Below are positions 1 through 64,000 of a stretch of DNA of 64,000 nucleotides, one piece after another. Numbering within the stretch: the first letter of the stretch is position 1; each line of letters starts with the position of its first letter. The translations under genes and the position numbers were made by a program. The DNA is from Cyanophora paradoxa CCMP329 (lineage: Eukaryota > Plantae > Glaucophyta): the NCBI GenBank assembly GCA_004431415.1, contig QPMI01000553.1, forward strand, positions 291,441 through 355,440. Direction: 5' to 3'. Below the pieces are notes generated by a model. It saw nothing but the letters and a program-made list of their open reading frames with translations. It had not been told where the DNA came from and ran no database searches.

Positions 1-599
1 TTAAAACTCCGCATTTTACTATGTGTCCCCTCCAGACGGGCGGCCACGGCGATACCTCCATGTTGAGGACCGACACGCCGAACCCATCATTCCCACCCTT
101 GGGCACGAAGTCGCGAACTTCAAACGGAAGCTTCACCAGCGCCGGATTGACACCGAAACCGCCTTGATTTGTCGGAATGTCGCTAGACGGATTGACACCG
201 AAACCGCGCTAGACAGTCCAAAGCTCGCGATTCGGCATTCGATGCGAGCTTACTTGGCGAGACGGCCCTGGGGCGCTTTGATGAGGGTGTTCAGCAGGTT
301 CGCGAGCGGGCTGTCTGACGCCTCCGTCTGCCCGGTGAGGCCCGTGGCAGCGGTGCCGACCCAGTCCGGACTCGAGATGGCGGCGGACAATTCCTTAGTG
401 GTCTGGTCGATTTTGCAGTGGCAACGTCAGATCCAATGTTACATATGTTATATACATATGATGCCAAAAGCGTCTTCAGGTGGATGTTAATGGAATGTGA
501 AAACGCACCTGTTCAAGGTAAACGCCGAGGTCGAGATCGACAAAGTCACATGGATCGAATTCCGGCTTGCAGTTCGACAGCTTCAGCATAAGCGTTGAA

Positions 600-3500
600 T
601 TAAGGAACCTGTTGCGGTTGCGCGCGGAAGTTGCGATTCAATGCGAGTGCCGAGAGCCGCGGCGTCGGCTCTGAACGCACGAACTGGAGACAGCGGATAG
701 GGCCGTGATGGCGTCGAGAATGCCTGCGAGGTCTGGGTACACTTCCTTTAGGCTTGCGGTGTTGTTGGCGAGATTCACGCGGCGTTGCGCAATTGTAGCG
801 GCCGAACAAATGTCATCAATCACTTTTTCCAAGTTCGAGGGCTTCACTGCATCAAAGTTTCAAAAGATTGTGATTTTGGTGTCCAATTGCAATATATATA
901 GCTTCCATCGAATTTCGTACCTGTGACTCCCTGGAGCTGGTCGGCGAAGGCAGCGACCGCGTCGGCCGTTGACGAAATCATCTCTGAATCGCTAATTTGA
1001 CCAGAGTTGTACAGTTCCTTGAGACTGTCAACAAAGTTATTGAAGCTCGAAATCGCCTCCGGATCCACCACCACCACTGGATCCAGCCCCCCGGCGCCCC
1101 CCGCTCCACCCGTTCCACCCGTTCCACCCGTTCCACCGGTTCCACCGGTTCCACCCGCTCCACCCGAGCTCGAGCTTCCTGGCTTCAATACCGTGACGTT
1201 GAAATAAACATCTGCGGAACCGGTGAGCTGCACGTTGAGCGCAGAAATTGCAAAGAAGTCAAATGAGTTCTAGTACCCGAGCAGCCGCAATCGTTTTCAG
1301 AGCAAATTGACGCTGTGAGCGTATGCATGCCAGCGGGAAGGGCGCCCGAGGAGAGGCTCATAATGTTGCTTTGTCCAGGCCTCACAAGAATCTTTTCTTT
1401 AAGCTGTGGAGCGGCGCGGAGGATGAGAGTGAGCATCGTATACGTATGCCCCGGGGCGCCCAGGTGTGCCTACCTTGAGCGAGTAGGAGAGCGGGAGGGC
1501 CTTCGCCAGGTTGAAGGGCGCCTTCCAGTCCGAGCACGTGACGGTGTAGCTCGTCTTGAACAAAACGCCCTCCGTCGGCGAGATCGCGCAGGTTCCTGGG
1601 TCGACAGACGCCGGAGGGCCGATGAGGCGGAAACTGGCCCGGTCTTCGACCGGGGCGTACAACGTGCCCGGCTTGTTAGGGTCCGGTGCGGTGACAGAGC
1701 AGCTGTGCGCACGACAAATCCACTTCAACGATATATTTGATTACGGGGTACCGAACATATCCAAAATTAAAACGTTTACGGACAACAACATAATCTTTGT
1801 CTGCAGGGACGAAATCCGTCAAGAAGTTTTATGAAAAGCCCAAGCATGCATGTGGTCAACATTTGCGCACAGTATTCGAAGGCGGGGCGGAGGTCTGGAG
1901 CGAAGACCAGCGTATCGTTCACCCGCGAGACGCTGCTGAAGTAGCTGTACACGCGCGACAGCTCAGAATATTCAGCCGGGATCGGTAACTGGAGCGGCGT
2001 GCACGCACGGGGACTTGTTCAGGTCGGCCAGGAAGGGCTCGCCGTTCGGGGCGGTCCAGGTCTGCGTTGCGACATTGGGGAAAGCTGCGTAGCCAGGGGA
2101 CGAAGAAGTGCAGCGGGCGATGATCGTCTGCTTGTAGCAGACGGTTTCGGCGGTTCCCGGGGGCGGAATGACTTCGATCTGCGTTTGCGCAGACCAGACG
2201 CCATCAGCTCTCTGAATCAGCACGTGCACGTTCAATCAGCGGGGATGCGATTACCTCCACCTTCACGCGCATTGTCACTTCCAGCGTGAGGGGCACGTCT
2301 GCACAGGAGCGCGGAGTGCGTGTCCATTAGCGAAGCAAGCTTAAGGACAGAAACCAGTTCATCTTTGGTGGTACCGGAGCAGCCGCAATCGTTGCTCGAG
2401 CAGATAGTCGCCGTGAGGTCGTACTTGCCCACGGAGAACTTGTAGGAGGGAACCATGGCATTACTTGTTCCGGGCGCCACAAGTACAGTATCATTCATCT
2501 GCACGGGAATTTTTAGAGAGGTCCCGGACACCTGCGGCGGGTTGGGCCTGATTGTAGCGCGCCTTGAGTGAGTAGGAGAGTGGCAGCGCGTTTGCGGCGT
2601 TGAAGGGCGGCTGCCAGTCAGAGCACGTGACAACGTAGACTGTCTCGTCCAATGACACATCCTTGGACAATATCGAGCAGGTGCCTGGGTTCAGAGACGC
2701 CGGTGAACCGATGATACGGAATCTGGCCGTGTCTGTGACAGCAGGAAGGTTCATGCCCAGTCTGACAGGGTCGGGAGCAGTGGCGGAGCAGCTCTGCGCA
2801 GGCAGGGCAGCACGTCATCAAGGAAAATCAACGAGAGGAGCCAAGGACGGATGAAATTTGCTGACAATATTGTACTCCTTGTCTGCGACGAACACGCGCA
2901 AGTTAAGGACGCGCAGGTTGAGATAACATAAAGACTACATTAACAAATCGATCAGCGCTCACTGATCTCGAAGGCCGGGCGAAGTTCCGGAGTGAACGTC
3001 AGAGACTCATCGACCCTTGAGACTGCCTTGAAGTACCTGCATGCGGTCGCGATCACGGAAAGAAATTAAAGCAAATGAAAGTCGACGGCGCGGCAACGGC
3101 AACGATCGCGGGGCATGCAGATGCACGCACGGGGAGTTCTTCAGGTCTGCCAGGATCGGCTCGCCGTTCGGGGCGGACCACGTCTGGACGGCGAGGGTCG
3201 GGTAGGCGTCGTAGGGGGAGGCCGACGACGTGCAGCGGGCGACGACGGTCTGCTTGTAGCAGAGCGTCTCGGAGGTTCCGGGGGGCGGCGAGACTGTGAC
3301 CTGTGTTTGCACAATTCACAGATCACCTCTCCGAATCAGCGTTCGAATCGGCCAGGCGGGGGTACATTTACCTCCAACTTGACTGTAAGTTTTGGGTGAA
3401 CAATGATGTTCAGCGGTACGTCTGCGTATTCGTACGGATCAGGCTCGCTATCTTAAATGTACACGCGATCCAAGCACGCTTCTTCACCAGAGCAGCCGCA

Positions 3501-6500
3501 GCCGTTGCTCGCGCAGATGGACGCCGTGAGATTTTGCTTGCCGAGGGAAAAGACATCGGGGCTCGGCGTCATAACGTTGCTCGCCCCGGCTGGCACCAGG
3601 ACCTTGCTTCCCGACTGCGGGGCTCTGAATTGAGCTTCGCGTTTTGAGAGATGGCCTAATGCGGCTTAGGTGCGCCGGTGGAGTCATTTAAGACTCTGCC
3701 CTGCCGGGCAAGCCTTGCCTGTACTGAGTGTCCTTTATATGAGCTCTAACCGTCTATAGGGCTCGAATGTGCAATCGTTTTGCAATTGGGCCCGCATACC
3801 TTGAGGGAGTAGGAGAGGGGGAGGGCCTTCGCGAGGTTGAAGGGCGGCTTCCAGTTGGAGCACGTGACGGTGAAGGCCGTCTCCAGGTACGTGCCCTCCG
3901 CCGGCGAGACTGTGAGATTTCACTTGCCAATTTGGAGGGCACTGGAGCTCGGCGTCATCACGTTGCTCGCCCCAGCAGGCACGAGGATCGTACTTCCCTG
4001 CTGCAAAGCCCCGAATTCAGCTTCGTGTTTAGACAGGGCTCGAGACGCAATCGTTTTGGGCCCGCATACCTTGAGGGAGTAGGAGAGGGGGAGGGCCTTC
4101 GCGAGGTTGAAGGGCGGCTTCCAGTTGGAGCACGTGATGGTGAAGGCCGTCTCCAGGTACGTGCCCTCCGCCGGCGAGACTGTGCAGGTGCCCGGATCTT
4201 GAGACGCCGGCGGCCCGATCAGACGGAAGGTTTTGGTATCCGTCGTCGTAGGGAAGCTCATGCCCCAATCGCTGGGGGCGGGCGCTGTCGCTGAGCAGGT
4301 CTGCCCAGTGGGGGCATCGTTAATATCGATGGTATCGAAGCGAAGAAAGGAAGAAGTACGGACCATAGTATAGAGTTTGTCTGTACAGAAGGCAAATAAA
4401 TAAACCTCAGCGTAAGAGTGCGCGTCGATCCGAAACAATGAGAGACATTATTTCAACTCACTGTATTCGAAGGGCGAGGCAGATCCCGAAGCGAACGTTA
4501 GGGAATCGTCCACCAGCGAGACCGCCTTGTAGTAACTGGCCGTGTGGTCGAGTAAGGGCAGACTTTGAATGCGCGCGCATGCAAATTCATTACGTATGCG
4601 CACGGCAAGGAGTTTTTGTCGAAGGCGAGAGCTTGCGACACGCCGTCCGACGCGGTCCAGTTTTGTGACGCGAATTTAGAATAATCCGGGTAGTTCGAGG
4701 AGGACGTGCAGCGGGCGACGAGGGTCTGGTCGGCGCAAACTTCTTCCAGGCCCCCTGGCGGCGTGACTGTGACCTGCGCACGCGTTTCAGGCACGCCGAA
4801 ATGCGTGCACGTGCGCTTCCAGCCCATTCTGGTAGATCGAGTCAGCCAGGACGGGTTGCATTTACCTCCAACTTGACTGTGTGTGATGGATTAACGGTGA
4901 TGCTCAGCGGGACGTCTGCGTATAAATACGAATCAGGATCGTACACGCGATTTAAGCAAGAGTCTTCATGATCACCAGAGCAGCCGCAGCCGTTGCTTGC
5001 GCAGATAGAGACCGTGAGATTTCGCTTGCCAATTTGGAGGGCACTGGAGCTCGGCGTCATCACGTTGCTCGCCCCAGCAGGCACGAGGATCGTACTTCCC
5101 TGCTGCAAAGCCCCGAATTCAGCTTCGTGTTTAGACAGGGCTCGAGACGCAATCGTTTTGGGCCCGCATACCTTGAGGGAGTAGGAGAGGGGGAGGGCCT
5201 TCGCGAGGTTGAAGGGCGGCTTCCAGTTGGAGCACGTGATGGTGAAGGCCGTCTCCAGGTACGTGCCCTCCGCCGGCGAGACTGTGCAGGTGCCCGGATC
5301 TTGAGACGCCGGCGGCCCGATCAGACGGAAGGATATTTTAGCCGAAGTAGCCGCAGGAATGTTAACGCTCCAATCTTGAGGATCGACCGCTGTCGCTGAG
5401 CAGTTCTGCACGGGTACCGGTGGTGGGTCCATTGGTGGTATCCGAAAACAACGTCGGACGAAGTACGGACCATAGTATAGAGTTTGTCTGTACAAAAAAG
5501 TACATGAAATGAATCTCAGCGTCAGCATCTACGTATATGCCCAAACCCATAAGCAAATTTTTCTCGACTCACTGTACTCGAAGGGCGGGGCAGATCCCGA
5601 AGCGAACGTTAGGGAATTGTCCACCAGCGAAACCTGCTTGTAGTAGCTGGCCATGTGGTCGAGTTATTGCAGATTAAAATGTACGCGCTCGCTAACTGAA
5701 CGCTCACGGGAAAGAGTTGCTGTCGAATACGAGATCTTTTGACACGCCGTCCGAAACCATCCACTTGTGTTGTGCATACCAGATATAGCCTAACCATTCC
5801 GGGTAGTTTACGGCAGAGGACGTGCAGCGAGCGACAAGGGTCTGGTCGGCGCAAACTTCTTCCAGGCCCCCTGGCGGCGTGACTGTGACCTGCGCACGCG
5901 TTTCAGGCACGCCGAAATGCGTGCGCGTGCGCTTCTTGCAGTTGATCATGATGATAACTATAGTTAGAAGAAGCGCACCTCCAGATTCGCTTCTTTCACG
6001 CTAGTGGGAGGCGGCACGGTGCAGTTTACGGCCTTGAAATCCCTGCTGCTCTCGCGGTATCCACCTGCGAGCGTGCACGGTCCCATTATCAGCCCTGAAT
6101 CGGTCATGTGCGAACCCAGACGTCGACGCGGTCTTACCAAAGCGATCTAGACCAGCTGCGTGCAGCTATGTACAGGGCCCATACAGAACCTACCCGGATT
6201 ACGAGGATGTTGTAGCCGTACGGCGTGAGACGCTCGGTCGCTTTGGTACCATCCGGATTCGTCCATTTGACCTTGTAGTCGATTCCAATCGGGTCAGGCT
6301 TGGGGGCTGCGCGCGTTGGAGTAATCGGATGTCATTCATGTTGAAGCAATCGCAATCGGCTGGGAAAACGAAAACAAAGCTTTCCGGACCGTGCCAGCGC
6401 TGGAAATCTGGAAATGTGAAAGGCTTCAACTGAGGACGCTCGCGAACTGTGCATGCGCAGCTGGAGTTGCGCACCTGTCCAGTTCTTCGCGCGAGATTCC

Positions 6501-9500
6501 GTGAGCACGTAAGCGAACTGGATGCTCAGCCCGTCCTTTCCGACCAGAAAAGCCGAGTGCCGCTTTGTCCAGTCGAACCAGAGCGTGAGGAGATCGTTGG
6601 CGATGTTCTCGTAGCCGATCGCTGTCTTTGCTGCGTCGAGTTTGACTTTGAAGGGATCGTTCAGGATCTCAGTGTTGGCGGGTCCCCAGCCGTTGGCAGT
6701 GTTCCAAGTATCAGGACTGAAACCGAGCCCCACCTGCGTTCTAGCATTGTGAAATCCCTGCTGACCTTCATCGTGGGCGAGCCTGCACAGGAATCAGCTT
6801 TCCCGATTCAACGAGAGCACGCGATTTGCGTACCCCACAAAGCAGCGGTCTTGATTGGTCATGAGTGGCGCACACATAAGCAGGTCAGAGCGAGCTCGAG
6901 GGTGCGAGTGCGTTACGGCATGAGGAAGGAATTACCGAAAAGCAGCCCCTTTGCGCCTATTGAAGCGACCGTGCCCTCGCCGTTGGCATTGTTCGGGTTT
7001 TTCGGTTGAGCGTAAACTTTGTTCTTTGTGACTGCAGGGATCAGAGCGAGAAGTACGTGAGACGAATGATCATGAATTCGGTGCTGTTCAATTTTGGCGG
7101 AGCTGACCGTGCATCTCTGCGCAGGCGAAATCAGCATTATCGGCTGCAGATGCCACTTTCAACCGTAGTCAGACGGCGATGCGCACCGCGCCGGGCTGGA
7201 TTCTGTTTCGTGCTTGCATAGCGGTTCCAGGCCGGGTCCAAACCAAATCCGGTTTCGCGCCATGTTCTCGAGGGCCCCCAGTGTATATATCGGGAGTCTC
7301 CGCGATCGAGACCCTCAGGGATTTGCGCGGTATCGTTAATTCCAGCCAGAGTCCCTGTTGCGCGAATTCAATGAATTGAAAGAGCCCAGAACGAGCGCCG
7401 ATGGCGCACCCTTTTGGTGATCGATGTCGGGGTCGATTTGACGGATGTAGTAATTGACTTTTTCGACGTCGAAGTTTTTCGGATTGTCGTTCCTGCGGAG
7501 GACTTGATATGAAACTTCTGAGCTCTCTACGGATCGAAGCTCACACGATTGTGTAATCGACGTAGATCTCTAAGTTGTCCCCGTCCTCTCGGAAGAAGTA
7601 TCTGAGCTTGAGTAAGATCCTCGAGCTCTCGATAAAAAGTAGAGCGCAGCACAAGTGAGGTCGGCGAGCGCAACGTGTGGGTATGCGTCATCATGCCACT
7701 GCCCATGTCGGTGAGAGATGATGGGATGACGTGCACCACCGTGATGCCGTCGTCCTCCACAGTAACGTTCTTGATACCGATCTTACGCCTGCCAGCAGCG
7801 TCTGTGTTCAGCCCCACGACCAGCTCAATGTCTCCGACGTAACTGTTCTGCGTAACCGGTCTGGAATATGTATAACAAAGCCGAAAAGCGAACGATTGTT
7901 CTACGATGTCAGCGCACGAAGTAAGGGCCGATTTGATTCGTCTTCACATTAAGACCACCTCGAAAGTTCGTTCCCCATCCTGAGCGGAAAGGCGTGAGCA
8001 GCGTGCTTGGGCAGCAATTGGCGCGCCCTCGCCTCGAGCAGATCTAGAGCTAGTAAGGCAGAGTATGCAATCATCATCAACTATAGGTTATATATGGTTA
8101 TCGTCAGGCTTTCAGCAGACTCGAGGTACCCTCGAGCAGACTCCAGGTAACCCTTTAGACTCCACAGGCTCCGGACTGCAGCAGATACCTTCGATTGCTT
8201 TTCCAGGCGTCTGGAGTTACCGAATTCGTATTTCGGAAACGAAACCGGTTTAGAGAATACGCATGCATCAGCTCGAAGGTAAGAATACGCACAATGAAGT
8301 CCTGCGTATTAAAAGTTGGATTCACGGATTCAATCGCACGCTGACAGATAACGGCGATTCATGGATGTGAACACGCACCCCGCAGTAGGCCATTTGCCTG
8401 CGAAGTTCACAAAAGCGATCAGGCTGACTTCAAGTTTGAATATTCTTGCAGACGCCGCACCTTCCCGTCCTGCAACCCTTTCCGGATTTGGAGCACCGAC
8501 CGTCCGCTTCGGGCTCCACGTCCTCGATGAAGTCATCGTACTCTTCGTGCGAGCGATAAGACGGCGGCCACGTGCACGCTCTCTAGTTCAAAAAAGTGTA
8601 CAGCTCACCAGGCCACGTGTTCCACTGCACGTGTTTCGATAGGACCAGGGAAAGAGCACTTCAGCGTTAGCGCTGCGCATAAAATAGATTGAAAAGTGGA
8701 AGGAACACGGTCACCCCGTCTTTGTCAATATCCACGAACAGTCCGTGAGCAGGTTGGCGATCATACGTCCAACCGAGCGGGTAGCCGTCCGGAATCGGAC
8801 CGACAGTGCCCAGCGATCCGGAGCGGGAATTGATGGCGGTCATGATATACTTTCCGACGACCATGTAGTCCACGTGGTCGAACTCGACTTGTCCCTTCGT
8901 CATTTTCCATGGCTGGAGGGGATAAGCACCGCGCTCCGGCACGGTAACGCCTGCGAGTAAAAAAAGTCATGATCAAGCGGCAGAGAAAAGATATCAACGC
9001 GAGACAGTTTCAGACCCATGTGTCCGCGGATTTCAAAAAGCGGGCTGCAGAGACAACGTCATCAGTTTTCATTGTAGGAAAACTCGTACTCCACAACTGA
9101 CCGGTATTCCCCGTGCTCGCCATTTACGCACAATCTTTCCAAGCCATGTATCAGAGGGTTTCTGTGAAGTTCAAAAGCAGCTGATCAAGCCTACCTTTCT
9201 TCGGTGCCCCAGGCTGTGGTCGCTGGATCGGCTGGCAATGGCTGCAGCATTCTTGCCCATAGAGATTGGATAGCATCTGTGTTGTACACCTCCACTTTTG
9301 GATACGAGTAGTAGAGCTCGCTGCGGCAGGTTAGCGAATCCGGAATAAAAGATAGCCAGAGATTGAATACCCCAGTGAGTGGCCCTGCGAATGCACGCAA
9401 TTGCAAGTTCAATTGCAAGTTAATCATGACATGCAACATCAAATATTAATCAATGAATCAATAAAAAAAGGAATCACCAGCCACCGAGGGTACTTGAGCA

Positions 9501-11717
9501 AGATTGTGTCAGAACACGGGAGGTGAGAGGGCGAAGTTGCGTTGCGATCACGAGAGCAGTGCTCACCGAACCACCTCCCGCGTACTTTCCGGACCTGCGA
9601 AATGCCTTTTCGAGAACTGTGCTCGGGCTTGGAAGCGGTTCGCCGGAAGGACTTGCAAGGTCGGTGACTCGTCTGATTTCGTACAGTTCGCGCTGGCTAG
9701 TCCACGCGTAAGCCTCAATCGATTGGGCTCCGAAACAGCACAGCAAACGAACCCCAAGTAATGCAACCGACCGCGGTCCGCGCCCCCCTTAGTTGGAGCA
9801 TGGTGCCGGTACCACGTGGGGTCGGCAAGCGACGTCATCTGAACGGAAGCTCGCGCGATGCCGGATTCCGGAAAGCGAAATGATGCTATAGTTGCAGGGG
9901 TAACCACGTACCGAGAAGCGAGCTGCAGCACGCATCAGTAAGGCCGCGTTCAGTGACGTCGAACGATAATATCAATTGCAAGATAGAGAACACGGAGCGC
10001 ACCCCCCGGTTCGACGCGCTTGATGCTGTATCCGCGGGGCAGTTCCCGTGAGCGGACTCTCGTTCACAATGAGTATCATTCAGAGACGCACCGGAGGCAC
10101 CACTGGAAATGCGATTGAACGAGTCATTAACAGATTGCGGCTCAAAACGCTCAAAGTTTGTCTGACCGCATAATTCAGGGTAATCGGCTGATTGCACTTC
10201 ACGTAAACATCGATAGTTTTCGACGTCGTGTCTGCGCTCGTGCATAAAACCACTCGCGGCAAGCTTGAAGTATATGTGTGGGCTGATTACTCGCCAATAT
10301 CGGCCTCAGTGATTGTAGCTTCCCCGCACGTGGCGAAGACCTCGAATTGCCCGACGCGAACTTTGTCCTTGGGAAATTTGTAAGCCCATAGCGTGTTTCC
10401 AGCGAGAAAGTTGATATGTTCATCAATCCTGGACCCCACGCTCATCGGAAAAGTAAATCCATCGCCCACATTCGACCGCACGAAATCAACCTGACAGCGT
10501 CGTCATTCCGTCAATGGCTCTCAAAGTCGATTCTCCAATCATAGGGATATTTGAAGGCACCCTATATGTGTGCGAGAAAGTCGCCGAGTTGTCGTAGCCC
10601 GAACTTGTGGACGCCCCCGGAAAATTTCTAACCCACAGGAATTCGAATTCAACGGGAAGCGCATGCGCATCGCTGAATTACGTGCATACGAGCAAAAAAT
10701 GACAGTAAGAAATACCTATACTTGTCCGGATGAAATGTTCTGCACGTGGGGCAAGTTTTGAGCTGAAGAGCGCATACCCATTATATGTTATGTATGTGAA
10801 GAAGCTCACGTAAAGTAGACACTAGTAGCGTTCATCGGCGTGTTCATATACTTTTGGCTGAATTCGAAGGGGCGTCACTCAGAGATGGGAGACTTTAAGA
10901 GACACGGTACGATTTACACACCACCAATACCACTCCTCTGCAGACCGCGGGACACGCATTAGGCGACACGCATATTCGGGGGTGCGGAACGCGAGTACGC
11001 ACTCATGGGCCCTCTGTGCGCGTTGAAGCCTCCGCCGCCTGTGATAGCGTTGGGTGCTGGATATTGCGACGTCAGGTCACCCGCCTTCCAGCAATTGATG
11101 TTCTCGAAGCCCTGCTGCCTGTTCGCATCCACGACACCAGGGGTACCGGGCGGCTCAAAGTAGTTGCCAGCTCGCTGGATATCTGATCGTGACCGTGAGG
11201 GATGCAACGTAGATTCCTGCAGCTGCTTCTTCGGAAGCTCTCATGATCAGTGCGCACGAATGTAAGGTAGAGAGTAATTTGTGGTCGTGACATCATTCCT
11301 TATAGTGGTTCCGTCCCAATTCTTCGGTAGGGGCAAGGAACCGGCGCCTCCCTTCGTGCCATCCCCCTTCACGTACGTCGTGAGGATGGGCTTGTCGCCA
11401 GGCTGCCCGTCGGAGAAGCGGATTCCGGGGCGACCCTGGATGCCGCTGCGACATCGATGCGCGAGCTTAGCTTCGGGATGCTACGCCTGGATACTAATTC
11501 CAGGGCCCGGGGCGCATGCGCACACGGGGCCCATGTCTCTAGCCGTGCGGGGGTCGTCCCCCGCCGCAGCATACGCGACGGATGCAGAGAGAACAAACGC
11601 CGAAGTCACGATCGCTATCGATATGGCGACCAGGACGACTGAGGCCGGGACCGGGGCCGGCCGCCGGCCGCCAGGGCGGATGATCGGGCGGGAGCTGGGC
11701 GCGCTCGAGCTCGCCAT
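600..11717 (-). CDS. Host multi-exon gene (or genes) for a large secreted/surface protein with repeated REJ/PKD-like modules; exon boundaries not resolved
   Basis: Short minus-strand coding blocks are broken by intron-like segments. The motif FRLIGPPAS-DPGTC-(I/V)SP-EG--T--T-TCS-W-PPFN-A-ALPLSYSLK, resembling REJ modules, recurs near 1.5, 2.6, 4.1 and 5.2 kb. There is a Gly/Thr repeat at ~1090-1165 and a hydrophobic signal-like N-terminus after the ATG at 11717. Linkage of all exons into one gene is inferred. Confidence 0.55.
3790..5935. repeat. Recent ~1.1-kb tandem intragenic duplication plus a partial third copy
   Basis: 3909-4230 is nearly identical to 5009-5331, including the intron. 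3790-3915 repeats 4060-4185. 4440-4815 is similar to 5545-5935. Confidence 0.85.
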
Positions 11718-12382
11718 GAGCTCGAGCGTGCGCGCCGGATTCCCGCGGCCGACGTAAATCTTCTGAGGCTCTACGCGTATACCGACCCAGCCGCGCTGCC
11801 TGGCTGATTCCGAATCCGGCGCGCGCGCGCACCGTGGCACGCGCCTACTAGGCTATAACTATCAGGCTATAGCTATACTATGCTGCTATAGCCTCTAGCA
11901 GAGTCCGACCGTCGGACGGTCACCGGCCCATGACACCGGGTGGTCCGGGTCTCAGGACTAACTGTCAGTAGTACCGGTAACTGCATGAGCCTCGGAGTCA
12001 GGCGGAGTCACTGGACCGGCCGCGGGAGCCTGAGGATCGGACCGGGGGTCCGGGAGTCCGGGAGGACCGGGACCCACTGGGCCAGGTTTACAAGTTAATT
12101 TCAAGTTCCCGACGGTTTAATTTCCGAACGCTACGAGTTATCATATGGGACTTATCACACATAGTATATAATTAGGCGCAGTTTCCGCCATACAAACCTT
12201 TTTCCTTGACTCAGTGAGTCAAGTCGATTGACTAAAACTTGAAACTCGGCCGAGTTTTTAGACTGGGAACACTTTTTTTTTAGCGGAACTTCAATATTTA
12301 ATATTTTAATGCTGCCGAACTTCGCTGAGCCCGGGCTCGAGTCGAACTTCCGAAGTGAGGCTACTAGCTGAGCTTCGGAAAC

Positions 12383-12512
12383 GCGGCCCCCGGGCCGGGG
12401 CCCCGGCCCCCGGCCCCCGGGCCGGGCCCCGCCGGGCCGGGCCCGGCCCCCGGCCGCGGCCGCGGGCCCCGGCCCCGGGCCCCGGGCCCCGGCCCCGGGG
12501 CGGCGGGCCGCG
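12383..12512. repeat. Almost pure G/C low-complexity tract (GGCCCC/GGGCC units)
   Basis: About 130 nt essentially without A or T. Confidence 0.9.
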
Positions 12513-14288
12513 CACTGCGGCACGCGGCGGCCGGCGCCCGAGCCTCGGAGGGCCGCGGCCCGCTGGGGCGCTGCCCAATCCTAAGATTCCTAACTATAGT
12601 AACTGTCAGTACGGTAGTATTTGTTTTTGGGTACGGTAGTAACTGCTACGTATATAGTATATACTATGAGATATATAAAAAAGTAAAGCCAGCCAGCCGC
12701 CAGTGCCCGCCACTGGCCCGCCAGCGGTTCGGCCGCCGCGCGTGAGTGGTCATTGGTGTTCATTAGGATTGGCCCGGCCGCCGAAACGGCGCCTAATTAT
12801 AAAACAAAATATTAAGGTCTGTGCTTTAATTATTATGTCGCCCCGAAATTATGTCGCCTCAGATAGATGTGAGATAACGACATAATTAATATTTGGTGCG
12901 GCAATGGTGCCGTGACACTGCCGTCATAGTAGGGCACGCGTATATACGTAGTGGTACCCCAACAAATTTACCGTCCCATACAAGCCTGAAAATTTCATGC
13001 CGACATAATTTGGGGACGTCATATTTCGCATAGATCGAGAAGGATCGGGTTTTAAAACGACATAAATTTGCATGACATAATATTGTGTTTTACGGTAGAT
13101 TCTGTCATTCGATTCTGATGTTCCAACGGTTTTTCGTACATTTGCGCACGATACGTATACGTACATTACTTTTAATTTCAAATAATTTGCAACGCTCACT
13201 GCAGCTGATTCGTCGCTTTCCGGCCTTCCGATAGGCCAGCCGCAAATTCCTGAAGTCCTGCGTAAAGACCGCTTTTGCAAACTTGAAAGTGAACCGTCCG
13301 ACGGTCAAGTCCCGACTCCCAACTCCCGAGTCCAGCCGAAGACTGGGCCCGAAGTGAGCTTTGCTTTTGCAAATCAAGCCAGCGGAGTTAGGTCGAGCTG
13401 CACCAAGCCAGACCAAGCCGCCCTGGCCGCTAGACCGGCGCTGGTACCGGTACCATAGTAACTGGCAAGCCGCTGGCAAGCCAGCTGAATTCTCAGGGCC
13501 GCCTAGCGGCTAGGGCCAGCCCCGGTGCAAGCTTTCGAAATTTTGGGCCAGCGCTAGCCCCAGTGCAAGCTTCTAGCCCCGACGGCCAGTGCCCTACGGT
13601 CCCTACCTATACTTGGTCCTATAATTAATCATATAAAGAAAGAAAATTTTCAAAAAAAAGTGTGCAACCGTTCGGCCGCGGGCATGCGCAATCGCACACT
13701 GCACGGAAACGATTTAGGCATTTTAATTGATGCATCAAGTGCCATCAATTGCAACTGGGGGTGCATCCGTGACACTGTGACAGAACGCTAAGAAACTACC
13801 CTTGAACTAGGGGTGGGGCTCGAGCCCAAATCGCCCGCTCGAGCCGAGCTCGAGCCGGGACCCCTCGAGCCGCGAACCGGCTCGAGCCGGCTCAAGGTGG
13901 GGGGTACACAGTCCTTACCCTATATAATATTCGATATATATAATAAAAAACTATATAAAATAGCCAGGTTCTCAAAGTCCCTACGCCCTGTCATAGCATG
14001 TGGGGCCTTCGACACAGATTTTCCCGAGGCGTAGGGGGTGGGGCTCTTGAGGGGTGGGTGTGGACCCGGGGGGATGTGGCATCAGGAACAAGTTGATGGA
14101 AAAAAAAGCATGAGTATCATTTCGAATCGATAATTAAGCAAGAAATTACGAAAGGGGGGGGGGGGGGGGAATCCAAATTCACGCTGTCGATGGGAATGGA
14201 ATCAGATCCTGCACTAGCTCTCGCGGACTGCACAAGCCCCGAGCTCTCGCGAACTGCACAAGCCCCGAGCTCTCGCGGACTGCACCCC

Positions 14289-14999
14289 GCGGGCATCTGC
14301 GCGCTGATAGCTCAGAGATAGTTGCGAGAGCCGCCCGGCCGCGCCGCCGGCTCACCTGGCCATGGCCCGAAGAGCGAGCGAGGCCCGCCGGACGAGCCCC
14401 GAGCTTTCGATCCGCTTCGGCGCCCTGCGGGCTGCGGGCGCGCGCCACGGAGGGCGTCTGCGAGCGGATATCTCAGAGATAGTTGCTAGAGCCGTCCGGC
14501 CGTGCAGCCAGCTCACCTGGCCCGAAGAGCGAGGCCCGCCGGAAGGACCCCGAGCTTTCGGTGCGCTTGGGCGCTCTGCGGACTCCGAGCGCGCGCTACG
14601 GAGGACATCTGCGCGCTGATAGATCAGAGATCGTTGCGATAGCCTTCCGGCCGCGCCGCTGGCTCACCTGGCCCAAAGAGCGAGGCCCGCCGGACGAGCC
14701 CCGAGCTCTCGATCCGCTTGGGCGCCCTGCGGGCTGCGAGCGCGCGCTACGGAGGGCATCTGCGGGTGGATATCTAAGAGACCGTTGCGAGAGCCGCCCG
14801 GCTGCGCAGCCAGCTCACCTGGCCATGGCCCAAAGAGCGAGGCCCGTCGGATGAGCCCCGAGCTTTCGATGCGCTTGAGCGCCCTGCGGACTGCGGGCGC
14901 GCGCTGCGAAGGGCAACTGCGGGCGGATATCTCAGAGATCGACGCGAGAGCCATTCGGCCGCGCCGCCGGCTCACCTGGCTCAAAGAGCGAGGCCCGCC
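14289..14999. repeat. Degenerate tandem satellite, ~151-161-bp unit, about 5 copies
   Basis: GCTCACCTGG recurs at ~14350, 14511, 14662, 14813 and 14970, each followed by ..AAGAGCGAG..GGCCCG; the first four continue with CCCCGAGCT. Confidence 0.85.
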
Positions 15000-16019
15000 G
15001 TCTGTGAAGGAACCCGTGAGACTTCAAGTGAACGTGCCGGGCGGGGCGAGCGCACCATGCACGATGTGAAGAAGACAGTCTTAAGTGAGCACTTGCCGTC
15101 CGGGGGGATTGATAGCCCCAGGCAGGGCGAGCTTTTTCAGTTCGCCTGAATCGGACGTCCCACTGCGGCTAGCGCGGTCAGGGCGGCCAGCGCAGAGCGA
15201 TCCAAGCAATAGCGTACAGCGATCTTCAAGGAGCTGATCGTCTATCCAGGCCGGCCAGTGAGCCAGAGGCGCACGATGGGAGTGTTCAAGCTCTGCGCGG
15301 TCCGTGAACGCGGCGCAGGACCGGCAGCGGAGCGAGAGGAATGAGCGGATCGGGAGGAATGAACGATGTTGCGAGCCGCGGTGCGGGCGCGATGTCAGCC
15401 GCGGGCGCAGAGCTCGAGGAATTCACCTGAAGGCGCTCTCTTCCGACCGGCGCCCGGCCCCGAAAGGAAACAGAACTGTGCTGCTGCCTCGCGAATGCGT
15501 CTGCTGTGCGCTGCAGCTGCAGACTGCGCTTTACGAGCAGCTGTGGGCCCCCGTTGCGTATACCCCCCGCGGGTTTTTTTGGATCCGCGGTTCGAACGCG
15601 GCCCGAATTCGAATGCCAGCGCGAGTTAAGGCCTCGCGCGCGGTCGGGAGTTGAAAAACGCATGCGCGAGCATTTTCGGGTGCCCGGCGGCGCGCTCCGG
15701 CGACATGCATGGACTTGCATATGCACGATGTATGTCCCCGTTCTCGGCTGCCGGGCGAGCTACGGGCTCGCCGCGAGCTCGAGCGCGTAGAGGAGGCCGT
15801 TCCCGGTTGTCTCCAACTCGTTCCGGCGGGCAATCCCGGTCGTGGCCGCAGGGAAACGGATTTGACGAGGCGGCATATGAAGGGGTATATACGAGGGCCA
15901 TCAATGGGCCAAACGCGAAAAGTCAACTCCGAGAGCTCGAGACTCGGAAGTGACGCTTGGATTGCGGAGGTTCTTATAACCGCCGCAACAGCTGTGGGGG
16001 TACCCCTTCCGAGGCTGGC

Positions 16020-16127
16020 GATCGCGGCGATCACGAGCCGATCGCGACCCTGGTGATCGCGACTTTCTCCCGATCGCGACCCTTTTCGATCGCGATTTCG
16101 AGATCGGGGGCATTTCTGCGATCGCGA
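16020..16127. repeat. GATCGCGA motif cluster with ~16-bp spacing near the putative left end
   Basis: Perfect copies at 16040, 16055, 16072, 16088 and 16120; variants at 16020, 16029 and 16102. Confidence 0.85.
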
Positions 16128-16256
16128 GAAAGGAAAAATCGGAAAAGGCCGAAAAGTGCGTTTTTCACGCGTGAAATCGACCCAAAACGAGGGTTCGAAT
16201 CCCGGGGCCGGATTTGGACTTGGGCAAAATCTCGGGCTGAAATGGGAGAAAAATGC

Positions 16257-16300
16257 GACTTGGGACTTGGGACTTGGGACTTGGGACTTGGGACTTGGGA
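16257..16300 (+). repeat. (TGGGACT)5 heptamer array
   Basis: Read directly; followed by GGGAAGAG. Confidence 0.95.
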
Positions 16301-16357
16301 AGAGTCGGAGTCAGAGTCTGGACTCAAAAGCGGGGAAATTTTCGGAAGGGGAGAAAA

Positions 16358-16777
16358 ATGGCAGACGAGCCCTATTACGATTTCCCCTTTGAGTTGAATA
16401 TGGCATTCGAGAGGTTGCACGAGTTCTGGCGTTGGCACATCACAGGACATGACATCCCCGGAATAAGACCAGTGCCCAACACACAGGGCGTCCTCGAAAT
16501 TGTCCGTCAATATCCGCGTCGATTCAATGAATGGATTGAGTTCCACGCGACGAACCGTTTCCAAAGTCTCCCCGAGGCCATACGCGAAAATTTCGTGAGG
16601 CTGGTGGGGCCAGGCTACGACAACCCTAACAATCATCGACACGTACCACATGAAGACAGGGCTATTGTTCGACGGGGACGGCGCATGCGACATCGCAGGG
16701 AGGCACGGAACGAGCGGACAGCCCTTCGCACCGGGGTAGGGCTCATCGAGAGGGAGGGGTACAGCCCCGGGATGTAG
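16358..16777 (+). CDS. Hypothetical viral protein
   Basis: ATG at 16358 (MADEPYYDFP...), open to a stop at 16777. Confidence 0.55.
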   Translation: MADEPYYDFPFELNMAFERLHEFWRWHITGHDIPGIRPVPNTQGVLEIVRQYPRRFNEWIEFHATNRFQSLPEAIRENFVRLVGPGYDNPNNHRHVPHEDRAIVRRGRRMRHRREARNERTALRTGVGLIEREGYSPGM

Positions 16778-17223
16778 GGTACACCCAACCCCGAGACTCG
16801 ACCTTCGGCGGACGCACTCGGGCGATTTCCGTCAGGCCGGCTCAGCGGGGTAGGGGGGCTTCGGTCCAACTTTTTTGCGGTCCAGTTTGCAGCAAAACAG
16901 GGGGGATAAGGGACTTTTTCCGTGAGATTTCCTTCGGCCCAACATTTTTTTAGGTCCAGTTTGCACCAAAGGAAGGGGGGAGAAACGTAAGAAAAGGCCA
17001 AATTTGGCTTTTTTCAGGCCAGTTCGCAACGTTTCTGCTGCAAACTAGCCCAGGAAAAAATTCGCACACAAAACCGCGGTCCGCCGCCATTTTGCCTCAC
17101 TCTTGAAACGGGTTCGCCGCCTTCTCTCAGCCCAAGGAAACCCTGCCTCTCCGAATTTTCACAAGTCCGCTCTCTCAGTCACCTCACGTTTTGCCTTTGC
17201 TGAACTCTTTTCCCTTTGCGCAG

Positions 17224-18288
17224 ATGTCGACTCCCGCTGAGCTTGCCGAGGACCTCGCCACTGTCCAAGCGACGTGGGCTAACTCCCGCGTTGGGGCTAC
17301 CCCTGAGATGGATCAACGCGCCAAGGCTCTGGGGTACATGTACGACTACTACATCGACATACACGGCTACCCCCGCGTCAACCTTTGTCTCATGCCTGCC
17401 CACGCGGCCAAGCTCAAGCGAGCCAAGGCCAAGCAACCCAAGCCCGAGCCCCCCGTCGACGTGCCCCCCGTCCCCGGCTGGGTCAAGACCGCCAACGGCT
17501 GGGGCGACCCCAAGCTTTTCGCCGAGTCTGCTGCCGAGACGCTCGCCTGGGCCTACCCCCCTCAAGTCTTCACGAATTACCCCCCTCCGTCATCGTCGTC
17601 ATCTGCCCCTCAGCCCGTCGCCGAGCCCGCCCCTCAGCCCGCCGATGACGCCAAGTCCGAGGCCTCTGACGCCGAGTCTGACATCAACGACTTCATCGAC
17701 TTTGACGTGCCGATTCCATACGACTCTGAGTCGTCTTCTGACTCTGAAGGCGACAACGAAAACCCGACTCGCAAGCGCCGCATTATCAAGACCAAGTCAA
17801 TCGTCAAGAAGAAGTTCATGGAGACTACGTCATTCACCGACAACTCCGAGCGCGTCAAGGACCCCGCCAAGGAAAACGCCAAGGACTTGAAGCTCGGCGC
17901 TGGCATTGCCCGTTCTCGTGTGACGTCACACTACACCGAGCGCCTGACTCAGCACGTCAAGACCATTGAGAAGCGCATCATCGCCAAGCGCGAAATGGCC
18001 GAGCTGCGGCGCAAGCTGCGTCACGAGCGCCTTCTTCGTCGCGAGATGACGTTGGCCAAGATCGCCGAGCGCAAGCAGAAGGAGGCAGCCGAGCTCAAGG
18101 CGCGCATCGAGGCTCAGCGGCAGCGCGAGGCAGAGGCGGCAGCGGCCTTGGCGGCGCAGCGCGAGCAGGAGCGGCAGGACTTAGTGCAGGCAGCGCAGGC
18201 CCTTCCCCGCATTCCCCTTAAGTCGGCGCCCGAGGGCCTCATTGAGTTGGTTTCCGATGACGATGACTCTGACTTTGAGATGCTGTAA
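17224..18288 (+). CDS. Hypothetical protein with an acidic tract and C-terminal coiled coil
   Basis: Long ORF with strong codon bias and an E/K/R/A-rich C-terminus. Confidence 0.75.
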   Translation: MSTPAELAEDLATVQATWANSRVGATPEMDQRAKALGYMYDYYIDIHGYPRVNLCLMPAHAAKLKRAKAKQPKPEPPVDVPPVPGWVKTANGWGDPKLFAESAAETLAWAYPPQVFTNYPPPSSSSSAPQPVAEPAPQPADDAKSEASDAESDINDFIDFDVPIPYDSESSSDSEGDNENPTRKRRIIKTKSIVKKKFMETTSFTDNSERVKDPAKENAKDLKLGAGIARSRVTSHYTERLTQHVKTIEKRIIAKREMAELRRKLRHERLLRREMTLAKIAERKQKEAAELKARIEAQRQREAEAAAALAAQREQERQDLVQAAQALPRIPLKSAPEGLIELVSDDDDSDFEML

Positions 18289-18361
18289 ATAGTATTGCGT
18301 CATTCCATTGTACATACTTGTAAAAATTGGCCGACTATTCAGTTATGACTTGGCGCGATCC

Positions 18362-18894
18362 TGGGACTTGGGACTTGGGACTTGGGACTTGGGACTTGGG
18401 ACTTGGGACTTGGGACTTGGGAAGAGTTAGACTCAGGGTCTGGGCCCAGACTTTCTCCGGATCTGAGAGTTTGCTGCACCAAGTCCCTAACCACCGGGCA
18501 GACTTAGAAAGGGGTACGGAATTCTGGATACGACGTTTCTGGTGACATTCCAGGTGAGATTTCAAGAGAGGTAGAGTCTGAACTGTCGTACTACTTGTAG
18601 CATGATACTGGACATGAAAGCTCACGAGAGTGTGCAACCGAAAAAGGGTGTGAAGAGGGGTAGGAGTATTCGTGCGAGATGTCGAGAGAAGGAGGGTACG
18701 AGATGGGATACGAGTAAAAAAGACTACGAGTAAAAAAGAGTACGAGGGGTGGTAGGAGTAAAAAAGTCGGTAGAAAAACTCACCTGACTTGTCTGACAAA
18801 TTTCTGATCCTGGAGAAAGTCTGGGTCGGGACCTGGGTTTCAACTCTTCCCAAGTCCCAAGTCCCAAGTCCCAAGTCCCAAGTCCCAAGTCCCA
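18362..18894. repeat. Inverted pair of heptamer arrays: (TGGGACT)8 and (AGTCCCA)6 with imperfect inverted flanks
   Basis: Arrays at 18362-18417 and 18853-18894. The flank GGGAAGAGTT...CCCAGACTTTCTCC..GATC is mirrored on the other side. Confidence 0.9.
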
Positions 18895-18917
18895 GGTTTT
18901 TCTGAACCTAGGGCAAA

Positions 18918-19235
18918 ATGGCCCTGCTCCGGTGCACCGACTCGCAAGACGTCGCCTACAACGTCCTGGTCAACTCGGACGTACCCCCGAGTGCCTTGGA
19001 GTTTCCCTGGAGAGTGGACAGGGACAGGGTGAGCAAGACGTTTGGAGGGCGCAAGCACTACCTCTCCCAACTGATCCTCGGGAAGTCGCCACGTGGACGC
19101 TACGTGGAACACATCAACGGCAACCCGCTGGACTACAGGAGGGAGAACCTGCGCTGGGCATCAATGTCGGATATTCGCAAGAAGAGGAGGGGTACGCCAA
19201 TTTACAGGAGAAGAGCGAGGAGATTCGGGAGATGA
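18918..19235 (+). CDS. HNH endonuclease-like protein
   Basis: VEHINGNPLDYRRENLR resembles the HNH_3-type motif DHING--DNR--NL. Confidence 0.75.
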   Translation: MALLRCTDSQDVAYNVLVNSDVPPSALEFPWRVDRDRVSKTFGGRKHYLSQLILGKSPRGRYVEHINGNPLDYRRENLRWASMSDIRKKRRGTPIYRRRARRFGR

Positions 19236-19271
19236 TGGAGGCGGCACAGGCGCTAATGCAGCTTAGCCAGT

Positions 19272-20084
19272 CTAGACGCTAGTGGTGTGAATCTTGGTGT
19301 CGTACTCGCGACCGACCGTTTCCCAGGCCACGTAAACTTCGGCTCCGGCGCCTGGCGCTGTCGAGTTGGTAGTCGCAGTCGTGTAGTCCGCCTCTGCCTC
19401 AATTAGTTCGGCCATGAGGGTAGAGCCCACGACCATTCCAGAGGTAGGCATTCCGGCGATGTTGTTGTACAATTTGAAAGTGAATTTCGTGAAGAGGAGC
19501 CGGGGCCAGACCTGGGTACGGGGATTCGAGGCGCCGTATGAATAATCGGTACCCGAGGCGCCGCCCGTGGTGGCATTCGTCATCATCTCCTTTGCGGTCA
19601 TCTTCCAGAGGTTGTACATCTCAAAGGGAACGGCCTGCGTGGTCTTGTGTGTGGCATCGATGAGGGCGCCATCTAAATGCGTTTTGATGTTCGGATTCGC
19701 ACCATTCACAAATTTGCGAGTGAGGGCGGTGTTAGCGGTGAACTTGAGTTCGAGCACGCGAATGGCGGGCCGATCAGGCACAGAGGGCTCTATCTTTTTC
19801 AGGAGGCCCGAGAGCCAGAGCGCCTCCGCCTCATCCGCGCTCACGCCCGAGTCGATGTCAAAGTACACGTACACGGAGCAGGAGGCGGGATTCTCGAAAT
19901 CGTTGGAGGTGACGCGCAACATGACGGGATTCTGGACCCTCACGGTGAGCGGGGTGGCGTAGTTTCCGTCCCACTCCACCTTGTCCGTCCCTGCGTTGGC
20001 CACGTTCCCAGCGTTGCCGTAGAAATCGGGGACGATCGAGCCGGCAGACACGGTCTTCACGATGGTGGCCGAGGTGGTCGGCAT
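19272..20084 (-). CDS. Hypothetical virion protein, paralog of 20108-20788
   Basis: Shares QNPV, SGL(L/V)KK, LE(L/V)KF and NPR..PR..FT.F.F motifs with the neighbouring ORF. Confidence 0.7.
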   Translation of the reverse strand: MPTTSATIVKTVSAGSIVPDFYGNAGNVANAGTDKVEWDGNYATPLTVRVQNPVMLRVTSNDFENPASCSVYVYFDIDSGVSADEAEALWLSGLLKKIEPSVPDRPAIRVLELKFTANTALTRKFVNGANPNIKTHLDGALIDATHKTTQAVPFEMYNLWKMTAKEMMTNATTGGASGTDYSYGASNPRTQVWPRLLFTKFTFKLYNNIAGMPTSGMVVGSTLMAELIEAEADYTTATTNSTAPGAGAEVYVAWETVGREYDTKIHTTSV

Positions 20085-20107
20085 TTTGCGACCTCAAATG
20101 AGAAAGA

Positions 20108-20788
20108 TTATCCGTGAAAGAGGGTGATGTCGCCACCGATGTTCATGACGCGGGCCCCAGGCACAGAGTCCGCGTCGGTGCCGTACGCGTAGGAAATCGA
20201 GCACTCGCGCAGCTCCGCGCAGAGGCTGGCGCCCGTGCTGAAGTGGGGCTGGTCGGCGGCGTAGGAGAGGGGGAAGACCTGGAACCTGAAAAAGGTGAAG
20301 GGGAAGCGGGGTAGAGTCGAGCCGCGTGGGTTGCCCCCCGTGTAGAGGGCCCCCAGGGTCGCGGGACTTGGATTGAATTTCGTGAAGAGCACGTCGCCCT
20401 TGAGCGTACCCCTCATCTGGTAAGTTCCCGTACCCGGAAGATTCGAAGAACTGGGGTACCGGTTCACGGTGGGGCCGTACCCCGTCTCCCTGAACTTGAC
20501 CTCGAGACAGCGCAAGACGTTGGCAGTGGCCGTGGCAGGTGCCACCTTTTTCACGAGTCCTGATTCGTGCAGCAGCTCGATTACCTCTGCGCTGAGGCTC
20601 AGAGGGTCGAAGAAGAGCTGATAGGAGTAAATCTTGGGCGTGGCATAGGCGTTCTGAACGGCCTGAATCACGACGGGATTCTGCAGGAAGACGTCCACGT
20701 AGCTGCCAGAGGAGATGCGTGCGAAATCCTTGGCGTTGGTACCAACATCCAGATCACCTTTGAGGGTCTGGTACCAGTTGGAAGTCAT
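20108..20788 (-). CDS. Hypothetical virion protein, paralog of 19272-20084
   Basis: Shares the same QNPV, SGL(L/V)KK, LE(L/V)KF and NPR motifs with 19272-20084. Confidence 0.7.
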   Translation of the reverse strand: MTSNWYQTLKGDLDVGTNAKDFARISSGSYVDVFLQNPVVIQAVQNAYATPKIYSYQLFFDPLSLSAEVIELLHESGLVKKVAPATATANVLRCLEVKFRETGYGPTVNRYPSSSNLPGTGTYQMRGTLKGDVLFTKFNPSPATLGALYTGGNPRGSTLPRFPFTFFRFQVFPLSYAADQPHFSTGASLCAELRECSISYAYGTDADSVPGARVMNIGGDITLFHG

Positions 20789-20825
20789 TTACACCGGGGC
20801 AGATATTTTTTCGGACTTGGGGGAA

Positions 20826-21155
20826 ATGAGGAGGGTGAAGCGCATTGTGTTGATGAGGCGGAGAGGGCCACGTCCCCTTGGACCCCCACAGAACGTGTCG
20901 GTTACGCGCGTGCCTGGTCAGTTTGCGGCTTTGATTGTGTGGTCCCCTGCCGCTGAAGCGGAAGGCTATGGTGTGAGTCGCACGGTTGGAAGTATAACGG
21001 GCACCCCTATCATTTTCAGTAATGTCACTTCACCATTCACGAACTCCAACCTACTCCCTGGTCGCCTCTACCTCTACACGGTCTTCTCCTACCGGGATCT
21101 GACCGACTCGGGGGGGCATATGAAGATCGCGGTGCCCCCATTGTCAGTATCATGA
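20826..21155 (+). CDS. Single FN3-like domain protein
   Basis: PPQNVSV..IVWSP....GYGV....L.PGRLYLYTV pattern. Confidence 0.55.
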   Translation: MRRVKRIVLMRRRGPRPLGPPQNVSVTRVPGQFAALIVWSPAAEAEGYGVSRTVGSITGTPIIFSNVTSPFTNSNLLPGRLYLYTVFSYRDLTDSGGHMKIAVPPLSVS

Positions 21156-22738
21156 TGCCCACGTCGCTCACATCCTCCACCTCCCAAACCTACGGCGATT
21201 TCATTGCGGGGGGAGGCCCCACATCGCAGTCCGTACCCCTCCCCACTGTGGTTGTCACCATCAACTGGGAGGCCTTCGTGGACCCCGTCGACGAGATTCG
21301 CATTTACAGGGATGGTGCATTTAACGGCATCGCAAACAATGCGCTATCGACCTCGTACACGGACGACAGCAACTCCCTCGTGCGCGGCACGCAGTATTCC
21401 TACCAGGTGGCACCCGTCGTGGGCGGCGTCGAGTACGAAAAGTCCGACCCGATATTGGCCTGGACGGTACCGAACGCGCCCACGAACCTGATTGCGAGCG
21501 CGCCCAACGACCAGCAGCAGCCTGTGAGCCTCACCTGGACGGCGTCCATGGGAGCGACGGGGTACAAGATCTACAGGGGCGGGGCCTACCTCGCAACCTC
21601 CGCGACCAACTCTTACAGCGATGCGACCACGATCTGGGGTACAGGGTACGAGTTCCAGATCTCCGCGACGAACTCAGGGGGCGAAGGGCCAAAGGGCACG
21701 ACCGTGTACGTCACCACGGACCCGGGGGCGCCCACAGGGCTCACTGCAACTCCGACGGAGGGGGCAGCGCAGCCCGTGGTGCTCGCGTGGTCCGCGCCGG
21801 CGACGGGCGTCACCGTCTCCTACAACATCTACAGAGACGGCGTTTTCCTCGCGAGCGACACCAGCAGCCCTTACTCGGATACCACAACCGCTTACGGTGC
21901 AACTTACACCTACACCGTCAAGGGCGTCAACCAGATCGGAGAGGAGGGCCCCCCCTCGGGGAGCAGCAGCGTGGCGCCGTTCTCCGTTGCCTCCCAGTTC
22001 GGTACGGATCTGTTGCAGCATTTCGATGCCTCATCCCTATCGCTTGCGAACGGCGCCACCGTCGACAGCTGGCAGAACCTCGCGAACACCGCGGAGTCCG
22101 CAACGCAGACAATTGTTGCGAACCGCCCCACTTTTGTTGCAAACGCCATCAACGGCAAGCCGGCGCTGCGCTTCACCGCGGCTTCCAGCCAGTGGCTCGA
22201 CTTTTCGGCACACTTGTCGCGTTTCAACAACGTCGCTTACCCGAACGGGTTCCTGGTCGCACTGGTCGTCAAGGCCGTCAGTACTGCAGATCACTCAAAC
22301 TACTGGAACATCGGCGTGGTATCGAACGTATCCGGTATCATTTACGTGATGCACGACTTAAACGACGCAACTCGCGTGATCACGGGCGTTAGTCCCGATA
22401 ACATGACGTACAGTGCTTACACGACTGCATCCGCAACTACATCGACATCCTCCTACAGCGTCTACATCTGCCAGTTCACGAGCACATCACGTACATTCTG
22501 GTCTTCGCTGCAGGGTGGGGGGGCGACCGCGCTCCCAGGCGTGCTGAAGTACGGTACCCTGTTCCGGTTGCCCCTTGCACAGGCCCGCACATCCGGCTAC
22601 ATTGGGAGAAACATTCAATCTACTTGGGGTGGGTACCTCAACGCCTTTGTCGCTGAGATCATCATTGTCGGGCGCTCCGGTTCCGAAGCCGATATCAGCG
22701 GCTTGATGGGGCACCTCAAGGCCAAGTACGGCATTTAA
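21152..22738 (+). CDS. Three FN3 repeats plus a C-terminal LamG/lectin-like domain (adhesin or fibre)
   Basis: Repeated P-APT-L...V-L-W......Y-IYR-G......Y-D......Y-Y-V motif. The C-terminus (FDASSL..WQN...RPTF..NAINGKPALRF) is typical of viral LamG-like domains. Confidence 0.8.
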   Translation: MMPTSLTSSTSQTYGDFIAGGGPTSQSVPLPTVVVTINWEAFVDPVDEIRIYRDGAFNGIANNALSTSYTDDSNSLVRGTQYSYQVAPVVGGVEYEKSDPILAWTVPNAPTNLIASAPNDQQQPVSLTWTASMGATGYKIYRGGAYLATSATNSYSDATTIWGTGYEFQISATNSGGEGPKGTTVYVTTDPGAPTGLTATPTEGAAQPVVLAWSAPATGVTVSYNIYRDGVFLASDTSSPYSDTTTAYGATYTYTVKGVNQIGEEGPPSGSSSVAPFSVASQFGTDLLQHFDASSLSLANGATVDSWQNLANTAESATQTIVANRPTFVANAINGKPALRFTAASSQWLDFSAHLSRFNNVAYPNGFLVALVVKAVSTADHSNYWNIGVVSNVSGIIYVMHDLNDATRVITGVSPDNMTYSAYTTASATTSTSSYSVYICQFTSTSRTFWSSLQGGGATALPGVLKYGTLFRLPLAQARTSGYIGRNIQSTWGGYLNAFVAEIIIVGRSGSEADISGLMGHLKAKYGI

Positions 22739-23580
22739 GTCGTGTACATTAGCTCTCCAGTGAATACGGTGAAGCCGCTGCTTGTAATATCAAATCCGCC
22801 GCCGAGGTAATTACCGCCCCAGGAGTAAAGATCGATGTACTGGTCTTTTGCTATGTTACACATGAACGTAAATGCAAGGTTACGGTAATCACCGGCTTCG
22901 TTTGTGTACCCCCAGGGTTTCGCGCCATCCACGCCTTCCGATCCATTTCTCCGCAGCGTGACGGAAAGGCCCCCTGCGGCAGCACTGGTTGCCGACAGCG
23001 TAAATTTGTACACCCCGCTCACGGGCGCCGTGAAGGTACCCTCGGTCAAATTGAAGCCTCCCGTGTTGATCCACGACCACCCCCACGGTTTTATGACCCC
23101 TTTGGCCGCTGGCGTTACAAACGTAGTGCTCAGACCCACGCAGAAAGCCGGTTTCGGGTGCTTCAGGTACCCCGTAATTGTTGCGGCTCCGGCGATTGTC
23201 GTGTCACCGTTAACCCGCAGCCCGCCCACCACGTCCGCCCCTCCCCCCTGCACGTAGAGCGCCGCATTCCCCTCCCCGTCGGCAGTACCGTTAAAGGTCA
23301 GGGCGTTTGTGGTGTGACCACTCCCGTCCCAGGAGCCGTTCGTGACGGTGAGCCTCTGCGTCTTCACGCGCCCCGGCACGGCCGATCCGCCCTCCCGTGT
23401 GCGCATCTTATCGCAGCGCAGCTCGCCGACGCGGACGAGGTCGGCCTCGGAGAAGGGAATGGCCGTGGCGTTGTAGGGGGCCTCGGTGGCCTGGTTTCCG
23501 AGGGTGGTCTCCTTAATCGTGTGATCGCCCTTGTGATTCACGCTCGCAGCATAGGTGAATAGAGGGACGGCAACGGACAT
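22735..23580 (-). CDS. Fibre-like protein with a C-terminal C1q domain
   Basis: PAFCV...NTGGFNLTEGTFTAPVSGVYKF...FTVFTGEL is a C1q signature. Confidence 0.8.
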   Translation of the reverse strand: MSVAVPLFTYAASVNHKGDHTIKETTLGNQATEAPYNATAIPFSEADLVRVGELRCDKMRTREGGSAVPGRVKTQRLTVTNGSWDGSGHTTNALTFNGTADGEGNAALYVQGGGADVVGGLRVNGDTTIAGAATITGYLKHPKPAFCVGLSTTFVTPAAKGVIKPWGWSWINTGGFNLTEGTFTAPVSGVYKFTLSATSAAAGGLSVTLRRNGSEGVDGAKPWGYTNEAGDYRNLAFTFMCNIAKDQYIDLYSWGGNYLGGGFDITSSGFTVFTGELMYTT

Positions 23581-23617
23581 TTGTCGTTAATCAGAAAAAA
23601 CCTTCTACCGTGTTATA

Positions 23618-26600
23618 CTATCCACCTGGCAATAGTACAGGATCGGGCGGGGTGCGAATGCCACTGGCAATCCAGTTTACAGAGAAATAGTACGGCTCCG
23701 CAAGAATACACTCGGTGTGGCATCGCAACTTTCCAAAGACTTTTACCGCTGTTGTGTTGTTGTAGACCGGATTGCCGTTAAAATCATAGCCGTTGTGAAT
23801 GCTGACAACGCATAGCGTGTTTTGTTCCAACCAATTCCATATGTTAAAGTCTTCTTGGGCACTTACTGCTATAGAGACCACGATTGAGGGGTCGTGCAAG
23901 TATTCGATGGCGAACGTCGCGGTACTTGTAAAGGTCAATATTGCGCCTACGCTAAGGGACTGGGCTGGGATGCTGAAACTCATTTTTCCAGAATGGATGT
24001 AGCACCCGGTGTTAACGTCGTCATAGCCGACGTATTCTTGATGATAGTGCGTGAAAAGCGCGTACCGTCCGTCGTGGTTGTGTGCAGACGGGGGGAAGGT
24101 GGCTGGCGTGCCCGTAACTTGAGTTTCCCAATCCACGGTGACGTTCGTCAAGTCCGGGGCCGTCCAGTCGCTGATTTCTGAGATGGTGTGCTGGTGATCT
24201 GCGTGGGGGTACGTGCTCGGCTTCCCCGTGATGTTACCCCACGCCCAAGTTGCTGGAATTGTCGGTATCGTCGGCCTCCCTTTTAGATCTTGGTACTCTC
24301 CTGTATGCGCCACGGCCGCCAGCTGCGGTACGGCGACGCCCACGGTGCTGACGGCCTGGCTCGCCCCCGGCGCCATGTGCCACTCGTAGTTCTGCGATGC
24401 AAAGACGGGCTGGCCTGGCTCGGGTGCCCAGTACTCGATGCCTTTGGCGATCTTCTTGGTGTAAGGGGCTGCAGGCCTGTCCACCAATTTATCGACGTAC
24501 GCCTTGGGTACCAGCCAGTTGGCCTTGGGGCTCTGCGAATTGATCCCGTTGTCTATGAAGGCCCCGTAGTTCCTGAAGGCCTCGGCCTCCCACCAATCCT
24601 GCATGCGGAAGGTCCCGGGAATTTCGAGGCGCGAGTTGGCGTCCGCCAGGCGGGCCACCTGCGCCCCTCCGTTCGACGAGACGCCCGAGTGACGGATGGC
24701 CGAGCCGAATTCGCGCCTTAGGGCGTCGATGTGGTTGATTCTGTTGAGGCCCTCCTGGTAGACCGCAATTAATACGCGCTTCCTGTTCTTGGCCTCCGCC
24801 GTCATCATTTCCTTTAGATCCAGCATCACCTGCTTTAGGCCAATGTTCAGGGCCAGTAGCCCATCCTGCATTGTTTCCGTGAGCTGCGACAGGTATAGCA
24901 CCGTTGCACGATCAATTTCGAGCAGAGTCTTCTGGTCCTTGGGGGTACGGTAATCGTTGATTGCGTTGTCGAGTGCGTGGATGAACTTCTGCAGGCTTTC
25001 GGGCTGCTTCTGGTTTCCAGCGTCCATCTTCAGCGTTTCGATCTCCATGATGAGTTTCAGCGCCCCGTTGTCGCCGCCCCTTCCGGTAAAAACGCCCATG
25101 GGGTTGTCGCCTAGCTCGCCCTCAATTCGCCGAATCCGCATCCTCAGTTGCTCGGCCTCGGAGCCGAAGGTCTCAATGCCCCACTCGACCATGTCCTGCG
25201 CGATCTTGCCGATGAACTGAATCGTATCGGCTGCCCAGTTGATGGGTACATAAAAAAGTTCTTGATGATGGTACCCACATCCCTCTTGTTCAGGATGTCC
25301 ACGAAGACGCCGGCGATCATTCCTGCGAGGATCGACAGGCCCATGCCACCCACGAACCCAATCTTCATGCCAGGTCTCAGGAACTGAAGGCCGGACGTGA
25401 GCCCCTGCTGAAGGCCAAACGAGCCCACGGTCATGATCATGCTGTCGCGGAAGTTGTCCATGAACTGCGCTTGCGTGATCTGTCCGCTCTCCAGGGCTTG
25501 GTAGGACGAGAGTAGCCCGCCCAGTGCCGTCAGCCCAAGGCCGGCCGCCCCGCCCCCAGTCGTCTGCCGGCCCTTGAGCCCGTACCCCAAGCCCGGCGCC
25601 CACCAGGTCGATACCCGCCCCCTGGAAGAGGTCGGCCACACCAAAGGGCATGCCATCGTTGTTGGTCGTACCTGCCGCGGAGAAGAGGGTCTCGGCGCTG
25701 AAGGCCTCCTTGGCCACGCCGGGTCGCCTGGCCCTCGGGCGCCCCAGGAAGGCGTCGCGCTGCTCTTTGGTGGTGAATCGCTCGAGGTCGAAATCCGCGA
25801 GGGCGTCGGCGGTGGCGCGGTTCCAGTCGCCGTAGGGCATGAGGGCGTTGCGCAGGATGGTGTCGGAGTCGCCCATCACGCGCCTGTCGAGCGTCTGAAA
25901 TACGCCCTCGGAGGGCAGGCGGGCGGTGCCCGGGCGCATTTCCTCCACGGAAACGTCGTCCCTTTCCGCGAGTGTGATATCGTCGGGGCTGGCCGAGCCC
26001 ACGCCCGCGCCCTCGTCGGCGTAGGCCCTTCCCCTCCTTTTTAAGAGTTGATTGGCCTCCCGTTTCAATGCTTGGTACTCTGTCTCTACCTTGGTCTTTC
26101 TCGCCTCCTCCTCTGCCGCCTTGCGCTCCGCAATCTTCCTCCTCTGCTCTTCGATGTCAGCTTCGCGTTTCGCGGCGTTCTCTATTGCTTGGCGCTTCCG
26201 CTCTTCGATCAGCCTTTTCGCCTCTTGTTCGTCCTCTTTGGCCTTTCTGTAGCGCTCCTCGATCTGGCGCTGGGCCTCGCCGCCTATCTTTTTCAGTGTG
26301 CTCACTTGGGCCAAGGTTTCGGATTCCGTTCGAATTTGGAAATTGACGGGTGGGTGTTTTTCTTTGAGTCTCGCGAGATCGCCGTTCATCCTGTCGTTTG
26401 CTGAAAAGCTCTCCGCGGGTACAATCTCTCGCAGGGTCGATAGGAACCGGTTCTGTGTGTTGACGAGGCTGAAGATGCTCTGGTACCTTTTCTGCGCCTC
26501 TGGGTTTTTCGGGCCCAGTTTGGGGTTTCTCCTCAGCTCGTCGAGGAACTCGTCCCTCCGTCGCTCGTACTCTTTGAAGTCCATGTTCGCGAGCCATCGC

Positions 26601-28827
26601 GTGGCCTCGGCCCGCAGCTCCGGGTGCATCTCGTTTGCGTCCCCGTATGCAGTCCAGATGGCCTCTGTGATCGGCCTTTGCACGGATTCTCGGTTGAAGA
26701 ACTCCCACCCCGAACCCGGCTGCATCTTTCTCCTCAGCTCTTCGGCGTCCTGTTTGCCCCTGCCCGTCAGCTGGTCCATCACATACCCGAACTGTGCCAT
26801 GTCCTCTCTCAGGGCGCGGACTCTGTCCCCGGTCGCTTTCCTTTTCTCGAGTTTTGCGAGCTCGGCTCTGAAGGTTTGCATCTGTGTATTCCTGTACTCC
26901 TCGAGGCGCAGCTTGCGCCGCCCCACCTTTGGCTCTTCTAGTCTTGAGAACTCGTCATCCGTTGCGTTACGCATCGCATCGAGTCGCGCCGCCTCGTCCG
27001 CCCTCCGCCGCTGCTCTACCGCATCGAATAGCGCCCTCTGGTCCTCTAATGAGAGGCCGATGAGCTCTTCCACTTGGTCGCTTCTACCCAGCCGCGCAAA
27101 GGGCAGCCTCTCGGCGGCCGGCCTCGGATCGGGCCTCGGCGTCGTCTGCGTCTCGGCCGTCCCCATGGGCGAGCGTGCCTCCGCGGTGGCCGCGTACTTG
27201 AGCAGCCTCTGCGCCAGCTCGTCCGCGTTGGCCTTGAATTTTTTCGACTGCTCGTCCGCTCGCTCGGCCGCCTCCTTTAAATTTTTGATCTCCTCCCGGA
27301 GCCTGTTCGCCTCCTGCACCGCCCCCGTTTGCAGCTCTCCGGCCTTTCTCCGCGTCTCCTCTTCCTCTTCTAACAGCTGCCTTCTCGTCTCTGCCTCCTT
27401 TTCCAGCTTCTTCTTCCTGTCCTCGATCTCTTTCCTCTGCGCCTCGAGCAGCTCTGTGCCCGCGGTCAGCGCCTCGATTTCCTGGAGCTTCTTCGCATTG
27501 GCGGCTTCCCTCTGCTCGTTTATCCTCTTCAGCTCCTCCTCGGCATCGAGTATCATTTTTGTGCGCTCTTCCGCGACCTGGCGCTCTGCCGACCTTAGCG
27601 CCGTGAGGGCGCTCTCTTCTTGCCTTTGCGCGTCTGTCATCAGCTTGTTCGCTTCCGCCTTCTTCTCCGCGACCTCTGTCATTTCCTTGTCTTTCAGCTC
27701 GCTCCATTGCTTCTTTTCGTTCTCGAGTTTGTAGTACTCGCGCTGCGCGTCCTCGGTATCGAATTTAATGGGGGGTCTCGCGTTCAGCTCGTCGATTTGC
27801 CTCACGAACCCCTTCCGATCCTTGTAGTATTTGATGCCGCCTACGATGAGGGCGCCCCCGAAGATGGCCGTTGAAGTGGCGAGGCCTGCTACCTTATCCA
27901 TGCCCTCCCCGCCTGAGCCGCCGCCACCCGAGCCGCTGCTGCCCCCGCCCCCGCCCACTGGCGTGCCGCTGGAGCCCCCTCCGCCCCCGTGCCTGTACCC
28001 CCACCCCGGTGCCTGTACCCCCACCCCCGGTGCCTGTACCCCACCTCCCGTGCTTCCACCACCCGTACCCCACCCGGAATCGCACCCGGCACCTTGGGCC
28101 CGCCGATGATGTCGTCGTACAGGTGGCGGTGCGCCCAGTCCGTGATGTCGGCCTTCACGTGCGGGTGCTTGACGAGGGCGTACCTCTCGTCGTGGAAGTG
28201 GTCCTTCAGCGCCCAGTTCTGCGTCTTCGCCCAGTCCGAGCGATCGGGGAGCACGTCGGGCGCCGTTGGGATGCGGCCCCGCCCGTCGTCTCCGGCGTCT
28301 CGCCCGTCCTGTCGGCGCTCAGGGCGCGGATGTTGACCTTGAAGTGGTCGAACCACGCGAAAAACTCCTCCCTGTCGCGCCTGTACTGCTCGGGCTCCAT
28401 GCTCGGCAGCGCCTGGCGGCTCCAGTAGATGTGGCGCAGGGGGCCCGCGATGCGCTCGAGTGCGTTGTACCCGGGCCTCACGTCTCCCTCTGCCCCCTTT
28501 AGAGTCAGTTTCACGAGGTTGAGGGTGGCATCCTTTGCGGTGACCGAGTTTGCGATTTTCACGTCGGCCGCCCTCTTGATAATGTTCCAGTCCACGCCCG
28601 TCTCGGTCGTCACGCCCCAGAGCCCCTTGATAATTGCGGTGAGGTCACCGTAATCGTCCAAGGTACCGACGGACGTCAGGAAATCGCTGTAGGTCGCGCC
28701 CTTGCGCAGCCTTATCTCGTCCGCGTAAATTCCCTCACGCTCAGGCTCCCGTCTATCGCGAAGGCGCCGTTCAGCACCTCGTCCGGATTCGGGATGGCCA
28801 TGCGCCAGGGTCGTCGAGCATCGACAT
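23618..28827 (-). CDS. Very large coiled-coil/fibre protein, frameshifted in several places
   Basis: A 1468-aa ORF plus upstream fragments; long E/K/R coiled coil; phage-fibre-like H-x-H repeats (HQHTISEISDW, TFPPSAHNHDGRY, DHFHDERY). Frame switches near 25250, 25650 and 28000-28800. Confidence 0.6.
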
Positions 28828-29356
28828 TTTATCCGCGAGAGAGAAAAATTAACTAATGCTCCGCGTCCCACGTCCACTTCAGCTTGCCGCTCACCTCGCC
28901 CGTTGTCCAGCGGCCCACGGGCACCTGCCAGAAAACGTCGGCGTAGGGTAATCGGGCCTGATAGTGATCTGCTCGTCACGCAGCCAGCGGTAGGCCTCGG
29001 AGGCGTCGCGAATCTTTGGCTCCCAGTATTCCCCACCCGTGCCGTTCGGCAGCGAGTACCCCTCCCTTGCTACCCGTACCCTGTAAAAGTGATCGCCCAT
29101 TAGCGTGTCTACCCCCTGTACTCGAATTCTACGATTAAGGCCAAGTCCTGCCATGCGCTCTCACCGAGACGGATGTGACTGAGGCTGTGCAGCAGCCCGT
29201 ATTTAATTGGACCAGAGGCGGTTACAAGATCGACTCTGTAAGTAAGGGGCGAGGGGTAGCCAGGCACGCCCGTAAAGGTACGCGTCTTGACGCCCGAGCC
29301 CTTTCGCGGGAATATGATCAGGCGCATTTAAGGGGGCCTGCGAAAATCTAGTCGGC

Positions 29357-29806
29357 CTACTTAGCGTAGGCCCAGAGGCCGAAGTTCTTGACGATGAAGG
29401 CGTTGTTCTTCTTGGTCGCGCCCGTGATGTCGGTGAAGCGCACGCGCAGCTCCTGGAATTTGTCGTACGCGACGTAATTCGGGCGCACGGCCATGGGCAC
29501 CTCGAACCAGTAAAGGATGGTGTTTTCCAGGCCGTCGTGGCCCCACGTCGGAATCACGACCTTGTTGATGCACGAGTTCACGTTCGAGATGGTCGTGACG
29601 TTCAAGTCGGGCGCGTCCATCAGCAGCACGTTTACGGTTTTCGCGGCGGTGGGGTCCGGAATCGCGGTCGTGTCCAGCTCCAGGTAGACTCCCTTGATCT
29701 GCAGCGTGTCGACGTCGGAGGGGATCTGGTTCAGCTTGAGGCGCCAGAAGCCCTCGGAATCCTGCGTTTCTCCGTTCGACTGGACGTAGAGGTTAACGCA
29801 GGACAT
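29357..29806 (-). CDS. Putative minor capsid (penton-like single jelly-roll) protein
   Basis: Beta-rich; C-terminal FQELRVRFTDITG resembles IRELTVEFRDYYG of the penton at 51454. Confidence 0.45.
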   Translation of the reverse strand: MSCVNLYVQSNGETQDSEGFWRLKLNQIPSDVDTLQIKGVYLELDTTAIPDPTAAKTVNVLLMDAPDLNVTTISNVNSCINKVVIPTWGHDGLENTILYWFEVPMAVRPNYVAYDKFQELRVRFTDITGATKKNNAFIVKNFGLWAYAK

Positions 29807-30042
29807 TTAAGGGGGGGCTGAGAAATTAAGCCCGCTTCGGTCCCATGTTCAGGAGGGTGGGCCCCACGAAGTAGTAGCCCGCGAATTGTGCGAGGAGGAT
29901 CCGCAGCAGGTAGTAGCGCGCGGGCGACATGTACGCAACGGCGCCGAGGGTCAGGAGGCTGCCCAGGTAGCGCGAATCGCTGAGGATGTTGTCGAGGCTC
30001 GGCAGGGACATCATTCTCGGGTTTAAGGCCCCTTTCAGAAAT

Positions 30043-30399
30043 TTACTTGGGCATGAAGAAATTCCTGACGCGCTCTCCCTCCTCGTGCAGCGCCCACTGC
30101 AGCCGGTCGATGACGGCGGCCATCACGGGCGGGCTCGCGGCGGGGTTTTTCGCGTACGCCCTGGCGTCCTCTGCCATCTGGGGGTGGTACTGCTCGACCC
30201 GCTTGGCGTAGCTCGCGATGGCGCGGCGGGTGCACCGATCCAGGTCAGCCGCCATTTCCGCCGGTGCCTTCGGCTGCTGCTGCTTCTTTCGCGCGTAAGT
30301 CCTAAGAAGCCAAGGGTAGGCCGTGGTGCTGCTGCTGGTGCTGGTGTTGGTGGGCGCTGGAGCCTCTGCGCTGGGGGCTGGTGTCGCGGGAGTCTCCAT
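30043..30399 (-). CDS. Hypothetical protein
   Basis: ORF preceded by the TTTTCTAG motif. Confidence 0.5.
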   Translation of the reverse strand: METPATPAPSAEAPAPTNTSTSSSTTAYPWLLRTYARKKQQQPKAPAEMAADLDRCTRRAIASYAKRVEQYHPQMAEDARAYAKNPAASPPVMAAVIDRLQWALHEEGERVRNFFMPK

Positions 30400-30696
30400 T
30401 TCCCATGTTCTCTAGAAAAAAACGCGTACCGGTCTGCGTCATCTGAATGTCCACGTGGTGCGGGCCTATGTTCTGGACGCTCTCGCGCCTCTGCTCGGGC
30501 GGGGCTCGGGCTCGGGCTGCCCGCGGCGCACGACCCTAAGGGCCGCCGCCTTCAGGGCGCCCAGCACGGTGTTGGGGCGCACTCGCTCCGTGCCGCCCAG
30601 CAGCTCGGAAATCAGGAAGAGCGCGCCGCATACGACGGTGATGACGTCCGAGTGGGTGCATTCCCCCTGGAACATCTTGCGGGCGCGTCAGATTAA

Positions 30697-32668
30697 TTAA
30701 CCGCGGCCCCTGCCCCTTCCGCGCCCCTTGCCCTTTCCGCGCCCGCGGCCCAGCCCTCCGATCTCGGCGGCCTGCGGCGCGAAGCGCGGATCGTCCGAGG
30801 GGGCGGACTCCGTCTGGAAGATGGAGAAGAGGTAGCCGTCCGTGTTGTTGTCGGTGTTATTCTGGTTGCGCGCGTGCGACCACTGCTTCAGCAGGTCGCG
30901 CCGCTGCGTCTCGGGCAGCGTCTTCGTGAGGTACTCCTGCAGCCGCCCGCCGTAATTTTCCTCCGGGATCAGCTCGGCGAGGATGGTGGGCGGGTCTTTT
31001 CCCATGCCGATTCTCCCCCGGTTCAGGTCGTCGATGAGCTCCGCGTTCTGCAGGATTCTCTCCGCGTCCTGCCCCGCCTCTTGCTGCAGCTGCTCCACCA
31101 GCCTCCTTCCGGCCTCCGCGAATTTGCCGGCCAGAATTTCGCCCAGCCTCTCGTAGACGGTTGTCGTACCCGGCTCCTTTTCCTTGAGTACCACGACCCA
31201 ATCGTACTTTGCCCAGAGCACCTGCAGGTTCGATATGTGGTCGATCGTGACGAGCACGTGGGCGTGCAAGCAGCCGTCGGTCGGCCCACTTCCACGCCCC
31301 CTGCACGCGAATTCCGATGATGGCGTTTGCAAAGGTATCGTCCTTGTACTTGCCGTCCTCTTCCTTTAAATTAAATCGAATGAACTTGTAGAATTCGGCG
31401 TCCGAGAGCACCTGGGCCAGGCTGCCGCGGAAGGCCTCCACCTCGAATTCTCTCGCGGCGCCCAGCCTCTTGTGTGTGTTGAAGAGCACCCAGTACCGCG
31501 ACTGGCGCGCCTGTCGAATATCGTAGCGCGTGCTGCCGTCGGCGTTCTTTTTGTTGAGGATGAAAACCGAGCGGCCCGTCTCGTTGATTTCGGTGATGAC
31601 CTTTTCGAGCGCCTCCAGCCCGTTGGCCCTCGCGGCCTGCAGCCCCGTTTTCGTCTTTTCTATGTTCTCCCTCACCTCCGTCGATTTCCTTAGGATCTCG
31701 TCGATCCTGCTCATGTCGGGCGCGGCGATATCCTGCTTCCTAATTTTCTCCTGGCCCGACCCCGGCGCGATGGTTGACTGGCCGAAGGCGGCGGCCATAT
31801 CCTTGGCGGATTTCGAGGCCTTCGTCTTCGGGCCGCCCAGCACCGTCTGCGCCATCTGATTCTGCGCCTGCGTCGACACGGCCGTGGTGTCGCCCCTCTT
31901 ACGCCGCTGCAGGCCCAAATTTGCGAGGAGGCCGCGCTCGTCCAGGAATCGGTAGCACTGCATGCAGAGCCACGAGTTCTTCGGGTACACCGGGGGCAGC
32001 TGCGCGGGCTTCTTGTCTTTGATCGGGGGGTACTTGTTTTTTGGCCTTTGCGCCTTCGCCCACTCGTTTGCCTTGTCGACCTTTTTCGCGTAATCGGCGT
32101 ACGCGGCCTCCTTCTTCGCGGTCGCCTCCGCAACGGCCTCCGCGGTGCCCTTTTTGCGGGGTATGCTCGGGATTTCGTACATGAGGCGCAGGCAGCGGTA
32201 GCAGACGGGCGGCGATTTTTGGGCGCTCTGGAAGGCGCGCGGGATGGCCCGCAGGCGCTCCTCGGGCAGCGCGTCGTAGAACTGCTTGCTGTGGATGCTC
32301 CAGAACGTGGCATCTTTGTAGTAGGCGTCGAGCGCAGTGGTTTCCGGTACCTGCACGCGCGTGATCGGATCCTCGAGAATTTTAACTACATCCGGGATGC
32401 CCTTCTGCATTTCGATGATCTGCCCATTTTCGCCCTCGACCAGCACGGCCCGCTTTGGAATTTCGACTATGGGCATATCGAGCTCGTTGTATTTCTTTTC
32501 CTTCATCTTCTTCCCCCGCTTCCCCTTTGGCTTCGGCTCATCCTCGGCCTCTTCCTCTTCTACCTCTTCCTCTGATTCCGACTCTGGCTTCTCCTCCTCT
32601 TCCTCGTAAGCCGACCCCTCGGACTCGCTCTCCGGCTTCTTCTTACGGCCTCGGCGCTTCGGAGGCAT
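30697..32668 (-). CDS. Long HUH-superfamily endonuclease (N-terminal basic/acidic region and CxxC pairs); frameshift ~31290
   Basis: Joining two ORFs gives YWVLFNTH (motif I-like), CLHAHVLV (HUH) and EYLTK (YxxK). CYRC and CMQC pairs lie upstream. Confidence 0.7.
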
Positions 32669-32691
32669 ATTTATTGGCTACAAGAAAAAAA

Positions 32692-33549
32692 TTACACGAG
32701 CTTTACAGCACCCGTCTCGAGGGCCTCTACCGTCTTCGTAATGTACAGCTGCAGCAGATCCTTAAGGTTGCTCTGCGGTAGCAATTTTACGTCTACGTGC
32801 ATCTGCCTGGCGGTTTCTCGCTTCCTGTAGCCCGTCTCCTTGCCCGTCCACTGCATGCCGAGGGCGTCCTTTCTCCGTATCGGCCGCACCGCCGTCTTCT
32901 GGTACTCCTCTCCGAACCAGTCGTCCTTGTAGAAATTCGGCAGGCCGCCCTGCCCCTCCGTCCGCATGAAATCGATGAGGAAATCCGACGCCTTCTTGCC
33001 GTCGAATTGAACGCGCGAGTAGTGCACCAGCGTGAGCAGGATGTGCGCGTGGAGCCGCCCCGACCGCGGCCCGTACTCGATGCCGATGTTCGCGTTGCCC
33101 CTCTCCACGTGCGTGTCGTACATGTCCGATTTAAAATCGAGACCCTTGGGGTTCGCCTTGTCCGCGTATACCCCCATCTTTATGCACTTTGCCAGCTGCC
33201 TGTCGTCGTAGAAAAGGGCCTCCAGCCCCCTGTGAAAGGCGTCTTGAACCTTGGAGCCTTCTCCCCTGCTCCGGGGCTTGTAGTTGGTCTGGATGGTGAT
33301 CATAAAATTCGACTCGCGCTGCGGCCTCTGCTCGACTACCCCGGACGGCGTCGTGAAGGTCTTGGTGGGCGCCGCGTCCAGCACCTTCTGGAACCACGTC
33401 TTGTCGGGTGCCAGCACCTTGTCGTTGATGTTGCCCACCACGATGTGAGTCTCTACCCGGGAGCGGCCGGAGGCGTCCATGCGGAGGTGCGGGTTCGGGG
33501 CGCGGGCTTGCCTGTTTGCTGCTACGCCCCTCGCGATGAGGTTGAGCAT
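32692..33549 (-). CDS. HUH-superfamily (Rep-like) endonuclease
   Basis: FMITIQTN, GRLHAHILL and LYITK match the order of rolling-circle motifs I, II and III. Confidence 0.75.
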   Translation of the reverse strand: MLNLIARGVAANRQARAPNPHLRMDASGRSRVETHIVVGNINDKVLAPDKTWFQKVLDAAPTKTFTTPSGVVEQRPQRESNFMITIQTNYKPRSRGEGSKVQDAFHRGLEALFYDDRQLAKCIKMGVYADKANPKGLDFKSDMYDTHVERGNANIGIEYGPRSGRLHAHILLTLVHYSRVQFDGKKASDFLIDFMRTEGQGGLPNFYKDDWFGEEYQKTAVRPIRRKDALGMQWTGKETGYRKRETARQMHVDVKLLPQSNLKDLLQLYITKTVEALETGAVKLV

Positions 33550-33781
33550 GTCAGATCAAGGCCTAGAAAATTTTCCGAGGCTAGGGTGAGCTTCCACGTG
33601 GGGCCCCGGGGTACGCCTGCGCCTCACCTGAGCGATCACCTGAGCCTCACATGAATCACCTGAGCAACGCCTTCTGTCACATCTGCGGCCTCACCTGCGG
33701 CTGGGACCCACTCGATTGCGTGAAGCCAGTTTGCCACTTCTGCAAGGGCGTAGCTCAGCTGCAGTACGAGGACTCGGAGGA

Positions 33782-34612
33782 ATGGCAGACTCTGGCGAAA
33801 TCGATCTCCTCCTCCGAAACTTTGAGCAGATCCAGCGCTACGGCGCCATCCTTCACGACGAGGGGGACCCAGACTTCGACACTCCGGCACCGTACCCCGC
33901 CGCCGCCGCCGCCATCACCAGTTCCTACCTTGGAGCCGGAGAGCGCCCCCGCAAGCGCAACCGTCGCACCCAAGGCCCCCAAGGCGAAGCCGCTGTCCCC
34001 TGCGGAAATTGCGGCTCTACCGCCCTCGTTGGTGTTCACCTGGATGGGGATCTGGTTTGCCAAGGCTGCGGTCTGGTCCTGGATCTTTATTATCCGGACC
34101 ATCAACCCCTGGCTGTCAGCGAAATCCACAGCAACTACCTGCGGAAGTACCACGTATCTGAGCGACTTAAGCAGCACTGCCTGGAGGATTCTCCTGTACC
34201 CGAGGACGTGCTGGCAGCTATTGCGAGGCGCATGGCAGGGAAGGAGTGGAGCAAAGACAATATCCGCCAAGTTCTCCGGGCTCTGAAGCAGCAGAAGTAC
34301 ATCGAGCGCTGGGCGCAGATCAAGTGGCGCATCACGGGCGAGCGCCCGCCTCCGATGAGCGCGGAGGATATGGACCGGGTGCAGGAGATGTTCGCCCTGG
34401 TGGAGGTCCCCTTCAGCATTTTCAAGTCGCAGGGTAGGAAGAATATGCTCAACTACAACTACGTTTTCAGGCAGATTTTCGTGCTGCTAGATTTGCCCCA
34501 GCACCTCCCCTACTTTCCCTTGCTCAAGAGCAGGCAGAAACTCTCGGAGTTAGATTCGATTTGGAACAGGATCTGCGAGTACAACGACTGGCATTTCTTT
34601 CCTACTCTTTAG
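33782..34612 (+). CDS. Viral late transcription factor 3 (VLTF3)-like
   Basis: Zn ribbon CGNC..CQGCG; C-terminal RKNMLNYNYVFRQ...FPLLKSRQKL...IWNRIC...W.F.PT is typical of NCLDV VLTF3. Confidence 0.92.
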   Translation: MADSGEIDLLLRNFEQIQRYGAILHDEGDPDFDTPAPYPAAAAAITSSYLGAGERPRKRNRRTQGPQGEAAVPCGNCGSTALVGVHLDGDLVCQGCGLVLDLYYPDHQPLAVSEIHSNYLRKYHVSERLKQHCLEDSPVPEDVLAAIARRMAGKEWSKDNIRQVLRALKQQKYIERWAQIKWRITGERPPPMSAEDMDRVQEMFALVEVPFSIFKSQGRKNMLNYNYVFRQIFVLLDLPQHLPYFPLLKSRQKLSELDSIWNRICEYNDWHFFPTL

Positions 34613-34957
34613 CTACTCTTTAGTGATCGCGGCGGCCTTCCGCTCGAGCGCCTGCTTGATTCCGAAGCTCGCGCTGGTAGCCTTGATTAGCATGTTCGTC
34701 TGCCCGTGTGTAAATCCGAGGATGAACATAATTCCGCCGGTGGGGTCGTCGTCGAAAAACTTGAGGGTGAGCACGTATTTCGAGAGCAGGCCGAGGGAGA
34801 GGCCGTTGACGGCGACTTGCGCGGCGAGCTCGGCCGCGTGGCCCGCCCTATTTTCGCCTTCGTGCGAGGAGAAGGCGGCGTCGATGAGGGAGCCGGATGC
34901 CAGGCCGAGGGCGTACTGCACGATAGCCTGGGAGAGCCCTAGGAGCACCTTTGACAT
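34613..34957 (-). CDS. Small membrane protein (possible envelope protein)
   Basis: Three hydrophobic segments and a DDPTGG motif. Confidence 0.55.
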   Translation of the reverse strand: MSKVLLGLSQAIVQYALGLASGSLIDAAFSSHEGENRAGHAAELAAQVAVNGLSLGLLSKYVLTLKFFDDDPTGGIMFILGFTHGQTNMLIKATSASFGIKQALERKAAAITKE

Positions 34958-34991
34958 TTTCCTGGGGCCTCGGAAATTTTTAAGGGCGCGC

Positions 34992-35336
34992 CTAGGCGTC
35001 GGAGTCCTCGTCCTCTTCCTCCTCTTCCTCCGAGCTGGACTCTGAGGTCGCAAAATCGTCCGGGTCGCGCACGTAAATTACTCTGTCTCCCTCTTCGTCT
35101 GTCATCTCTTCCGAGCTGGTGTCCTCGCTGCCCAGCGACTCAGCCGCGGCCTCGTCCGCCGCCTCCGACGTGAGGCGCTCCCAGTTAATTCCCAGCGCGT
35201 CGCAGATCCTCTCCAGGGCGCTGCTGACCTCGCCGTCGTTAAAGGGCGAGGAGGGGTCGAGGCTGGCCTCCAGGAGGCAGTCGTAGACGATAGACTCGAC
35301 ACGGAAGACGGAGGCGATGTGGGCGCTGGGCGACAT
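34992..35336 (-). CDS. Acidic hypothetical protein
   Basis: ORF with a D/E-rich C-terminus and the upstream motif. Confidence 0.55.
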   Translation of the reverse strand: MSPSAHIASVFRVESIVYDCLLEASLDPSSPFNDGEVSSALERICDALGINWERLTSEAADEAAAESLGSEDTSSEEMTDEEGDRVIYVRDPDDFATSESSSEEEEEEDEDSDA

Positions 35337-35362
35337 GCTTACGCACGTAGCCTCAGAAAAAA

Positions 35363-36432
35363 TCAGGCGAGGCCGCGGTGCTTTCTAAAATTATCTATCA
35401 TGCCGAGGAGCGTCTTGTCCACCGTGCCGTCGTCCGGACCCACGAGATTTTCCCCGTTGACGGTTTCGCCCTCCCAGTACTCCTTGGATCCGATTCGGAA
35501 CGGGGGCGGCTCCTCGGCCTTGTAGACGTAAAGGACGTCCAGAGGGTTCGTAGAGTTGTTGGAAGAATCGATGATAAGGCAGTGGTTATCCTGCGTGTAT
35601 TTATCGAGCAGGTAGTAGAAGGCGCGCTGGGATATGATGTCGCCCCACTCCTTTGCGAGGGCCTCGCGCTGCATCGCCTGCGAGCACTTGAAAATGACAG
35701 CCAGATCAGTATTGGAGCGCAGGACGGGATTGATGCCCTTGGCATACTGCGTCGTGATAAGGGTCATGATTTTGTAGTGGCGCCCCGCCACGAACAGCTC
35801 GTTGAGGCCTCGTCGTACCGCAGCCGCGCGTCGGAAATCACGTCGTCGAGCAGCACGAAAAATCGCGGGTCGACGGGATCTTCCTTTCCGGCCAGCACGT
35901 CTTCGGACTTGTTGTGCTGCATGATCGCCTGCTGTCTCCTGAATAAATGGAAGAGCACGCCCGGGTTGTACTTGGGCCAGATGAAGCGCTGGGGTATGTA
36001 CTGCTTCCAGTACCCGTTCAGGCGATCGGTCTGGCTGATTACGATACCCCCCGGGAAGGTGCCCGAGAGGTTGAACATGAGATCGCGAAGGAAGAAGGAC
36101 TTGCCCGTGCGCCGCTTGCCGACACAGACGACGGTGGCGTCGGACTTCACGGTGTTCACGTCGAACCATTTAAGTTCGGGCAGGCAGGCCATGCGCTCGA
36201 TGCCGCCCGTCTTCGAGTTGTCGAGGAAGGCGTTGACCTGCTCGGGCGTGAGCTGCATGCCGTCCTCCGTCATACCCATCGCGCAGCTGGCGCCGGCGGC
36301 GGGGGCGGTGCCCGAGCCCGAGCCGGTGGCCTGGCCGGCGGGGGCGGGGGCCGCGGGCGCTGCGCCTGCGGGCTGGGCGGCCTGGGGCTTGGCCGCCTTC
36401 GGCTTCTTCGGCTTCTTGGGGTCCTTGGCCAT
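35363..36432 (-). CDS. A32-like genome packaging ATPase; frameshift ~35808
   Basis: Walker A GKRRTGKS and Walker B FVLLDD, then ELFVAGRHYKI...TQY...LRSNTD in the adjacent frame. Confidence 0.92.
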
Positions 36433-36469
36433 TTTACCCCCTTCATTCAGATTTTCTTGTGACCTCGGA

Positions 36470-36945
36470 ATGAAGATTCTCGGCGTGGATGTGGGGGTCA
36501 TTAATTTCGCCTGGTGCCTCATCGAATTCGATCCGCAGACAAAGGAATCCCAGATTCTCGACTGGCAAAAGATCGCCCTCTTCCCGTCTGCGCGCTGCTG
36601 TGGCCGCCTTGTGGCGCGCCTGGTTGAGGTTACTCGCGGCCATAGCGCCTTCGGCCTTCCCGACCAGATCGCGATCGAGGGCCAGAGGACGGGAATTAAT
36701 CGCTGCATCGAGTGCACGCTCCACGCCCTCCTGTACGGGCGTGCGCGGATCGTGAGCCGCGCGCCATCAAGCATTTCTTCAAGATCTCGAACCCGAGCTA
36801 CAAGGAGCGCAAGCGCGGCGCCGTGGACAAGTGCCGCGACCTTGTACCCGCCGAGCTTGCCGATATCGCGGATCGCAACGGCAAGCTCGACGACCTCTGC
36901 GACGCCTACTTAATCGCCCTCTACGCCGCCCTCAATCCGTTGTGA
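36470..36945 (+). CDS. RuvC/A22-like Holliday junction resolvase; frameshift ~36760
   Basis: ILGVDVGVINFAW, IAIEGQ and KLDDLCDAYL catalytic motifs. Confidence 0.85.
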
Positions 36946-37132
36946 TTTCTGGAGGGCCCGCAGATGGGATCCTCATGCCGTAAGCCGAGGCCCCTCTGCT
37001 GCGAAATCTGCCGCCTGCCGCAGACCAAGCGCGGCTGGGTGCTCAAGGCGGGCGTTTACGTCTGCTGCGCCCGGTGCGCCGTCCGCTACTACGCACTTTT
37101 TTCTGAAGGCTGCTTACATCCCCGTAGCTAGC

Positions 37133-37526
37133 ATGGAGCACGCCCACTACTGCTTCAAGTGCCGTTCCAACACCAAGCTCGCCAACGTCGAGGTGCGTAC
37201 CAGCAAGAACAACCGCCAGGTGGCCGTCGGCTCCTGCACGCAATGCAGCGGCCGGGTCTCGCGCTTCATGCGCCGGGTCCTCGAGGAGGGGCCCGGGAGA
37301 CCAGCCCCCGCCGCAGCGCCCGCAGGTGGCCCACGCCACTGGCCCGGCCGCCGGCTCGAGCCAGGCACCGGCAGCCCCTACGGTCCCGAAGCCCCCCGCG
37401 GCGCCCCGCGTCAAGAAGACGGCGGCCCCGGCGGACGACTCGGCGCCCGCCGAGAGCCAAGTCCCGAAGCGCCAGCGCGCGCCGAAGAAGGCGGCGAGCG
37501 AGCCCGCGATTGCAGTTCAGATGTAA
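37133..37526 (+). CDS. Zn-ribbon (DUF5679-like) protein with a basic/Ala-rich tail, frameshifted
   Basis: YCFKCR......SKNNR....GSCTQCSGRVSRF. Confidence 0.6.
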
Positions 37527-38032
37527 TTCGGCGGCGCAACTGCCCCTGCCACTGCTTCGTCTGCGACTACCCCCCCACCTGCTTCCCGGGCCACCTGCAG
37601 TTCGGCCACGAGATCGCGGTGGCGCGCGTGGGCGGGCGGGTCCGCCTCGTCTGCAGGCGCTGCGCGCGCGGCCTCTTCGCCGATTTTCGCAGGATTCGCG
37701 ACAGGGAGCTCACGGGCAGTATTTCTAAGTCCCTCCCCAAATTAAGAAATGGCCTCCCTGCTGTTCGATAGGGACACTGTGACATGTACCAAATGCAGAA
37801 CCGATTCGACGGCGTTTACCCCGAGCGCATGCCGCAGGAGCAGTTCCCGCGCCCGCACTGGGCGGACCACCGCACGTACGGGCTCCGCAGGCCCGGGGCG
37901 GGGCAGCTGATGGTGACGCCCGGGGGCGCGCCGGCGGAGCGCGACTGGTCGCCCCTCTGGATTATAGCGGGGATCCTGGTGGGGTACCTCCTCTTCCGAC
38001 CCAGTGTAATTTCTCAGTGACCCCGTACCCCG

Positions 38033-38299
38033 ATGTCTGAAATTGATCTGCAAATCGAGATGCTGCGGCGGCGCTTCCAGGGGATGACACTCGAGCAAAC
38101 TCTACGGGAAGATGCGGCCAGATTGCCTTACGGGCTCGACAAAGTGATTCGACGGATGGTGAAAACGGGGGTGAAGACCCCCGATGCCCTGATTTACGCA
38201 GACACGCCCAATCCCTTTAATTCTTATCAGAGCAACACCTTCCGAGCGGGCACGCCTCTATTCAGACGCGATGGGCGCAGGGTTCGCTCCTCTATGTAA
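38033..38299 (+). CDS. Hypothetical protein
   Basis: ORF with the upstream TTTCTCAG motif. Confidence 0.5.
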   Translation: MSEIDLQIEMLRRRFQGMTLEQTLREDAARLPYGLDKVIRRMVKTGVKTPDALIYADTPNPFNSYQSNTFRAGTPLFRRDGRRVRSSM

Positions 38300-38320
38300 T
38301 TTTCTCAGCGCCCCTTAAAC

Positions 38321-38599
38321 ATGCCAGAGGTGCAGAAGAAGCCCGCGAAAAAGGCGCCCACAAACGGGCAGGAGAAACCGACCAAGGCCGAGGTGAAGGA
38401 GGCGAAGGAAAAGCTGAAGGGCCCGCCCGAATTTCCAAAGGGGCCAAAGCCGCTGTACGAGGACGTCTCGCCCGGCGAAATATTCGTGGCGATGCGCCCG
38501 ACGAAGCAGGGGAAGAAGGGCGGCGATAAGAAGGACGGGAAGGAAGACAAGGCCAAGACCGATAAAATTTCAAAGCCCATCCCTAAGAAGAGCAAATGA
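38321..38599 (+). CDS. Lys-rich small protein (possible DNA-condensing)
   Basis: High Lys content and the upstream motif. Confidence 0.55.
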   Translation: MPEVQKKPAKKAPTNGQEKPTKAEVKEAKEKLKGPPEFPKGPKPLYEDVSPGEIFVAMRPTKQGKKGGDKKDGKEDKAKTDKISKPIPKKSK

Positions 38600-40281
38600 G
38601 GGGGCTCGCCTCGCGTTTCGCGCCGCGCAACGTGCTCGCGATCCCGGGGGGCGGGGACTCGCACATCACGCCCTTCGAGAGCGACAAGTACGCACACTTT
38701 CAGCAGATGATGAAGACGACGCTGGCGAGGGCCACGCCGGAAATTCGGTTCGAGGAGCGCGATCAATCGGACAAGCTCGCCGAGGTGGAGGCACAGGCCA
38801 TCGCCAACGCGTACTACATAAACAAGTTCCAGCAGATGGAGTCGAGCCTCGACGAAGAGTACGAGGAGGGCTTCCGCGCATGGCTGATGGGCCAGTCGGC
38901 CTTCACCGCGAACCTGAAGGCCAAGGGGGCGGGCACCTGCGACGTGGACGGCAAGAATCTGACGGTGCTGCCGGGAGTGCGCGAGTTCTGCAAGTCGAAG
39001 GAGGATCAGATTACCGAATTCCTGAAGCGCAAGAAGCGCCTCGAGACTCTGGGCCCGATGAACCTCGAGGACGCGTATTACTACTACAAGTACATCATCA
39101 ACGGAGAGGAATTCAAGCCCACGAGCATTTACGCGCGAGAGAACAAGAAGCCCGAGGAGCTGATCGGAGGGAAGTACGACCCCGACTGGACGAACCGCAA
39201 CACGCGCCAGCCCTTCGCCCAGGCCGAGCCGCCCTCGAGCTCGGACAGCGAGGGGCCGGGGCCGGACGAGAGCCGCCAGCGCGACGTACCCAGGGAGAAA
39301 AGGCCGAAGACGCCCCCGCTGGCGCCGCAGCCCGGCCCTTCACAGCCCCCGGAAACGGTGGCCAGGCCGTCCGCACCCCCGCCGGAGCAGCAGCCCCCGC
39401 CCCCGCCCCCGCCCCCGCCCGAGCCGCAGGCGGGGCCCTCGCGCCCGCCAGAGGTGGTAGCAGCCGAGGCGGCGGCCGTTGCAGCGGCAAGGGCCGTGCT
39501 CGAGCAGGTGCCCGTCGCCGTCCAGGCCCAACTCGCAAACGCGGGGATAGAAATTGCCCCCTCGTCCCCGCGCGAGAAGGAAGCCACGGACAAGCGCAGG
39601 GCCGCGTACAAGGATGCGGGGCGGCGACCCGGGTATACGACGATGGATGGAAATGACGCGACTGACAATGCCGTCAAGAAGGTGAAAGACGCAGCAGAAG
39701 CTCGCCGTGCGGGGCTGCTGAAGCAAATCCGCAGCGGTACACGACCCGAACGAATGGAAGCGGAAACCCCAGCTGAGCGCGCGGTCCGCGAGCAGGCAGA
39801 GGCAGCGGAAAGCGAGCTGCGGGCGGGATTCCTGGAAACGGTCTCGTCCGAAATTACGCGCGCGGCAGGGGACGAGGCTGTGCAACAATTCCTTGCCCGT
39901 CAAATCGATTATAATCAGCTGGCGGCCATAGCCCAGGCCCGGGCCACCGGTGTCAACCGCCAACAGGCGCAGATTGCAGAACAGCACCGTGATATTTCGG
40001 ATCTGGGCGGAGACATTGTAAAATTCTACGAAGCTGAGCGAGAGGAGGACCCGCTGGGATCTGCGGCGAAGGGCCCCTTTACGGAACGAGTGCGGCGCGT
40101 CGAGGAGCGGGCCCAGCAACTCATGAACTTGGAGCCGGAGCGTTACTTCAAGTTGGACAGAGGACTTATCATAGGTTATCTTGAAGGAAGACGCGACTGG
40201 TCTGCGATCACAGACGCACTCCGCAAGAAGGCGTACGACGAGGACCTGGCGCGACGGGGGCCGCGCCCTCTAATAACGTAG
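38596..40281 (+). CDS. Hypothetical protein with a Pro-rich linker
   Basis: 561-aa ORF directly upstream of the MCP. Confidence 0.7.
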   Translation: MRGLASRFAPRNVLAIPGGGDSHITPFESDKYAHFQQMMKTTLARATPEIRFEERDQSDKLAEVEAQAIANAYYINKFQQMESSLDEEYEEGFRAWLMGQSAFTANLKAKGAGTCDVDGKNLTVLPGVREFCKSKEDQITEFLKRKKRLETLGPMNLEDAYYYYKYIINGEEFKPTSIYARENKKPEELIGGKYDPDWTNRNTRQPFAQAEPPSSSDSEGPGPDESRQRDVPREKRPKTPPLAPQPGPSQPPETVARPSAPPPEQQPPPPPPPPPEPQAGPSRPPEVVAAEAAAVAAARAVLEQVPVAVQAQLANAGIEIAPSSPREKEATDKRRAAYKDAGRRPGYTTMDGNDATDNAVKKVKDAAEARRAGLLKQIRSGTRPERMEAETPAERAVREQAEAAESELRAGFLETVSSEITRAAGDEAVQQFLARQIDYNQLAAIAQARATGVNRQQAQIAEQHRDISDLGGDIVKFYEAEREEDPLGSAAKGPFTERVRRVEERAQQLMNLEPERYFKLDRGLIIGYLEGRRDWSAITDALRKKAYDEDLARRGPRPLIT

Positions 40282-40321
40282 GCGAGCCCTCCAAAAAATT
40301 TTCTCAACGCACCCCTAAACC

Positions 40322-41695
40322 ATGGCTTCCGCGCTCATCTCCACCCCCTCGACCGCCCTGCACCACTCGCTGCGCAGCTCCGACGCGTCGGTGCACGTGC
40401 ACGAGACCTTCGACACGGCGATGCCGTTCGTGGACGAGGTGCTCGAGGTGAGCCCCGTGCAGTCGGGCGTCAGCTTCGGCCAGACCGTCGACATCGTCAT
40501 CCCGCACTCGGCGCCGATGTTCAACGACGCCTGGCTCAGGGTGACGCTGCCGGCGCTGACGAACGCCGACCACTTCTACATCCCGAAGGCCGGCTACGTG
40601 CTGCTCAAGAAGGTGAAGATCTTCGTGGGCACGCAGCTGATCCACGAGTACGACGGCCACCACGACGCCATCTACGGCGAGTTCGAGGACGACAAGTCCG
40701 TCACCCAGCACGTCGACATGGTGAACAACCTCTGGGCGCACCAGCCGCTGCGCCGCCGGGGCAAGGCCCCGAACACGCTGTACGTGCCGATCCGCATCGC
40801 GACGGGCTTCGGTCGAAAGTTCGCCGTGCCCCTCCACAAGATCCGCGGGACGGGCAACGAGATGAAGCTGCAGATCACCTACGCCTCGCAGAAGGAGGTG
40901 ACGGCCTCCTTCGTGGACGGCGGCCTGCACACGAACACCGGCCTGACGAGCAGCGTCAGCCTGGACACCAAGCTCATCCTGCGCTACGTGCACATCGACT
41001 CGCGCGAGCTGGCGCTGCACCCGAACTCGTTCACGTGGGCAGGCAAGTACGTGCAGCACTACAACGTGCAGTTCGAATCGGGCAAGGCCATCCGCCTGCC
41101 CTTCACCGGAATCTGCTACGAGCTGATCGTGGTGGTGCGCGACAAGCCGCACACCGACAACGGCGAGCACTTCTGGCGCTTCCGCCCCCTGGACAAGATC
41201 GAGCTGAAGTGCGACAACATCAAGGTGGTCGACAGCTCGAACCACGACGCGCACTTCTTGCGCACGGCCATCGCGCACAAGGAGCACACGCACGCCCCCG
41301 CCCGCAAGCACCTCGAGCTGCTGCGGGGCGTGACCTCGATGGACGGGACGGCAGCGGCCGACGTGGCCGACGCGCTGCACTCGCACCCGTGGTCGGGCAA
41401 CGACACGGCCCCCACGACCCTTGCGACCCACGACGCCCACAGCAGCGACATCCAGCCCCGCAACGTGGGCCAGTTCGGCACGGAGTTCATCTACTCGCTC
41501 CCCTTCGGCACCGACGTGGCCGACAACACCAAGATGTTCGGCGGCCTCGACATGGGCGCCTTCAAGACCATCGAGCTCACGCTCTGGACGCTCAAGACCT
41601 ACGCGGCGGACGCCAAGCCCGTGGCCGACATCTACTGCCGCTACTACAACGAGATCACCTTCACCAACGGCGGCGCCTACCGCCGCTTCCATTAG
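40322..41695 (+). CDS. Double jelly-roll major capsid protein (NCLDV-like)
   Basis: SFGQTVDIVIP....DAWLRVTLP, LLKKVKIFVG.QLI, LYVPI, IYSLPFG and YNEITFTNG resemble NCLDV MCP motifs; very strong codon bias. Confidence 0.85.
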   Translation: MASALISTPSTALHHSLRSSDASVHVHETFDTAMPFVDEVLEVSPVQSGVSFGQTVDIVIPHSAPMFNDAWLRVTLPALTNADHFYIPKAGYVLLKKVKIFVGTQLIHEYDGHHDAIYGEFEDDKSVTQHVDMVNNLWAHQPLRRRGKAPNTLYVPIRIATGFGRKFAVPLHKIRGTGNEMKLQITYASQKEVTASFVDGGLHTNTGLTSSVSLDTKLILRYVHIDSRELALHPNSFTWAGKYVQHYNVQFESGKAIRLPFTGICYELIVVVRDKPHTDNGEHFWRFRPLDKIELKCDNIKVVDSSNHDAHFLRTAIAHKEHTHAPARKHLELLRGVTSMDGTAAADVADALHSHPWSGNDTAPTTLATHDAHSSDIQPRNVGQFGTEFIYSLPFGTDVADNTKMFGGLDMGAFKTIELTLWTLKTYAADAKPVADIYCRYYNEITFTNGGAYRRFH

Positions 41696-41786
41696 ATTGC
41701 CAGCTAGCCAGAGTGTGAGAGGGGGCGAGCCTCGGCCGCCGATGTGAACCAATAAATTTTCCCACTGGGATCCTAACCGAGGCACG

Positions 41787-42932
41787 ATGACGAAGGGCCA
41801 TTCCATGATGGACATTGGGGAGGGCTCTAAGAAGCAGCGCCAGTCGCTGAAGAACGACCTGAAGGGCGAGGTGACGGGCATCATCGAGAAGTACGCGCCC
41901 GGCACAATTCTGCCCGAGGTGCCCGTCATAGATGGATCGAAGGCGGATATCTACACGCCCGAGGACAAGGCGCGGGGCCTGGGGCTCAGCGGGGGGGAAA
42001 CGAAGACCCTGCCCGCGATGAAGTACACCCCGTCGATGGAGAAGCTAATGCGGATGGGCATTCGACAGCAGCTGCAGAACGCATACCCCAGCCGCACGAT
42101 CAGCGAAGAGGACGTCGAGAATGCGTTCGCGCTGCGGAAGGAAATCATGATTCGCGATTTCGACCAGTGGGCGATGACGGCCTTCGACCTGAAGCAGCCG
42201 GGAGTCGCAAAAATGCTCCAGGAATACTACCCCGAGCTGCTCGAGCGAATTACGAACATGATCGAGCAGGATATCGAAATTCAGCGTTTCGATAAATACC
42301 AGAAGGTTTTCTTCCCGATGAACTACGACGATCTCGTCATGAAGTGGGCGCGCGAGCGCGGCTGGATCAAGACGATGGAGGAAATCGAGAAGGAGAACCT
42401 GCTCGGGCCTGCGGGTCGTTACGGTCAGACGGAAGCGAATCCCCAGGGACTCCGCGCCGGCTACACGCCCGACCTGTCGCCGATGTTCAACGCACAGACG
42501 GCCAACATCAGCAGCGCAGTCAACAAGCCCTACGGCCGCAACGACGTGGACTTCAGCCGGGGCAATCCGTTCGGGGCGATGCTCATGGATCAGGTCGGCA
42601 CGCGCGGGCCCGCGCTGGCGACGGCGACGCCGTACGCGGACCAGAACCTGCTGCCGGCCATCGTGAATCCGGCCGTAGGAAGCCAACCCTACGCGGATGC
42701 CGCCACGGTAGGCTCCATGCAGGGGCTGCGAGGCCTGGGAACGGTCGCCGGGATGGCGGCCACAGGCGCACGCAGCCAGACCACGATTCAAACCGCCTTC
42801 CAGGCTCTCGTGAGGGGCACCGAGACCGCGCAGGCCACTCTCCTCCTAGAGACCAGCGCGCGCAAGGCGGCGATGTACGAGCAAGCGGCGAACGCCCTCG
42901 ACGGAGGCAACCGAGGCAACGGCCTCCTCGGT

Positions 42933-42964
<32 letters not shown>

Positions 42965-43001
42965 CCGGGGTGGCGGCGGCAGCGGCAGCGGTGGACGCTA
43001 A
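41787..43001 (+). CDS. Hypothetical protein with a Gly-rich C-terminus
   Basis: 404-aa ORF. Confidence 0.7.
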
Positions 43002-43020
43002 TTTCTGAAGCACGCCTAGC

Positions 43021-43350
43021 ATGGCAGCGACGGAGTCGACGCTGGGCGAGCAGATCGAGGCGCGCTGGGGCCGCTTCCTCGACCTGCTGGAGCCGGAGGC
43101 CAAGGAGCCGGGGGTACGGGCACAGATCCAGTCGCTGCGCGGCATAGGGGCCACGGCGGTCATCGTTCTATTTAGGAGGCACATCAACGCGGAGGCCGAA
43201 TTAATTAGAGCGAAAGACGACGGAGTTTTCGCGAAGCTGCCGCAGGAGTACGCCTCGGCCGTGCGCTCGCTCTTCTACGGGAGCGGGCCCGAGCTGCGCG
43301 AGAAACTGTGGCTTTACATCGAGCTCTTCGTCGAGCTGACCTCCGAGTAA
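43021..43350 (+). CDS. Hypothetical protein
   Basis: ORF with the upstream motif. Confidence 0.6.
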   Translation: MAATESTLGEQIEARWGRFLDLLEPEAKEPGVRAQIQSLRGIGATAVIVLFRRHINAEAELIRAKDDGVFAKLPQEYASAVRSLFYGSGPELREKLWLYIELFVELTSE

Positions 43351-43375
43351 ATATTTCTAAGGGGCAAGCGTAACC

Positions 43376-44179
43376 ATGGACCCCTCTTCCATGCTGGGCT
43401 TCGACGCGCTGGCCGTGGACGGGCCGAACCCGGTGGGGATCCCGCAGCCTCGGAAGAAGGGCCGCCCCGCGAAGGAAGGCAAGGAAAAGGGCGAGAAGGC
43501 GCCGAAGGCAGACAAGACGTCGCTGCCGGGCGACGGGCCCACGGTGCCGCCGACGGCGCCGAGCAAGGGCGCGAGCTTCAGCGTGCAGGAGCACATCGAA
43601 ATGACGAAAAAGAAGGAGCAGAGCGTGAAAAAGGCGCTGGGGATCGACCTGCAGGAAAAGCCACGTGACGAGGCGCAGACGGACGTGGACGAGAAGAAGC
43701 AGGTTCTGCGTCAGATCGCGCAGTACAGGCGCTCGTTCGGGGGCGAGCTAACGTCCACGAAAAAGCTGAGCCTCGCGACGCCGCTGGACGAGCTGAAGGA
43801 AGAGTACGAGGAAATTCAGCGCGAGCTGAGCACGCGGGGTTCGCTGGAGGCGGCGCGCCTCTTTCTGATCGCGGGCATGCACTCGCTGGAGCACCTTAAC
43901 AAAGCGTACGATCCGATCGGCCTGAAGCTCGACGGGCTCGGGCAGGCGACGCTCGCCTCGATGGACCAAGTGCAGCCGATTTTAGAGGAGCTGGTGATTA
44001 AGTACTCGCGCTACGTGACCCTGGGGCCCGAGGCGCGCCTGGGGATGGCCCTTGTGCAGACGGTGCTGGCGGTGCACGCGGCCAACGCAAACCCGGAGAT
44101 GATGAAAGAGGTGACGGAGGCGGCGGCCTCGACGGCGGCGGAGCCCAAGGCGGTGGGCGGCAAGTTCAACGGCCTTTGA
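43376..44179 (+). CDS. Hypothetical protein
   Basis: 267-aa ORF with the upstream motif. Confidence 0.7.
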   Translation: MDPSSMLGFDALAVDGPNPVGIPQPRKKGRPAKEGKEKGEKAPKADKTSLPGDGPTVPPTAPSKGASFSVQEHIEMTKKKEQSVKKALGIDLQEKPRDEAQTDVDEKKQVLRQIAQYRRSFGGELTSTKKLSLATPLDELKEEYEEIQRELSTRGSLEAARLFLIAGMHSLEHLNKAYDPIGLKLDGLGQATLASMDQVQPILEELVIKYSRYVTLGPEARLGMALVQTVLAVHAANANPEMMKEVTEAAASTAAEPKAVGGKFNGL

Positions 44180-44233
44180 TTGTAAACGCTTGTAATCAAT
44201 TGCACCAGAGAATTTACAATTTATTCGTCTAAA

Positions 44234-45016
44234 CTACTGCATGGGGGTGGTGTACATAGACTCGGGGTTTAGGTAGGGCTCGAAATCGGCCTCGTTGTCG
44301 TAGGGCTTGAAGGCCAGCTCGGGCGTGCGGCCGGCGAAGCGAAAGGCGCCGACCTTGCACTGCTGCACGGCGAGGAAGGACCACTTGAGGCCGAACTTGC
44401 CCTCGGGGATGGCGTAGGCGGTGTCGATTTTAACGAGGGCCGCCACCAGGTCTCCGGTGCCGATGGTGGCGCGCTCGGTGATGAGGTAGTTGGACATGTC
44501 GACGACTGGGATCGTCTTGCGCTTGCCCGCCATCGTCTGCGTGCGGATGCGCATGTTGAGGTACTTGTAGAAGGCCTGGCCCGACTCCTTGTCGACCTTG
44601 ATGCGCACGCTGGGCGTCTGCAGCACCGAGATCTGATCCTTGGAGAGGGCGCGCCCGGGCGAGACCTTGAGCTTGGCCTGGTTCTGCTGCACGAACTCGC
44701 AGAATTTCGCGTCCAGGGCCTCCAGCAGCTTGAGGAACTCGTCCGCGGCTGGGTTCGTCTGGCCGTCGACGGCGCTGAGATCGGTGAGGTCCAGCGTGTA
44801 AAATCCGCCGTTTTCTTCCATGACGAAGGCCTTCTTCTCGTCGCTCCACGCCTTGCCTTGCTCTGTGTTGATGCAGGGGTTGATCGTGACCATGGGCGGC
44901 GCGTACATCATGAGGCCCTGCAGGCCGTCGTACTTGGCCTTGATGCGGCCGTTGGCATCGATTTCGAAGGCGAGCTTGGCGGGGTCGATCTCGGTGGCGT
45001 TGCGGACGGTGGCCAT
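44234..45016 (-). CDS. Probable viral single-stranded DNA-binding protein (OB fold, NCLDV/T7-like)
   Basis: PPM, FLKLLEALDAKF and GKFGLKW pattern; size and context fit. Confidence 0.6.
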   Translation of the reverse strand: MATVRNATEIDPAKLAFEIDANGRIKAKYDGLQGLMMYAPPMVTINPCINTEQGKAWSDEKKAFVMEENGGFYTLDLTDLSAVDGQTNPAADEFLKLLEALDAKFCEFVQQNQAKLKVSPGRALSKDQISVLQTPSVRIKVDKESGQAFYKYLNMRIRTQTMAGKRKTIPVVDMSNYLITERATIGTGDLVAALVKIDTAYAIPEGKFGLKWSFLAVQQCKVGAFRFAGRTPELAFKPYDNEADFEPYLNPESMYTTPMQ

Positions 45017-45130
45017 GTTGTCTGAGCTTAGTGTGCGATCAGCCTAGCGCTAGAAAATATTTAAGGCCGCCCCACCTGACTTCAGGCTGACCTCGGGTGA
45101 GCGCTCAGGTGATTCAGGTAAAACACGTGT

Positions 45131-45421
45131 TCAATTCGTCTCACTGGGGAGGGGGAGAGCCTCAATCACGGCTACGCGAATATTCGAGAGTCTAAATCTG
45201 GCGCTGGGGCTGGCGACGGCGTACAGGGTGATCTCGTTCTTGGCGGGATTGAGCATGATGTGCTGGAAGCAGTCGCCCTTGCGGCACTCCAGCGAGATGT
45301 TGCGCAGCAGCCTGCAGTAGTTGAAGCAGATCTCGCCGTTCTCGTCGAGATCCTCGTCCATGGCCTCGTACTCGAAGATGCCGAAGGTCAGGCAGCAGGT
45401 CTCGTACTTGGGGGCGCACAT
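45131..45421 (-). CDS. Cys-rich hypothetical protein
   Basis: ORF with biased codons. Confidence 0.5.
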   Translation of the reverse strand: MCAPKYETCCLTFGIFEYEAMDEDLDENGEICFNYCRLLRNISLECRKGDCFQHIMLNPAKNEITLYAVASPSARFRLSNIRVAVIEALPLPSETN

Positions 45422-45517
45422 TCTTGATTTCTCTTGGCTGTGAAGTGTGAGCGAGGGCGCGGCGCGGCTGCGGTTTTGAGGCCGTTCAGGTGAGGGTCAG
45501 GTGAGCGCTCACCTGAA

Positions 45518-46917
45518 GAGGGGGGGGGAAGTGACGCGGACGCGAATACGTCATAGTCGAATACGTCATAGTCCAAAACCTGGACTCGGGACTCGGCCCA
45601 GGCCCCGCCGGTAAAAAAATAAGCTCGGACTTGGCGCCATTTTCTGAACCCCGGCTAGCTGCTTAATCCAGTACCATGGAGCCCGCCATCTCCCAGCTAG
45701 TCTCCCAGGGCGCCAAGCTCGACAAGGCCCTCAGTATCTACCTTCAGCTGATCGAGCTGGCCTGGCCGGAGCCAATGATAGCTCAGGCCTGCAAATCGCT
45801 CCACGTGGCGTTCGATGCGCCGTTCTCAGGTGACCCGACTCAGATGACATCCTGGACCAAGGAGGAGATAAAAGCCGACTTCGAGGCGCTTTTCTCATTT
45901 ATGAGCAAGAAGTATGCCGAAATCGAAGCAGCTAAAGCCGCAGCCGCAGCCGAAGACGAAGGCGCAGAAGGCACCGAAGCCTCAGCCGAAGGCCCTGCCG
46001 GCGACGAAGGCACCGAAGTTCAAGGCGCTGGGCCCTCTGCAGAAGGCCAAGGCCAAGGCCGACCTGCTTCCGCGTAGGCCCAAGGACATAGCCAAGGAGG
46101 CCAGCAGCCACAGGCCCGACTGGCCGGCGCCGGCGCCCTACCGCTACCTCAAGCTGGACAAGCGCAACGATACCGGCTTCACCAGGAGGAGGTGGCCTGA
46201 GCCCCTTCGGTGGCTGAAGCCAAGGGAGATCAAGTCTGGAGGCGGTATCGAGCTAGCGCTAGCGCTAGGAGGAGGCGGTGCAGACTTAGAGGAGCAGGCG
46301 CTGCTAGATACCATCAACTTGGGCAGGGTAGAGCTGAGCTAGCTAGCTGGTATCGATATCTAGCTAGCCTAGCGCTAGCCCAGTGCTTAATTAATTAACT
46401 GAAAGGTTGCGGAGGTTGCGGACGCGTCACAAATACGTCATAGTCGAATACGTCATAGTCCAAAACCTGGACTCGGGACTCGGCCCGGGCCCTGCCGGTA
46501 AAAAAAAGAGACTTGAACAAAAACACCGTACCCCGGTATTTAACTTGAAATCATCATGACATCATGTTCAAGTTGCTATGACATTAACTACATTCAAAAG
46601 CAATGAATGCAATAGTATTATTATTATACTAAGTATTATTATTATTATAATAGGGGTACAGTATTATTATTTGAAACTTGGCGAGAGTCTGGGCCCAGGT
46701 CCCAAGTCCAGGTTTTGGACTATGACGTATTCGACTATGACGTATTCGGACGCGTCACTTCTCCCCCTACTCAGCTGAACCAGCGGGGGTAGAGATGATG
46801 GCGCCAAGTCCGAGTCTATTTTTTTACCGGCAGGGCCCGGGCCGAGTCCCGAGTCCAGGTTTTGGACTATGACGTATTCGACTATGACGTATTCGCGTCC
46901 GCGTCACTTCTCCCCCT
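45518..46917. repeat. Four ~80-120-bp repeats (+,+,-,-) around an AT-rich core; candidate replication origin
   Basis: Each copy holds two (G)AATACGTCATAGTC units plus CAAAACCTGGACT. Copies at ~45518-45640 (+), 46433-46515 (+), 46692-46768 (-) and 46798-46917 (-). Confidence 0.9.
45676..46077 (+). CDS. Hypothetical protein
   Basis: ORF with the upstream TTTTCTGA motif. Confidence 0.5.
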   Translation: MEPAISQLVSQGAKLDKALSIYLQLIELAWPEPMIAQACKSLHVAFDAPFSGDPTQMTSWTKEEIKADFEALFSFMSKKYAEIEAAKAAAAAEDEGAEGTEASAEGPAGDEGTEVQGAGPSAEGQGQGRPASA

Positions 46918-46972
46918 CCTACGTTCGCAGCCGCCGGGCACCTCCCACAATTTTCCGAGGTACCCAGCAAGC

Positions 46973-47263
46973 ATGGACTTTACTGACTGCGCAGGTATCA
47001 AGCAGGAGCCCGAGGACCTTCTCTCCGCCGCCGCCGCCTCCGCCCCCAAGCAGCGCCGCCGCCGCGGGCCCAAGTCCCTCAGCTCCGAGCCCGAGATCCT
47101 GGCAACGCCGGCCCGCGAGCCAGAGACCGTGGACTTGACCCTGGAGGAGCCCGCGCGCGGCCCGCCCCGCCTCCTGATCCTGGCCGCGGCGGCCGCCGCG
47201 CTCTACTACGCGGCCCGGCGCCTGGGCCCGCAGCTCTCGGGCCTGGCCCGGAACCTTTTCTAA
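46973..47263 (+). CDS. Small protein with a C-terminal TM helix
   Basis: LLILAAAAAALYYAA. Confidence 0.55.
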   Translation: MDFTDCAGIKQEPEDLLSAAAASAPKQRRRRGPKSLSSEPEILATPAREPETVDLTLEEPARGPPRLLILAAAAAALYYAARRLGPQLSGLARNLF

Positions 47264-47273
47264 GTCTTGCCCA

Positions 47274-47615
47274 ATGGAGGCCCTGCTAGATCTCATGGCC
47301 TTTGCGCTGCCCATCTTCTTCCTAGTGGGCCTCAGCCGCATGGAGCGCGAGGCGCGCCAGCCCGAGCGCGTCGAGCGCGGCCTCACCGCCGAAGAGCAGC
47401 GCGGCCTCACCGAGTGGGACCTGGCGCTCATGGCCGGCCGCATGCTCAACGGCGACGCGCTCGAGCCGGGCCATCGCCTCAAGCTGGAGGACGGCGGCAC
47501 GGCCCTCTGGGACGGCGCGGCCTGGAAGCACGATTCGACGGGCGAGCCGATGAAGCTGCTCGCCTCCGGCAACAAGTACTGGCGCGGCGACTCGATGGAG
47601 TACCGGCGCCCGTGA
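47274..47615 (+). CDS. Small membrane-anchored protein
   Basis: N-terminal hydrophobic helix and the upstream motif. Confidence 0.55.
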   Translation: MEALLDLMAFALPIFFLVGLSRMEREARQPERVERGLTAEEQRGLTEWDLALMAGRMLNGDALEPGHRLKLEDGGTALWDGAAWKHDSTGEPMKLLASGNKYWRGDSMEYRRP

Positions 47616-47641
47616 TTTTCTAGCCCTTCTACCAGCAAAGA

Positions 47642-47926
47642 ATGGCTGACCCCTCGCCCGACCCGGCCGCAGGAGTTGAGAGCGCTGGCAGCTCGGACGA
47701 GTACTCGGAGCTCTCGGATCCGGATCCCGACGAGCCGTCCGACGCCTTCGCGACCGAGAACGAGCGCTCCCTCATGCGCATCTACGAGGCGCTGCGCGAA
47801 GCTATCTACTGGGAGGACCCGCGCCTAGGGACCCTCATGAACTTCGCCAAGTTTGCCGAGTTCATGTTCGCTATGACCGTGCCCTTTACCCGAGTCGTGC
47901 TCTGGGATAGGAACAGGAACTGGTAA
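47642..47926 (+). CDS. Hypothetical protein
   Basis: ORF with the upstream motif. Confidence 0.5.
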   Translation: MADPSPDPAAGVESAGSSDEYSELSDPDPDEPSDAFATENERSLMRIYEALREAIYWEDPRLGTLMNFAKFAEFMFAMTVPFTRVVLWDRNRNW

Positions 47927-47953
47927 CGGCATTGAATACAAGAGTACAGAGCC

Positions 47954-48358
47954 CTACGAGCTAGAGCTGCTATCGCCCGAGTCCAGGCGCGCCTTCTTGG
48001 CCTTGGAGCGGCGGAGGCGGGAGACGTACTGCAGGCGCAGGTTGCGCACGAGCAGCTCGCCGGCCGTGGTGCCCGGCAGCCCGGGAACCGCGTCCGTGGG
48101 CAGCAGCTGGCCCTCGCGTATCGCCCTGTACGTCTTGCGCTTGTTGAATGCAACCTTCTCCGTATCCTCCGTGCCGTCGTACTCGGACGTGGGAAGGAAC
48201 TGCGAGGCGGTCTTGGGGACTTCTAGAACCAGCGCGCGCTTGGCCTTCTTGATGGAGACTGCGTTCGCGCGCTCCAGCTTGACGCCGGGCTCCAGGGGGG
48301 TACCGTCCGCTGCGTTCTCAGCGAAGGAGACACGGGGGGAAGAGCCGCCGCGGGGCAT
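47954..48358 (-). CDS. Hypothetical protein
   Basis: ORF with the upstream motif. Confidence 0.55.
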   Translation of the reverse strand: MPRGGSSPRVSFAENAADGTPLEPGVKLERANAVSIKKAKRALVLEVPKTASQFLPTSEYDGTEDTEKVAFNKRKTYRAIREGQLLPTDAVPGLPGTTAGELLVRNLRLQYVSRLRRSKAKKARLDSGDSSSSS

Positions 48359-48370
48359 GGTTCGCTCGCT

Positions 48371-48805
48371 TTACCTAGCCTTTAGAAAATAGTCGAGCTG
48401 CGCGCTCTGCAGCCGCGCGCCCTGGTAGGCGCCGCGCAGCTGCCACGCGAGCCAGATTGCAAGGAGCACCGCGGCGACCCCGGCGGCGATCTTGGCGTAG
48501 TGCCAGAGCTTCTTCGCCTCGTCCGGCAGGTCGGCGATCGCCTTCGCGGCCTTCTCCGCCTTGTCTCCTATGCGCCCCGGCGCCGCCAGCGCGCCCAGGA
48601 GGAAGCTGGCCGCCTTGTCTGCAACGGGTACGTTCTCGTTCCCCTTGCGCTCGATGGCAATCGTTTGGGCCTGCGTCTGAGCTGCAACCTCAATCGCGTT
48701 TCCGGCACGCAGCACGCGGTTTGCCAGGCTGTCCTTGCCGGTCATGCCCTTGGTGCTGTTCGCGTCGTGCGCGTACGCGGCCATGAGCGCTGCCAGCCAG
48801 CCCAT
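48371..48805 (-). CDS. Membrane protein
   Basis: C-terminal TM segment IAAGVAAVLLAIWLAW. Confidence 0.6.
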   Translation of the reverse strand: MGWLAALMAAYAHDANSTKGMTGKDSLANRVLRAGNAIEVAAQTQAQTIAIERKGNENVPVADKAASFLLGALAAPGRIGDKAEKAAKAIADLPDEAKKLWHYAKIAAGVAAVLLAIWLAWQLRGAYQGARLQSAQLDYFLKAR

Positions 48806-48831
48806 CTTTAGCTAGCGCTTCGAAAATCTAT

Positions 48832-49302
48832 CTAAATCACGAGGCCGCGCAGGTACCAGACCATCAGGAGCGAGCCGCCCACCGCCACGAGCAGCGGCAG
48901 GTGCCCGTCGACCGCGCGCCGCGCCTCCCAGGCCCAGATCTCCTGGCGGCTCAGCCCGTTGGCATTGTCGAAATAGGCGCTCACGTCGTACGCGCGGCCG
49001 CCGGGCGGCTGCAGGCCCTCGCCCAGGCGCGGGTAGGCCTCCGCCTGCCTCTGCGAGACCAGCGCCGCCGTCGCCCCGTGCGCCGCCTCGCGCTGGCCCG
49101 GGGCGATCGCCACGAGGGACAGCGCCCCGATGCCCCTTCCCTTGCCCGCCGCCCTAATCGACTTCAGCGCGGGCGGCGCCGGGTCCGCCGCCTTGATCCT
49201 AGGCCCCTCCGCCCCGCCCCCCTTGGCAGCCTCGCCGATCTTGCTGCAGCGCGAGTCCGATTTGAACACCGTACACAACAGCTTCTCTACGGCGTTCGGC
49301 AT
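48832..49302 (-). CDS. Membrane protein
   Basis: C-terminal TM segment. Confidence 0.55.
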   Translation of the reverse strand: MPNAVEKLLCTVFKSDSRCSKIGEAAKGGGAEGPRIKAADPAPPALKSIRAAGKGRGIGALSLVAIAPGQREAAHGATAALVSQRQAEAYPRLGEGLQPPGGRAYDVSAYFDNANGLSRQEIWAWEARRAVDGHLPLLVAVGGSLLMVWYLRGLVI

Positions 49303-49662
49303 GTTCAGACGTGTACAGACAATGAAGAAAATTTAAATGCCAATGGGAATGCCAACGGACTCTGAACTTTGAAAGGGGAAAGGGGGGGAATTGAACTTGG
49401 GAAAACGTGGAAAAGGGAGAGTTAACGCCCCGCGGGGCGCATGCCGGCCGTCGCCATCGAGTAGGAGCCGGGGGCGTAGAGGGTCTTGGCGGCGTAGCGG
49501 AAGCCCACGCCGATGACGGCCGAGGCGGTGGGCGTGCCGCCGAGGAGCCAAGTGAGGGTCGCGGCGAGGGCTCCTAGCGAGTAATGCGGGGGATAGCTGT
49601 CAGCGAGGGCCATCGCGAGACCGAATTGGAAGGGGTTGAGAAAAAATACCGCCTCGGAGAGC

Positions 49663-49812
49663 TCAGTGGTGGAGGTGGCGGAAGGTCTCGGCGTGGGCCT
49701 CCGTCGCCGCCACCACCTCCTCCGCCGCGTCGATCTCCGCCCGCGAGGCCTCCAGCGTCGCCCGCCGCGCGTAGGACTGCGGGACGGCCACGCGCCGGTA
49801 GGGCTGGGCGAG
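49663..49812 (-). pseudogene. 3' part of a GC-rich gene interrupted by the PLV
   Basis: Removing 49813-63068 restores the frame ...GLAKTLA|QPYRRVAVPQ...FRHLHH*. Confidence 0.85.
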
Positions 49813-51168
49813 ACACATATTGAAAAACGAATTTAAATCCCTCGTTCATCTCGATCGCTTCGCGATCTCGATTCACTCTGGATTTAAATTCGTTTTTCAA
49901 TATGTGTTAATTTAATACTAAAATACATATTTTTCGATTAATTTCTTAAACTTTTTATGCAAACTTTGTATAAAATAATGCAAATTTTGTATTAAAAATG
50001 AAAATGCGTTTACCAAAATGCATATTTTCGATTAAACTTCGATAGATTCAATTGATCTTATATCGATTGATTATGTACTTTGTTGTTTACATACAAATCT
50101 GCGATAGATTAACATTAAACTGCTTAAAGATCGATATAATTGCGATTAAATTGCATAAATTCGCATAAACTCGATATATCTCTCATGTATTGAAGTAGAC
50201 CACCGCCCATTCTGTATCGAAAAACGCAAAAAGTGTCACAGAGTTGCATTGTGTCCAATTGAACAATCGATGAGATTGCTGATGTACATTTTTGCACCGA
50301 AAAAGTGTCACAGAGTTGCATTATCTCCCATTAAACAATCGATTAGATTGCGGGATTTTCTATTGGAATATATCGGAACTGCATTATGTCCAATTAAACA
50401 ATCGATGAGATTGCGGATTTATATTTTAGATCGAAAAAGTGTCACAGAGTTGCATGGTCTCCAATTGAACAATCGATTAGATTGCATATGTTCTATAAAA
50501 CAGAATAATTGAATTCAAGTGTGACAGGTAGTATTCAAATGATATTCAGTAATAGATATATTTGTTTTTGAGAAAGTCAGTAAGAGGGGTAGAATGTCTG
50601 TGACGCCTGTGACGGCTGTGACGCCTGTTTTCAGAAGTCTGTCATTTTTGAAAATTTTAAAAAGTTTGAAAGTAGGTGTCACAGGCGTCACAGGCGTCAC
50701 ACTCAATTAAATTAGGTGTCACAGCGAAATTGCAGACCATTTCCAGTAAGACAACTTCGCATTTTCAAAAAGGTTGATTAATGGATAGTGTTTTGGAGGT
50801 GTCAGAGGTGTCACAAGACGGATTGCAGTAAGACAAGAATATATTCTCGAAAATCTCAGTAAGAGAAAGAGATTCCATTTTTAATTGGGTGTGACGCCTG
50901 TGACGGCTGTGACGGCTGTTTTCAGAAGTCTGTCATTTTTGAAAATTTTAAAAAGTTTGAAAGTAGGCGTCACAGGCGTCACAGGCGTCACAGTCAATTA
51001 AATAGGTGTCACACCCGATTATCTGACCATTTTCAGTAAGACCATCTGAAATTCTGAATTTCTCAGTGTCAACTAACTCGGAAATCGCAATACTCTATGT
51101 TTCTCCGATTTCTCCAACCCTGAAAACACACCTGTTATTCTCTCATCTATCTCATGAGATACTCTCGT
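49813..51168 (+). repeat. Left terminal inverted repeat (1356 bp)
   Basis: Reverse complement of 61708-63062; the only difference noticed is one homopolymer indel (~50565). Confidence 0.95.
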
Positions 51169-51215
51169 TTCGCCAAAAATTGACAAACGATTTCCCATCA
51201 TGCTGTAAAGGAAAC

Positions 51216-51470
51216 ATGCCGATTAACCAGCCGTATTACAATTACTATGGGCATTACTTCTTGATTGTCAAGAAACTCACAGAGCATTATGAGATCTTCC
51301 AAGAGATGGGATTGCGAATTACAAGGAGATCAACCCTTTGTAGATTCTTGAAAAAGAATGGTGCTAAATGGGATAAGACAATTCGCCAATGGTATACAGA
51401 AGATCCCAAGAGTCCCCTTCTTGATATTTTCGAAACATTGAATCTGGATCAGTTTAATCATTTCCAATAG
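51216..51470 (+). CDS. Small protein with a DUF5710-like motif
   Basis: LKKNGAKWDKTIRQWY. Confidence 0.5.
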   Translation: MPINQPYYNYYGHYFLIVKKLTEHYEIFQEMGLRITRRSTLCRFLKKNGAKWDKTIRQWYTEDPKSPLLDIFETLNLDQFNHFQ

Positions 51471-52386
51471 CCAAGAACTCTAACTGGAATGAGTTGTCAA
51501 TTCCATTCATATCAACAAGATCACCATAATAATCTCGAAACTCAACTGTTAACTCTCTAATCACAAGGTTTCGATCGGTTATTTTTATGTATTCACTGTG
51601 CTCTCCACTGTGATAAACATACTGTCCAATATCTTTACTTAATTGCAATCTGAGAATCGCCCCTTGATTCTGTGGTTGAGATTGTGGGACAATATTGTGG
51701 TTTGTAGCAAATGGGGAGAGTTCTTTAATGTGCATGTATAAATACTGTTCTGCATTCATGTCTGTCATCTTGGATGCTTCTAACTTGTAGTTTAAGCGAG
51801 ATGCCTCGAATTCATATCCTGTGAATGTAATTCCCCATTGTGGATGGTTTGGGGTGATTGGTACTCCTGCAAAATAGAGGAAATTCTCGGGGGCATATAA
51901 AGACCTTGCAGACTCTGGGAAATCGTAGGTTTGCTCAATTGAAGCGACCCACTCCACAGAACTAACCCCAAGAAGTTTACCCAATCTCTGTGTAGATGCT
52001 ACCAATTCGAATTGAACATTACTGTAAAACTCTAACTTGTAGGAGGTCGGATTATAGTAGACTTTGAATGCATATGTGAGATTGTTGCTCCCAGTAAAGG
52101 TGAAATTCAGACCATAATTATATGGACTGGTGACCCCGAAATGCCCTTGATTAATATAACCACTTGGGAGAAGGAAGACCTGTTTGGTTTCAGAGATGCC
52201 TTGGTAGAAGAATCTGACAAGAAGGTGGTCTGTTCCAATGGAATTATAGATGCTGTTGGGGATCTCTGCATACAAAACTCGACATTCTCTTGGTTTGGTC
52301 ACTGGGGTTGTGAGTGAAACTTTGTAGGAGTTTTCTATTTGTCCATCTGATCGGTCTCTGCTATCTATATTGACCAGCCGAATCAT
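51454..52386 (-). CDS. Minor capsid (penton) protein
   Basis: N-terminal IDSRDR, AEIPNS.YN, YLYMHIKEL and LTVEFRDYYG.LVDMNG.D.SF.LE are typical of PLV/NCLDV minor capsid proteins. Confidence 0.85.
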   Translation of the reverse strand: MIRLVNIDSRDRSDGQIENSYKVSLTTPVTKPRECRVLYAEIPNSIYNSIGTDHLLVRFFYQGISETKQVFLLPSGYINQGHFGVTSPYNYGLNFTFTGSNNLTYAFKVYYNPTSYKLEFYSNVQFELVASTQRLGKLLGVSSVEWVASIEQTYDFPESARSLYAPENFLYFAGVPITPNHPQWGITFTGYEFEASRLNYKLEASKMTDMNAEQYLYMHIKELSPFATNHNIVPQSQPQNQGAILRLQLSKDIGQYVYHSGEHSEYIKITDRNLVIRELTVEFRDYYGDLVDMNGIDNSFQLEFLAIGND

Positions 52387-52414
52387 TTTAATATATGTTT
52401 ATAGATAAAAGAAG

Positions 52415-53424
52415 ATGCCTGTGGATTACATCGAAGTGAGCTCTTTCAATACAATTTCGGGAGATGGACCTACTTCGAGTTTTATTGCTCGCCTCCCAGC
52501 ACCTATGAATTTGTGAGAGCAGTAAGACTGGTTTCAGCAGAATTCTATAACAGCATTCCCATGGTGAGTGGTGAAACCAAACCAGGAGATGTGACAATAG
52601 ATAATGCAATCTACCTTTATTGGTCTGAATATTATTCTGGTGCAGGAAGCACTGGTATTCCAACTGATCGACCTGCTGCCGATTATGAGCAATGGAAACA
52701 CATTGTGATAAGTCGCAGCACACCCATTCAAAACCACCAACAACTGGTGAATGTAATTAACTCCAAACTTGCATTGAGAGAGCCACCAGTAGCAATTCGC
52801 TGTAAATGGGATGATACACTGAAACGAGTTATATTCCATTCAACCATACCGTTTTACCTGGCTTTCTCAACCGCAATTAACCCAAACCAGGCGCAGATTC
52901 AGAGGTTTTTGAGTTCTGCTCGACTGCTTGGTCTTGATCCTGGGAGATATGGTAACACCCCAATCCAATCACAAGTTTATAATACTCTGACTGATGGTAT
53001 CTTTACTGGGTCGATGGTGCATGGTATCATATCTTCATTTGAACCTGAAAAGACCAGGGATAGTGTTCTGTTTGTGAGAGTAAAGGAGTTGGGTGATCTG
53101 GTTCAATGTGGTGATGGTCTCCTCACTGGATATTTCCACAAAATCGTTGTTCCAGATAAAGATTATGGTGAGCATGTCGTTTATAATTCGACAGAAGCCC
53201 ATCCGATTTATAAATACTATAACAAGAATCTGGGACTTTCCACATTTTCGGTTGATATTGTGAATGCAGTTAATGAACCAATTGATTTCGAGGGTCAACC
53301 TGTCCACCTCACCTTCGAAATTCGATATGGTGATGAACCTGCTGGTGATCCTGTGTATGAATATTTCAAGAGGAGGATGGCGGAAACCCATCCATCTTAT
53401 CCTGTAATTGCGAGTTTTGCGTAA
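52415..53424 (+). CDS. Second penton-like protein; frameshift ~52508
   Basis: VRLVSAEF.NS, LFVRVKEL and FSVDIVN....IDFEG..VHLTFEI parallel the first penton; the ATG at 52415 is in the adjacent frame. Confidence 0.7.
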
Positions 53425-53478
53425 AATCAAGGATCATTGGTGAATTTTTTATGTTGCAGTATAATAAAAGAGATAATC

Positions 53479-54849
53479 ATGGATATTACTTCGACCCTCC
53501 AACGTCTTTCTCTGAAAGAAGCTCTAACAACCCCGGAAGAAGCCAAGGCGTTCTTCCTGGACAACTCTCTCATGCTTGGTCTTGAATCCAAGTCGAAGCC
53601 AGTTCTTGTTGTTGTGAACCCAAGCAACACTTTCGAGAATAATGCTGGAAATCGCATTTCTTTCAAGCTCCCTCGCTACAATTTCTGTGGAAAACTCGAA
53701 CTTGCGTTTGACCTTCCAGCTGTCACTTTTGCTGGTGATACCGACCTTGTTCGCAATGGATACGTTCGCCCAGTTGGTGCTCTTGTCTCTCGACTTGAAA
53801 TCACCTATGGATCTTACACTTTCCATGTGCCTTCTGATTTCCTTGCTCATTTCCCTCTTATCTATTACAGTGAGGATCAACTCGCCAAGAAGAAGCGTTC
53901 AATGGGTATGGTTCATGGTATCCCTGCCCATGGAACCAACCGACTTGGTGGGTCATTTTTCACTGAAATCCCAGTCCCATGGCTAAACCATTACCTACCT
54001 CTTGGTGCTCTCTCAGGAGAAATGGTGGTAACTGTCTGGTTCAAGGATGCTGGAAAGGGTTATGTTGAGACTTCTTATGGTGGTCGTGCTCTTCCAGTTG
54101 TTGGTGGAACAGCTGCTGATAAGACAGAGGATGATGGACTTGGTGCTACTGCTAATGCTACTCTTGCCCATGTTGGTCAACAGATCACCACTTTCACCAT
54201 CTCTGGAACAACCCCCGAAATTAAAGTCACTTCTCCTCGTCTTTACATGCATGCTATTAATGTTTCTGATGAACTGTTTGCTACTGTCATTGAGAAGGTG
54301 AAGACCACTGGTATGGCTATTCCTGCTCTGGATATTGGTTTTGTTGACAGTGTCAATTTTGCTGCAAAAGGCAATGCTCAACCAAATCGTATTAACCTGT
54401 CACAGATCTCTGGTCTTGTCTATGGTCTTCTTGTTTCAGTTCGTGATGCCGCAGGTATTGATGGTTTCAATGGTTCCCACAGTGTCCTAAAAACGCATGC
54501 TAACTCAAAAGACATTACTTTCACTGTTGAAATTAATGGTCAACGTCTCTATGCTACTGAGCCCATCCCTCTCCTCAAAGGTGCCGAATTAATTGCGGAT
54601 GCCTTCAAGTGCTCGAATATGGACAAGGTTGCAGACAAATATGTCCTCAGTGGTCTACCATTCTGTGTTGATGGAGAGAAAGCGATTCGCAACATTGCCC
54701 AGTCTGGCTATGTTGATCTCACGAACTCCTCCTCCTCTTTCCTCACTCTATACATGCCTTCTGACCAGACAATCACAGTTAATGTTCGTGCTCTCATGCA
54801 CAGTTTCATTATTGTTGACAAAGATGGGCTCCGACGAATTAATCTGTAA
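53479..54849 (+). CDS. Double jelly-roll major capsid protein of the PLV
   Basis: ~456 aa; ISFKLPR....LEL.FDLP and EIPVPW; lies between the pentons and the ATPase; biased codons. Confidence 0.8.
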   Translation: MDITSTLQRLSLKEALTTPEEAKAFFLDNSLMLGLESKSKPVLVVVNPSNTFENNAGNRISFKLPRYNFCGKLELAFDLPAVTFAGDTDLVRNGYVRPVGALVSRLEITYGSYTFHVPSDFLAHFPLIYYSEDQLAKKKRSMGMVHGIPAHGTNRLGGSFFTEIPVPWLNHYLPLGALSGEMVVTVWFKDAGKGYVETSYGGRALPVVGGTAADKTEDDGLGATANATLAHVGQQITTFTISGTTPEIKVTSPRLYMHAINVSDELFATVIEKVKTTGMAIPALDIGFVDSVNFAAKGNAQPNRINLSQISGLVYGLLVSVRDAAGIDGFNGSHSVLKTHANSKDITFTVEINGQRLYATEPIPLLKGAELIADAFKCSNMDKVADKYVLSGLPFCVDGEKAIRNIAQSGYVDLTNSSSSFLTLYMPSDQTITVNVRALMHSFIIVDKDGLRRINL

Positions 54850-54911
54850 AACCATGATCAGTAACGTTTCGTTATTTTTATCTATCTTTAATAAGAAAGA
54901 TCTACAAAGCC

Positions 54912-55445
54912 ATGTCTGACGTTCCCGAATTTAATGCTGCTGAGATGATTAAACCCCCTTTTCGCGTATTAGCAATCGGAAAAAGCGCGACGGGCAAGTC
55001 AGAAGCCGTAAAATATTGGCTAAAACAACTTCACGATGCGAAAAAGTTAGATGTTGTTCTTGTTATAAGTGGGACATCATTCAATCATTTTTGGGATGAT
55101 GTCGCAACATTACAGCTCGGTAAATGGGATGCGCCTTACATCGCTAAACTTCTCGATGAAAGACAAGAGAAAATTGAGAAAGGAGAACCCGTTAATCAAT
55201 TATGTGTTGTTCTCGATGATCTTATAGACAATGAGATTGTAGACCTTACCCGTGATAAAATTATTGGATCTCTGTATTCGCGCGGCCGCCACTCGGCGAT
55301 TACAATTTTCTGCATAACTCAGAAACTGCGTAAGGTTTCTTCAACCATTCGCGTCAATTCGGATTATGCAATGTTCCTCAGTGCCGCCAATCGCAAAGAA
55401 CTGGAAGCCATTGAAGAAGAATACAATATCATGCGGGATAAAGGT
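54912..55445 (+). CDS. A32-like packaging ATPase, C-terminally truncated by the GC-rich insert
   Basis: GKSATGKS, VVLDDL and SRGRHSAI...TQ...IRVNSDY. Confidence 0.9.
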
Positions 55446-57074
55446 TGCGGAGCTCGAGCGCCCGCGCGACGGCCTCGCGCTGCTCCTGGTTGAGCGGGGC
55501 GAGGAGGGGGAGCATCTCCCGGACCAGGCGCTCCCCCCGCGTCGGCTCGACGGGCTCGGTCCGCGTGGCCGTGCCGTCCCCGACGGCGCGGCGGATCTCG
55601 GTCCGGGCCGCCTCGGACGCGGCGGCGTTGTAGAGGGCGTAGAGCGCCCCGCGCATGAGGCCCGCGCCCTCCAGCGCCCCCGGACGAGGAGCGCGAGGGC
55701 CATCCAGGCCGCCAAGGCGGTCGCGAGGAGGGGGCCCGGAGGGTCAGCGAGACCCGCGACGAGGCAGTGCAAGAGGGCGGCCGCGAGCACGGGAAGGTGC
55801 ATCGCTCGGGCTCGGACGCGACCGCGCGGGGCGCCGCTTCTTTTGAATGGTCGCGCGGGGGCGGGCGCCCGCCGCCTTTGGGAAGAGGTGGATGATGATC
55901 ATGGATCGACGCGCCCGGAGCGATGCGTAAATAGGTGCGCAAAGACGACGACGGGACGCGAGGTCGCATGACGCGCACCAAGGCCCCCCGCGACGGGGGC
56001 GCCTCGACGGCCGGCAAGACGGTCGCCAGGTGGAAGAAGAAAACGCGCAGCAGCAAGCGCCTGACAAAGGAGCAGCGGAAGAGCATGCCGGCGAGCGGCG
56101 GGATCAAAAAGCCGAAACGGTGGAGGCCCGAGGCGCCGCTTCTTCTCGCCCCGGCGGTGCGCGACCTCTTCCTCGGTCGGGCGCTCGACCGCGAGGAGCG
56201 CCGCGGCGGCCTCGGCGGTCGCCAACCCGAGGGACTTTGCCGGCAGGTCGGAGACGATGCGGTGCCGCGGGTTGGTCCTCTGGAGCTTGGTCTCCGCGCG
56301 CGTGATATACGACTCGAGGGCCGCGTACGCCCCCGGATCCCCGATTTTGAGAAACTTTGCCGCGTCTCTCAGTGCCCCTAAAATGGGCTGGACGAGGACG
56401 CGCGGCGCCGGCGTCTGTATCGTAGTTGATTTTGTAGAAAATGGATTTTGGACCCAACCTCCCGCCCGCCCGTGACGTGATCGAGGCCCGCGCGACGAGC
56501 CGCCTCCCGAACCATCGCCCGCACCGCCGCGCGTCGCCGGCACGCGGCCTGGAGGGCGACCGCCGCGACGCAGCGCACGAGGGTCGCCTCGTCGCAAGAG
56601 GAGATGCGGGGCAGGGTCGCATGGGTCCGAACCGCGACGATCGCTGGGCGGGGGTCGAGGCCGCGGTCGTCGCCGACCTCTTGCGCGCGACGGCGCCCGA
56701 GGAGCGGGGGCCCGCCCGGATCATCTTCTTCGGCGACGCGGGCTTCCCGCGGTACGCGTCCTCGTACCCCGACCGCATCGAGCCGTGGCTCCTCCAGGCG
56801 GCGGTGGACTTTGCGGCCGACCCGCGCCGCCGCCCCCTCTCCATCGTCTTCCACACCTTGAGCCTCCGGAAGGCGTCCTGGTTCGACGAGCTGCGCGTCG
56901 GGCTAGAGTTCAATGGCGTGCAGATCGTGCGACACAACTGCCTGTGATTTTTTTTCACTGTAAATAAAAGTCACTCTTCCGTCTTCTTTTTCTTTGCCTC
57001 TGTAAACAGCATGCGCCGAGCCTTGCCGCGATCGATGTCCGCAAAGGGGTTCACGGAGCCGAACACGACGTTGG
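55446..57074. other. GC-rich foreign insert inside the PLV
   Basis: Abrupt GC shift; AAAGGT at 55440-55445 and 57075-57080. Confidence 0.85.
55968..56381 (+). CDS. ORF beginning with a histone H3 N-terminal-tail-like sequence (no histone fold)
   Basis: MTRTK...STAGK...RKSMPASGGIKKPKRWRP versus H3 MARTK..STGGK..RKSAPATGGVKKPHRYRP. Confidence 0.65.
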   Translation: MTRTKAPRDGGASTAGKTVARWKKKTRSSKRLTKEQRKSMPASGGIKKPKRWRPEAPLLLAPAVRDLFLGRALDREERRGGLGGRQPEGLCRQVGDDAVPRVGPLELGLRARDIRLEGRVRPRIPDFEKLCRVSQCP

Positions 57075-57080
57075 AAAGGT

Positions 57081-57845
57081 AACACAAGCAATACTTCCGC
57101 TCTTGTAGTCAAGAGTGGAGGAGCCTACATTGGTGATGGAGCAATTGTGGTGGGGACTGTCACAGCAAATCAATTTAATGTGAATGGAACAAGTTCATTT
57201 ACAGGATTGATGACCTTCAATGGTGGTCTTTCAGGAAGTATTCAGTATGGAACTCTCACACTGTCAACAAGATTAACAACTCCTGAGAGTGACACAATTG
57301 CAGACACCAACTTTATTTACAAACGAAATGGAAGCGCAATTGTGACACTACAAAATATCCAAACAACACCATCAAACAGAGAGGCGATCGTATTTTCATC
57401 AGGAAGCTATCTAAAACGAAATGGTTGCCCCCGTTTTATGGCTTCTGTTATGGCTCCGAATGCAGCAGAAACAACAGTTTCAAAAGCAACCGGAACGAAT
57501 ATTCTATTTCCAGGAGTTCTTATCAACCATGGAAACAACTTCAATGGTTCAACATTAGGGAATTTTACCGCCCCTGTTGCAGGAAATTATTACTTCTGTT
57601 TCCAAGTGATTATCTCAACCACTACTGCATCTGAGATTGTTCTGAATCTTCGGAAAAATGGAGCAACATCAGAATATGAGGCAAGAGCAACTTTTGCTTC
57701 CTCAATGTCACGATTACCTATATCATATGAATGCATCATCAACCTTGCTGCAAATGATTGGATACGAATTTACAATAATTCCACTGCTGCAATCGTATAC
57801 ACCAATCGATCGCACTTTGGAGGAATGCTGATTAGCGCCACATAA
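57081..57845 (+). pseudogene. C1q-domain fibre, N-terminus missing
   Basis: SALVVKSGGAYIGDG begins directly after the insert; FTAPVAGNYYF C1q motif. Confidence 0.8.
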
Positions 57846-57867
57846 TATTGTTACTTTAAAGTAAAGA

Positions 57868-58888
57868 ATGTCTACACAGATTGCTGTTCCTGTTTTCTGT
57901 TATGCAGCCCAAAATTGCATCAACTCAACCACACAGTAACAGATGCAACCCTGGGTTTATTTGCACAGAATCCACAGGAGCGGATTCATTTTCTCAAAAT
58001 TCTGTGATCAGATGCAAAGAGATACGATGTGATCGCAATAATGGAAAGGTGAGAGCCACTGGTTTAATTGTGTCAAATAAGAACCAAGTCCAATCGGGAT
58101 CGATTGTATCAGATACAGCAATTTATGATGATGTGGGAGGGTTCATCACACCGAAAATTATTACTTTTGACAACACCATGAATAACTCTGCTCTTGTAGT
58201 AAGAAGTGGAGGAGCCTACATTGGAGATGGGGCAAGGGTTGATGGAACTCTTACAGCAAGTCAACTTGCTGTGACAGGGACAACCACTTTTACAGGAATG
58301 GTTACAGCAAATGGTGGAGTCTCAGTAGCAACCAATTCTCAACCCACCATTACTGCAACAACAAGATTAGTAACTCCTGAAATTGATACAGGAGGAAATG
58401 TTGATCTTGTGTTGAAGCGAAACAGCAATACAGTAGCAACACTTGAAGCCAATTCGTTAACAATTAATACAGGGTGTTATTTAAAGAACAGCTTCCAACC
58501 AAGGTTCTGCTTCCGATTGGGTTATAATCACACTGCAACTTCTTCGACCGCTCTCATTAATTGGGCAACCAATCTTGTTAATGTAACAGGATCCTTCACT
58601 GGATCATCAGGAAGATTTACAGCTCCTGTTGCTGGACATTATCGATTCTCAGTTTTTACCAACTCAACAACACAAAACCCAATTCAGCTTTTCTTCAAAT
58701 TGAATGATGCCGATCCTGGGGGCATTTCTCTTTCTGTTTCCAGCACAGGCACATTAATAGTCAGACCTCTTCAAATGTCCTGCATTCTCAATCTTGCAGC
58801 CAACGAATATGTAACTATTTGGACAACAAACCAGGGGACATATTCCTCTGCAACAACATTTTGTGGAGAGTTGATAAGTATTACATAA
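57868..58888 (+). CDS. C1q-domain fibre protein; two frameshifts in the first ~100 nt
   Basis: GRFTAPVAGHYRF...TFCGEL; the ATG at 57868 gives MSTQIAVPVFCYAA. Confidence 0.8.
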
Positions 58889-58909
58889 TTTTCTTTTGAT
58901 AGAGTAAGA

Positions 58910-59173
58910 ATGTCGAATATCTATCAAGTGGTTCTATCAGATACTGAAAAGTTGGGGATGGAATTTTGTGCTGCTTCTGTTCAGGATTGGATCGATAATG
59001 CTGCCCACAACAGGGCAAGAATTGCAATTGATGAGATTGTTCAGAAAGAAGTTCAATCTTGCATTGCAGTAGGAGTTCAAATACCAACCACAAAGGAAGC
59101 GATTGTGTTACAGGCATTCCAAAGGGGAACTGTTAAAAAGGCGATTGAATATAACAATTTCACAGAAGAGTAG
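58910..59173 (+). CDS. Small protein, possibly a fibre-associated chaperone
   Basis: QDWIDNAAHNRARIAIDEIV; directly follows the C1q fibres. Confidence 0.6.
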   Translation: MSNIYQVVLSDTEKLGMEFCAASVQDWIDNAAHNRARIAIDEIVQKEVQSCIAVGVQIPTTKEAIVLQAFQRGTVKKAIEYNNFTEE

Positions 59174-59211
59174 TGAACATTATTTTTCTTTCCTTCTTAG
59201 TAAAAGAAGCA

Positions 59212-60066
59212 ATGGGTGAATATAATCGAGTTCAACTTCCAATATATTCCCTTGGATCCCCTGCAATGCACTTTCGCCAGCATGAAGTTAATGATGAGGT
59301 TCGTGGTTTAGAATCCACAGAGAGACCCAATTCCAATGGTAACTCCTTTGATAAAAATTCGATTATTCGAGTTAAAGAGCTGAGAGCTGATAAGAATTCA
59401 GGTGTGGTTAAAACAACTCGACTTCTTGTCACCAATGCTAACTTTTTCCAGCCTACAAATGGAGGTCCTGATGCTTACAGTGTTGATCTGAAAGCCCTGG
59501 ATTTCGATAAGAATTCTGCTGCTGCTACAATTCGTTCAGGTGGAGCATTTATTGGTGGTGGCTGTCGAGTTTCAGGTCAACTTTCTTCATCAATTTCGTA
59601 TAATGATGTCCCAGATACTCTTGAACAGAATGTGGAGAACCCACAACGAATTCGGTTCTATACACCAGTTGCACAGCAACCTTTTCTGCATTTCTATGTT
59701 GCATCATCTGTCACTCTTGAAAATTCAGAATTGGTTTCCATTACAGGAACTGATCGAGTGAGAAGGAATATTCCTCTTCCCACAGCAATGCTCTCAATGT
59801 GCAGAGCAAATAATAACCAACAAGGTCACAATTACCTATTCTTTGTTCAAGCATCCAACCATTTTGGTCGGGGATATTGTGTTTATAACAATCTGACATT
59901 TACTTATGATTTGTTTGTCACTGAGGTTGGAGTTTACAATACTATGATTATGGGACTGAGAACAGATATAGCAGCTGTTTCAGCACTTCGTGGGGTAAAC
60001 ATTGCAGATATCTTCACAACAGGGTTTTACCAGGAACCAGATGTGATTGATAACCCAACCCCATAA
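59212..60066 (+). CDS. Fibre-family paralog (shared N-terminal domain)
   Basis: KELRADKNSGVVKTTRLLVTN...SGGAFIGGG. Confidence 0.75.
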   Translation: MGEYNRVQLPIYSLGSPAMHFRQHEVNDEVRGLESTERPNSNGNSFDKNSIIRVKELRADKNSGVVKTTRLLVTNANFFQPTNGGPDAYSVDLKALDFDKNSAAATIRSGGAFIGGGCRVSGQLSSSISYNDVPDTLEQNVENPQRIRFYTPVAQQPFLHFYVASSVTLENSELVSITGTDRVRRNIPLPTAMLSMCRANNNQQGHNYLFFVQASNHFGRGYCVYNNLTFTYDLFVTEVGVYNTMIMGLRTDIAAVSALRGVNIADIFTTGFYQEPDVIDNPTP

Positions 60067-60089
60067 ATTATATATCACTTTAATGTAAA

Positions 60090-60917
60090 ATGGCTGCCCC
60101 AGTAGAGCGAATTATTACACCCCAGCTATCATTAGCAGCACCTGCAAATCACGTTTTGCAGCATGCTACTTTTGATGATGTAGAAGGTCTCCAATCCACA
60201 GAAGTACAACCTACCATGAATACCTTTGGTTCCACCCATAAACTGAGATTGCAGGAACTCAGATGTGATAAAAATAATGGTATAGTTAAGACAACGAAAC
60301 TCCTTGTCACCAATGCAAACTTTTCTGCCCATTATGGAGACCCAGACAGTTATGGTGATCCTCTTTCTACTTATTCTTTTGAATCTCGGTCGGGAGCTAT
60401 TAACTGCAAAACGGGGGGAGCATATATTGGTGATGGTCTTCGGATTGGTGGAGCTGTGGGTGCGCCTCTTTTCGTAAATGATCAACCCAATCCCATTGAT
60501 CCCAACACCAGAATTCGCACCTATGTCCCCAGTATGAATGCACCATATATTATAAAGATCTTCCCAATTGTTGTGAATGAACAGACATCAGTAGTTGATT
60601 CTCTTGTTGAGATTGGTGACCACTACAAGGTGGTCGTGGATATTCCACCAGATGTTTATGCTGTCTGTCAAGTAGAGGGTGGAACCCCAAATATTGCAGT
60701 TGTAATCACTCCATATGACAATTTCGGGATTGCTTATCATGGAGTGAATTTCGGTCTTGAAGATTACCAGTTTTTGGTGAGAGCCACCAGATTTGGTATC
60801 TACAAATGCATTCTCTATGCTGAGAGAACCGATGCTATTGCAAGACAGAATACATATGCAGAATATTACGGCACAAATCGATACTTCCCCATTTTCGGGC
60901 AGGATACTGCTCCATAG
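60090..60917 (+). CDS. Fibre-family paralog (shared N-terminal domain)
   Basis: QELRCDKNNGIVKTTKLLVTN...TGGAYIGDG. Confidence 0.75.
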   Translation: MAAPVERIITPQLSLAAPANHVLQHATFDDVEGLQSTEVQPTMNTFGSTHKLRLQELRCDKNNGIVKTTKLLVTNANFSAHYGDPDSYGDPLSTYSFESRSGAINCKTGGAYIGDGLRIGGAVGAPLFVNDQPNPIDPNTRIRTYVPSMNAPYIIKIFPIVVNEQTSVVDSLVEIGDHYKVVVDIPPDVYAVCQVEGGTPNIAVVITPYDNFGIAYHGVNFGLEDYQFLVRATRFGIYKCILYAERTDAIARQNTYAEYYGTNRYFPIFGQDTAP

Positions 60918-60942
60918 AAATCTCAGGTATATATAGAGAGGA

Positions 60943-61215
60943 ATGGATGATAAAACAAAGAAATTCATAGAATCTGCAATGATGGTTCATGGTGATGCTA
61001 AATTCGATTACAGTGAGACAGTGTATAAGAAAGCACAAGAGAAGGTCTCTGTTAGATGCCTTAAATGCAACAAGATCCTCCAAACCTACCCATTTAATCA
61101 TGTAAGGGGAAGTGGATGCAGAGAGTGCAACAAGAAATCCTCTCATGCTTACAGAAAAAAGACTACATCAGGAATTGTGATAGATGATAAACCAGTGGTA
61201 CTGTACTTTGATTAG
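60943..61215 (+). CDS. DUF723-like Zn-ribbon DNA-binding protein
   Basis: FIESA..VHGD.KFDYS..VY.....KV...C..C.......NH..GSGC.EC. Confidence 0.7.
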   Translation: MDDKTKKFIESAMMVHGDAKFDYSETVYKKAQEKVSVRCLKCNKILQTYPFNHVRGSGCRECNKKSSHAYRKKTTSGIVIDDKPVVLYFD

Positions 61216-61401
61216 ATCTTTGAGAGAGAAATGAGAATCCTTCCCCATTTTCCCTTGGTGATTATGCATGTGTCAAAGCAGTTTGGACAGGTCTTGTGGT
61301 AGTGCAACAGAATGATATCCACCAACTCATAAGGTAGCACTCTTGCTAAGATGGTTCGCATTCTACCAATCGCGTTTTTAATTTTTCTAAATTATTCATA
61401 A

Positions 61402-61803
61402 ATGAATACTCATCGAGGCTTCCATGTGATGCTGGATTACAAATTCAGAACCCAATTAGCAGTAGGAGTGGAAGACTTGGAGACAACAACCAGGTGGTTA
61501 ATGCAGTTCTTGCAAACTATTATTCAAGAGCAAGGTATTCGAGTAGTTCACAAGCATTGCGAGATTTTCGATGGTGGTATTTCTCCTCCTGGTTTTGCAA
61601 TGGTTCTTCTGCTGGATGAGAGCCACTGCACTGCTCACTGTTACTCAAATGAAGGTATGTTGGCGATTGATATATTCAGTTGTGGATTAGAAGCAGAGAG
61701 AAAAACCACGAGAGTATCTCATGAGATAGATGAGAGAATAACAGGTGTGTTTTCAGGGTTGGAGAAATCGGAGAAACATAGAGTATTGCGATTTCCGAGT
61801 TAG
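61402..61803 (+). CDS. speD: S-adenosylmethionine decarboxylase proenzyme-like (prokaryotic class)
   Basis: G.HVMLD, LLDESHCTAHCY (E/S autocleavage site) and LAIDIFSCG. Confidence 0.85.
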   Translation: MNTHRGFHVMLDYKFRTQLAVGVEDLETTTRWLMQFLQTIIQEQGIRVVHKHCEIFDGGISPPGFAMVLLLDESHCTAHCYSNEGMLAIDIFSCGLEAERKTTRVSHEIDERITGVFSGLEKSEKHRVLRFPS

Positions 61804-63062
61804 TTGACACTGAGAAATTCAGAATTTCAGATGGTCTTACTGAAAATGGTCAGATAATCGGGTGTGACACCTATTTAATTGACTGTGACGCCTGTGACGC
61901 CTGTGACGCCTACTTTCAAACTTTTTAAAATTTTCAAAAATGACAGACTTCTGAAAACAGCCGTCACAGCCGTCACAGGCGTCACACCCAATTAAAAATG
62001 GAATCTCTTTCTCTTACTGAGATTTTCGAGAATATATTCTTGTCTTACTGCAATCCGTCTTGTGACACCTCTGACACCTCCAAAACACTATCCATTAATC
62101 AACCTTTTTGAAAATGCGAAGTTGTCTTACTGGAAATGGTCTGCAATTTCGCTGTGACACCTAATTTAATTGAGTGTGACGCCTGTGACGCCTGTGACAC
62201 CTACTTTCAAACTTTTTAAAATTTTCAAAAATGACAGACTTCTGAAAACAGGCGTCACAGCCGTCACAGGCGTCACAGACATTCTACCCCTCTTACTGAC
62301 TTTCTCAAAACAAATATATCTATTACTGAATATCATTTGAATACTACCTGTCACACTTGAATTCAATTATTCTGTTTTATAGAACATATGCAATCTAATC
62401 GATTGTTCAATTGGAGACCATGCAACTCTGTGACACTTTTTCGATCTAAAATATAAATCCGCAATCTCATCGATTGTTTAATTGGACATAATGCAGTTCC
62501 GATATATTCCAATAGAAAATCCCGCAATCTAATCGATTGTTTAATGGGAGATAATGCAACTCTGTGACACTTTTTCGGTGCAAAAATGTACATCAGCAAT
62601 CTCATCGATTGTTCAATTGGACACAATGCAACTCTGTGACACTTTTTGCGTTTTTCGATACAGAATGGGCGGTGGTCTACTTCAATACATGAGAGATATA
62701 TCGAGTTTATGCGAATTTATGCAATTTAATCGCAATTATATCGATCTTTAAGCAGTTTAATGTTAATCTATCGCAGATTTGTATGTAAACAACAAAGTAC
62801 ATAATCAATCGATATAAGATCAATTGAATCTATCGAAGTTTAATCGAAAATATGCATTTTGGTAAACGCATTTTCATTTTTAATACAAAATTTGCATTAT
62901 TTTATACAAAGTTTGCATAAAAAGTTTAAGAAATTAATCGAAAAATATGTATTTTAGTATTAAATTAACACATATTGAAAAACGAATTTAAATCCAGAGT
63001 GAATCGAGATCGCGAAGCGATCGAGATGAACGAGGGATTTAAATTCGTTTTTCAATATGTGT
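61708..63062 (-). repeat. Right terminal inverted repeat (1355 bp)
   Basis: Reverse complement of 49813-51168. Confidence 0.95.
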
Positions 63063-64000
63063 GGCGAGGGTCTTCGCCAGCCCCGCCGTCTCCGCCTCGA
63101 ACGCCCGCCAAGTCTCCGAGGCCTCCGCACCGGAGATCTGGCGGGCGCGGAATCCCGCCTCCAGCTCGGCGCGGAAGGCGAGGGTGCGCTGGAGGCGCTG
63201 GGCCCAGAGGGCCTGGCGCCGCTCCTCCGCCTCGCGCGCCTGGCGCGCCGCCAGCGCCTGCCGCTCGGCCTCCTGCTGGGCCCCGAAGCCCTGGATCGCG
63301 GAGAGGACGGCGCCGGGGCCGGGGACGGGCGCGGCGAAGGCGGCGGGGACGGGGCTGCGGTCGGCGAGGGAGAAGGGGACGGGGCTGGGGCCGGCGCTGC
63401 TGGAGGGGGCGGCCGAGGCCGAGCGCGCGCGCGAGCCCGAGGCCGAGCGCGAGCCCGAGCTGCCGTAGCCGCTGGGGCCGGCGCCGCCGTCCACGGGGCT
63501 GCTGCGGAAGCTGCCCGCGGGGGAGGCGCCCTCGCCCTGGCCCGAGGGTCAGGAGGGGGGCGGGGGAAAGGGGGGTACGGGGAGGGCGCGGGTGCGGGGC
63601 CGGACCTGGCGCGGCAGCATCTCGTCGATGCGCTGCTGGCCGGCGTGCTGCTGGGCGGCGGGGGCGAACGACGGGGGCGGGGGCGGGACGAAGCCGGGGG
63701 CCGAGTTGCGGGCGCGCTTGCCCTTGCCCCTGTTCGAGGCCGTGACGGGGAAGGGGCCGTTCTCCGGGTCCGCCGGCAGGGTGAAGCGGATGGCCTGCAG
63801 GGCCGGCTGCGTCGGGCCGAGGGAGAGCGGGGCCTTGGGGACGATGCCGCGGATGTAGGTCTCCCAGACGCCGCCGGCCTTGTAGGAGAAGAGGCGGCAC
63901 TTGGGGCCGAAGGCGGCGATGGTCTCGTCCAGCGCGCCGTTCTCGATGTCGGCGGCGAGGGCGGCGGAGGCGTCCGGGCCCTGCGCACGGCGGCGTCAGC
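63063..64000 (-). pseudogene. 5' part of the PLV-interrupted gene (continues beyond the window; probable frameshifts)
   Basis: ORF 63063-63494 joins in frame to 49663-49812. Further coding-like sequence (DIENGALDETIAAFGPKCRLFSYK) extends to the window edge. Confidence 0.65.

Follow-up and report, generated by a model that had tools for sequence, protein, structure and literature searches.

This locus raises the question of how two different viruses, one lying inside the other, come to carry fibre-like proteins that begin in the same way. The window, i.e. the 64,000 nucleotides of Cyanophora paradoxa CCMP329 contig QPMI01000553.1 analysed here, holds part of an outer virus and a nested element (Table 1), and fibre-like proteins of both share a module made up of their first ~120–127 residues. 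Our analysis suggests that this rare module, which precedes interchangeable heads in both viruses, likely forms the part that docks on the virion, and that it likely moved horizontally between the two ancestral lineages in the distant past; we hold this reading with somewhat more confidence than doubt.

Judged from its gene content within the window, the outer virus appears to be mriyavirus-like: it encodes an NCLDV-type double jelly-roll major capsid protein (MCP), a VLTF3 and a packaging ATPase, neither frame of which matches Pfam. It also has a RuvC-like resolvase candidate (Ydc2-catalyt E 2e-4, under the curated cut-off); a protein whose HAH and YxxK motifs we take to be an HUH endonuclease signature, with no match in Pfam, PHROG, NCBIfam or PDB; and a penton candidate, put forward on resemblance. 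The Mriyaviricetes (Yutin et al. 2024, PMC11253617) are described, in the parts of the class description available, as having genomes of 35–45 kb that encode neither a DNA polymerase nor an RNA polymerase. The outer virus resembles them in its NCLDV-type MCP, ATPase and VLTF3, possibly in its RuvC-like and HUH-like candidates, and in having no polymerase in the window; unlike the viruses described there, it is present as many endogenous copies in a host that is likely a glaucophyte, and the VLTF2, helicase and PDDEXK of mriyaviruses were, like DNA polymerase and RNA polymerase, not found in the part of the virus within the window (it extends past the right end).

The nested element is a true insertion in the outer virus, because it has 1.36-kb TIRs and a 6-bp target-site duplication and the empty site (joint 49806->63063) occurs in contigs of three of the four runs. 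Its double jelly-roll MCP, A32-like ATPase, TIRs and target-site duplication are traits of PLVs in the broad sense; we do not file it under Aquintoviricetes because the MCP look-alikes are NCLDV-type Atlas clusters (12–30% of members with Capsid_N, at a recognition value under the tool's strong threshold). The two inner penton candidates, put forward on a motif resemblance to PLV pentons, match nothing in Pfam or PHROG. No polymerase, helicase, replicase or integrase gene was found in this copy, in which a stretch has been replaced by a GC-rich insert; the presence of replicase and integrase genes varies among PLVs. The insert, GC-rich throughout except for a single AT-rich spacer near 56950, is backed by one exact contig (55414–57107, run X1) and has no blastn match elsewhere in the window; past 55443, contigs of two runs read differently from the window copy. 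Inner-type contigs are numerous in the sequencing runs of this organism. In its small genome, NCLDV-like MCP and absence of detectable replication genes the element resembles the VC40 group of reduced NCLDV-like PLVs, but the Tlr6F and methyltransferase genes given for that group in the available text (10.64898/2026.06.19.733378) are not seen in the inner element, whose copy has the replaced stretch.

Table 1. Features of the outer virus and the nested element (positions in the window).
Feature	Position	Strand	Remarks
Outer fibre-like gene, 281 aa, module + C1q head	22735..23580	-	Pfam C1q E 3.1e-6, residues 145–217
Shared N-terminal module of outer protein	23200..23580	-	~residues 1–127; GC3 0.82
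Outer penton candidate	29357..29806	-	resemblance to pentons
Outer HUH endonuclease candidate	32692..33549	-	HAH + YxxK motifs, by eye
Outer VLTF3	33782..34612	+	Pox_VLTF3 E 1.2e-24
Outer packaging ATPase, two frames in this copy	35363..36300	-	Walker motifs; 41–52% identity to ATPases of IMG/VR contigs L001–L004
Outer NCLDV-type MCP	40322..41695	+	Capsid_N E 7e-8
6-bp target-site duplication, left copy	49807..49812	+	six letters of the joint fit both sides
Nested PLV-type element, 13.25 kb	49813..63062	.	~40% GC outside insert
Left TIR, terminal 95-nt imperfect palindrome	49813..51168	.	1.36-kb TIRs
Inner penton candidate 1	51454..52386	-	motif resemblance to PLV pentons
Inner penton candidate 2, 5' end uncertain in this copy	52405..53424	+	weak similarity to 51454, z 2.8
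Inner MCP, NCLDV-type resemblance	53479..54849	+	Atlas features 0.97–0.98
Inner A32-like packaging ATPase, 3' end cut in this copy	54912..55443	+	Pox_A32 E 1.1e-8
GC-rich 1.6-kb insert, replaces ATPase 3' end through first fibre 5' end	55444..57080	.	GC 0.56–0.8 per 100 nt
Inner fibre-like gene 1, last ~25 module residues, shaft, C1q head	57081..57845	+	C1q E 1.4e-12
Inner fibre-like gene 2, module, shaft, C1q head	57868..58888	+	two frame breaks in first 100 nt of this copy
Inner gene 3, 284 aa, module + non-C1q head	59212..60066	+	head kin to 60090 head, z 8.9
Inner gene 4, 275 aa, module + beta-sandwich head	60090..60917	+	predicted head model
Right TIR	61708..63062	.	
6-bp target-site duplication, right copy	63063..63068	+	

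Sequence comparison confirms the homology of the module between the outer virus and the nested element. Over its first ~125 residues, the outer protein is 34–39% identical to the inner 57868, 59212 and 60090 proteins; a tblastn search of the window with the outer protein finds matches at 57989 (E 5e-11), 59230 (E 5e-11) and 60111 (E 7e-8), as well as two short upstream frames, 57880 and 57918, of the 57868 gene; and blastp of the 59212 protein against the outer module gives 31% identity (E 1e-14). The alignment, made by eye in the preliminary description, proved significant in N-terminal shuffle tests (z 12.8 for the 57965-frame, 23.2 for 59212 and 15.6 for 60090; each score reached by 0 of 1000 shuffles), and the first ~75 residues without the low-complexity GGA motif give z 15–19 (0 of 2000). 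Among 1432 six-frame stretches, a profile made from five environmental homologues alone recovers the 57081 remnant (E 8e-5) as well as each of the four full copies in the window (E 1e-43 to 2e-20), a check that is partly circular because these homologues came from window-based profiles. For the two frameshifts assumed in the 57868 gene, other contigs have one extra base at 57908 and at 57948. The kinship claimed for the 57081 remnant holds through 57868 (z 17.3; 71% DNA identity between the two genes over 220 nt), and its direct match to the outer protein is weak (z 2.0, 44 of 1000 shuffles); the gene has lost its 5' end at the GC-rich insert and retains just the final ~25 residues of the module.

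Far from being ubiquitous in unrelated viruses, the module is rare: a survey of 1,835,955,588 protein representatives yielded nine matches at E<=0.001, five from Cyanophora paradoxa, whose gene models include relatives of the outer protein, and four environmental. Its first ~75 residues have no match in Pfam, PHROG, NCBIfam or PDB; a search with the 59212 module accepted 0 of 68 candidates; and in Atlas the module scored at most 0.88, with no family common to its matches, which is a lead only. Rfam gave 0 matches. Scans of IMG/VR and JGI metagenomes for module patterns, which are weak as they need near-exact words, yielded no confirmed relative, and neither did scans with either MCP or the inner ATPase; P0013, an environmental homologue, had no match among GenBank phages. 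Databases under-sample such genes, as the empty result for the 59212 module shows against the many inner-type contigs in runs of this organism, and this rarity is a lower bound on the range of the module.

The copies in the window do not show the sister relationship once supposed. In an unrooted tree the outer module groups with environmental P0013/P0014 (support 94/92), with which the outer copies have in common an insertion missing from the inner copies; the AU test rejects a clade of outer copies and 57868 (p-AU 0.015) but does not reject a tree in which the inner copies are monophyletic (p-AU 0.10). The three inner paralogue modules are 34–44% alike, as distant mutually as from the outer copy. 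Both the grouping and the rejected clade speak for acquisition of the module by each lineage separately, with no direct exchange, from a third virus or a wider freshwater small-virus pool such as the carriers of P0013/P0014. We nevertheless think such double acquisition unlikely: only five environmental homologues were found, two of which are plain orthologues of the inner 60090 protein (full-length environmental orthologues P0011, 64%, and P0026, 65%), and both carriers occur in one host species, which is improbable for a rare domain acquired independently.

Between the two viruses the module is more alike than the ATPases (24% over 188 aa, E 9e-11), the MCPs (E 0.02) or the penton candidates, which have no detectable similarity (z -0.6 and 0.9). 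This bears on the possibility that small NCLDV-like viruses received the module by common descent, with strong constraint keeping it here and loss or divergence past detection elsewhere. Both MCPs resemble NCLDV-type capsids, and a PLV-to-mriyavirus continuum has been described in the accessible part of one report (10.64898/2026.06.19.733378); however, ATPase and MCP are normally the most conserved genes, the 1.84-billion library, which should contain many proteins of mriyaviruses and PLVs, did not show the module across them, and it is in none of the four IMG/VR fragments (only 11–13 kb) related to the outer virus. Common descent is, in our judgement, quite improbable. The outer ATPase is 41–52% identical to those of its IMG/VR relatives, so the two viruses represent separate lineages.

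The strong difference in codon composition noted earlier was confirmed: GC3 is 0.82 for the outer module vs. 0.27–0.33 for the four inner genes, codon use fitting each carrier, and the outer and inner module DNA have no similarity beyond 9–14-nt words at E 8. Together with the excess of module similarity over that of the core genes, these observations favour an old horizontal exchange between the lineages. Because the nearest relatives of the outer copy are environmental proteins, the exchange was probably not between these two copies, and the ancient gene exchange proposed before is supported for the lineages only. The nesting seen today shows that both lineages have a common host, but the exchange did not take place on that occasion. 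A tblastx comparison of inner and outer DNA for further shared genes gave short pieces (one sum statistic E 4e-5, one piece in the C1q region), none of which we accepted.

Another reading makes the inner element a satellite that depends on the outer virus, with a module held compatible to allow each virus's particles to be decorated with fibres from its partner. This inner copy is inserted in the outer virus and has no polymerase, helicase or integrase gene, and WWTTTCT, the best of four patterns and picked after both gene sets had been seen, precedes 15/24 outer and 3/9 inner genes (shuffle P 0.0075). But the stretch replaced by the GC-rich insert may have carried replication genes; WTTCTR, the form also found in relatives of the outer virus, precedes 12/24 outer genes and just 1/9 inner genes (P 0.59), for which reason we rejected a shared promoter motif as evidence of helper dependence; the modules are only 34–39% alike and the heads 24–25%; the empty site is common; and endogenous-virus nesting is frequent elsewhere by the available account (10.64898/2026.07.28.741278). 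We give little credence to such a satellite. In its boldest form, to which we attach equally slight weight, the 13-kb element would be a satellite without replication genes, with a 40-kb mriyavirus-like virus in place of a giant virus as its helper, and the module a cross-compatible capsid socket through which either virus wears the other's receptor-binding fibres, with many copies in a cultured glaucophyte; if true, this would be a satellite–helper pair with plug-in host-range tips.

Head replacement is shown within each lineage. Outer-type copies have modules 87–94% identical and C1q heads only 22–35% alike (one pair 84%); the head of outer-type P0001 matches phrog_34132 (E 6e-44), and P0002 has yet another, of no assigned family. 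For the inner copies, the contig joints 58264->57186 and 57209->58610 (each in two of four runs) represent further fibre variants. The swappable heads of the preliminary description are thus substantiated, and a constant N-terminus before a variable C-terminal binding-type head, as seen by sequence comparison, is a trait of fibres and spikes. This architecture makes the module a likely capsid-docking end for a surface fibre. We set aside a resemblance between its 'VPLFTY'-type N-terminal word and the tail motif of adenovirus fibres; the avian adenovirus fibre N-terminal domain (PF06536) gave no Pfam match at E<=0.01 in the five window proteins. C1q domains are trimeric, and we infer that the fibre-like proteins form trimers; an AF2 model of the module (4-sequence alignment; mean pLDDT 36) was unusable.

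We propose that the module and a short GGA-type shaft would fold as a trimer and dock on the capsid; that recombination just behind the module would exchange the receptor-binding heads (C1q, phage-related, lectin-like beta-sandwich); that selection would preserve the docking end and diversify the tip; and that a self-contained docking module could move between viruses replicating in one host nucleus or residing in one genome. A common docking partner is not evident, because no relationship is detectable between the outer penton candidate and the inner ones. Nothing supports the shared receptors suggested earlier, since outer and inner C1q heads are only 24–25% identical, no higher than any other pair; piggy-back entry found no support either.

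It has been published before that endogenous viruses residing together exchange genes and nest in one another. The endogenous PLVs and virophages of Halocafeteria seosinensis (10.64898/2026.07.28.741278) are, in the portion of that report available, likewise distinct viral lineages nested in one protist genome with common genes, among them a LamG-domain cluster; there most of what is shared serves replication, integration or accessory functions, whereas here one partner is mriyavirus-like and the shared part is the N-terminal module of a fibre-like protein. Zamilon Zav_19 and Marseilleviridae NMV_189 offer, in the accessible text, a case of unrelated icosahedral viruses with a similar surface protein part (10.1101/2023.01.23.525297), but their common fibre-head fold is without sequence similarity; in our case the N-terminal end is common in sequence and the heads differ. 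The module, which is unnamed and belongs to no family of Pfam, PHROGs, NCBIfam or the sequences of the PDB, links mriyavirus-like and PLV-type surface proteins. Mriyavirus cell attachment is not covered by the class description, whose main text does not contain 'fiber' (PMC11253617), and the module offers a concrete candidate for it, with swapped heads provided by nature. Public runs of one organism, likely the cultured Cyanophora paradoxa, contain many variant copies of each virus, so that docking, head swapping and any helper relation are testable.

Among PLVs, fibre proteins with variable C-terminal binding domains, presumed to form trimeric fibres, have been described (Bulzu et al. 2025, PMC12220804), and the inner proteins resemble them; phage-fibre-like proteins also occur in both PgV and its PLV, e.g. 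Ltf of Gezel-14T (10.1101/2022.07.28.501842). As reported in the sections available, those PLV fibres are mostly long, with S74 chaperone, LamG, collagen or avian-adenovirus fibre domains (PMC12220804, 10.1101/2022.07.28.501842), and the present module matches none of these Pfam families; 'C1q' is absent from the main text of Bulzu et al. (PMC12220804). In the AF2 model of the 60090 protein, the head has pLDDT 59–80 by block and residues 1–151 are below 50; BFVD matches of the model were set aside (rmsd mostly >10). The best VIA matches of the head, an H-type lectin and a cyanophage tailspike domain, reach Z 5.8, values of 5–5.8 being a hint only; the set of Bulzu et al. includes, in its accessible part, Cyanophora paradoxa PLVs, one of them with an H-lectin head (PMC12220804).

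Our sequence comparisons indicate that the ~120-residue N-terminal module common to the fibre-like proteins of the outer virus and of the nested PLV-type element is real, unnamed and rare. The likeness, noted by eye in the preliminary description, proved significant: the outer protein matches three inner genes (tblastn E 5e-11 to 7e-8); the outer and inner N-termini align with z of 12.8, 23.2 and 15.6 (0/1000 shuffles each); and z is still 15-19 (0/2000 shuffles) when the alignment is confined to the first ~75 residues and the glycine-rich end is left off. Whether a profile is built from the inner copies, the outer copies or the environmental homologues alone, it finds the other side. The modules share no detectable DNA similarity, and the codon composition of the two viruses differs as described (GC3 0.82 for the outer module vs. 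0.27-0.33 for the inner genes). The remnant at 57081 comprises only the last ~25 residues of the module; its relationship to 57868 is strong (z 17.3), but that to the outer protein is weak (z 2.0). Two frame breaks in 57868 sit where other contigs have one extra base, and would reflect either decay of the window copy or assembly errors.

Features of the two viruses by window position
Feature	Position	Remark
Inverted TGGGACT-type repeat blocks, related inverted repeats	16246-18902; 45522-46916	within or at edge of outer virus; possible origin or end structures
FN3-repeat protein, plus two ORFs that look related	20715-22738; 19272-20788	adjoin outer fibre gene; region differs between copies (contigs)
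Outer fibre gene	22735-23580	module
Gene with many one-base differences vs. high-depth contigs	27900-29350	explained by errors of long-read assembly or by decay of window copy
Inner element	49813-63062	TIRs about 1.36 kb
Terminal 95-nt imperfect palindromes	49813-49907; 62968-63062	able to form hairpin
GC-rich 1.6-kb insert	55444-57080	replaces ATPase 3' end through 5' end of first fibre gene
Module remnant	57081	
Inner fibre-like genes	57868; 59212; 60090	module
AdoMet decarboxylase-like gene (E 6e-11)	61402-61803	extends into right TIR

The module is not ubiquitous in unrelated viruses; ubiquity would have spoken against the exchange proposed in the preliminary description. With a profile derived from the four copies in the window, 9 of 1,835,955,588 representatives score at E<=0.001; five are outer-type Cyanophora models, the other four environmental. 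A wider profile (7994 candidates scored) adds the environmental homologue P0026 and a further two Cyanophora models. Among the environmental proteins, P0011 and P0026 are orthologous to 60090 over their whole length (64-65%); P0013 and P0014 carry the module, with an insertion common with the outer type, and then a C1q-like head. The core of the module falls in no Pfam, PHROG, NCBIfam or PDB family, and a sub-threshold Bactofilin match in 57868 reaches only its glycine-rich end. The 59212 module as query found nothing among 68 candidates, although genes like 59212 are plentiful in runs of the source organism; endogenous copies are therefore under-sampled. Our literature search, which covered openly available papers and the main text of preprints, yielded no account of the module or of a mriyavirus and a PLV that share fibres; the accessible portions of 10.64898/2026.06.19.733378, PMC11253617, 10.1101/2022.07.28.501842, 10.1101/2025.10.09.676808, PMC6723459, 10.64898/2026.10.13.758929 and 10.1101/2023.01.23.525297 contain none. 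Cyanophora PLVs are included in PMC12220804, and a term search of the main text of PMC10120064 returned no Cyanophora; preprint supplements may list elements of the window.

The preliminary description attributed the shared module to ancient exchange between the two viruses, taken to be co-infecting. Identity between outer and inner modules is 34-39% (E 1e-14), compared with 24% for the ATPases (E 9e-11); MCP likeness is barely detectable (E 0.02), and the penton candidates show no detectable match. Because the two viruses resemble each other more in this surface module than in their core genes, and because the module is rare elsewhere, the sequences favour horizontal movement after the lineages split. 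This movement was probably old, since the inner paralogues, 34-44% identical to each other, differ mutually as much as from the outer copy. In a tree of 11 rows, from which P0001 and P0018 were left out as near-identical to the window's outer copy, the outer copies group with P0013/P0014 (94/92); the test rejects a clade of outer copies and 57868 (p-AU 0.015) but allows the inner copies and their orthologues to be monophyletic (p-AU 0.10). The copies are therefore not sisters, movement may have gone in either direction, and a third donor is possible. Thus old horizontal movement is favoured, but not as an exchange between these copies: most likely, the module moved long ago between mriyavirus-like and PLV-type lineages of the same host group. 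Nesting with gene exchange in one genome has already been reported for Halocafeteria, where the accessible preprint text (10.64898/2026.07.28.741278) names PLVs and virophages as partners.

Swapping of the C-terminal heads behind the module, also proposed earlier, is demonstrated: outer-type modules 87-94% identical to the window copy carry C1q heads 22-35% alike (one pair 84%), a head matching phrog_34132, a phage family of unknown function (E 6e-44), or, in the outer-type copy P0002, a head with no relative among the rest. In the inner element, two of the heads are of C1q type and two are related to each other; a model of the latter is weakly similar to the tips of tail fibres and to H-type lectins (Z 5.8, rmsd 3.1, 87 aligned; not significant alone), and contig joints show more variants in the inner fibre cluster. 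Phage and adenovirus fibres are typically built in this way, with an N-terminus that stays constant and binding-type tips that vary, and we therefore regard the module as a putative virion-docking end. The suggestion of shared receptors gained nothing: C1q heads show 24-25% identity between the two viruses, a level not above that of other pairs, so that nothing indicates a common receptor.

Intron-rich, host-like DNA occupies the window up to about 15 kb; the GC-rich outer virus starts at about 16-19 kb, extends past the right window edge and is split by the AT-rich element. It encodes an NCLDV-type MCP (Capsid_N E 7e-8), VLTF3 (E 1e-24), DUF5767, DUF5679 and a packaging ATPase split over two frames, with a weak Ydc2/RuvC-like match and, by eye, HUH-type motifs in one protein. 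With the putative HUH and RuvC-like genes included, this matches the mriyavirus gene set of PMC11253617, and by gene content we class the virus as mriyavirus-like. Four IMG/VR viral fragments (L001-L004) look like further mriyavirus-type elements, each having 7-8 outer-virus genes in common and ATPases 41-52% identical; they are 11-13 kb long, and VLTF3, the ATPase and several unnamed genes are common with the outer virus. The outer protein has near-identical relatives among the gene models of the glaucophyte alga Cyanophora paradoxa, which is therefore the likely host. A strong strand-specific motif, WWTTTCT, precedes 15/24 outer-virus genes (19000-49800), 19-42 nt ahead of the start codon (mean in shuffles 0.22; none on the opposite strand), and a WTTCTR form precedes 3/7 and 4/7 homologous genes in L001 and L003; it is likely a lineage-wide promoter element. 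Inner genes carry it in 3/9 cases by the first pattern and 1/9 by the refined pattern (P 0.59), and it is therefore no firm sign of helper dependence.

Contigs of 3/4 runs join 49806 directly to 63063; the nesting is therefore a genuine insertion, and its target site also occurs empty. The inner element is flanked at both ends by a 6-bp duplication, its MCP resembles NCLDV-type clusters, and its other genes include an A32 ATPase, two penton candidates and four fibre-like genes. Neither replicase nor integrase was found in the window copy, in which the stretch after 55443 is replaced and which therefore cannot decide the element's autonomy; other copies run on differently past 55443 (contigs). 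The insert, without match in the rest of the window, may derive from another mriyavirus-like genome or from host DNA. Its ORF at 55968 has no Pfam hit, and the first ~55 residues presumably resemble a histone H3 tail; the outer-type motif lies 24 nt before an ATG near the right end of the insert. A contig joint from 49914 to 62935 in 2/4 runs may mark a miniature derivative, or else be a TIR artefact. The inner element (52000-54000, 58000-62000) has a CpG observed/expected ratio of 0.40-0.55, vs. about 1.1 in the outer virus and host-like DNA.

Follow-up and report, generated by a model that had tools for sequence, protein, structure and literature searches.

A polinton-like element inside a helicase-like gene of an endogenous mriyavirus-like virus in Cyanophora paradoxa: probably a defective copy nested by chance

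Introduction

An integrated virus located within a gene of another virus raises the question of whether the first depends on the second. Such an arrangement is found in the window analysed here, a stretch of 64,000 nucleotides of contig QPMI01000553.1 of Cyanophora paradoxa CCMP329 (source known from the assembly), in which an element of the polinton-like virus (PLV) type lies inside a gene of a mriyavirus-like endogenous virus. A preliminary description of the locus proposed that the element is a satellite, replicated or mobilised in trans by the mriyavirus. If true, that reading would mean that small nuclear viruses lacking polymerases of their own also have virophage-like parasites, and the element would be the first known to exploit a small relative of the Nucleocytoviricota. 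Here, the termini, genes, target and relatives of the element were analysed, and it is asked whether they point to dependence or to chance nesting of a decaying copy.

Results

The element occupies 13,250 bp (49813-63062) and is bounded by terminal inverted repeats (TIRs) of 1,356 bp on the left (49813-51168) and 1,355 bp on the right (61708-63062). The pair differs by one 1-nt indel only, and the insertion is therefore recent. The outermost 95 nt of each repeat form an imperfect hairpin of -32.9 kcal/mol (z -11.2), and none of 200 shuffles was equally stable. Further repeats are located inside the left TIR, namely units of about 63-72 nt at 50218-50485 and a 291-nt-spaced repeat at 50588-50992. 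The target site duplication (TSD) GGCGAG is present on the forward strand at 49807-49812 and at 63063-63068, while the paralogues of the interrupted gene carry a single copy of the site; the chance of such a duplication, computed from flank composition, is approximately 0.0009. The size, the 1.36-kb TIRs and the perfect TSD reported in the preliminary description thus agree with our coordinates and with the identity of the repeats. Its designation of the element as AT-rich holds for the overall GC content (about 0.40, versus 0.61 in the virus to the left and 0.79 in the right flank) but not uniformly, as a GC-rich patch of 1,629 bp lies inside.

The AT-rich unique DNA is 92% covered by 12 reading frames, comprising 10 whole ORFs and two cut genes, and the biggest gap between frames is 186 bp. 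An 84-aa ORF (51216-51470, forward) displayed a weak DUF5710 match below the cut-off (E 0.0016). It is followed by two putative minor capsid (penton) proteins, neither of which matched a profile in Pfam, PHROG or NCBIfam. The first, of 310 aa (51454-52386, reverse), is weakly assigned, its only match being 46 aa of the second (E 0.027). The second, of 287 aa (52561-53424, forward), has ESM Atlas look-alikes at 0.97 that are unnamed clusters from Nucleocytoviricota, Uroviricota and Preplasmiviricota, with a recognition value of 2244 that is below the tool's mark of 2300. The major capsid protein (MCP; 456 aa, 53479-54849, forward) is 60% identical over its full length to P0001 (gene_47449); its AlphaFold models reached a pLDDT of 32-33, and a PDB sequence search with it returned no match. 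Downstream, an A32-type packaging ATPase (54912-55446, forward; Pox_A32, E 1e-8) is cut after approximately 178 codons, covering profile positions 3-172 of 242, a loss that would leave this copy incapable of packaging DNA. Beyond the patch, a fibre/C1q gene without its first 90 or so codons (57076-57845, forward; C1q, E 1e-12) aligns from residue 91 onward, at 39%, with its paralogue at 57902-58888 (forward), a fibre-like protein of 328 aa with a C-terminal C1q domain. Then follow an 87-aa ORF (58910-59173, forward) with a sub-threshold Pfam match only, and two fibre-family paralogues on the same strand, one of 284 aa (59212-60066) that has the N-terminal domain in common and one of 275 aa (60090-60917). 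The MCP, ATPase and fibres named in the preliminary description are accordingly all present, the ATPase in cut form, and searches of Pfam and PHROGs bore out its statement that this copy carries no recognisable polymerase, helicase or integrase. Two genes that it had left unnamed lie near the right end, both on the forward strand: a zinc-finger, endonuclease-like fragment of 90 aa (60943-61215; PHROG 681, E 7e-11; PHROG 559, E 4e-8) and an S-adenosylmethionine decarboxylase (61402-61803; PF02675, E 6e-11), the 3' end of which is inside the right TIR.

The GC-rich patch (70%) extends from 55447 to 57075 and appears foreign. It stands where the 3' part of the ATPase gene and the 5' part of the next gene, for a fibre, would be expected, and both neighbours are cut. 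A natural fusion of ATPase and fibre, considered because the two halves are in frame, is disfavoured since each half is without a conserved part. The patch itself consists of short frames in a patchwork-like arrangement, including a 168-aa ORF at 56441-56947 and a frame starting at 55968 whose beginning resembles a histone-H3 tail. Both patch ORFs are singletons (one-member clusters) in the protein collection, an atlas search with a patch ORF yielded leads only, all below 0.9, and comparison of the patch with the rest of the window gave no significant match. The sequence AAAGGT is found at both borders and looks like a target duplication. If it were one, the deletion would predate arrival of the patch, a point against the reading favoured in the Discussion. 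The patch was overlooked in the preliminary description, and its site may be where the element lost its genes for integration and replication.

The interrupted gene is the 3' end of an SF3-helicase-like gene of about 1,450 aa with predicted introns. The part upstream of the insertion (63069-64000, reverse) holds C-terminal exons with 97.7% identity to residues 1118-1250 of the paralogue P0003, and the final 49 codons and stop (49663-49812, reverse) are 95.9% identical to its residues 1402-1450, placing the insertion about 49 codons ahead of the stop and downstream of the helicase domain. A predicted 69-nt intron (63605-63537) holds an in-frame stop, and a second ends at 63981. Among 36 paralogous proteins, the 26 that cover the site are empty there and read through it, four of them with the exact junction peptide of this copy. 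The frame is therefore continuous once the element is removed, as had been claimed, but the gene is spliced rather than the plain GC-rich ORF first described. Walker A is present in all 12 long paralogues, and B- and C-like motifs were seen by eye in most; AAA_22 was detected in 9 of 35, only below threshold, and searches of NCBIfam, PHROG and PDB gave no support for the SF3-helicase identity. The introns, the GC content of 79% and the many copies had raised suspicion of a host gene or a retrotransposon ORF. Both were rejected because the paralogues display helicase motifs, no retroelement domain and a conserved order with mriyavirus genes.

The target virus extends over 18918-49615, its left end being uncertain within 16-19 kb. 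It encodes an MCP (40322-41695; Capsid_N, E 7e-8), VLTF3 (33782-34612; E 1e-24), an A32-like ATPase in two frames (35363-36774; E 0.001 on one), a RuvC-like protein near 36470-36700 (Ydc2/RuvC, E 2e-4 and 0.026), DUF5767 (43376-44179) and a fibre/C1q protein (22735-23580). Moreover, an HUH-like protein (32692-33549) shows by eye motif II (HAH between hydrophobics) and motif III (YxxK), and an ssb-like protein lies at 44234-45016; both names are given on motifs and general likeness, and neither protein matched a profile. VLTF2 and PDDEXK were not among the scanned ORFs, a set that leaves out short and broken frames of a virus extending beyond the window. PDB sequence searches gave a single weak match for the MCP (an MCP, E 0.16) and no useful one for the helicase. 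There are approximately 30-36 near-identical integrated copies in C. paradoxa, and for 13 of the 36 helicase models a model of the MCP cluster is located 7-14 gene numbers away on the same contig, with about 5% expected by chance. The earlier attribution of the split gene to an endogenous mriyavirus-like virus is supported by these neighbours and by the MCP, ATPase, VLTF3 and RuvC. The same four genes are those of the class Mriyaviricetes, to which the virus may belong. With members of that class (Yutin et al. 2024, PMC11253617) it may also have in common the putative ssb-like and HUH-like genes and the long SF3-helicase-like protein, and it shares a C1q/TNF minor-capsid-like gene, a size of at least about 35 kb and, in the part within the window, no DNA polymerase found. 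It differs in the glaucophyte host, the 30-36 endogenous copies, the predicted spliceosomal introns of the helicase gene, and VLTF2 and PDDEXK not being found among the scanned ORFs. No relatives were returned from outside the C. paradoxa proteome, and no published description of a multi-copy glaucophyte mriyavirus was found.

The MCP family of the element is already in print, and the element probably belongs to this catalogued family. Bellas 2023 (PMC10120064) reports 366 MCP matches in C. paradoxa, in clusters of 272 and 94, for an assembly of 99.9 Mb. In its Table S2, P0001 counts among the confirmed MCPs, with an HHpred match of 98.5% to that of an iridovirus; also listed is gene_64235, the MCP of which is even closer to ours, with about four residues in five alike by eye. 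Another protein in that table, gene_58741, begins with 29 residues that are the TIR end read outwards and continues as a PLV MCP of the other type; one predicted protein compared by eye, it suggests that the same terminus also occurs in a non-mriyavirus target. For 156 glaucophyte elements, Table S6 of Bulzu 2025 (PMC12220804), which pools both MCP families, records rve in 85 (none in the other 71), pPolB in 49, D5_N in 40, PIF1 in 34, lipase in 89, AdoMet_dc in 66 and tyrosine recombinase in none; as 85 and 66 together fall short of 156, rve is not forced into this subfamily. According to these tables and Table S4 of PMC10120064, our copy has in common with Cyanophora PLVs the host, MCP family, A32 ATPase, AdoMet decarboxylase and, through gene_58741, the 29 terminal codons, and it differs by having no rve, polymerase/helicase or lipase, by the cut ATPase and GC-rich patch, and by its location in a mriyavirus-like virus. 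Its native content is 11.6 kb, against a typical size of 15-30 kb (PMC10120064). A search of 1.84 billion proteins returned two MCP relatives, P0001 and P0090. No confirmed relative emerged when viral contigs were scanned with the MCP, ATPase, MCP alignment, TIR end and fibre alignment of the element or with the mriyavirus HUH and MCP alignment, nor when metagenome contigs were scanned with the MCP and fibre alignments.

On sequence grounds, the element can be classed as a polinton-like virus in the broad sense, its double-jelly-roll MCP being indicated by the 60% identity to an HHpred-confirmed MCP; the A32 ATPase, TIRs, 6-bp TSD and GC contrast are further PLV traits. A replication gene and an integrase are usual in PLVs, although not universal. 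Their absence makes an intact PLV less likely and leaves derivation from a PLV unaffected. No cysteine protease, a trait of virophages (Virophaviricetes), was found by Pfam or PHROGs, and Table S6 of PMC12220804 records virophage MCP or protease in none of the 156 glaucophyte elements. The published HHpred matches for this MCP family are NCLDV MCPs, and PLV MCP profiles were matched by only 2 of the 156, so that the element may belong either to the Aquintoviricetes or to NCLDV-related PLV groups.

Discussion

In our judgement, the element is probably a defective copy of an abundant PLV family, inserted probably by the retroviral-type integrase of that family and probably by chance. Duplications of 6 bp are the typical product of rve, and mriyaviruses have no integrases. 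The rve integrase of the family would have made the insertion, encoded either by the element itself before the lesion arose or by an intact sibling acting in trans. The lesion would have removed at least about 70 ATPase codons and about 90 fibre codons, and probably the integrase/replication module too. Insertions may be tolerated in redundant viral repeats, allowing nested copies to persist, and the terminal hairpins probably prime replication in intact siblings. Chance nesting is plausible because the copy numbers predict about one to seven such insertions: over the copy-number and length ranges chosen in this analysis, 0.85-6.6 insertions into mriyavirus copies are expected, with a probability of at least one of 0.57-0.999. 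Furthermore, the TIR-end peptide is absent from all other mriyavirus proteins fetched. On the other side, a fibre gene family is common to the element and the target virus (about 30%, with pairwise E values between 1e-8 and 1e-11), which may be read as a sign of past contact between the two viruses.

The satellite reading holds that the hairpin-ended Cyanophora PLVs are virophage-like parasites of the nuclear mriyavirus-like virus, fired by its late transcription factors or by its HUH endonuclease and SF3 helicase acting on the hairpins, by analogy with AAV-type elements, and that they integrate during co-infection, swap fibres with the helper and prefer viral DNA. The position of the insertion in a helper replication gene, the strength of the hairpins and the common fibre family would suit it, as would one other contig, tig00020936, on which a mriyavirus MCP model occurs together with a PLV MCP. 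Several PLVs do depend on giant viruses, and the reduced group VC40 is without detectable replication genes. Nevertheless, we regard this reading as unlikely. The gene loss on which the claim of replication in trans was built coincides with the internal lesion, and the absence of an integrase in a single copy does not show helper dependence. The same terminus appears in another PLV, all 26 of the 36 helicase paralogues that cover the site are empty there, no DNA word of 16 nt or longer and no motif is common to the element and the mriyavirus, and mriyaviruses have no integrase, DNA polymerase or RNA polymerase to lend. PLV MCP matches also number 94-272 per family, against about 34 mriyavirus MCP models, and chance nesting is expected. 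The preliminary description had itself held that random insertion and copies with their own replication and integration genes would speak against a satellite; rve and replication genes indeed occur in many elements of this genome, and one non-mriyavirus site is indicated. Although both of the known sites are viral, this was not accepted as a sign of targeting, both having been found via viral genes.

Other accounts question the patch or the join. It is improbable that the patch, and with it the apparent loss of the module, arose by chimeric assembly and that the real element is full-length and autonomous. Its short-frame patchwork and singleton ORFs would fit, near-identical repeats favour mis-joins, and single-base indels typical of long-read assemblies are present (the split mriyavirus ATPase, and one between the TIRs); the occurrence of one and the same 6-mer at either junction, however, points to a join of biological origin, GC-rich nested inserts in PLVs are frequent among protists, and the AT-rich genes flanking the patch are otherwise open. 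Still less probable is a naturally non-autonomous, MITE-like subtype that was deleted first and then spread, with intact PLV siblings supplying the functions for its amplification in trans. The recent insertion would agree with it, as would the tabulated elements without rve (71 of 156 in PMC12220804) and the defective copies with TIRs and TSDs known elsewhere (10.64898/2026.07.28.741278), but the patch ORFs form one-member clusters in a proteome that does include GC-rich ORFs of the window, and the patch thus gives no sign of being multi-copy. Mis-assembly of two repeats as the origin of the entire nested arrangement is very improbable: both partners are multi-copy, but a mis-join would not produce a perfect 6-bp duplication immediately adjoining the two TIRs, and the gene halves are colinear, with 96-98% identity to P0003.

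The likeliest reading, then, is one more decaying nested integrated virus in a genome of which such elements make up about 7%. Comparable nesting of viruses within viruses is described among the virophages and PLVs that Halocafeteria seosinensis carries (bioRxiv 10.64898/2026.07.28.741278), together with decayed copies that retain TIRs and TSDs and with terminal palindromes adjoining the TSD, which are associated in that host with rve and with replication genes other than pPolB. The nested viruses of Halocafeteria have inserted into other PLVs, virophages and transposons, whereas here the target is a mriyavirus-like virus, and the palindromes shown are 52 nt compared with 95 nt in our element. 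A culturable alga with hundreds of PLVs and some 30-36 mriyavirus-like copies with predicted introns, joined by a common fibre family, makes both the help that PLVs receive in replication and the entry of mriyaviruses, which have no known integrase, into host genomes testable. Gezel-14T/PgVV and the Tetraselmis PLVs that live like virophages likewise combine the PLV capsid module, fibres and integrated algal relatives, but they rely on large giant viruses, a dependence established by experiment, whereas our element is known from its sequence. Phaeocystis, similarly, carries endogenous viruses of the mriyavirus type (NDDV, yaravirus-like).

Structure of the nested insertion

The nested insertion of the polinton-like virus (PLV) element at 49813-63062 is real. 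Its terminal inverted repeats (TIRs) of 1,356 and 1,355 bp have a single indel as their sole difference, and GGCGAG lies beside each end as a target-site duplication (TSD), with a chance match of about 0.0009 from flank composition. The 13,250-bp length, TIRs and TSD of the preliminary description are confirmed; its AT-rich character holds for parts at 39-40% GC, compared with 61% in the left-hand virus and 79% in the right flank, but not for a patch at 55447-57075, which is 70% GC. For the outermost 95 nt of each TIR a hairpin is predicted whose 28-bp stem has no mismatch (-32.9 kcal/mol, z -11.2; none of 200 shuffles as stable).

A right-flank query retrieved 35 proteins, 50-100% identical and as long as 1,519 aa, all in the C. 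paradoxa proteome; one more from a separate search completed a set of 36 paralogues of the split SF3-helicase-like gene. The insertion site is uninterrupted in 26 of the 36, which bears out the restored reading frame described earlier; four share the junction peptide of this copy, and the remaining 10 gave no match to the junction pattern used. The site lies about 49 codons before the stop and downstream of the putative helicase domain. Walker A was present in all 12 long paralogues examined, with B- and C-like motifs recognized by eye in most, and profile search detected AAA_22 in 9 of 35, at sub-threshold level only. One gene is indeed split by the element, but it is predicted to be spliced and not a single ORF: a 69-nt intron with a branch-point motif is predicted, which the gene models of two paralogue proteins, P0002 and P0005, omit in the same way, and a second intron end is predicted at 63981.

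Left of the element, profile searches identified NCLDV-like MCP, VLTF3, RuvC-like, A32-like, DUF5767, HNH and C1q genes. Further genes there, presumably HUH-like and ssb-like, were named from motifs and general likeness. A query with the target-virus MCP returned 34 members in 15 clusters, every one from the C. paradoxa proteome, to which two proteins of the window are exact matches. For at least 13 of the 36 helicase models, the contig also carries an MCP-cluster model at a distance of 7-14 gene numbers (about 5% expected by chance for each), two entries of the MCP list used being mostly or wholly an adjoining gene, and at least 19 of 36 lie near some listed gene of the target virus. The order on contig tig00000057 (helicase, 48832 homologue, 47274 homologue, ssb, 43021 homologue, MCP, HUH) is that of the window. 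This proximity and gene order uphold the earlier claim that the target gene is viral. Judged from sequence, the left-hand gene set fits the mriyavirus core of PMC11253617, except for VLTF2 and PDDEXK, not found among the target-virus ORFs scanned in the window.

Gene content, lesion and family of the element

The element encodes an MCP, an A32 ATPase, two penton candidates, an 87-aa ORF, an endonuclease-like fragment, AdoMet decarboxylase and four fibre-family genes, two with C1q; polymerase, helicase, integrase and protease were not found by ORF and profile searches. Non-coding gaps in its unique AT-rich DNA reach 186 bp at most. The gene list of the preliminary description stands for MCP, ATPase, fibres and the missing polymerase, helicase and integrase; its pentons are candidates only, and it missed a lesion. 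Left of the patch the A32 ATPase is broken off about 178 codons in (profile position 172 of 242), and the fibre gene to the right starts at residue 91 of its paralogue; therefore at least 160 codons were lost. AAAGGT is present at both patch junctions. The patch is made up of many short frames, has no significant match in the rest of the window, and its two annotated ORFs are each a one-member cluster in the protein collection. The native content of the element is 11.6 kb. Within the patch, at 55968-56130, a start whose motif resembles a histone H3 tail is fused to unrelated sequence; it had no Pfam match.

Two relatives of the element MCP were found in the databases searched, P0001 from C. 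paradoxa (60%) and P0090 (36%). In PMC10120064, Table S2 contains six MCPs from C. paradoxa that fall into two types, including P0001 and a closer relative of the element MCP. Table S4 gives 366 C. paradoxa MCP hits (272 + 94); the values 99.9 and 7.32 in that row are interpreted here as assembly Mb and per cent. For 156 glaucophyte elements, Table S6 of PMC12220804 counts A32 139, AdoMet_dc 66, lipase 89, rve 85, pPolB 49, D5_N 40, PIF1 34 and tyrosine recombinase 0; it combines both MCP types and therefore does not prove rve in the element's subfamily. Compared by eye, the N-terminus of gene_58741, a predicted protein in Table S2 of PMC10120064, equals the 29 residues encoded by the element's TIR end read outwards, followed by an other-type MCP. 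On the sequence listed there, this is a second insertion of the element's terminus, its target being a PLV, not a mriyavirus. Seven-residue pieces of the TIR-end peptide were absent from every other mriyavirus protein retrieved.

Origin of the nesting

The most likely explanation, favored with fair though not full confidence, is that an rve integrase of the element's PLV family placed the element, with its 6-bp duplication, in a mriyavirus copy that was itself integrated by then and in which loss of the gene was tolerated, and that a lesion took out the element's middle. If the genome has 30-45 mriyavirus copies, each 30-40 kb long (0.9-1.8% of its total), and 94-366 copies of the PLV, 0.85-6.6 nested PLV-in-mriyavirus insertions are expected by chance, the probability of at least one being 0.57-0.999. 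One 14-mer and no 16-mers are common to element and target virus. The chance expectation, the lesion and the terminus in PLV gene_58741 leave improbable the earlier proposal that the element is a satellite of the mriyavirus. In its favor, homology links the fibre/C1q gene of the mriyavirus (22735-23580) with the element fibre family (57076-60917): the N-terminal domain is about 30% identical, pairwise E values range from 1e-8 to 1e-11, and four aligned sequences have 26 invariant columns. This common domain suggests gene exchange between mriyavirus and PLV; the alignment had no confirmed match in the viral and metagenome contigs searched. Hairpin ends of this kind would fit an HUH/SF3 mechanism, but bioRxiv 10.64898/2026.07.28.741278 describes similar terminal palindromes in elements that themselves encode rve and replication genes. 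Contig tig00020936 has both a mriyavirus MCP model and an other-type PLV MCP, possibly another nested or clustered case.

That the patch between the cut ATPase and the cut fibre gene is an assembly error is just as improbable; still less probable is an amplified non-autonomous subtype as the source of the element, and mis-assembly of the entire locus is very improbable. Literature searches, which covered few subscription papers, turned up neither a described PLV nested within a mriyavirus nor a described mriyavirus of Cyanophora.

Additional features of the mriyavirus-like virus

The mriyavirus-like virus (16000-49800 and 63069-64000), present in about 30-36 near-identical copies in the glaucophyte, may merit more attention than the nested element. 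Its helicase-like gene has predicted spliceosomal introns, and no integrase was seen in the part within the window. A candidate origin or invertible segment lies at 45522-46916, where inverted repeats of 135 nt (93%) have an AT-rich core; inner copies are at 46432-46506 and 46692-46748. Near the left end (16246-18902), 7-nt ACTTGGG arrays in both orientations around short segments may mark a virus terminus or telomere-like integration route. Apparent frameshifts in the ATPase (35363-36774) and a long coiled-coil gene (23618-29100) may reflect either decay or long-read indels. Two paralogous ORFs lie at 19272-20788, the 270-aa one in a 15-member cluster; because many members sit on contigs where no other mriyavirus gene is listed, this ORF may belong to another repeat too. 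Elsewhere in the window, 800-6000 is an intron-rich host-like gene region with repeated modules of about 1.1 kb, and 14291-15000 is a tandem array with a unit of 151-157 nt.

Follow-up and report, generated by a model that had tools for sequence, protein, structure and literature searches.

A histone H3 tail-like segment in a polinton-like element (PLV) of Cyanophora paradoxa is best explained, with a probability of roughly 0.6, as the first third of an H3-derived gene of ~153 codons from another, likely viral, genome. The gene lies in a single-copy foreign block and was probably broken by a 278-base inversion. All coordinates refer to the window, i.e. the whole 64-kb stretch of DNA that was analysed. 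The segment and the ORF containing it are:

55968..56129, plus strand: H3 tail-like segment, 54 codons with intact ATG, equivalent to H3 ~1-43 plus ~10 extra residues

55968..56381, plus strand: ORF as present, 54 H3-like codons followed by 83 codons antisense to segment C (56132..56409, see below)

The ATG at 55968 starts a 137-codon ORF. Against 177,635 PDB sequences, ORF residues 27-54 matched H3 ~16-43 with a best E of 1.6e-4, and the best 60 of 108 matches were all H3 or H3 chimeras. Over query residues 33-54, 15/22 positions were identical to H3. Equivalents of K27, S28, K36, K37, R40, R42 and P43 were retained, which confirmed the K27-K36 segment noted in an earlier reading of this DNA (the sequence-only reading). 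Profile comparison of the tail segment with viral H3s gave match probabilities of 85-94%. The H3 residue numbers and helix limits applied here to the tail segment and to segment C follow the usual H3 numbering. The H3 match ended at P43, and with the whole 137-codon ORF as PDB query it stopped at residue 56-57 and included no histone fold. Similarity had been said to end exactly where the fold begins. It does end, at P43, but this is before alphaN, and presumably another ~20 residues separate it from the start of the fold proper.

The sequence-only reading had also listed equivalents of R2-T3-K4 and S10-T11-K14, and here the outcome was mixed. Both were seen in global alignment with viral H3 tails, which placed ~10 extra residues in the tail, and the two short N-terminal motifs were rare in shuffles (0.006 and 0.003; test picked post hoc). 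However, the residues of these motifs alone had no PDB match, the global alignment score of residues 2-26 reached p values of only 0.08-0.29 versus shuffles for 10/10 H3 tails, and the K9 equivalent is not lysine.

The tail segment is of low complexity (19/54 residues are K or R) and had no Pfam match, as would suit a fortuitous resemblance in a frame rich in K and R, or a chimeric assembly. Such an origin is very improbable given the E value and profile probabilities above, the presence of only H3 among the matches listed, the placement at an ATG with a GC3 of 0.93, and contigs of three runs that were identical base for base; it is considered largely refuted. Judged by its matches, the stretch is genuinely derived from H3.

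Homolog searches with the tail returned nothing besides the query itself. One metagenome match was rejected as fortuitous, since it lies antisense within a gene of bacterial type. An intact homolog of the tail-bearing gene was not found in the homolog searches, and the uninverted gene described below is a reconstruction from one sequence. In EukProt, the 137-aa ORF was present only as a singleton. This entry is probably a gene model, because its neighbours bear model-style names and the species set was predicted with AUGUSTUS, as given for the published C. paradoxa gene set in the relevant part of PMC6704402.

The segment is located within a PLV as part of a GC-rich block. The element, the block and the genes on both sides of it are:

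49813..63062, no strand: low-GC polinton-like element, 13.25 kb, ~40% GC, with 1.35-kb terminal inverted repeats and 6-bp target-site duplication

54912..55443, plus strand: A32-like packaging ATPase (Pfam Pox_A32, E 1.1e-8), truncated by the block

55444..57077, no strand: foreign block, 1,634 bp, 70% GC, single-copy depth, replacing PLV sequence

57078..57845, plus strand: C1q-domain fibre gene, ~90 codons missing at the 5' end

The terminal inverted repeats were identical at 1355/1355 aligned bases, with one gap. Each PLV end (49813-49907 and 62968-63062) is a 95-nt imperfect palindrome with 46-nt arms that are 85% complementary, and the two palindromes are mutual reverse complements, like the flip/flop forms of a hairpin terminus. 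A 456-aa ORF before the ATPase is a candidate gene for the double jelly-roll major capsid protein. It had no Pfam, PHROG or PDB match, and its pairwise match to the neighbouring capsid protein is weak (E 0.02). Searches with both capsid candidates in viral contigs found nothing besides the query. Neither a replicase nor an integrase was recognised among the scanned ORFs of the PLV copy, and no unassigned ORF exceeded 456 aa. A 6-bp target duplication without these recognisable genes points either to a non-autonomous family or to the replacement of a large segment. The PLV also carries an S-adenosylmethionine decarboxylase-like gene at 61402-61803 (Pfam E 6e-11). Fibre-like genes at 57902-58888, 59212-60917 and, in a separate element further left, 22735-23580 have a common N-terminal module and C1q domains. 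An Rfam scan of 49800-63100 yielded nothing.

The PLV was inserted within a gene of a GC-rich viral region. This minus-strand gene is split into 49440-49812 and 63063-63374 and has a one-base frameshift near 49680. At ~30800-49800, the region holds a GC-rich mriyavirus-like element with VLTF3, an NCLDV-type capsid protein, DUF5767 and a possible HUH motif in 32692-33549. In the cluster of the NCLDV-type capsid protein, 13/14 members were named C. paradoxa gene models, which points to a multi-copy endogenous family and makes this glaucophyte the most probable host. The same element contains a 1.4-kb unit (45522-46916) bounded by a 135-nt inverted repeat (93%) that also recurs inside the unit. 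A short T-rich motif ~14-25 nt before the ATG was observed in many GC-rich viral and several PLV genes (starts at 33549, 40322, 43021, 43376, 47642, 48358, 58910, 59212 and 61402) and is a candidate shared late promoter.

GC content was 0.70 in the block versus 0.42 and 0.40 on its two flanks. In each of 3/3 DNA runs, the block was matched by one contig with 0 differences. In 3/3 DNA runs, sister-copy contigs agreed with the reference only up to 55443 on the left and from 57078 on the right, and beyond these points continued the ATPase and fibre frames. At the left junction, contigs carried 30 flanking letters, one below the bridging rule; the right junction was bridged by 42 letters in run X19. 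At least 96% of the block words were contained in 19/24 listed runs, 18 of these 19 being flagged as possible sources and thus not independent. Block depth was 66 in run X1 and 104 in X19. Several unrelated chance contigs had depths of 58-70 (X1) and 86-92 (X19), others of 17-19, 44-64 and 126-169. Identical PLV contigs beside the block reached 1037-1279 in X1. The block is single-copy, depth (a rough guide) and the unbranched contig being in agreement.

The H3 tail is not a gene of the PLV family, since the block has single-copy depth, is missing from the sister copies at this site and truncates the ATPase of the element. The peptide is carried inside the PLV, as had been stated, but only as part of a foreign block. 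By removing the ATPase end and ~90 codons of the fibre gene, the block left this PLV copy defective. No repeat of the block's own was found at the block ends, which suggests entry by illegitimate recombination or break repair.

Besides the H3-derived sequences, the block contains the following genes:

55444..55802, minus strand: gene A, orphan with hydrophobic N-terminus, frameshifted once near 55681 and truncated by the left junction

56441..56947, plus strand: gene D, 168-aa orphan ORF with predicted alpha/beta C-terminal domain

57011..57077, plus strand (uncertain): putative 5' end of another gene, truncated by the right junction

The block genes are compact, intron-free orphans, and none is H4. 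They had no paralog in the 64-kb window and no identified homolog in searches: gene A matched only the query, gene D had no true relative, and the segment C search likewise returned only the query itself. Two non-self matches of gene D (a tick chitinase and an ankyrin protein) were discarded as repeat-summed artefacts, and Atlas matches for gene D and segment C scored under 0.9. The notion that gene D carries two frameshifts or an internal inversion was given up, as segmentation resolves it into a single ORF. For the possible gene start at 57011, GC3 was 0.82 over 22 codons and segmentation favoured the minus strand. Codon use of all block segments was closer to the GC-rich viral genes than to the PLV genes. 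The likely donor of the block is a GC-rich DNA virus of the same host, a viral nature judged solely from the arrangement of the genes and their codon use, as no relatives were identified for genes A, C and D.

A search for the source locus had been proposed as a check in the sequence-only reading. Contigs of the DNA runs, through which the host was probed, indicate that the block is unique: among the matches listed there was no second copy at 80% identity or more, only 19-40 bp pieces, none of them within the tail. Identity to part of a host H3 variant gene, which in a unique and untranscribed fragment had been named as the refuting outcome, was not seen, as no other host locus matched at 80% or more among the matches listed. 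These results bear on whether the tail is a piece of an H3 variant or CenH3 gene acquired from the host genome. The high GC3 would fit a GC-rich host too, and CenH3s are described in part of PMC9145170 as having long, variable tails. On the other side stand the lack of a listed second copy, the contig running unbranched across the block, and neighbours that are compact orphans and neither H4 nor spliced host genes. CenH3 combines a conserved fold, including a centromere-targeting region, with a tail unlike that of H3. The pattern in the tail and segment C is the reverse, with an H3-like tail and no H3-like fold. A host fragment is accordingly improbable. The proposal that the peptide is a captured fragment of a divergent H3-like gene thus holds for its derivation from H3, but the donor looks viral and not like a host H3 or CenH3 gene.

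The block-borne gene appears to be interrupted at ~56130, where the following features were defined:

56132..56139, no strand: left arm (GGCGCCGC) of the 8-bp inverted repeat and likely breakpoint of the inversion, at most 10 nt from the coding-strand change point

56402..56409, no strand: right arm of the 8-bp inverted repeat, exact repeat

56132..56409, minus strand: segment C, 278 bp, 93 codons, likely inverted 3' part of the H3-derived gene

56410..56429, plus strand: likely 3' end of the uninverted gene with its final codons and TGA stop (56427-56429), which lies 11 nt upstream of the next ATG

The tail ORF has its ATG, an upstream spacer and the whole tail intact, with no stop near the tail end. 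The coding signal changes strand at codon 53-54, after which the minus strand is in register (reached by 0/2000 permutations); the earlier remark that the ORF runs antisense into a coding-like fragment was therefore correct. Segment C lacks an ATG and a nearby stop and has a GC3 of 0.88. When the 278 bp were flipped in silico, a single 153-codon ORF was obtained (GC3 0.88), with its TGA 11 nt before gene D. One inversion would explain the absent stop of the tail ORF, the absent start and stop of segment C and their common reading register. The 8-bp pair was the only exact inverted repeat of at least 7 nt between 56090-56170 and 56360-56450. Such a repeat is expected by chance in 1.8-3.5% of random GC-rich window pairs (30x30 to 41x45 nt) and in 17% over the full search area; the block is also rich in 8-bp inverted repeats (89 overlapping pairs of 8-mers). 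The flip lifted the codon-model score by 31 log units and ranked 552 of 68,975 flips. The repeat-defined flip was 8 log units under the best flip and outside the top set, so that the right breakpoint is not pinned by codons. An ORF ending ahead of gene D was also obtained with 1222/1845 nearby breakpoint pairs and carries little weight alone. On balance, it is quite probable that segment C is inverted relative to the tail. The mosaic junction proposed at ~56130 is real insofar as coding switches there, but it is probably an inversion breakpoint and not the joining of two genes.

The same junction could also be a deletion mosaic, in which loss of sequence at ~56130 joined the start of an otherwise ordinary viral H3 gene (full-length or tail-only) to an unrelated convergent gene fragment, the repeat being due to chance. 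Codon data alone do not separate deletion from inversion. Segment C was not recognised as H3 by Pfam, phmmer, HMM, hhalign or Foldseek, giant-virus contigs do have single H3s with longer tails, and the block bears another lesion, the frameshift in gene A. A deletion would, however, require a second lesion to remove the start of segment C. Chance would also have to account for the common reading register, for a repeat flanking C on both sides, for a stop that falls in frame ahead of gene D and for an alphaN-like patch in segment C. We regard it as unlikely, and the inversion is retained in what follows.

The 137-aa product might be a working decoy of this PLV copy that soaks up H3K27/K36 writers or readers and aids escape from silencing. 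The intact ATG, upstream spacer and tail, the kept K27 and K36 equivalents and the EukProt entry would be in keeping with this. Codons 55-137 are, however, antisense to the real coding strand, neither 27 nor 36 shows a K-to-M change, and the neighbouring EukProt entries are genome gene models from an AUGUSTUS-predicted species set (PMC6704402, as far as its gene-set description goes). Moreover, the block is single-copy, missing from sister copies at the site and disruptive to both ATPase and fibre gene. A working decoy at this locus is therefore improbable, and the PLV-carried decoy suggested by the sequence-only reading was not upheld as a family-wide PLV trait. At this locus the gene is probably dead, the only product that could be made being the tail fused to antisense junk. 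No RNA run was among the listed runs that contain the block words, and two RNA-labelled runs with the same species label had no piece over the ORF; neither observation speaks for or against expression. For the donor gene the decoy idea survives, on account of a tail that was kept without a recognisable fold.

A histone fold was not found in segment C by Pfam, phmmer, HMM or hhalign. Global alignment with 20 viral H3 folds (drawn from 26/46 loci) gave a Z of 0.31, no better than shuffles. Single-sequence models had pLDDT values of 59 and 66, and neither had a Foldseek match at E 0.001 or better; the segment C model (pLDDT 66, low confidence) was all-helical. The best H3-like patch in segment C resembles alphaN and after the flip lands 12 residues past the tail, i.e. 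at the 5' end of C. Its shuffle P was 0.0026 and its score was reached by 0/823 real-ORF windows, at 19.8 versus 41-52 for true alphaN. Element-wise traces in C gave P values of 0.007 for alphaN, 0.16 for alpha1, 0.055 for loop 1 to early alpha2 and 0.034 for alpha3. The combined co-linear H3 score, for which slices were picked by eye and post hoc, was reached by 3/3000 shuffles and 1/1053 real windows; it was 82.6 for segment C versus 219-262 for true folds. Segment C may be an eroded H3 or an unrelated helical domain fused to the tail. Its divergence probably arose under coding selection, since it retains an open frame and strong codon bias, with the tail as the conserved part.

Taken as a sequence of events, a GC-rich DNA virus of the same host would be the source genome, and the block would have entered the PLV copy by illegitimate recombination or break repair. 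The inversion may have occurred at the 8-bp arms via template switching or recombination. The intact donor protein would have consisted of a basic H3 tail, a helical domain without a working histone fold and a basic C-terminus. It would enter the nucleus, offer counterparts of K4, K27 and K36 to the writers and readers of the host, and act as a competing substrate instead of a nucleosome builder. A competing substrate is favoured over a K-to-M poison because the K27 and K36 equivalents are lysines. By eye, two giant-virus H3s among 46 viral-contig H3 loci have methionine at K27 (L004:601-629 and L008:601-629), and one locus has methionine at K23 (L035). The host likely methylates and silences the region, by analogy with the C. 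paradoxa data given in PMC12344493, where genes of viral origin are over-represented in the methylated set and most of that set is silent.

Viral H3 genes, histone mimics and GC-rich inserts disabling endogenous PLVs are already known. H3 genes are also described for skiaviruses and mirusviruses. The H3s of Dishui Lake phycodnavirus 1, sylvanvirus and Manila clam xenomavirus, as presented in part of PMC9145170, resemble the present case in that an H3-like gene stands alone in a viral context and its tail is modified and longer. According to the same source, identity to host H3 across the fold is 73-87% for the six single viral H3s, an identity that segment C does not reach. Single giant-virus and MAG H3s thus keep the fold, whereas here the fold was undetected, the K27-P43 tail was conserved, and the gene is broken and PLV cargo. 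Compared with nucleosomal H3, the K27-P43 tail segment is present and a histone fold after the tail is not. In the present and in the flipped reading alike, an H3 tail stands on a protein without a working fold, as in a tail mimic. Such a tail-presenting mimic is what we infer for the donor, because its tail is conserved without the fold, opposite to single viral H3s. An H3-derived donor gene with tail kept and fold unrecognisable likely represents the pattern expected of a tail mimic.

Mimics of the influenza NS1 and SARS-CoV-2 ORF8 type are proposed to compete for chromatin enzymes. Like the donor protein, they carry H3 tail sequence on a protein that does not work as a histone, but theirs are motifs of a few residues, whereas here the whole tail (~43 H3 positions) is involved, apparently derived from an H3 gene and known from sequence alone (PMC11738798, sections on these mimics). 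Retrotransposon insertions (4-9.5 kb) in endogenous PLVs and virophages, as covered in part of PMC12220804, are similar in that a GC-rich insert disables a low-GC element. Unlike those retrotransposons, the block has no reverse transcriptase, direct repeats or target duplication, replaces PLV sequence and carries orphan genes (PMC12220804, same part). Mriyaviruses have VLTF3, an NCLDV-type capsid protein and a possible HUH motif in common with the flanking element (PMC11253617), which the block resembles in codon use. The word "histone" is absent from the main text of that paper, and no block gene has a paralog in the 64-kb window. A term search of PMC10120064 gave no match. The literature search found no description of an H3 tail in a PLV or of this locus; supplementary tables could list such genes.

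Going further, it is conceivable, at somewhat below even odds, that a GC-rich DNA virus infecting glaucophytes encodes an H3 that is turning into a decoy, with the tail kept and the fold eroded under coding selection to a non-nucleosomal helical domain, and that the PLV captured this gene from a virus that was its helper or rival, thereby fixing it in the genome of the host. One broken, unreplicated sequence points to a protein family to seek and not to a mechanism shown. If the reconstruction is true, the locus presents a PLV carrying a gene cluster of a different, unsampled virus. It would then also document how a genuine histone gene can become a tail mimic, its conservation being the opposite of that seen in single viral H3s, and the mimic would have arisen in a host lineage in which viral DNA is methylated and silenced.
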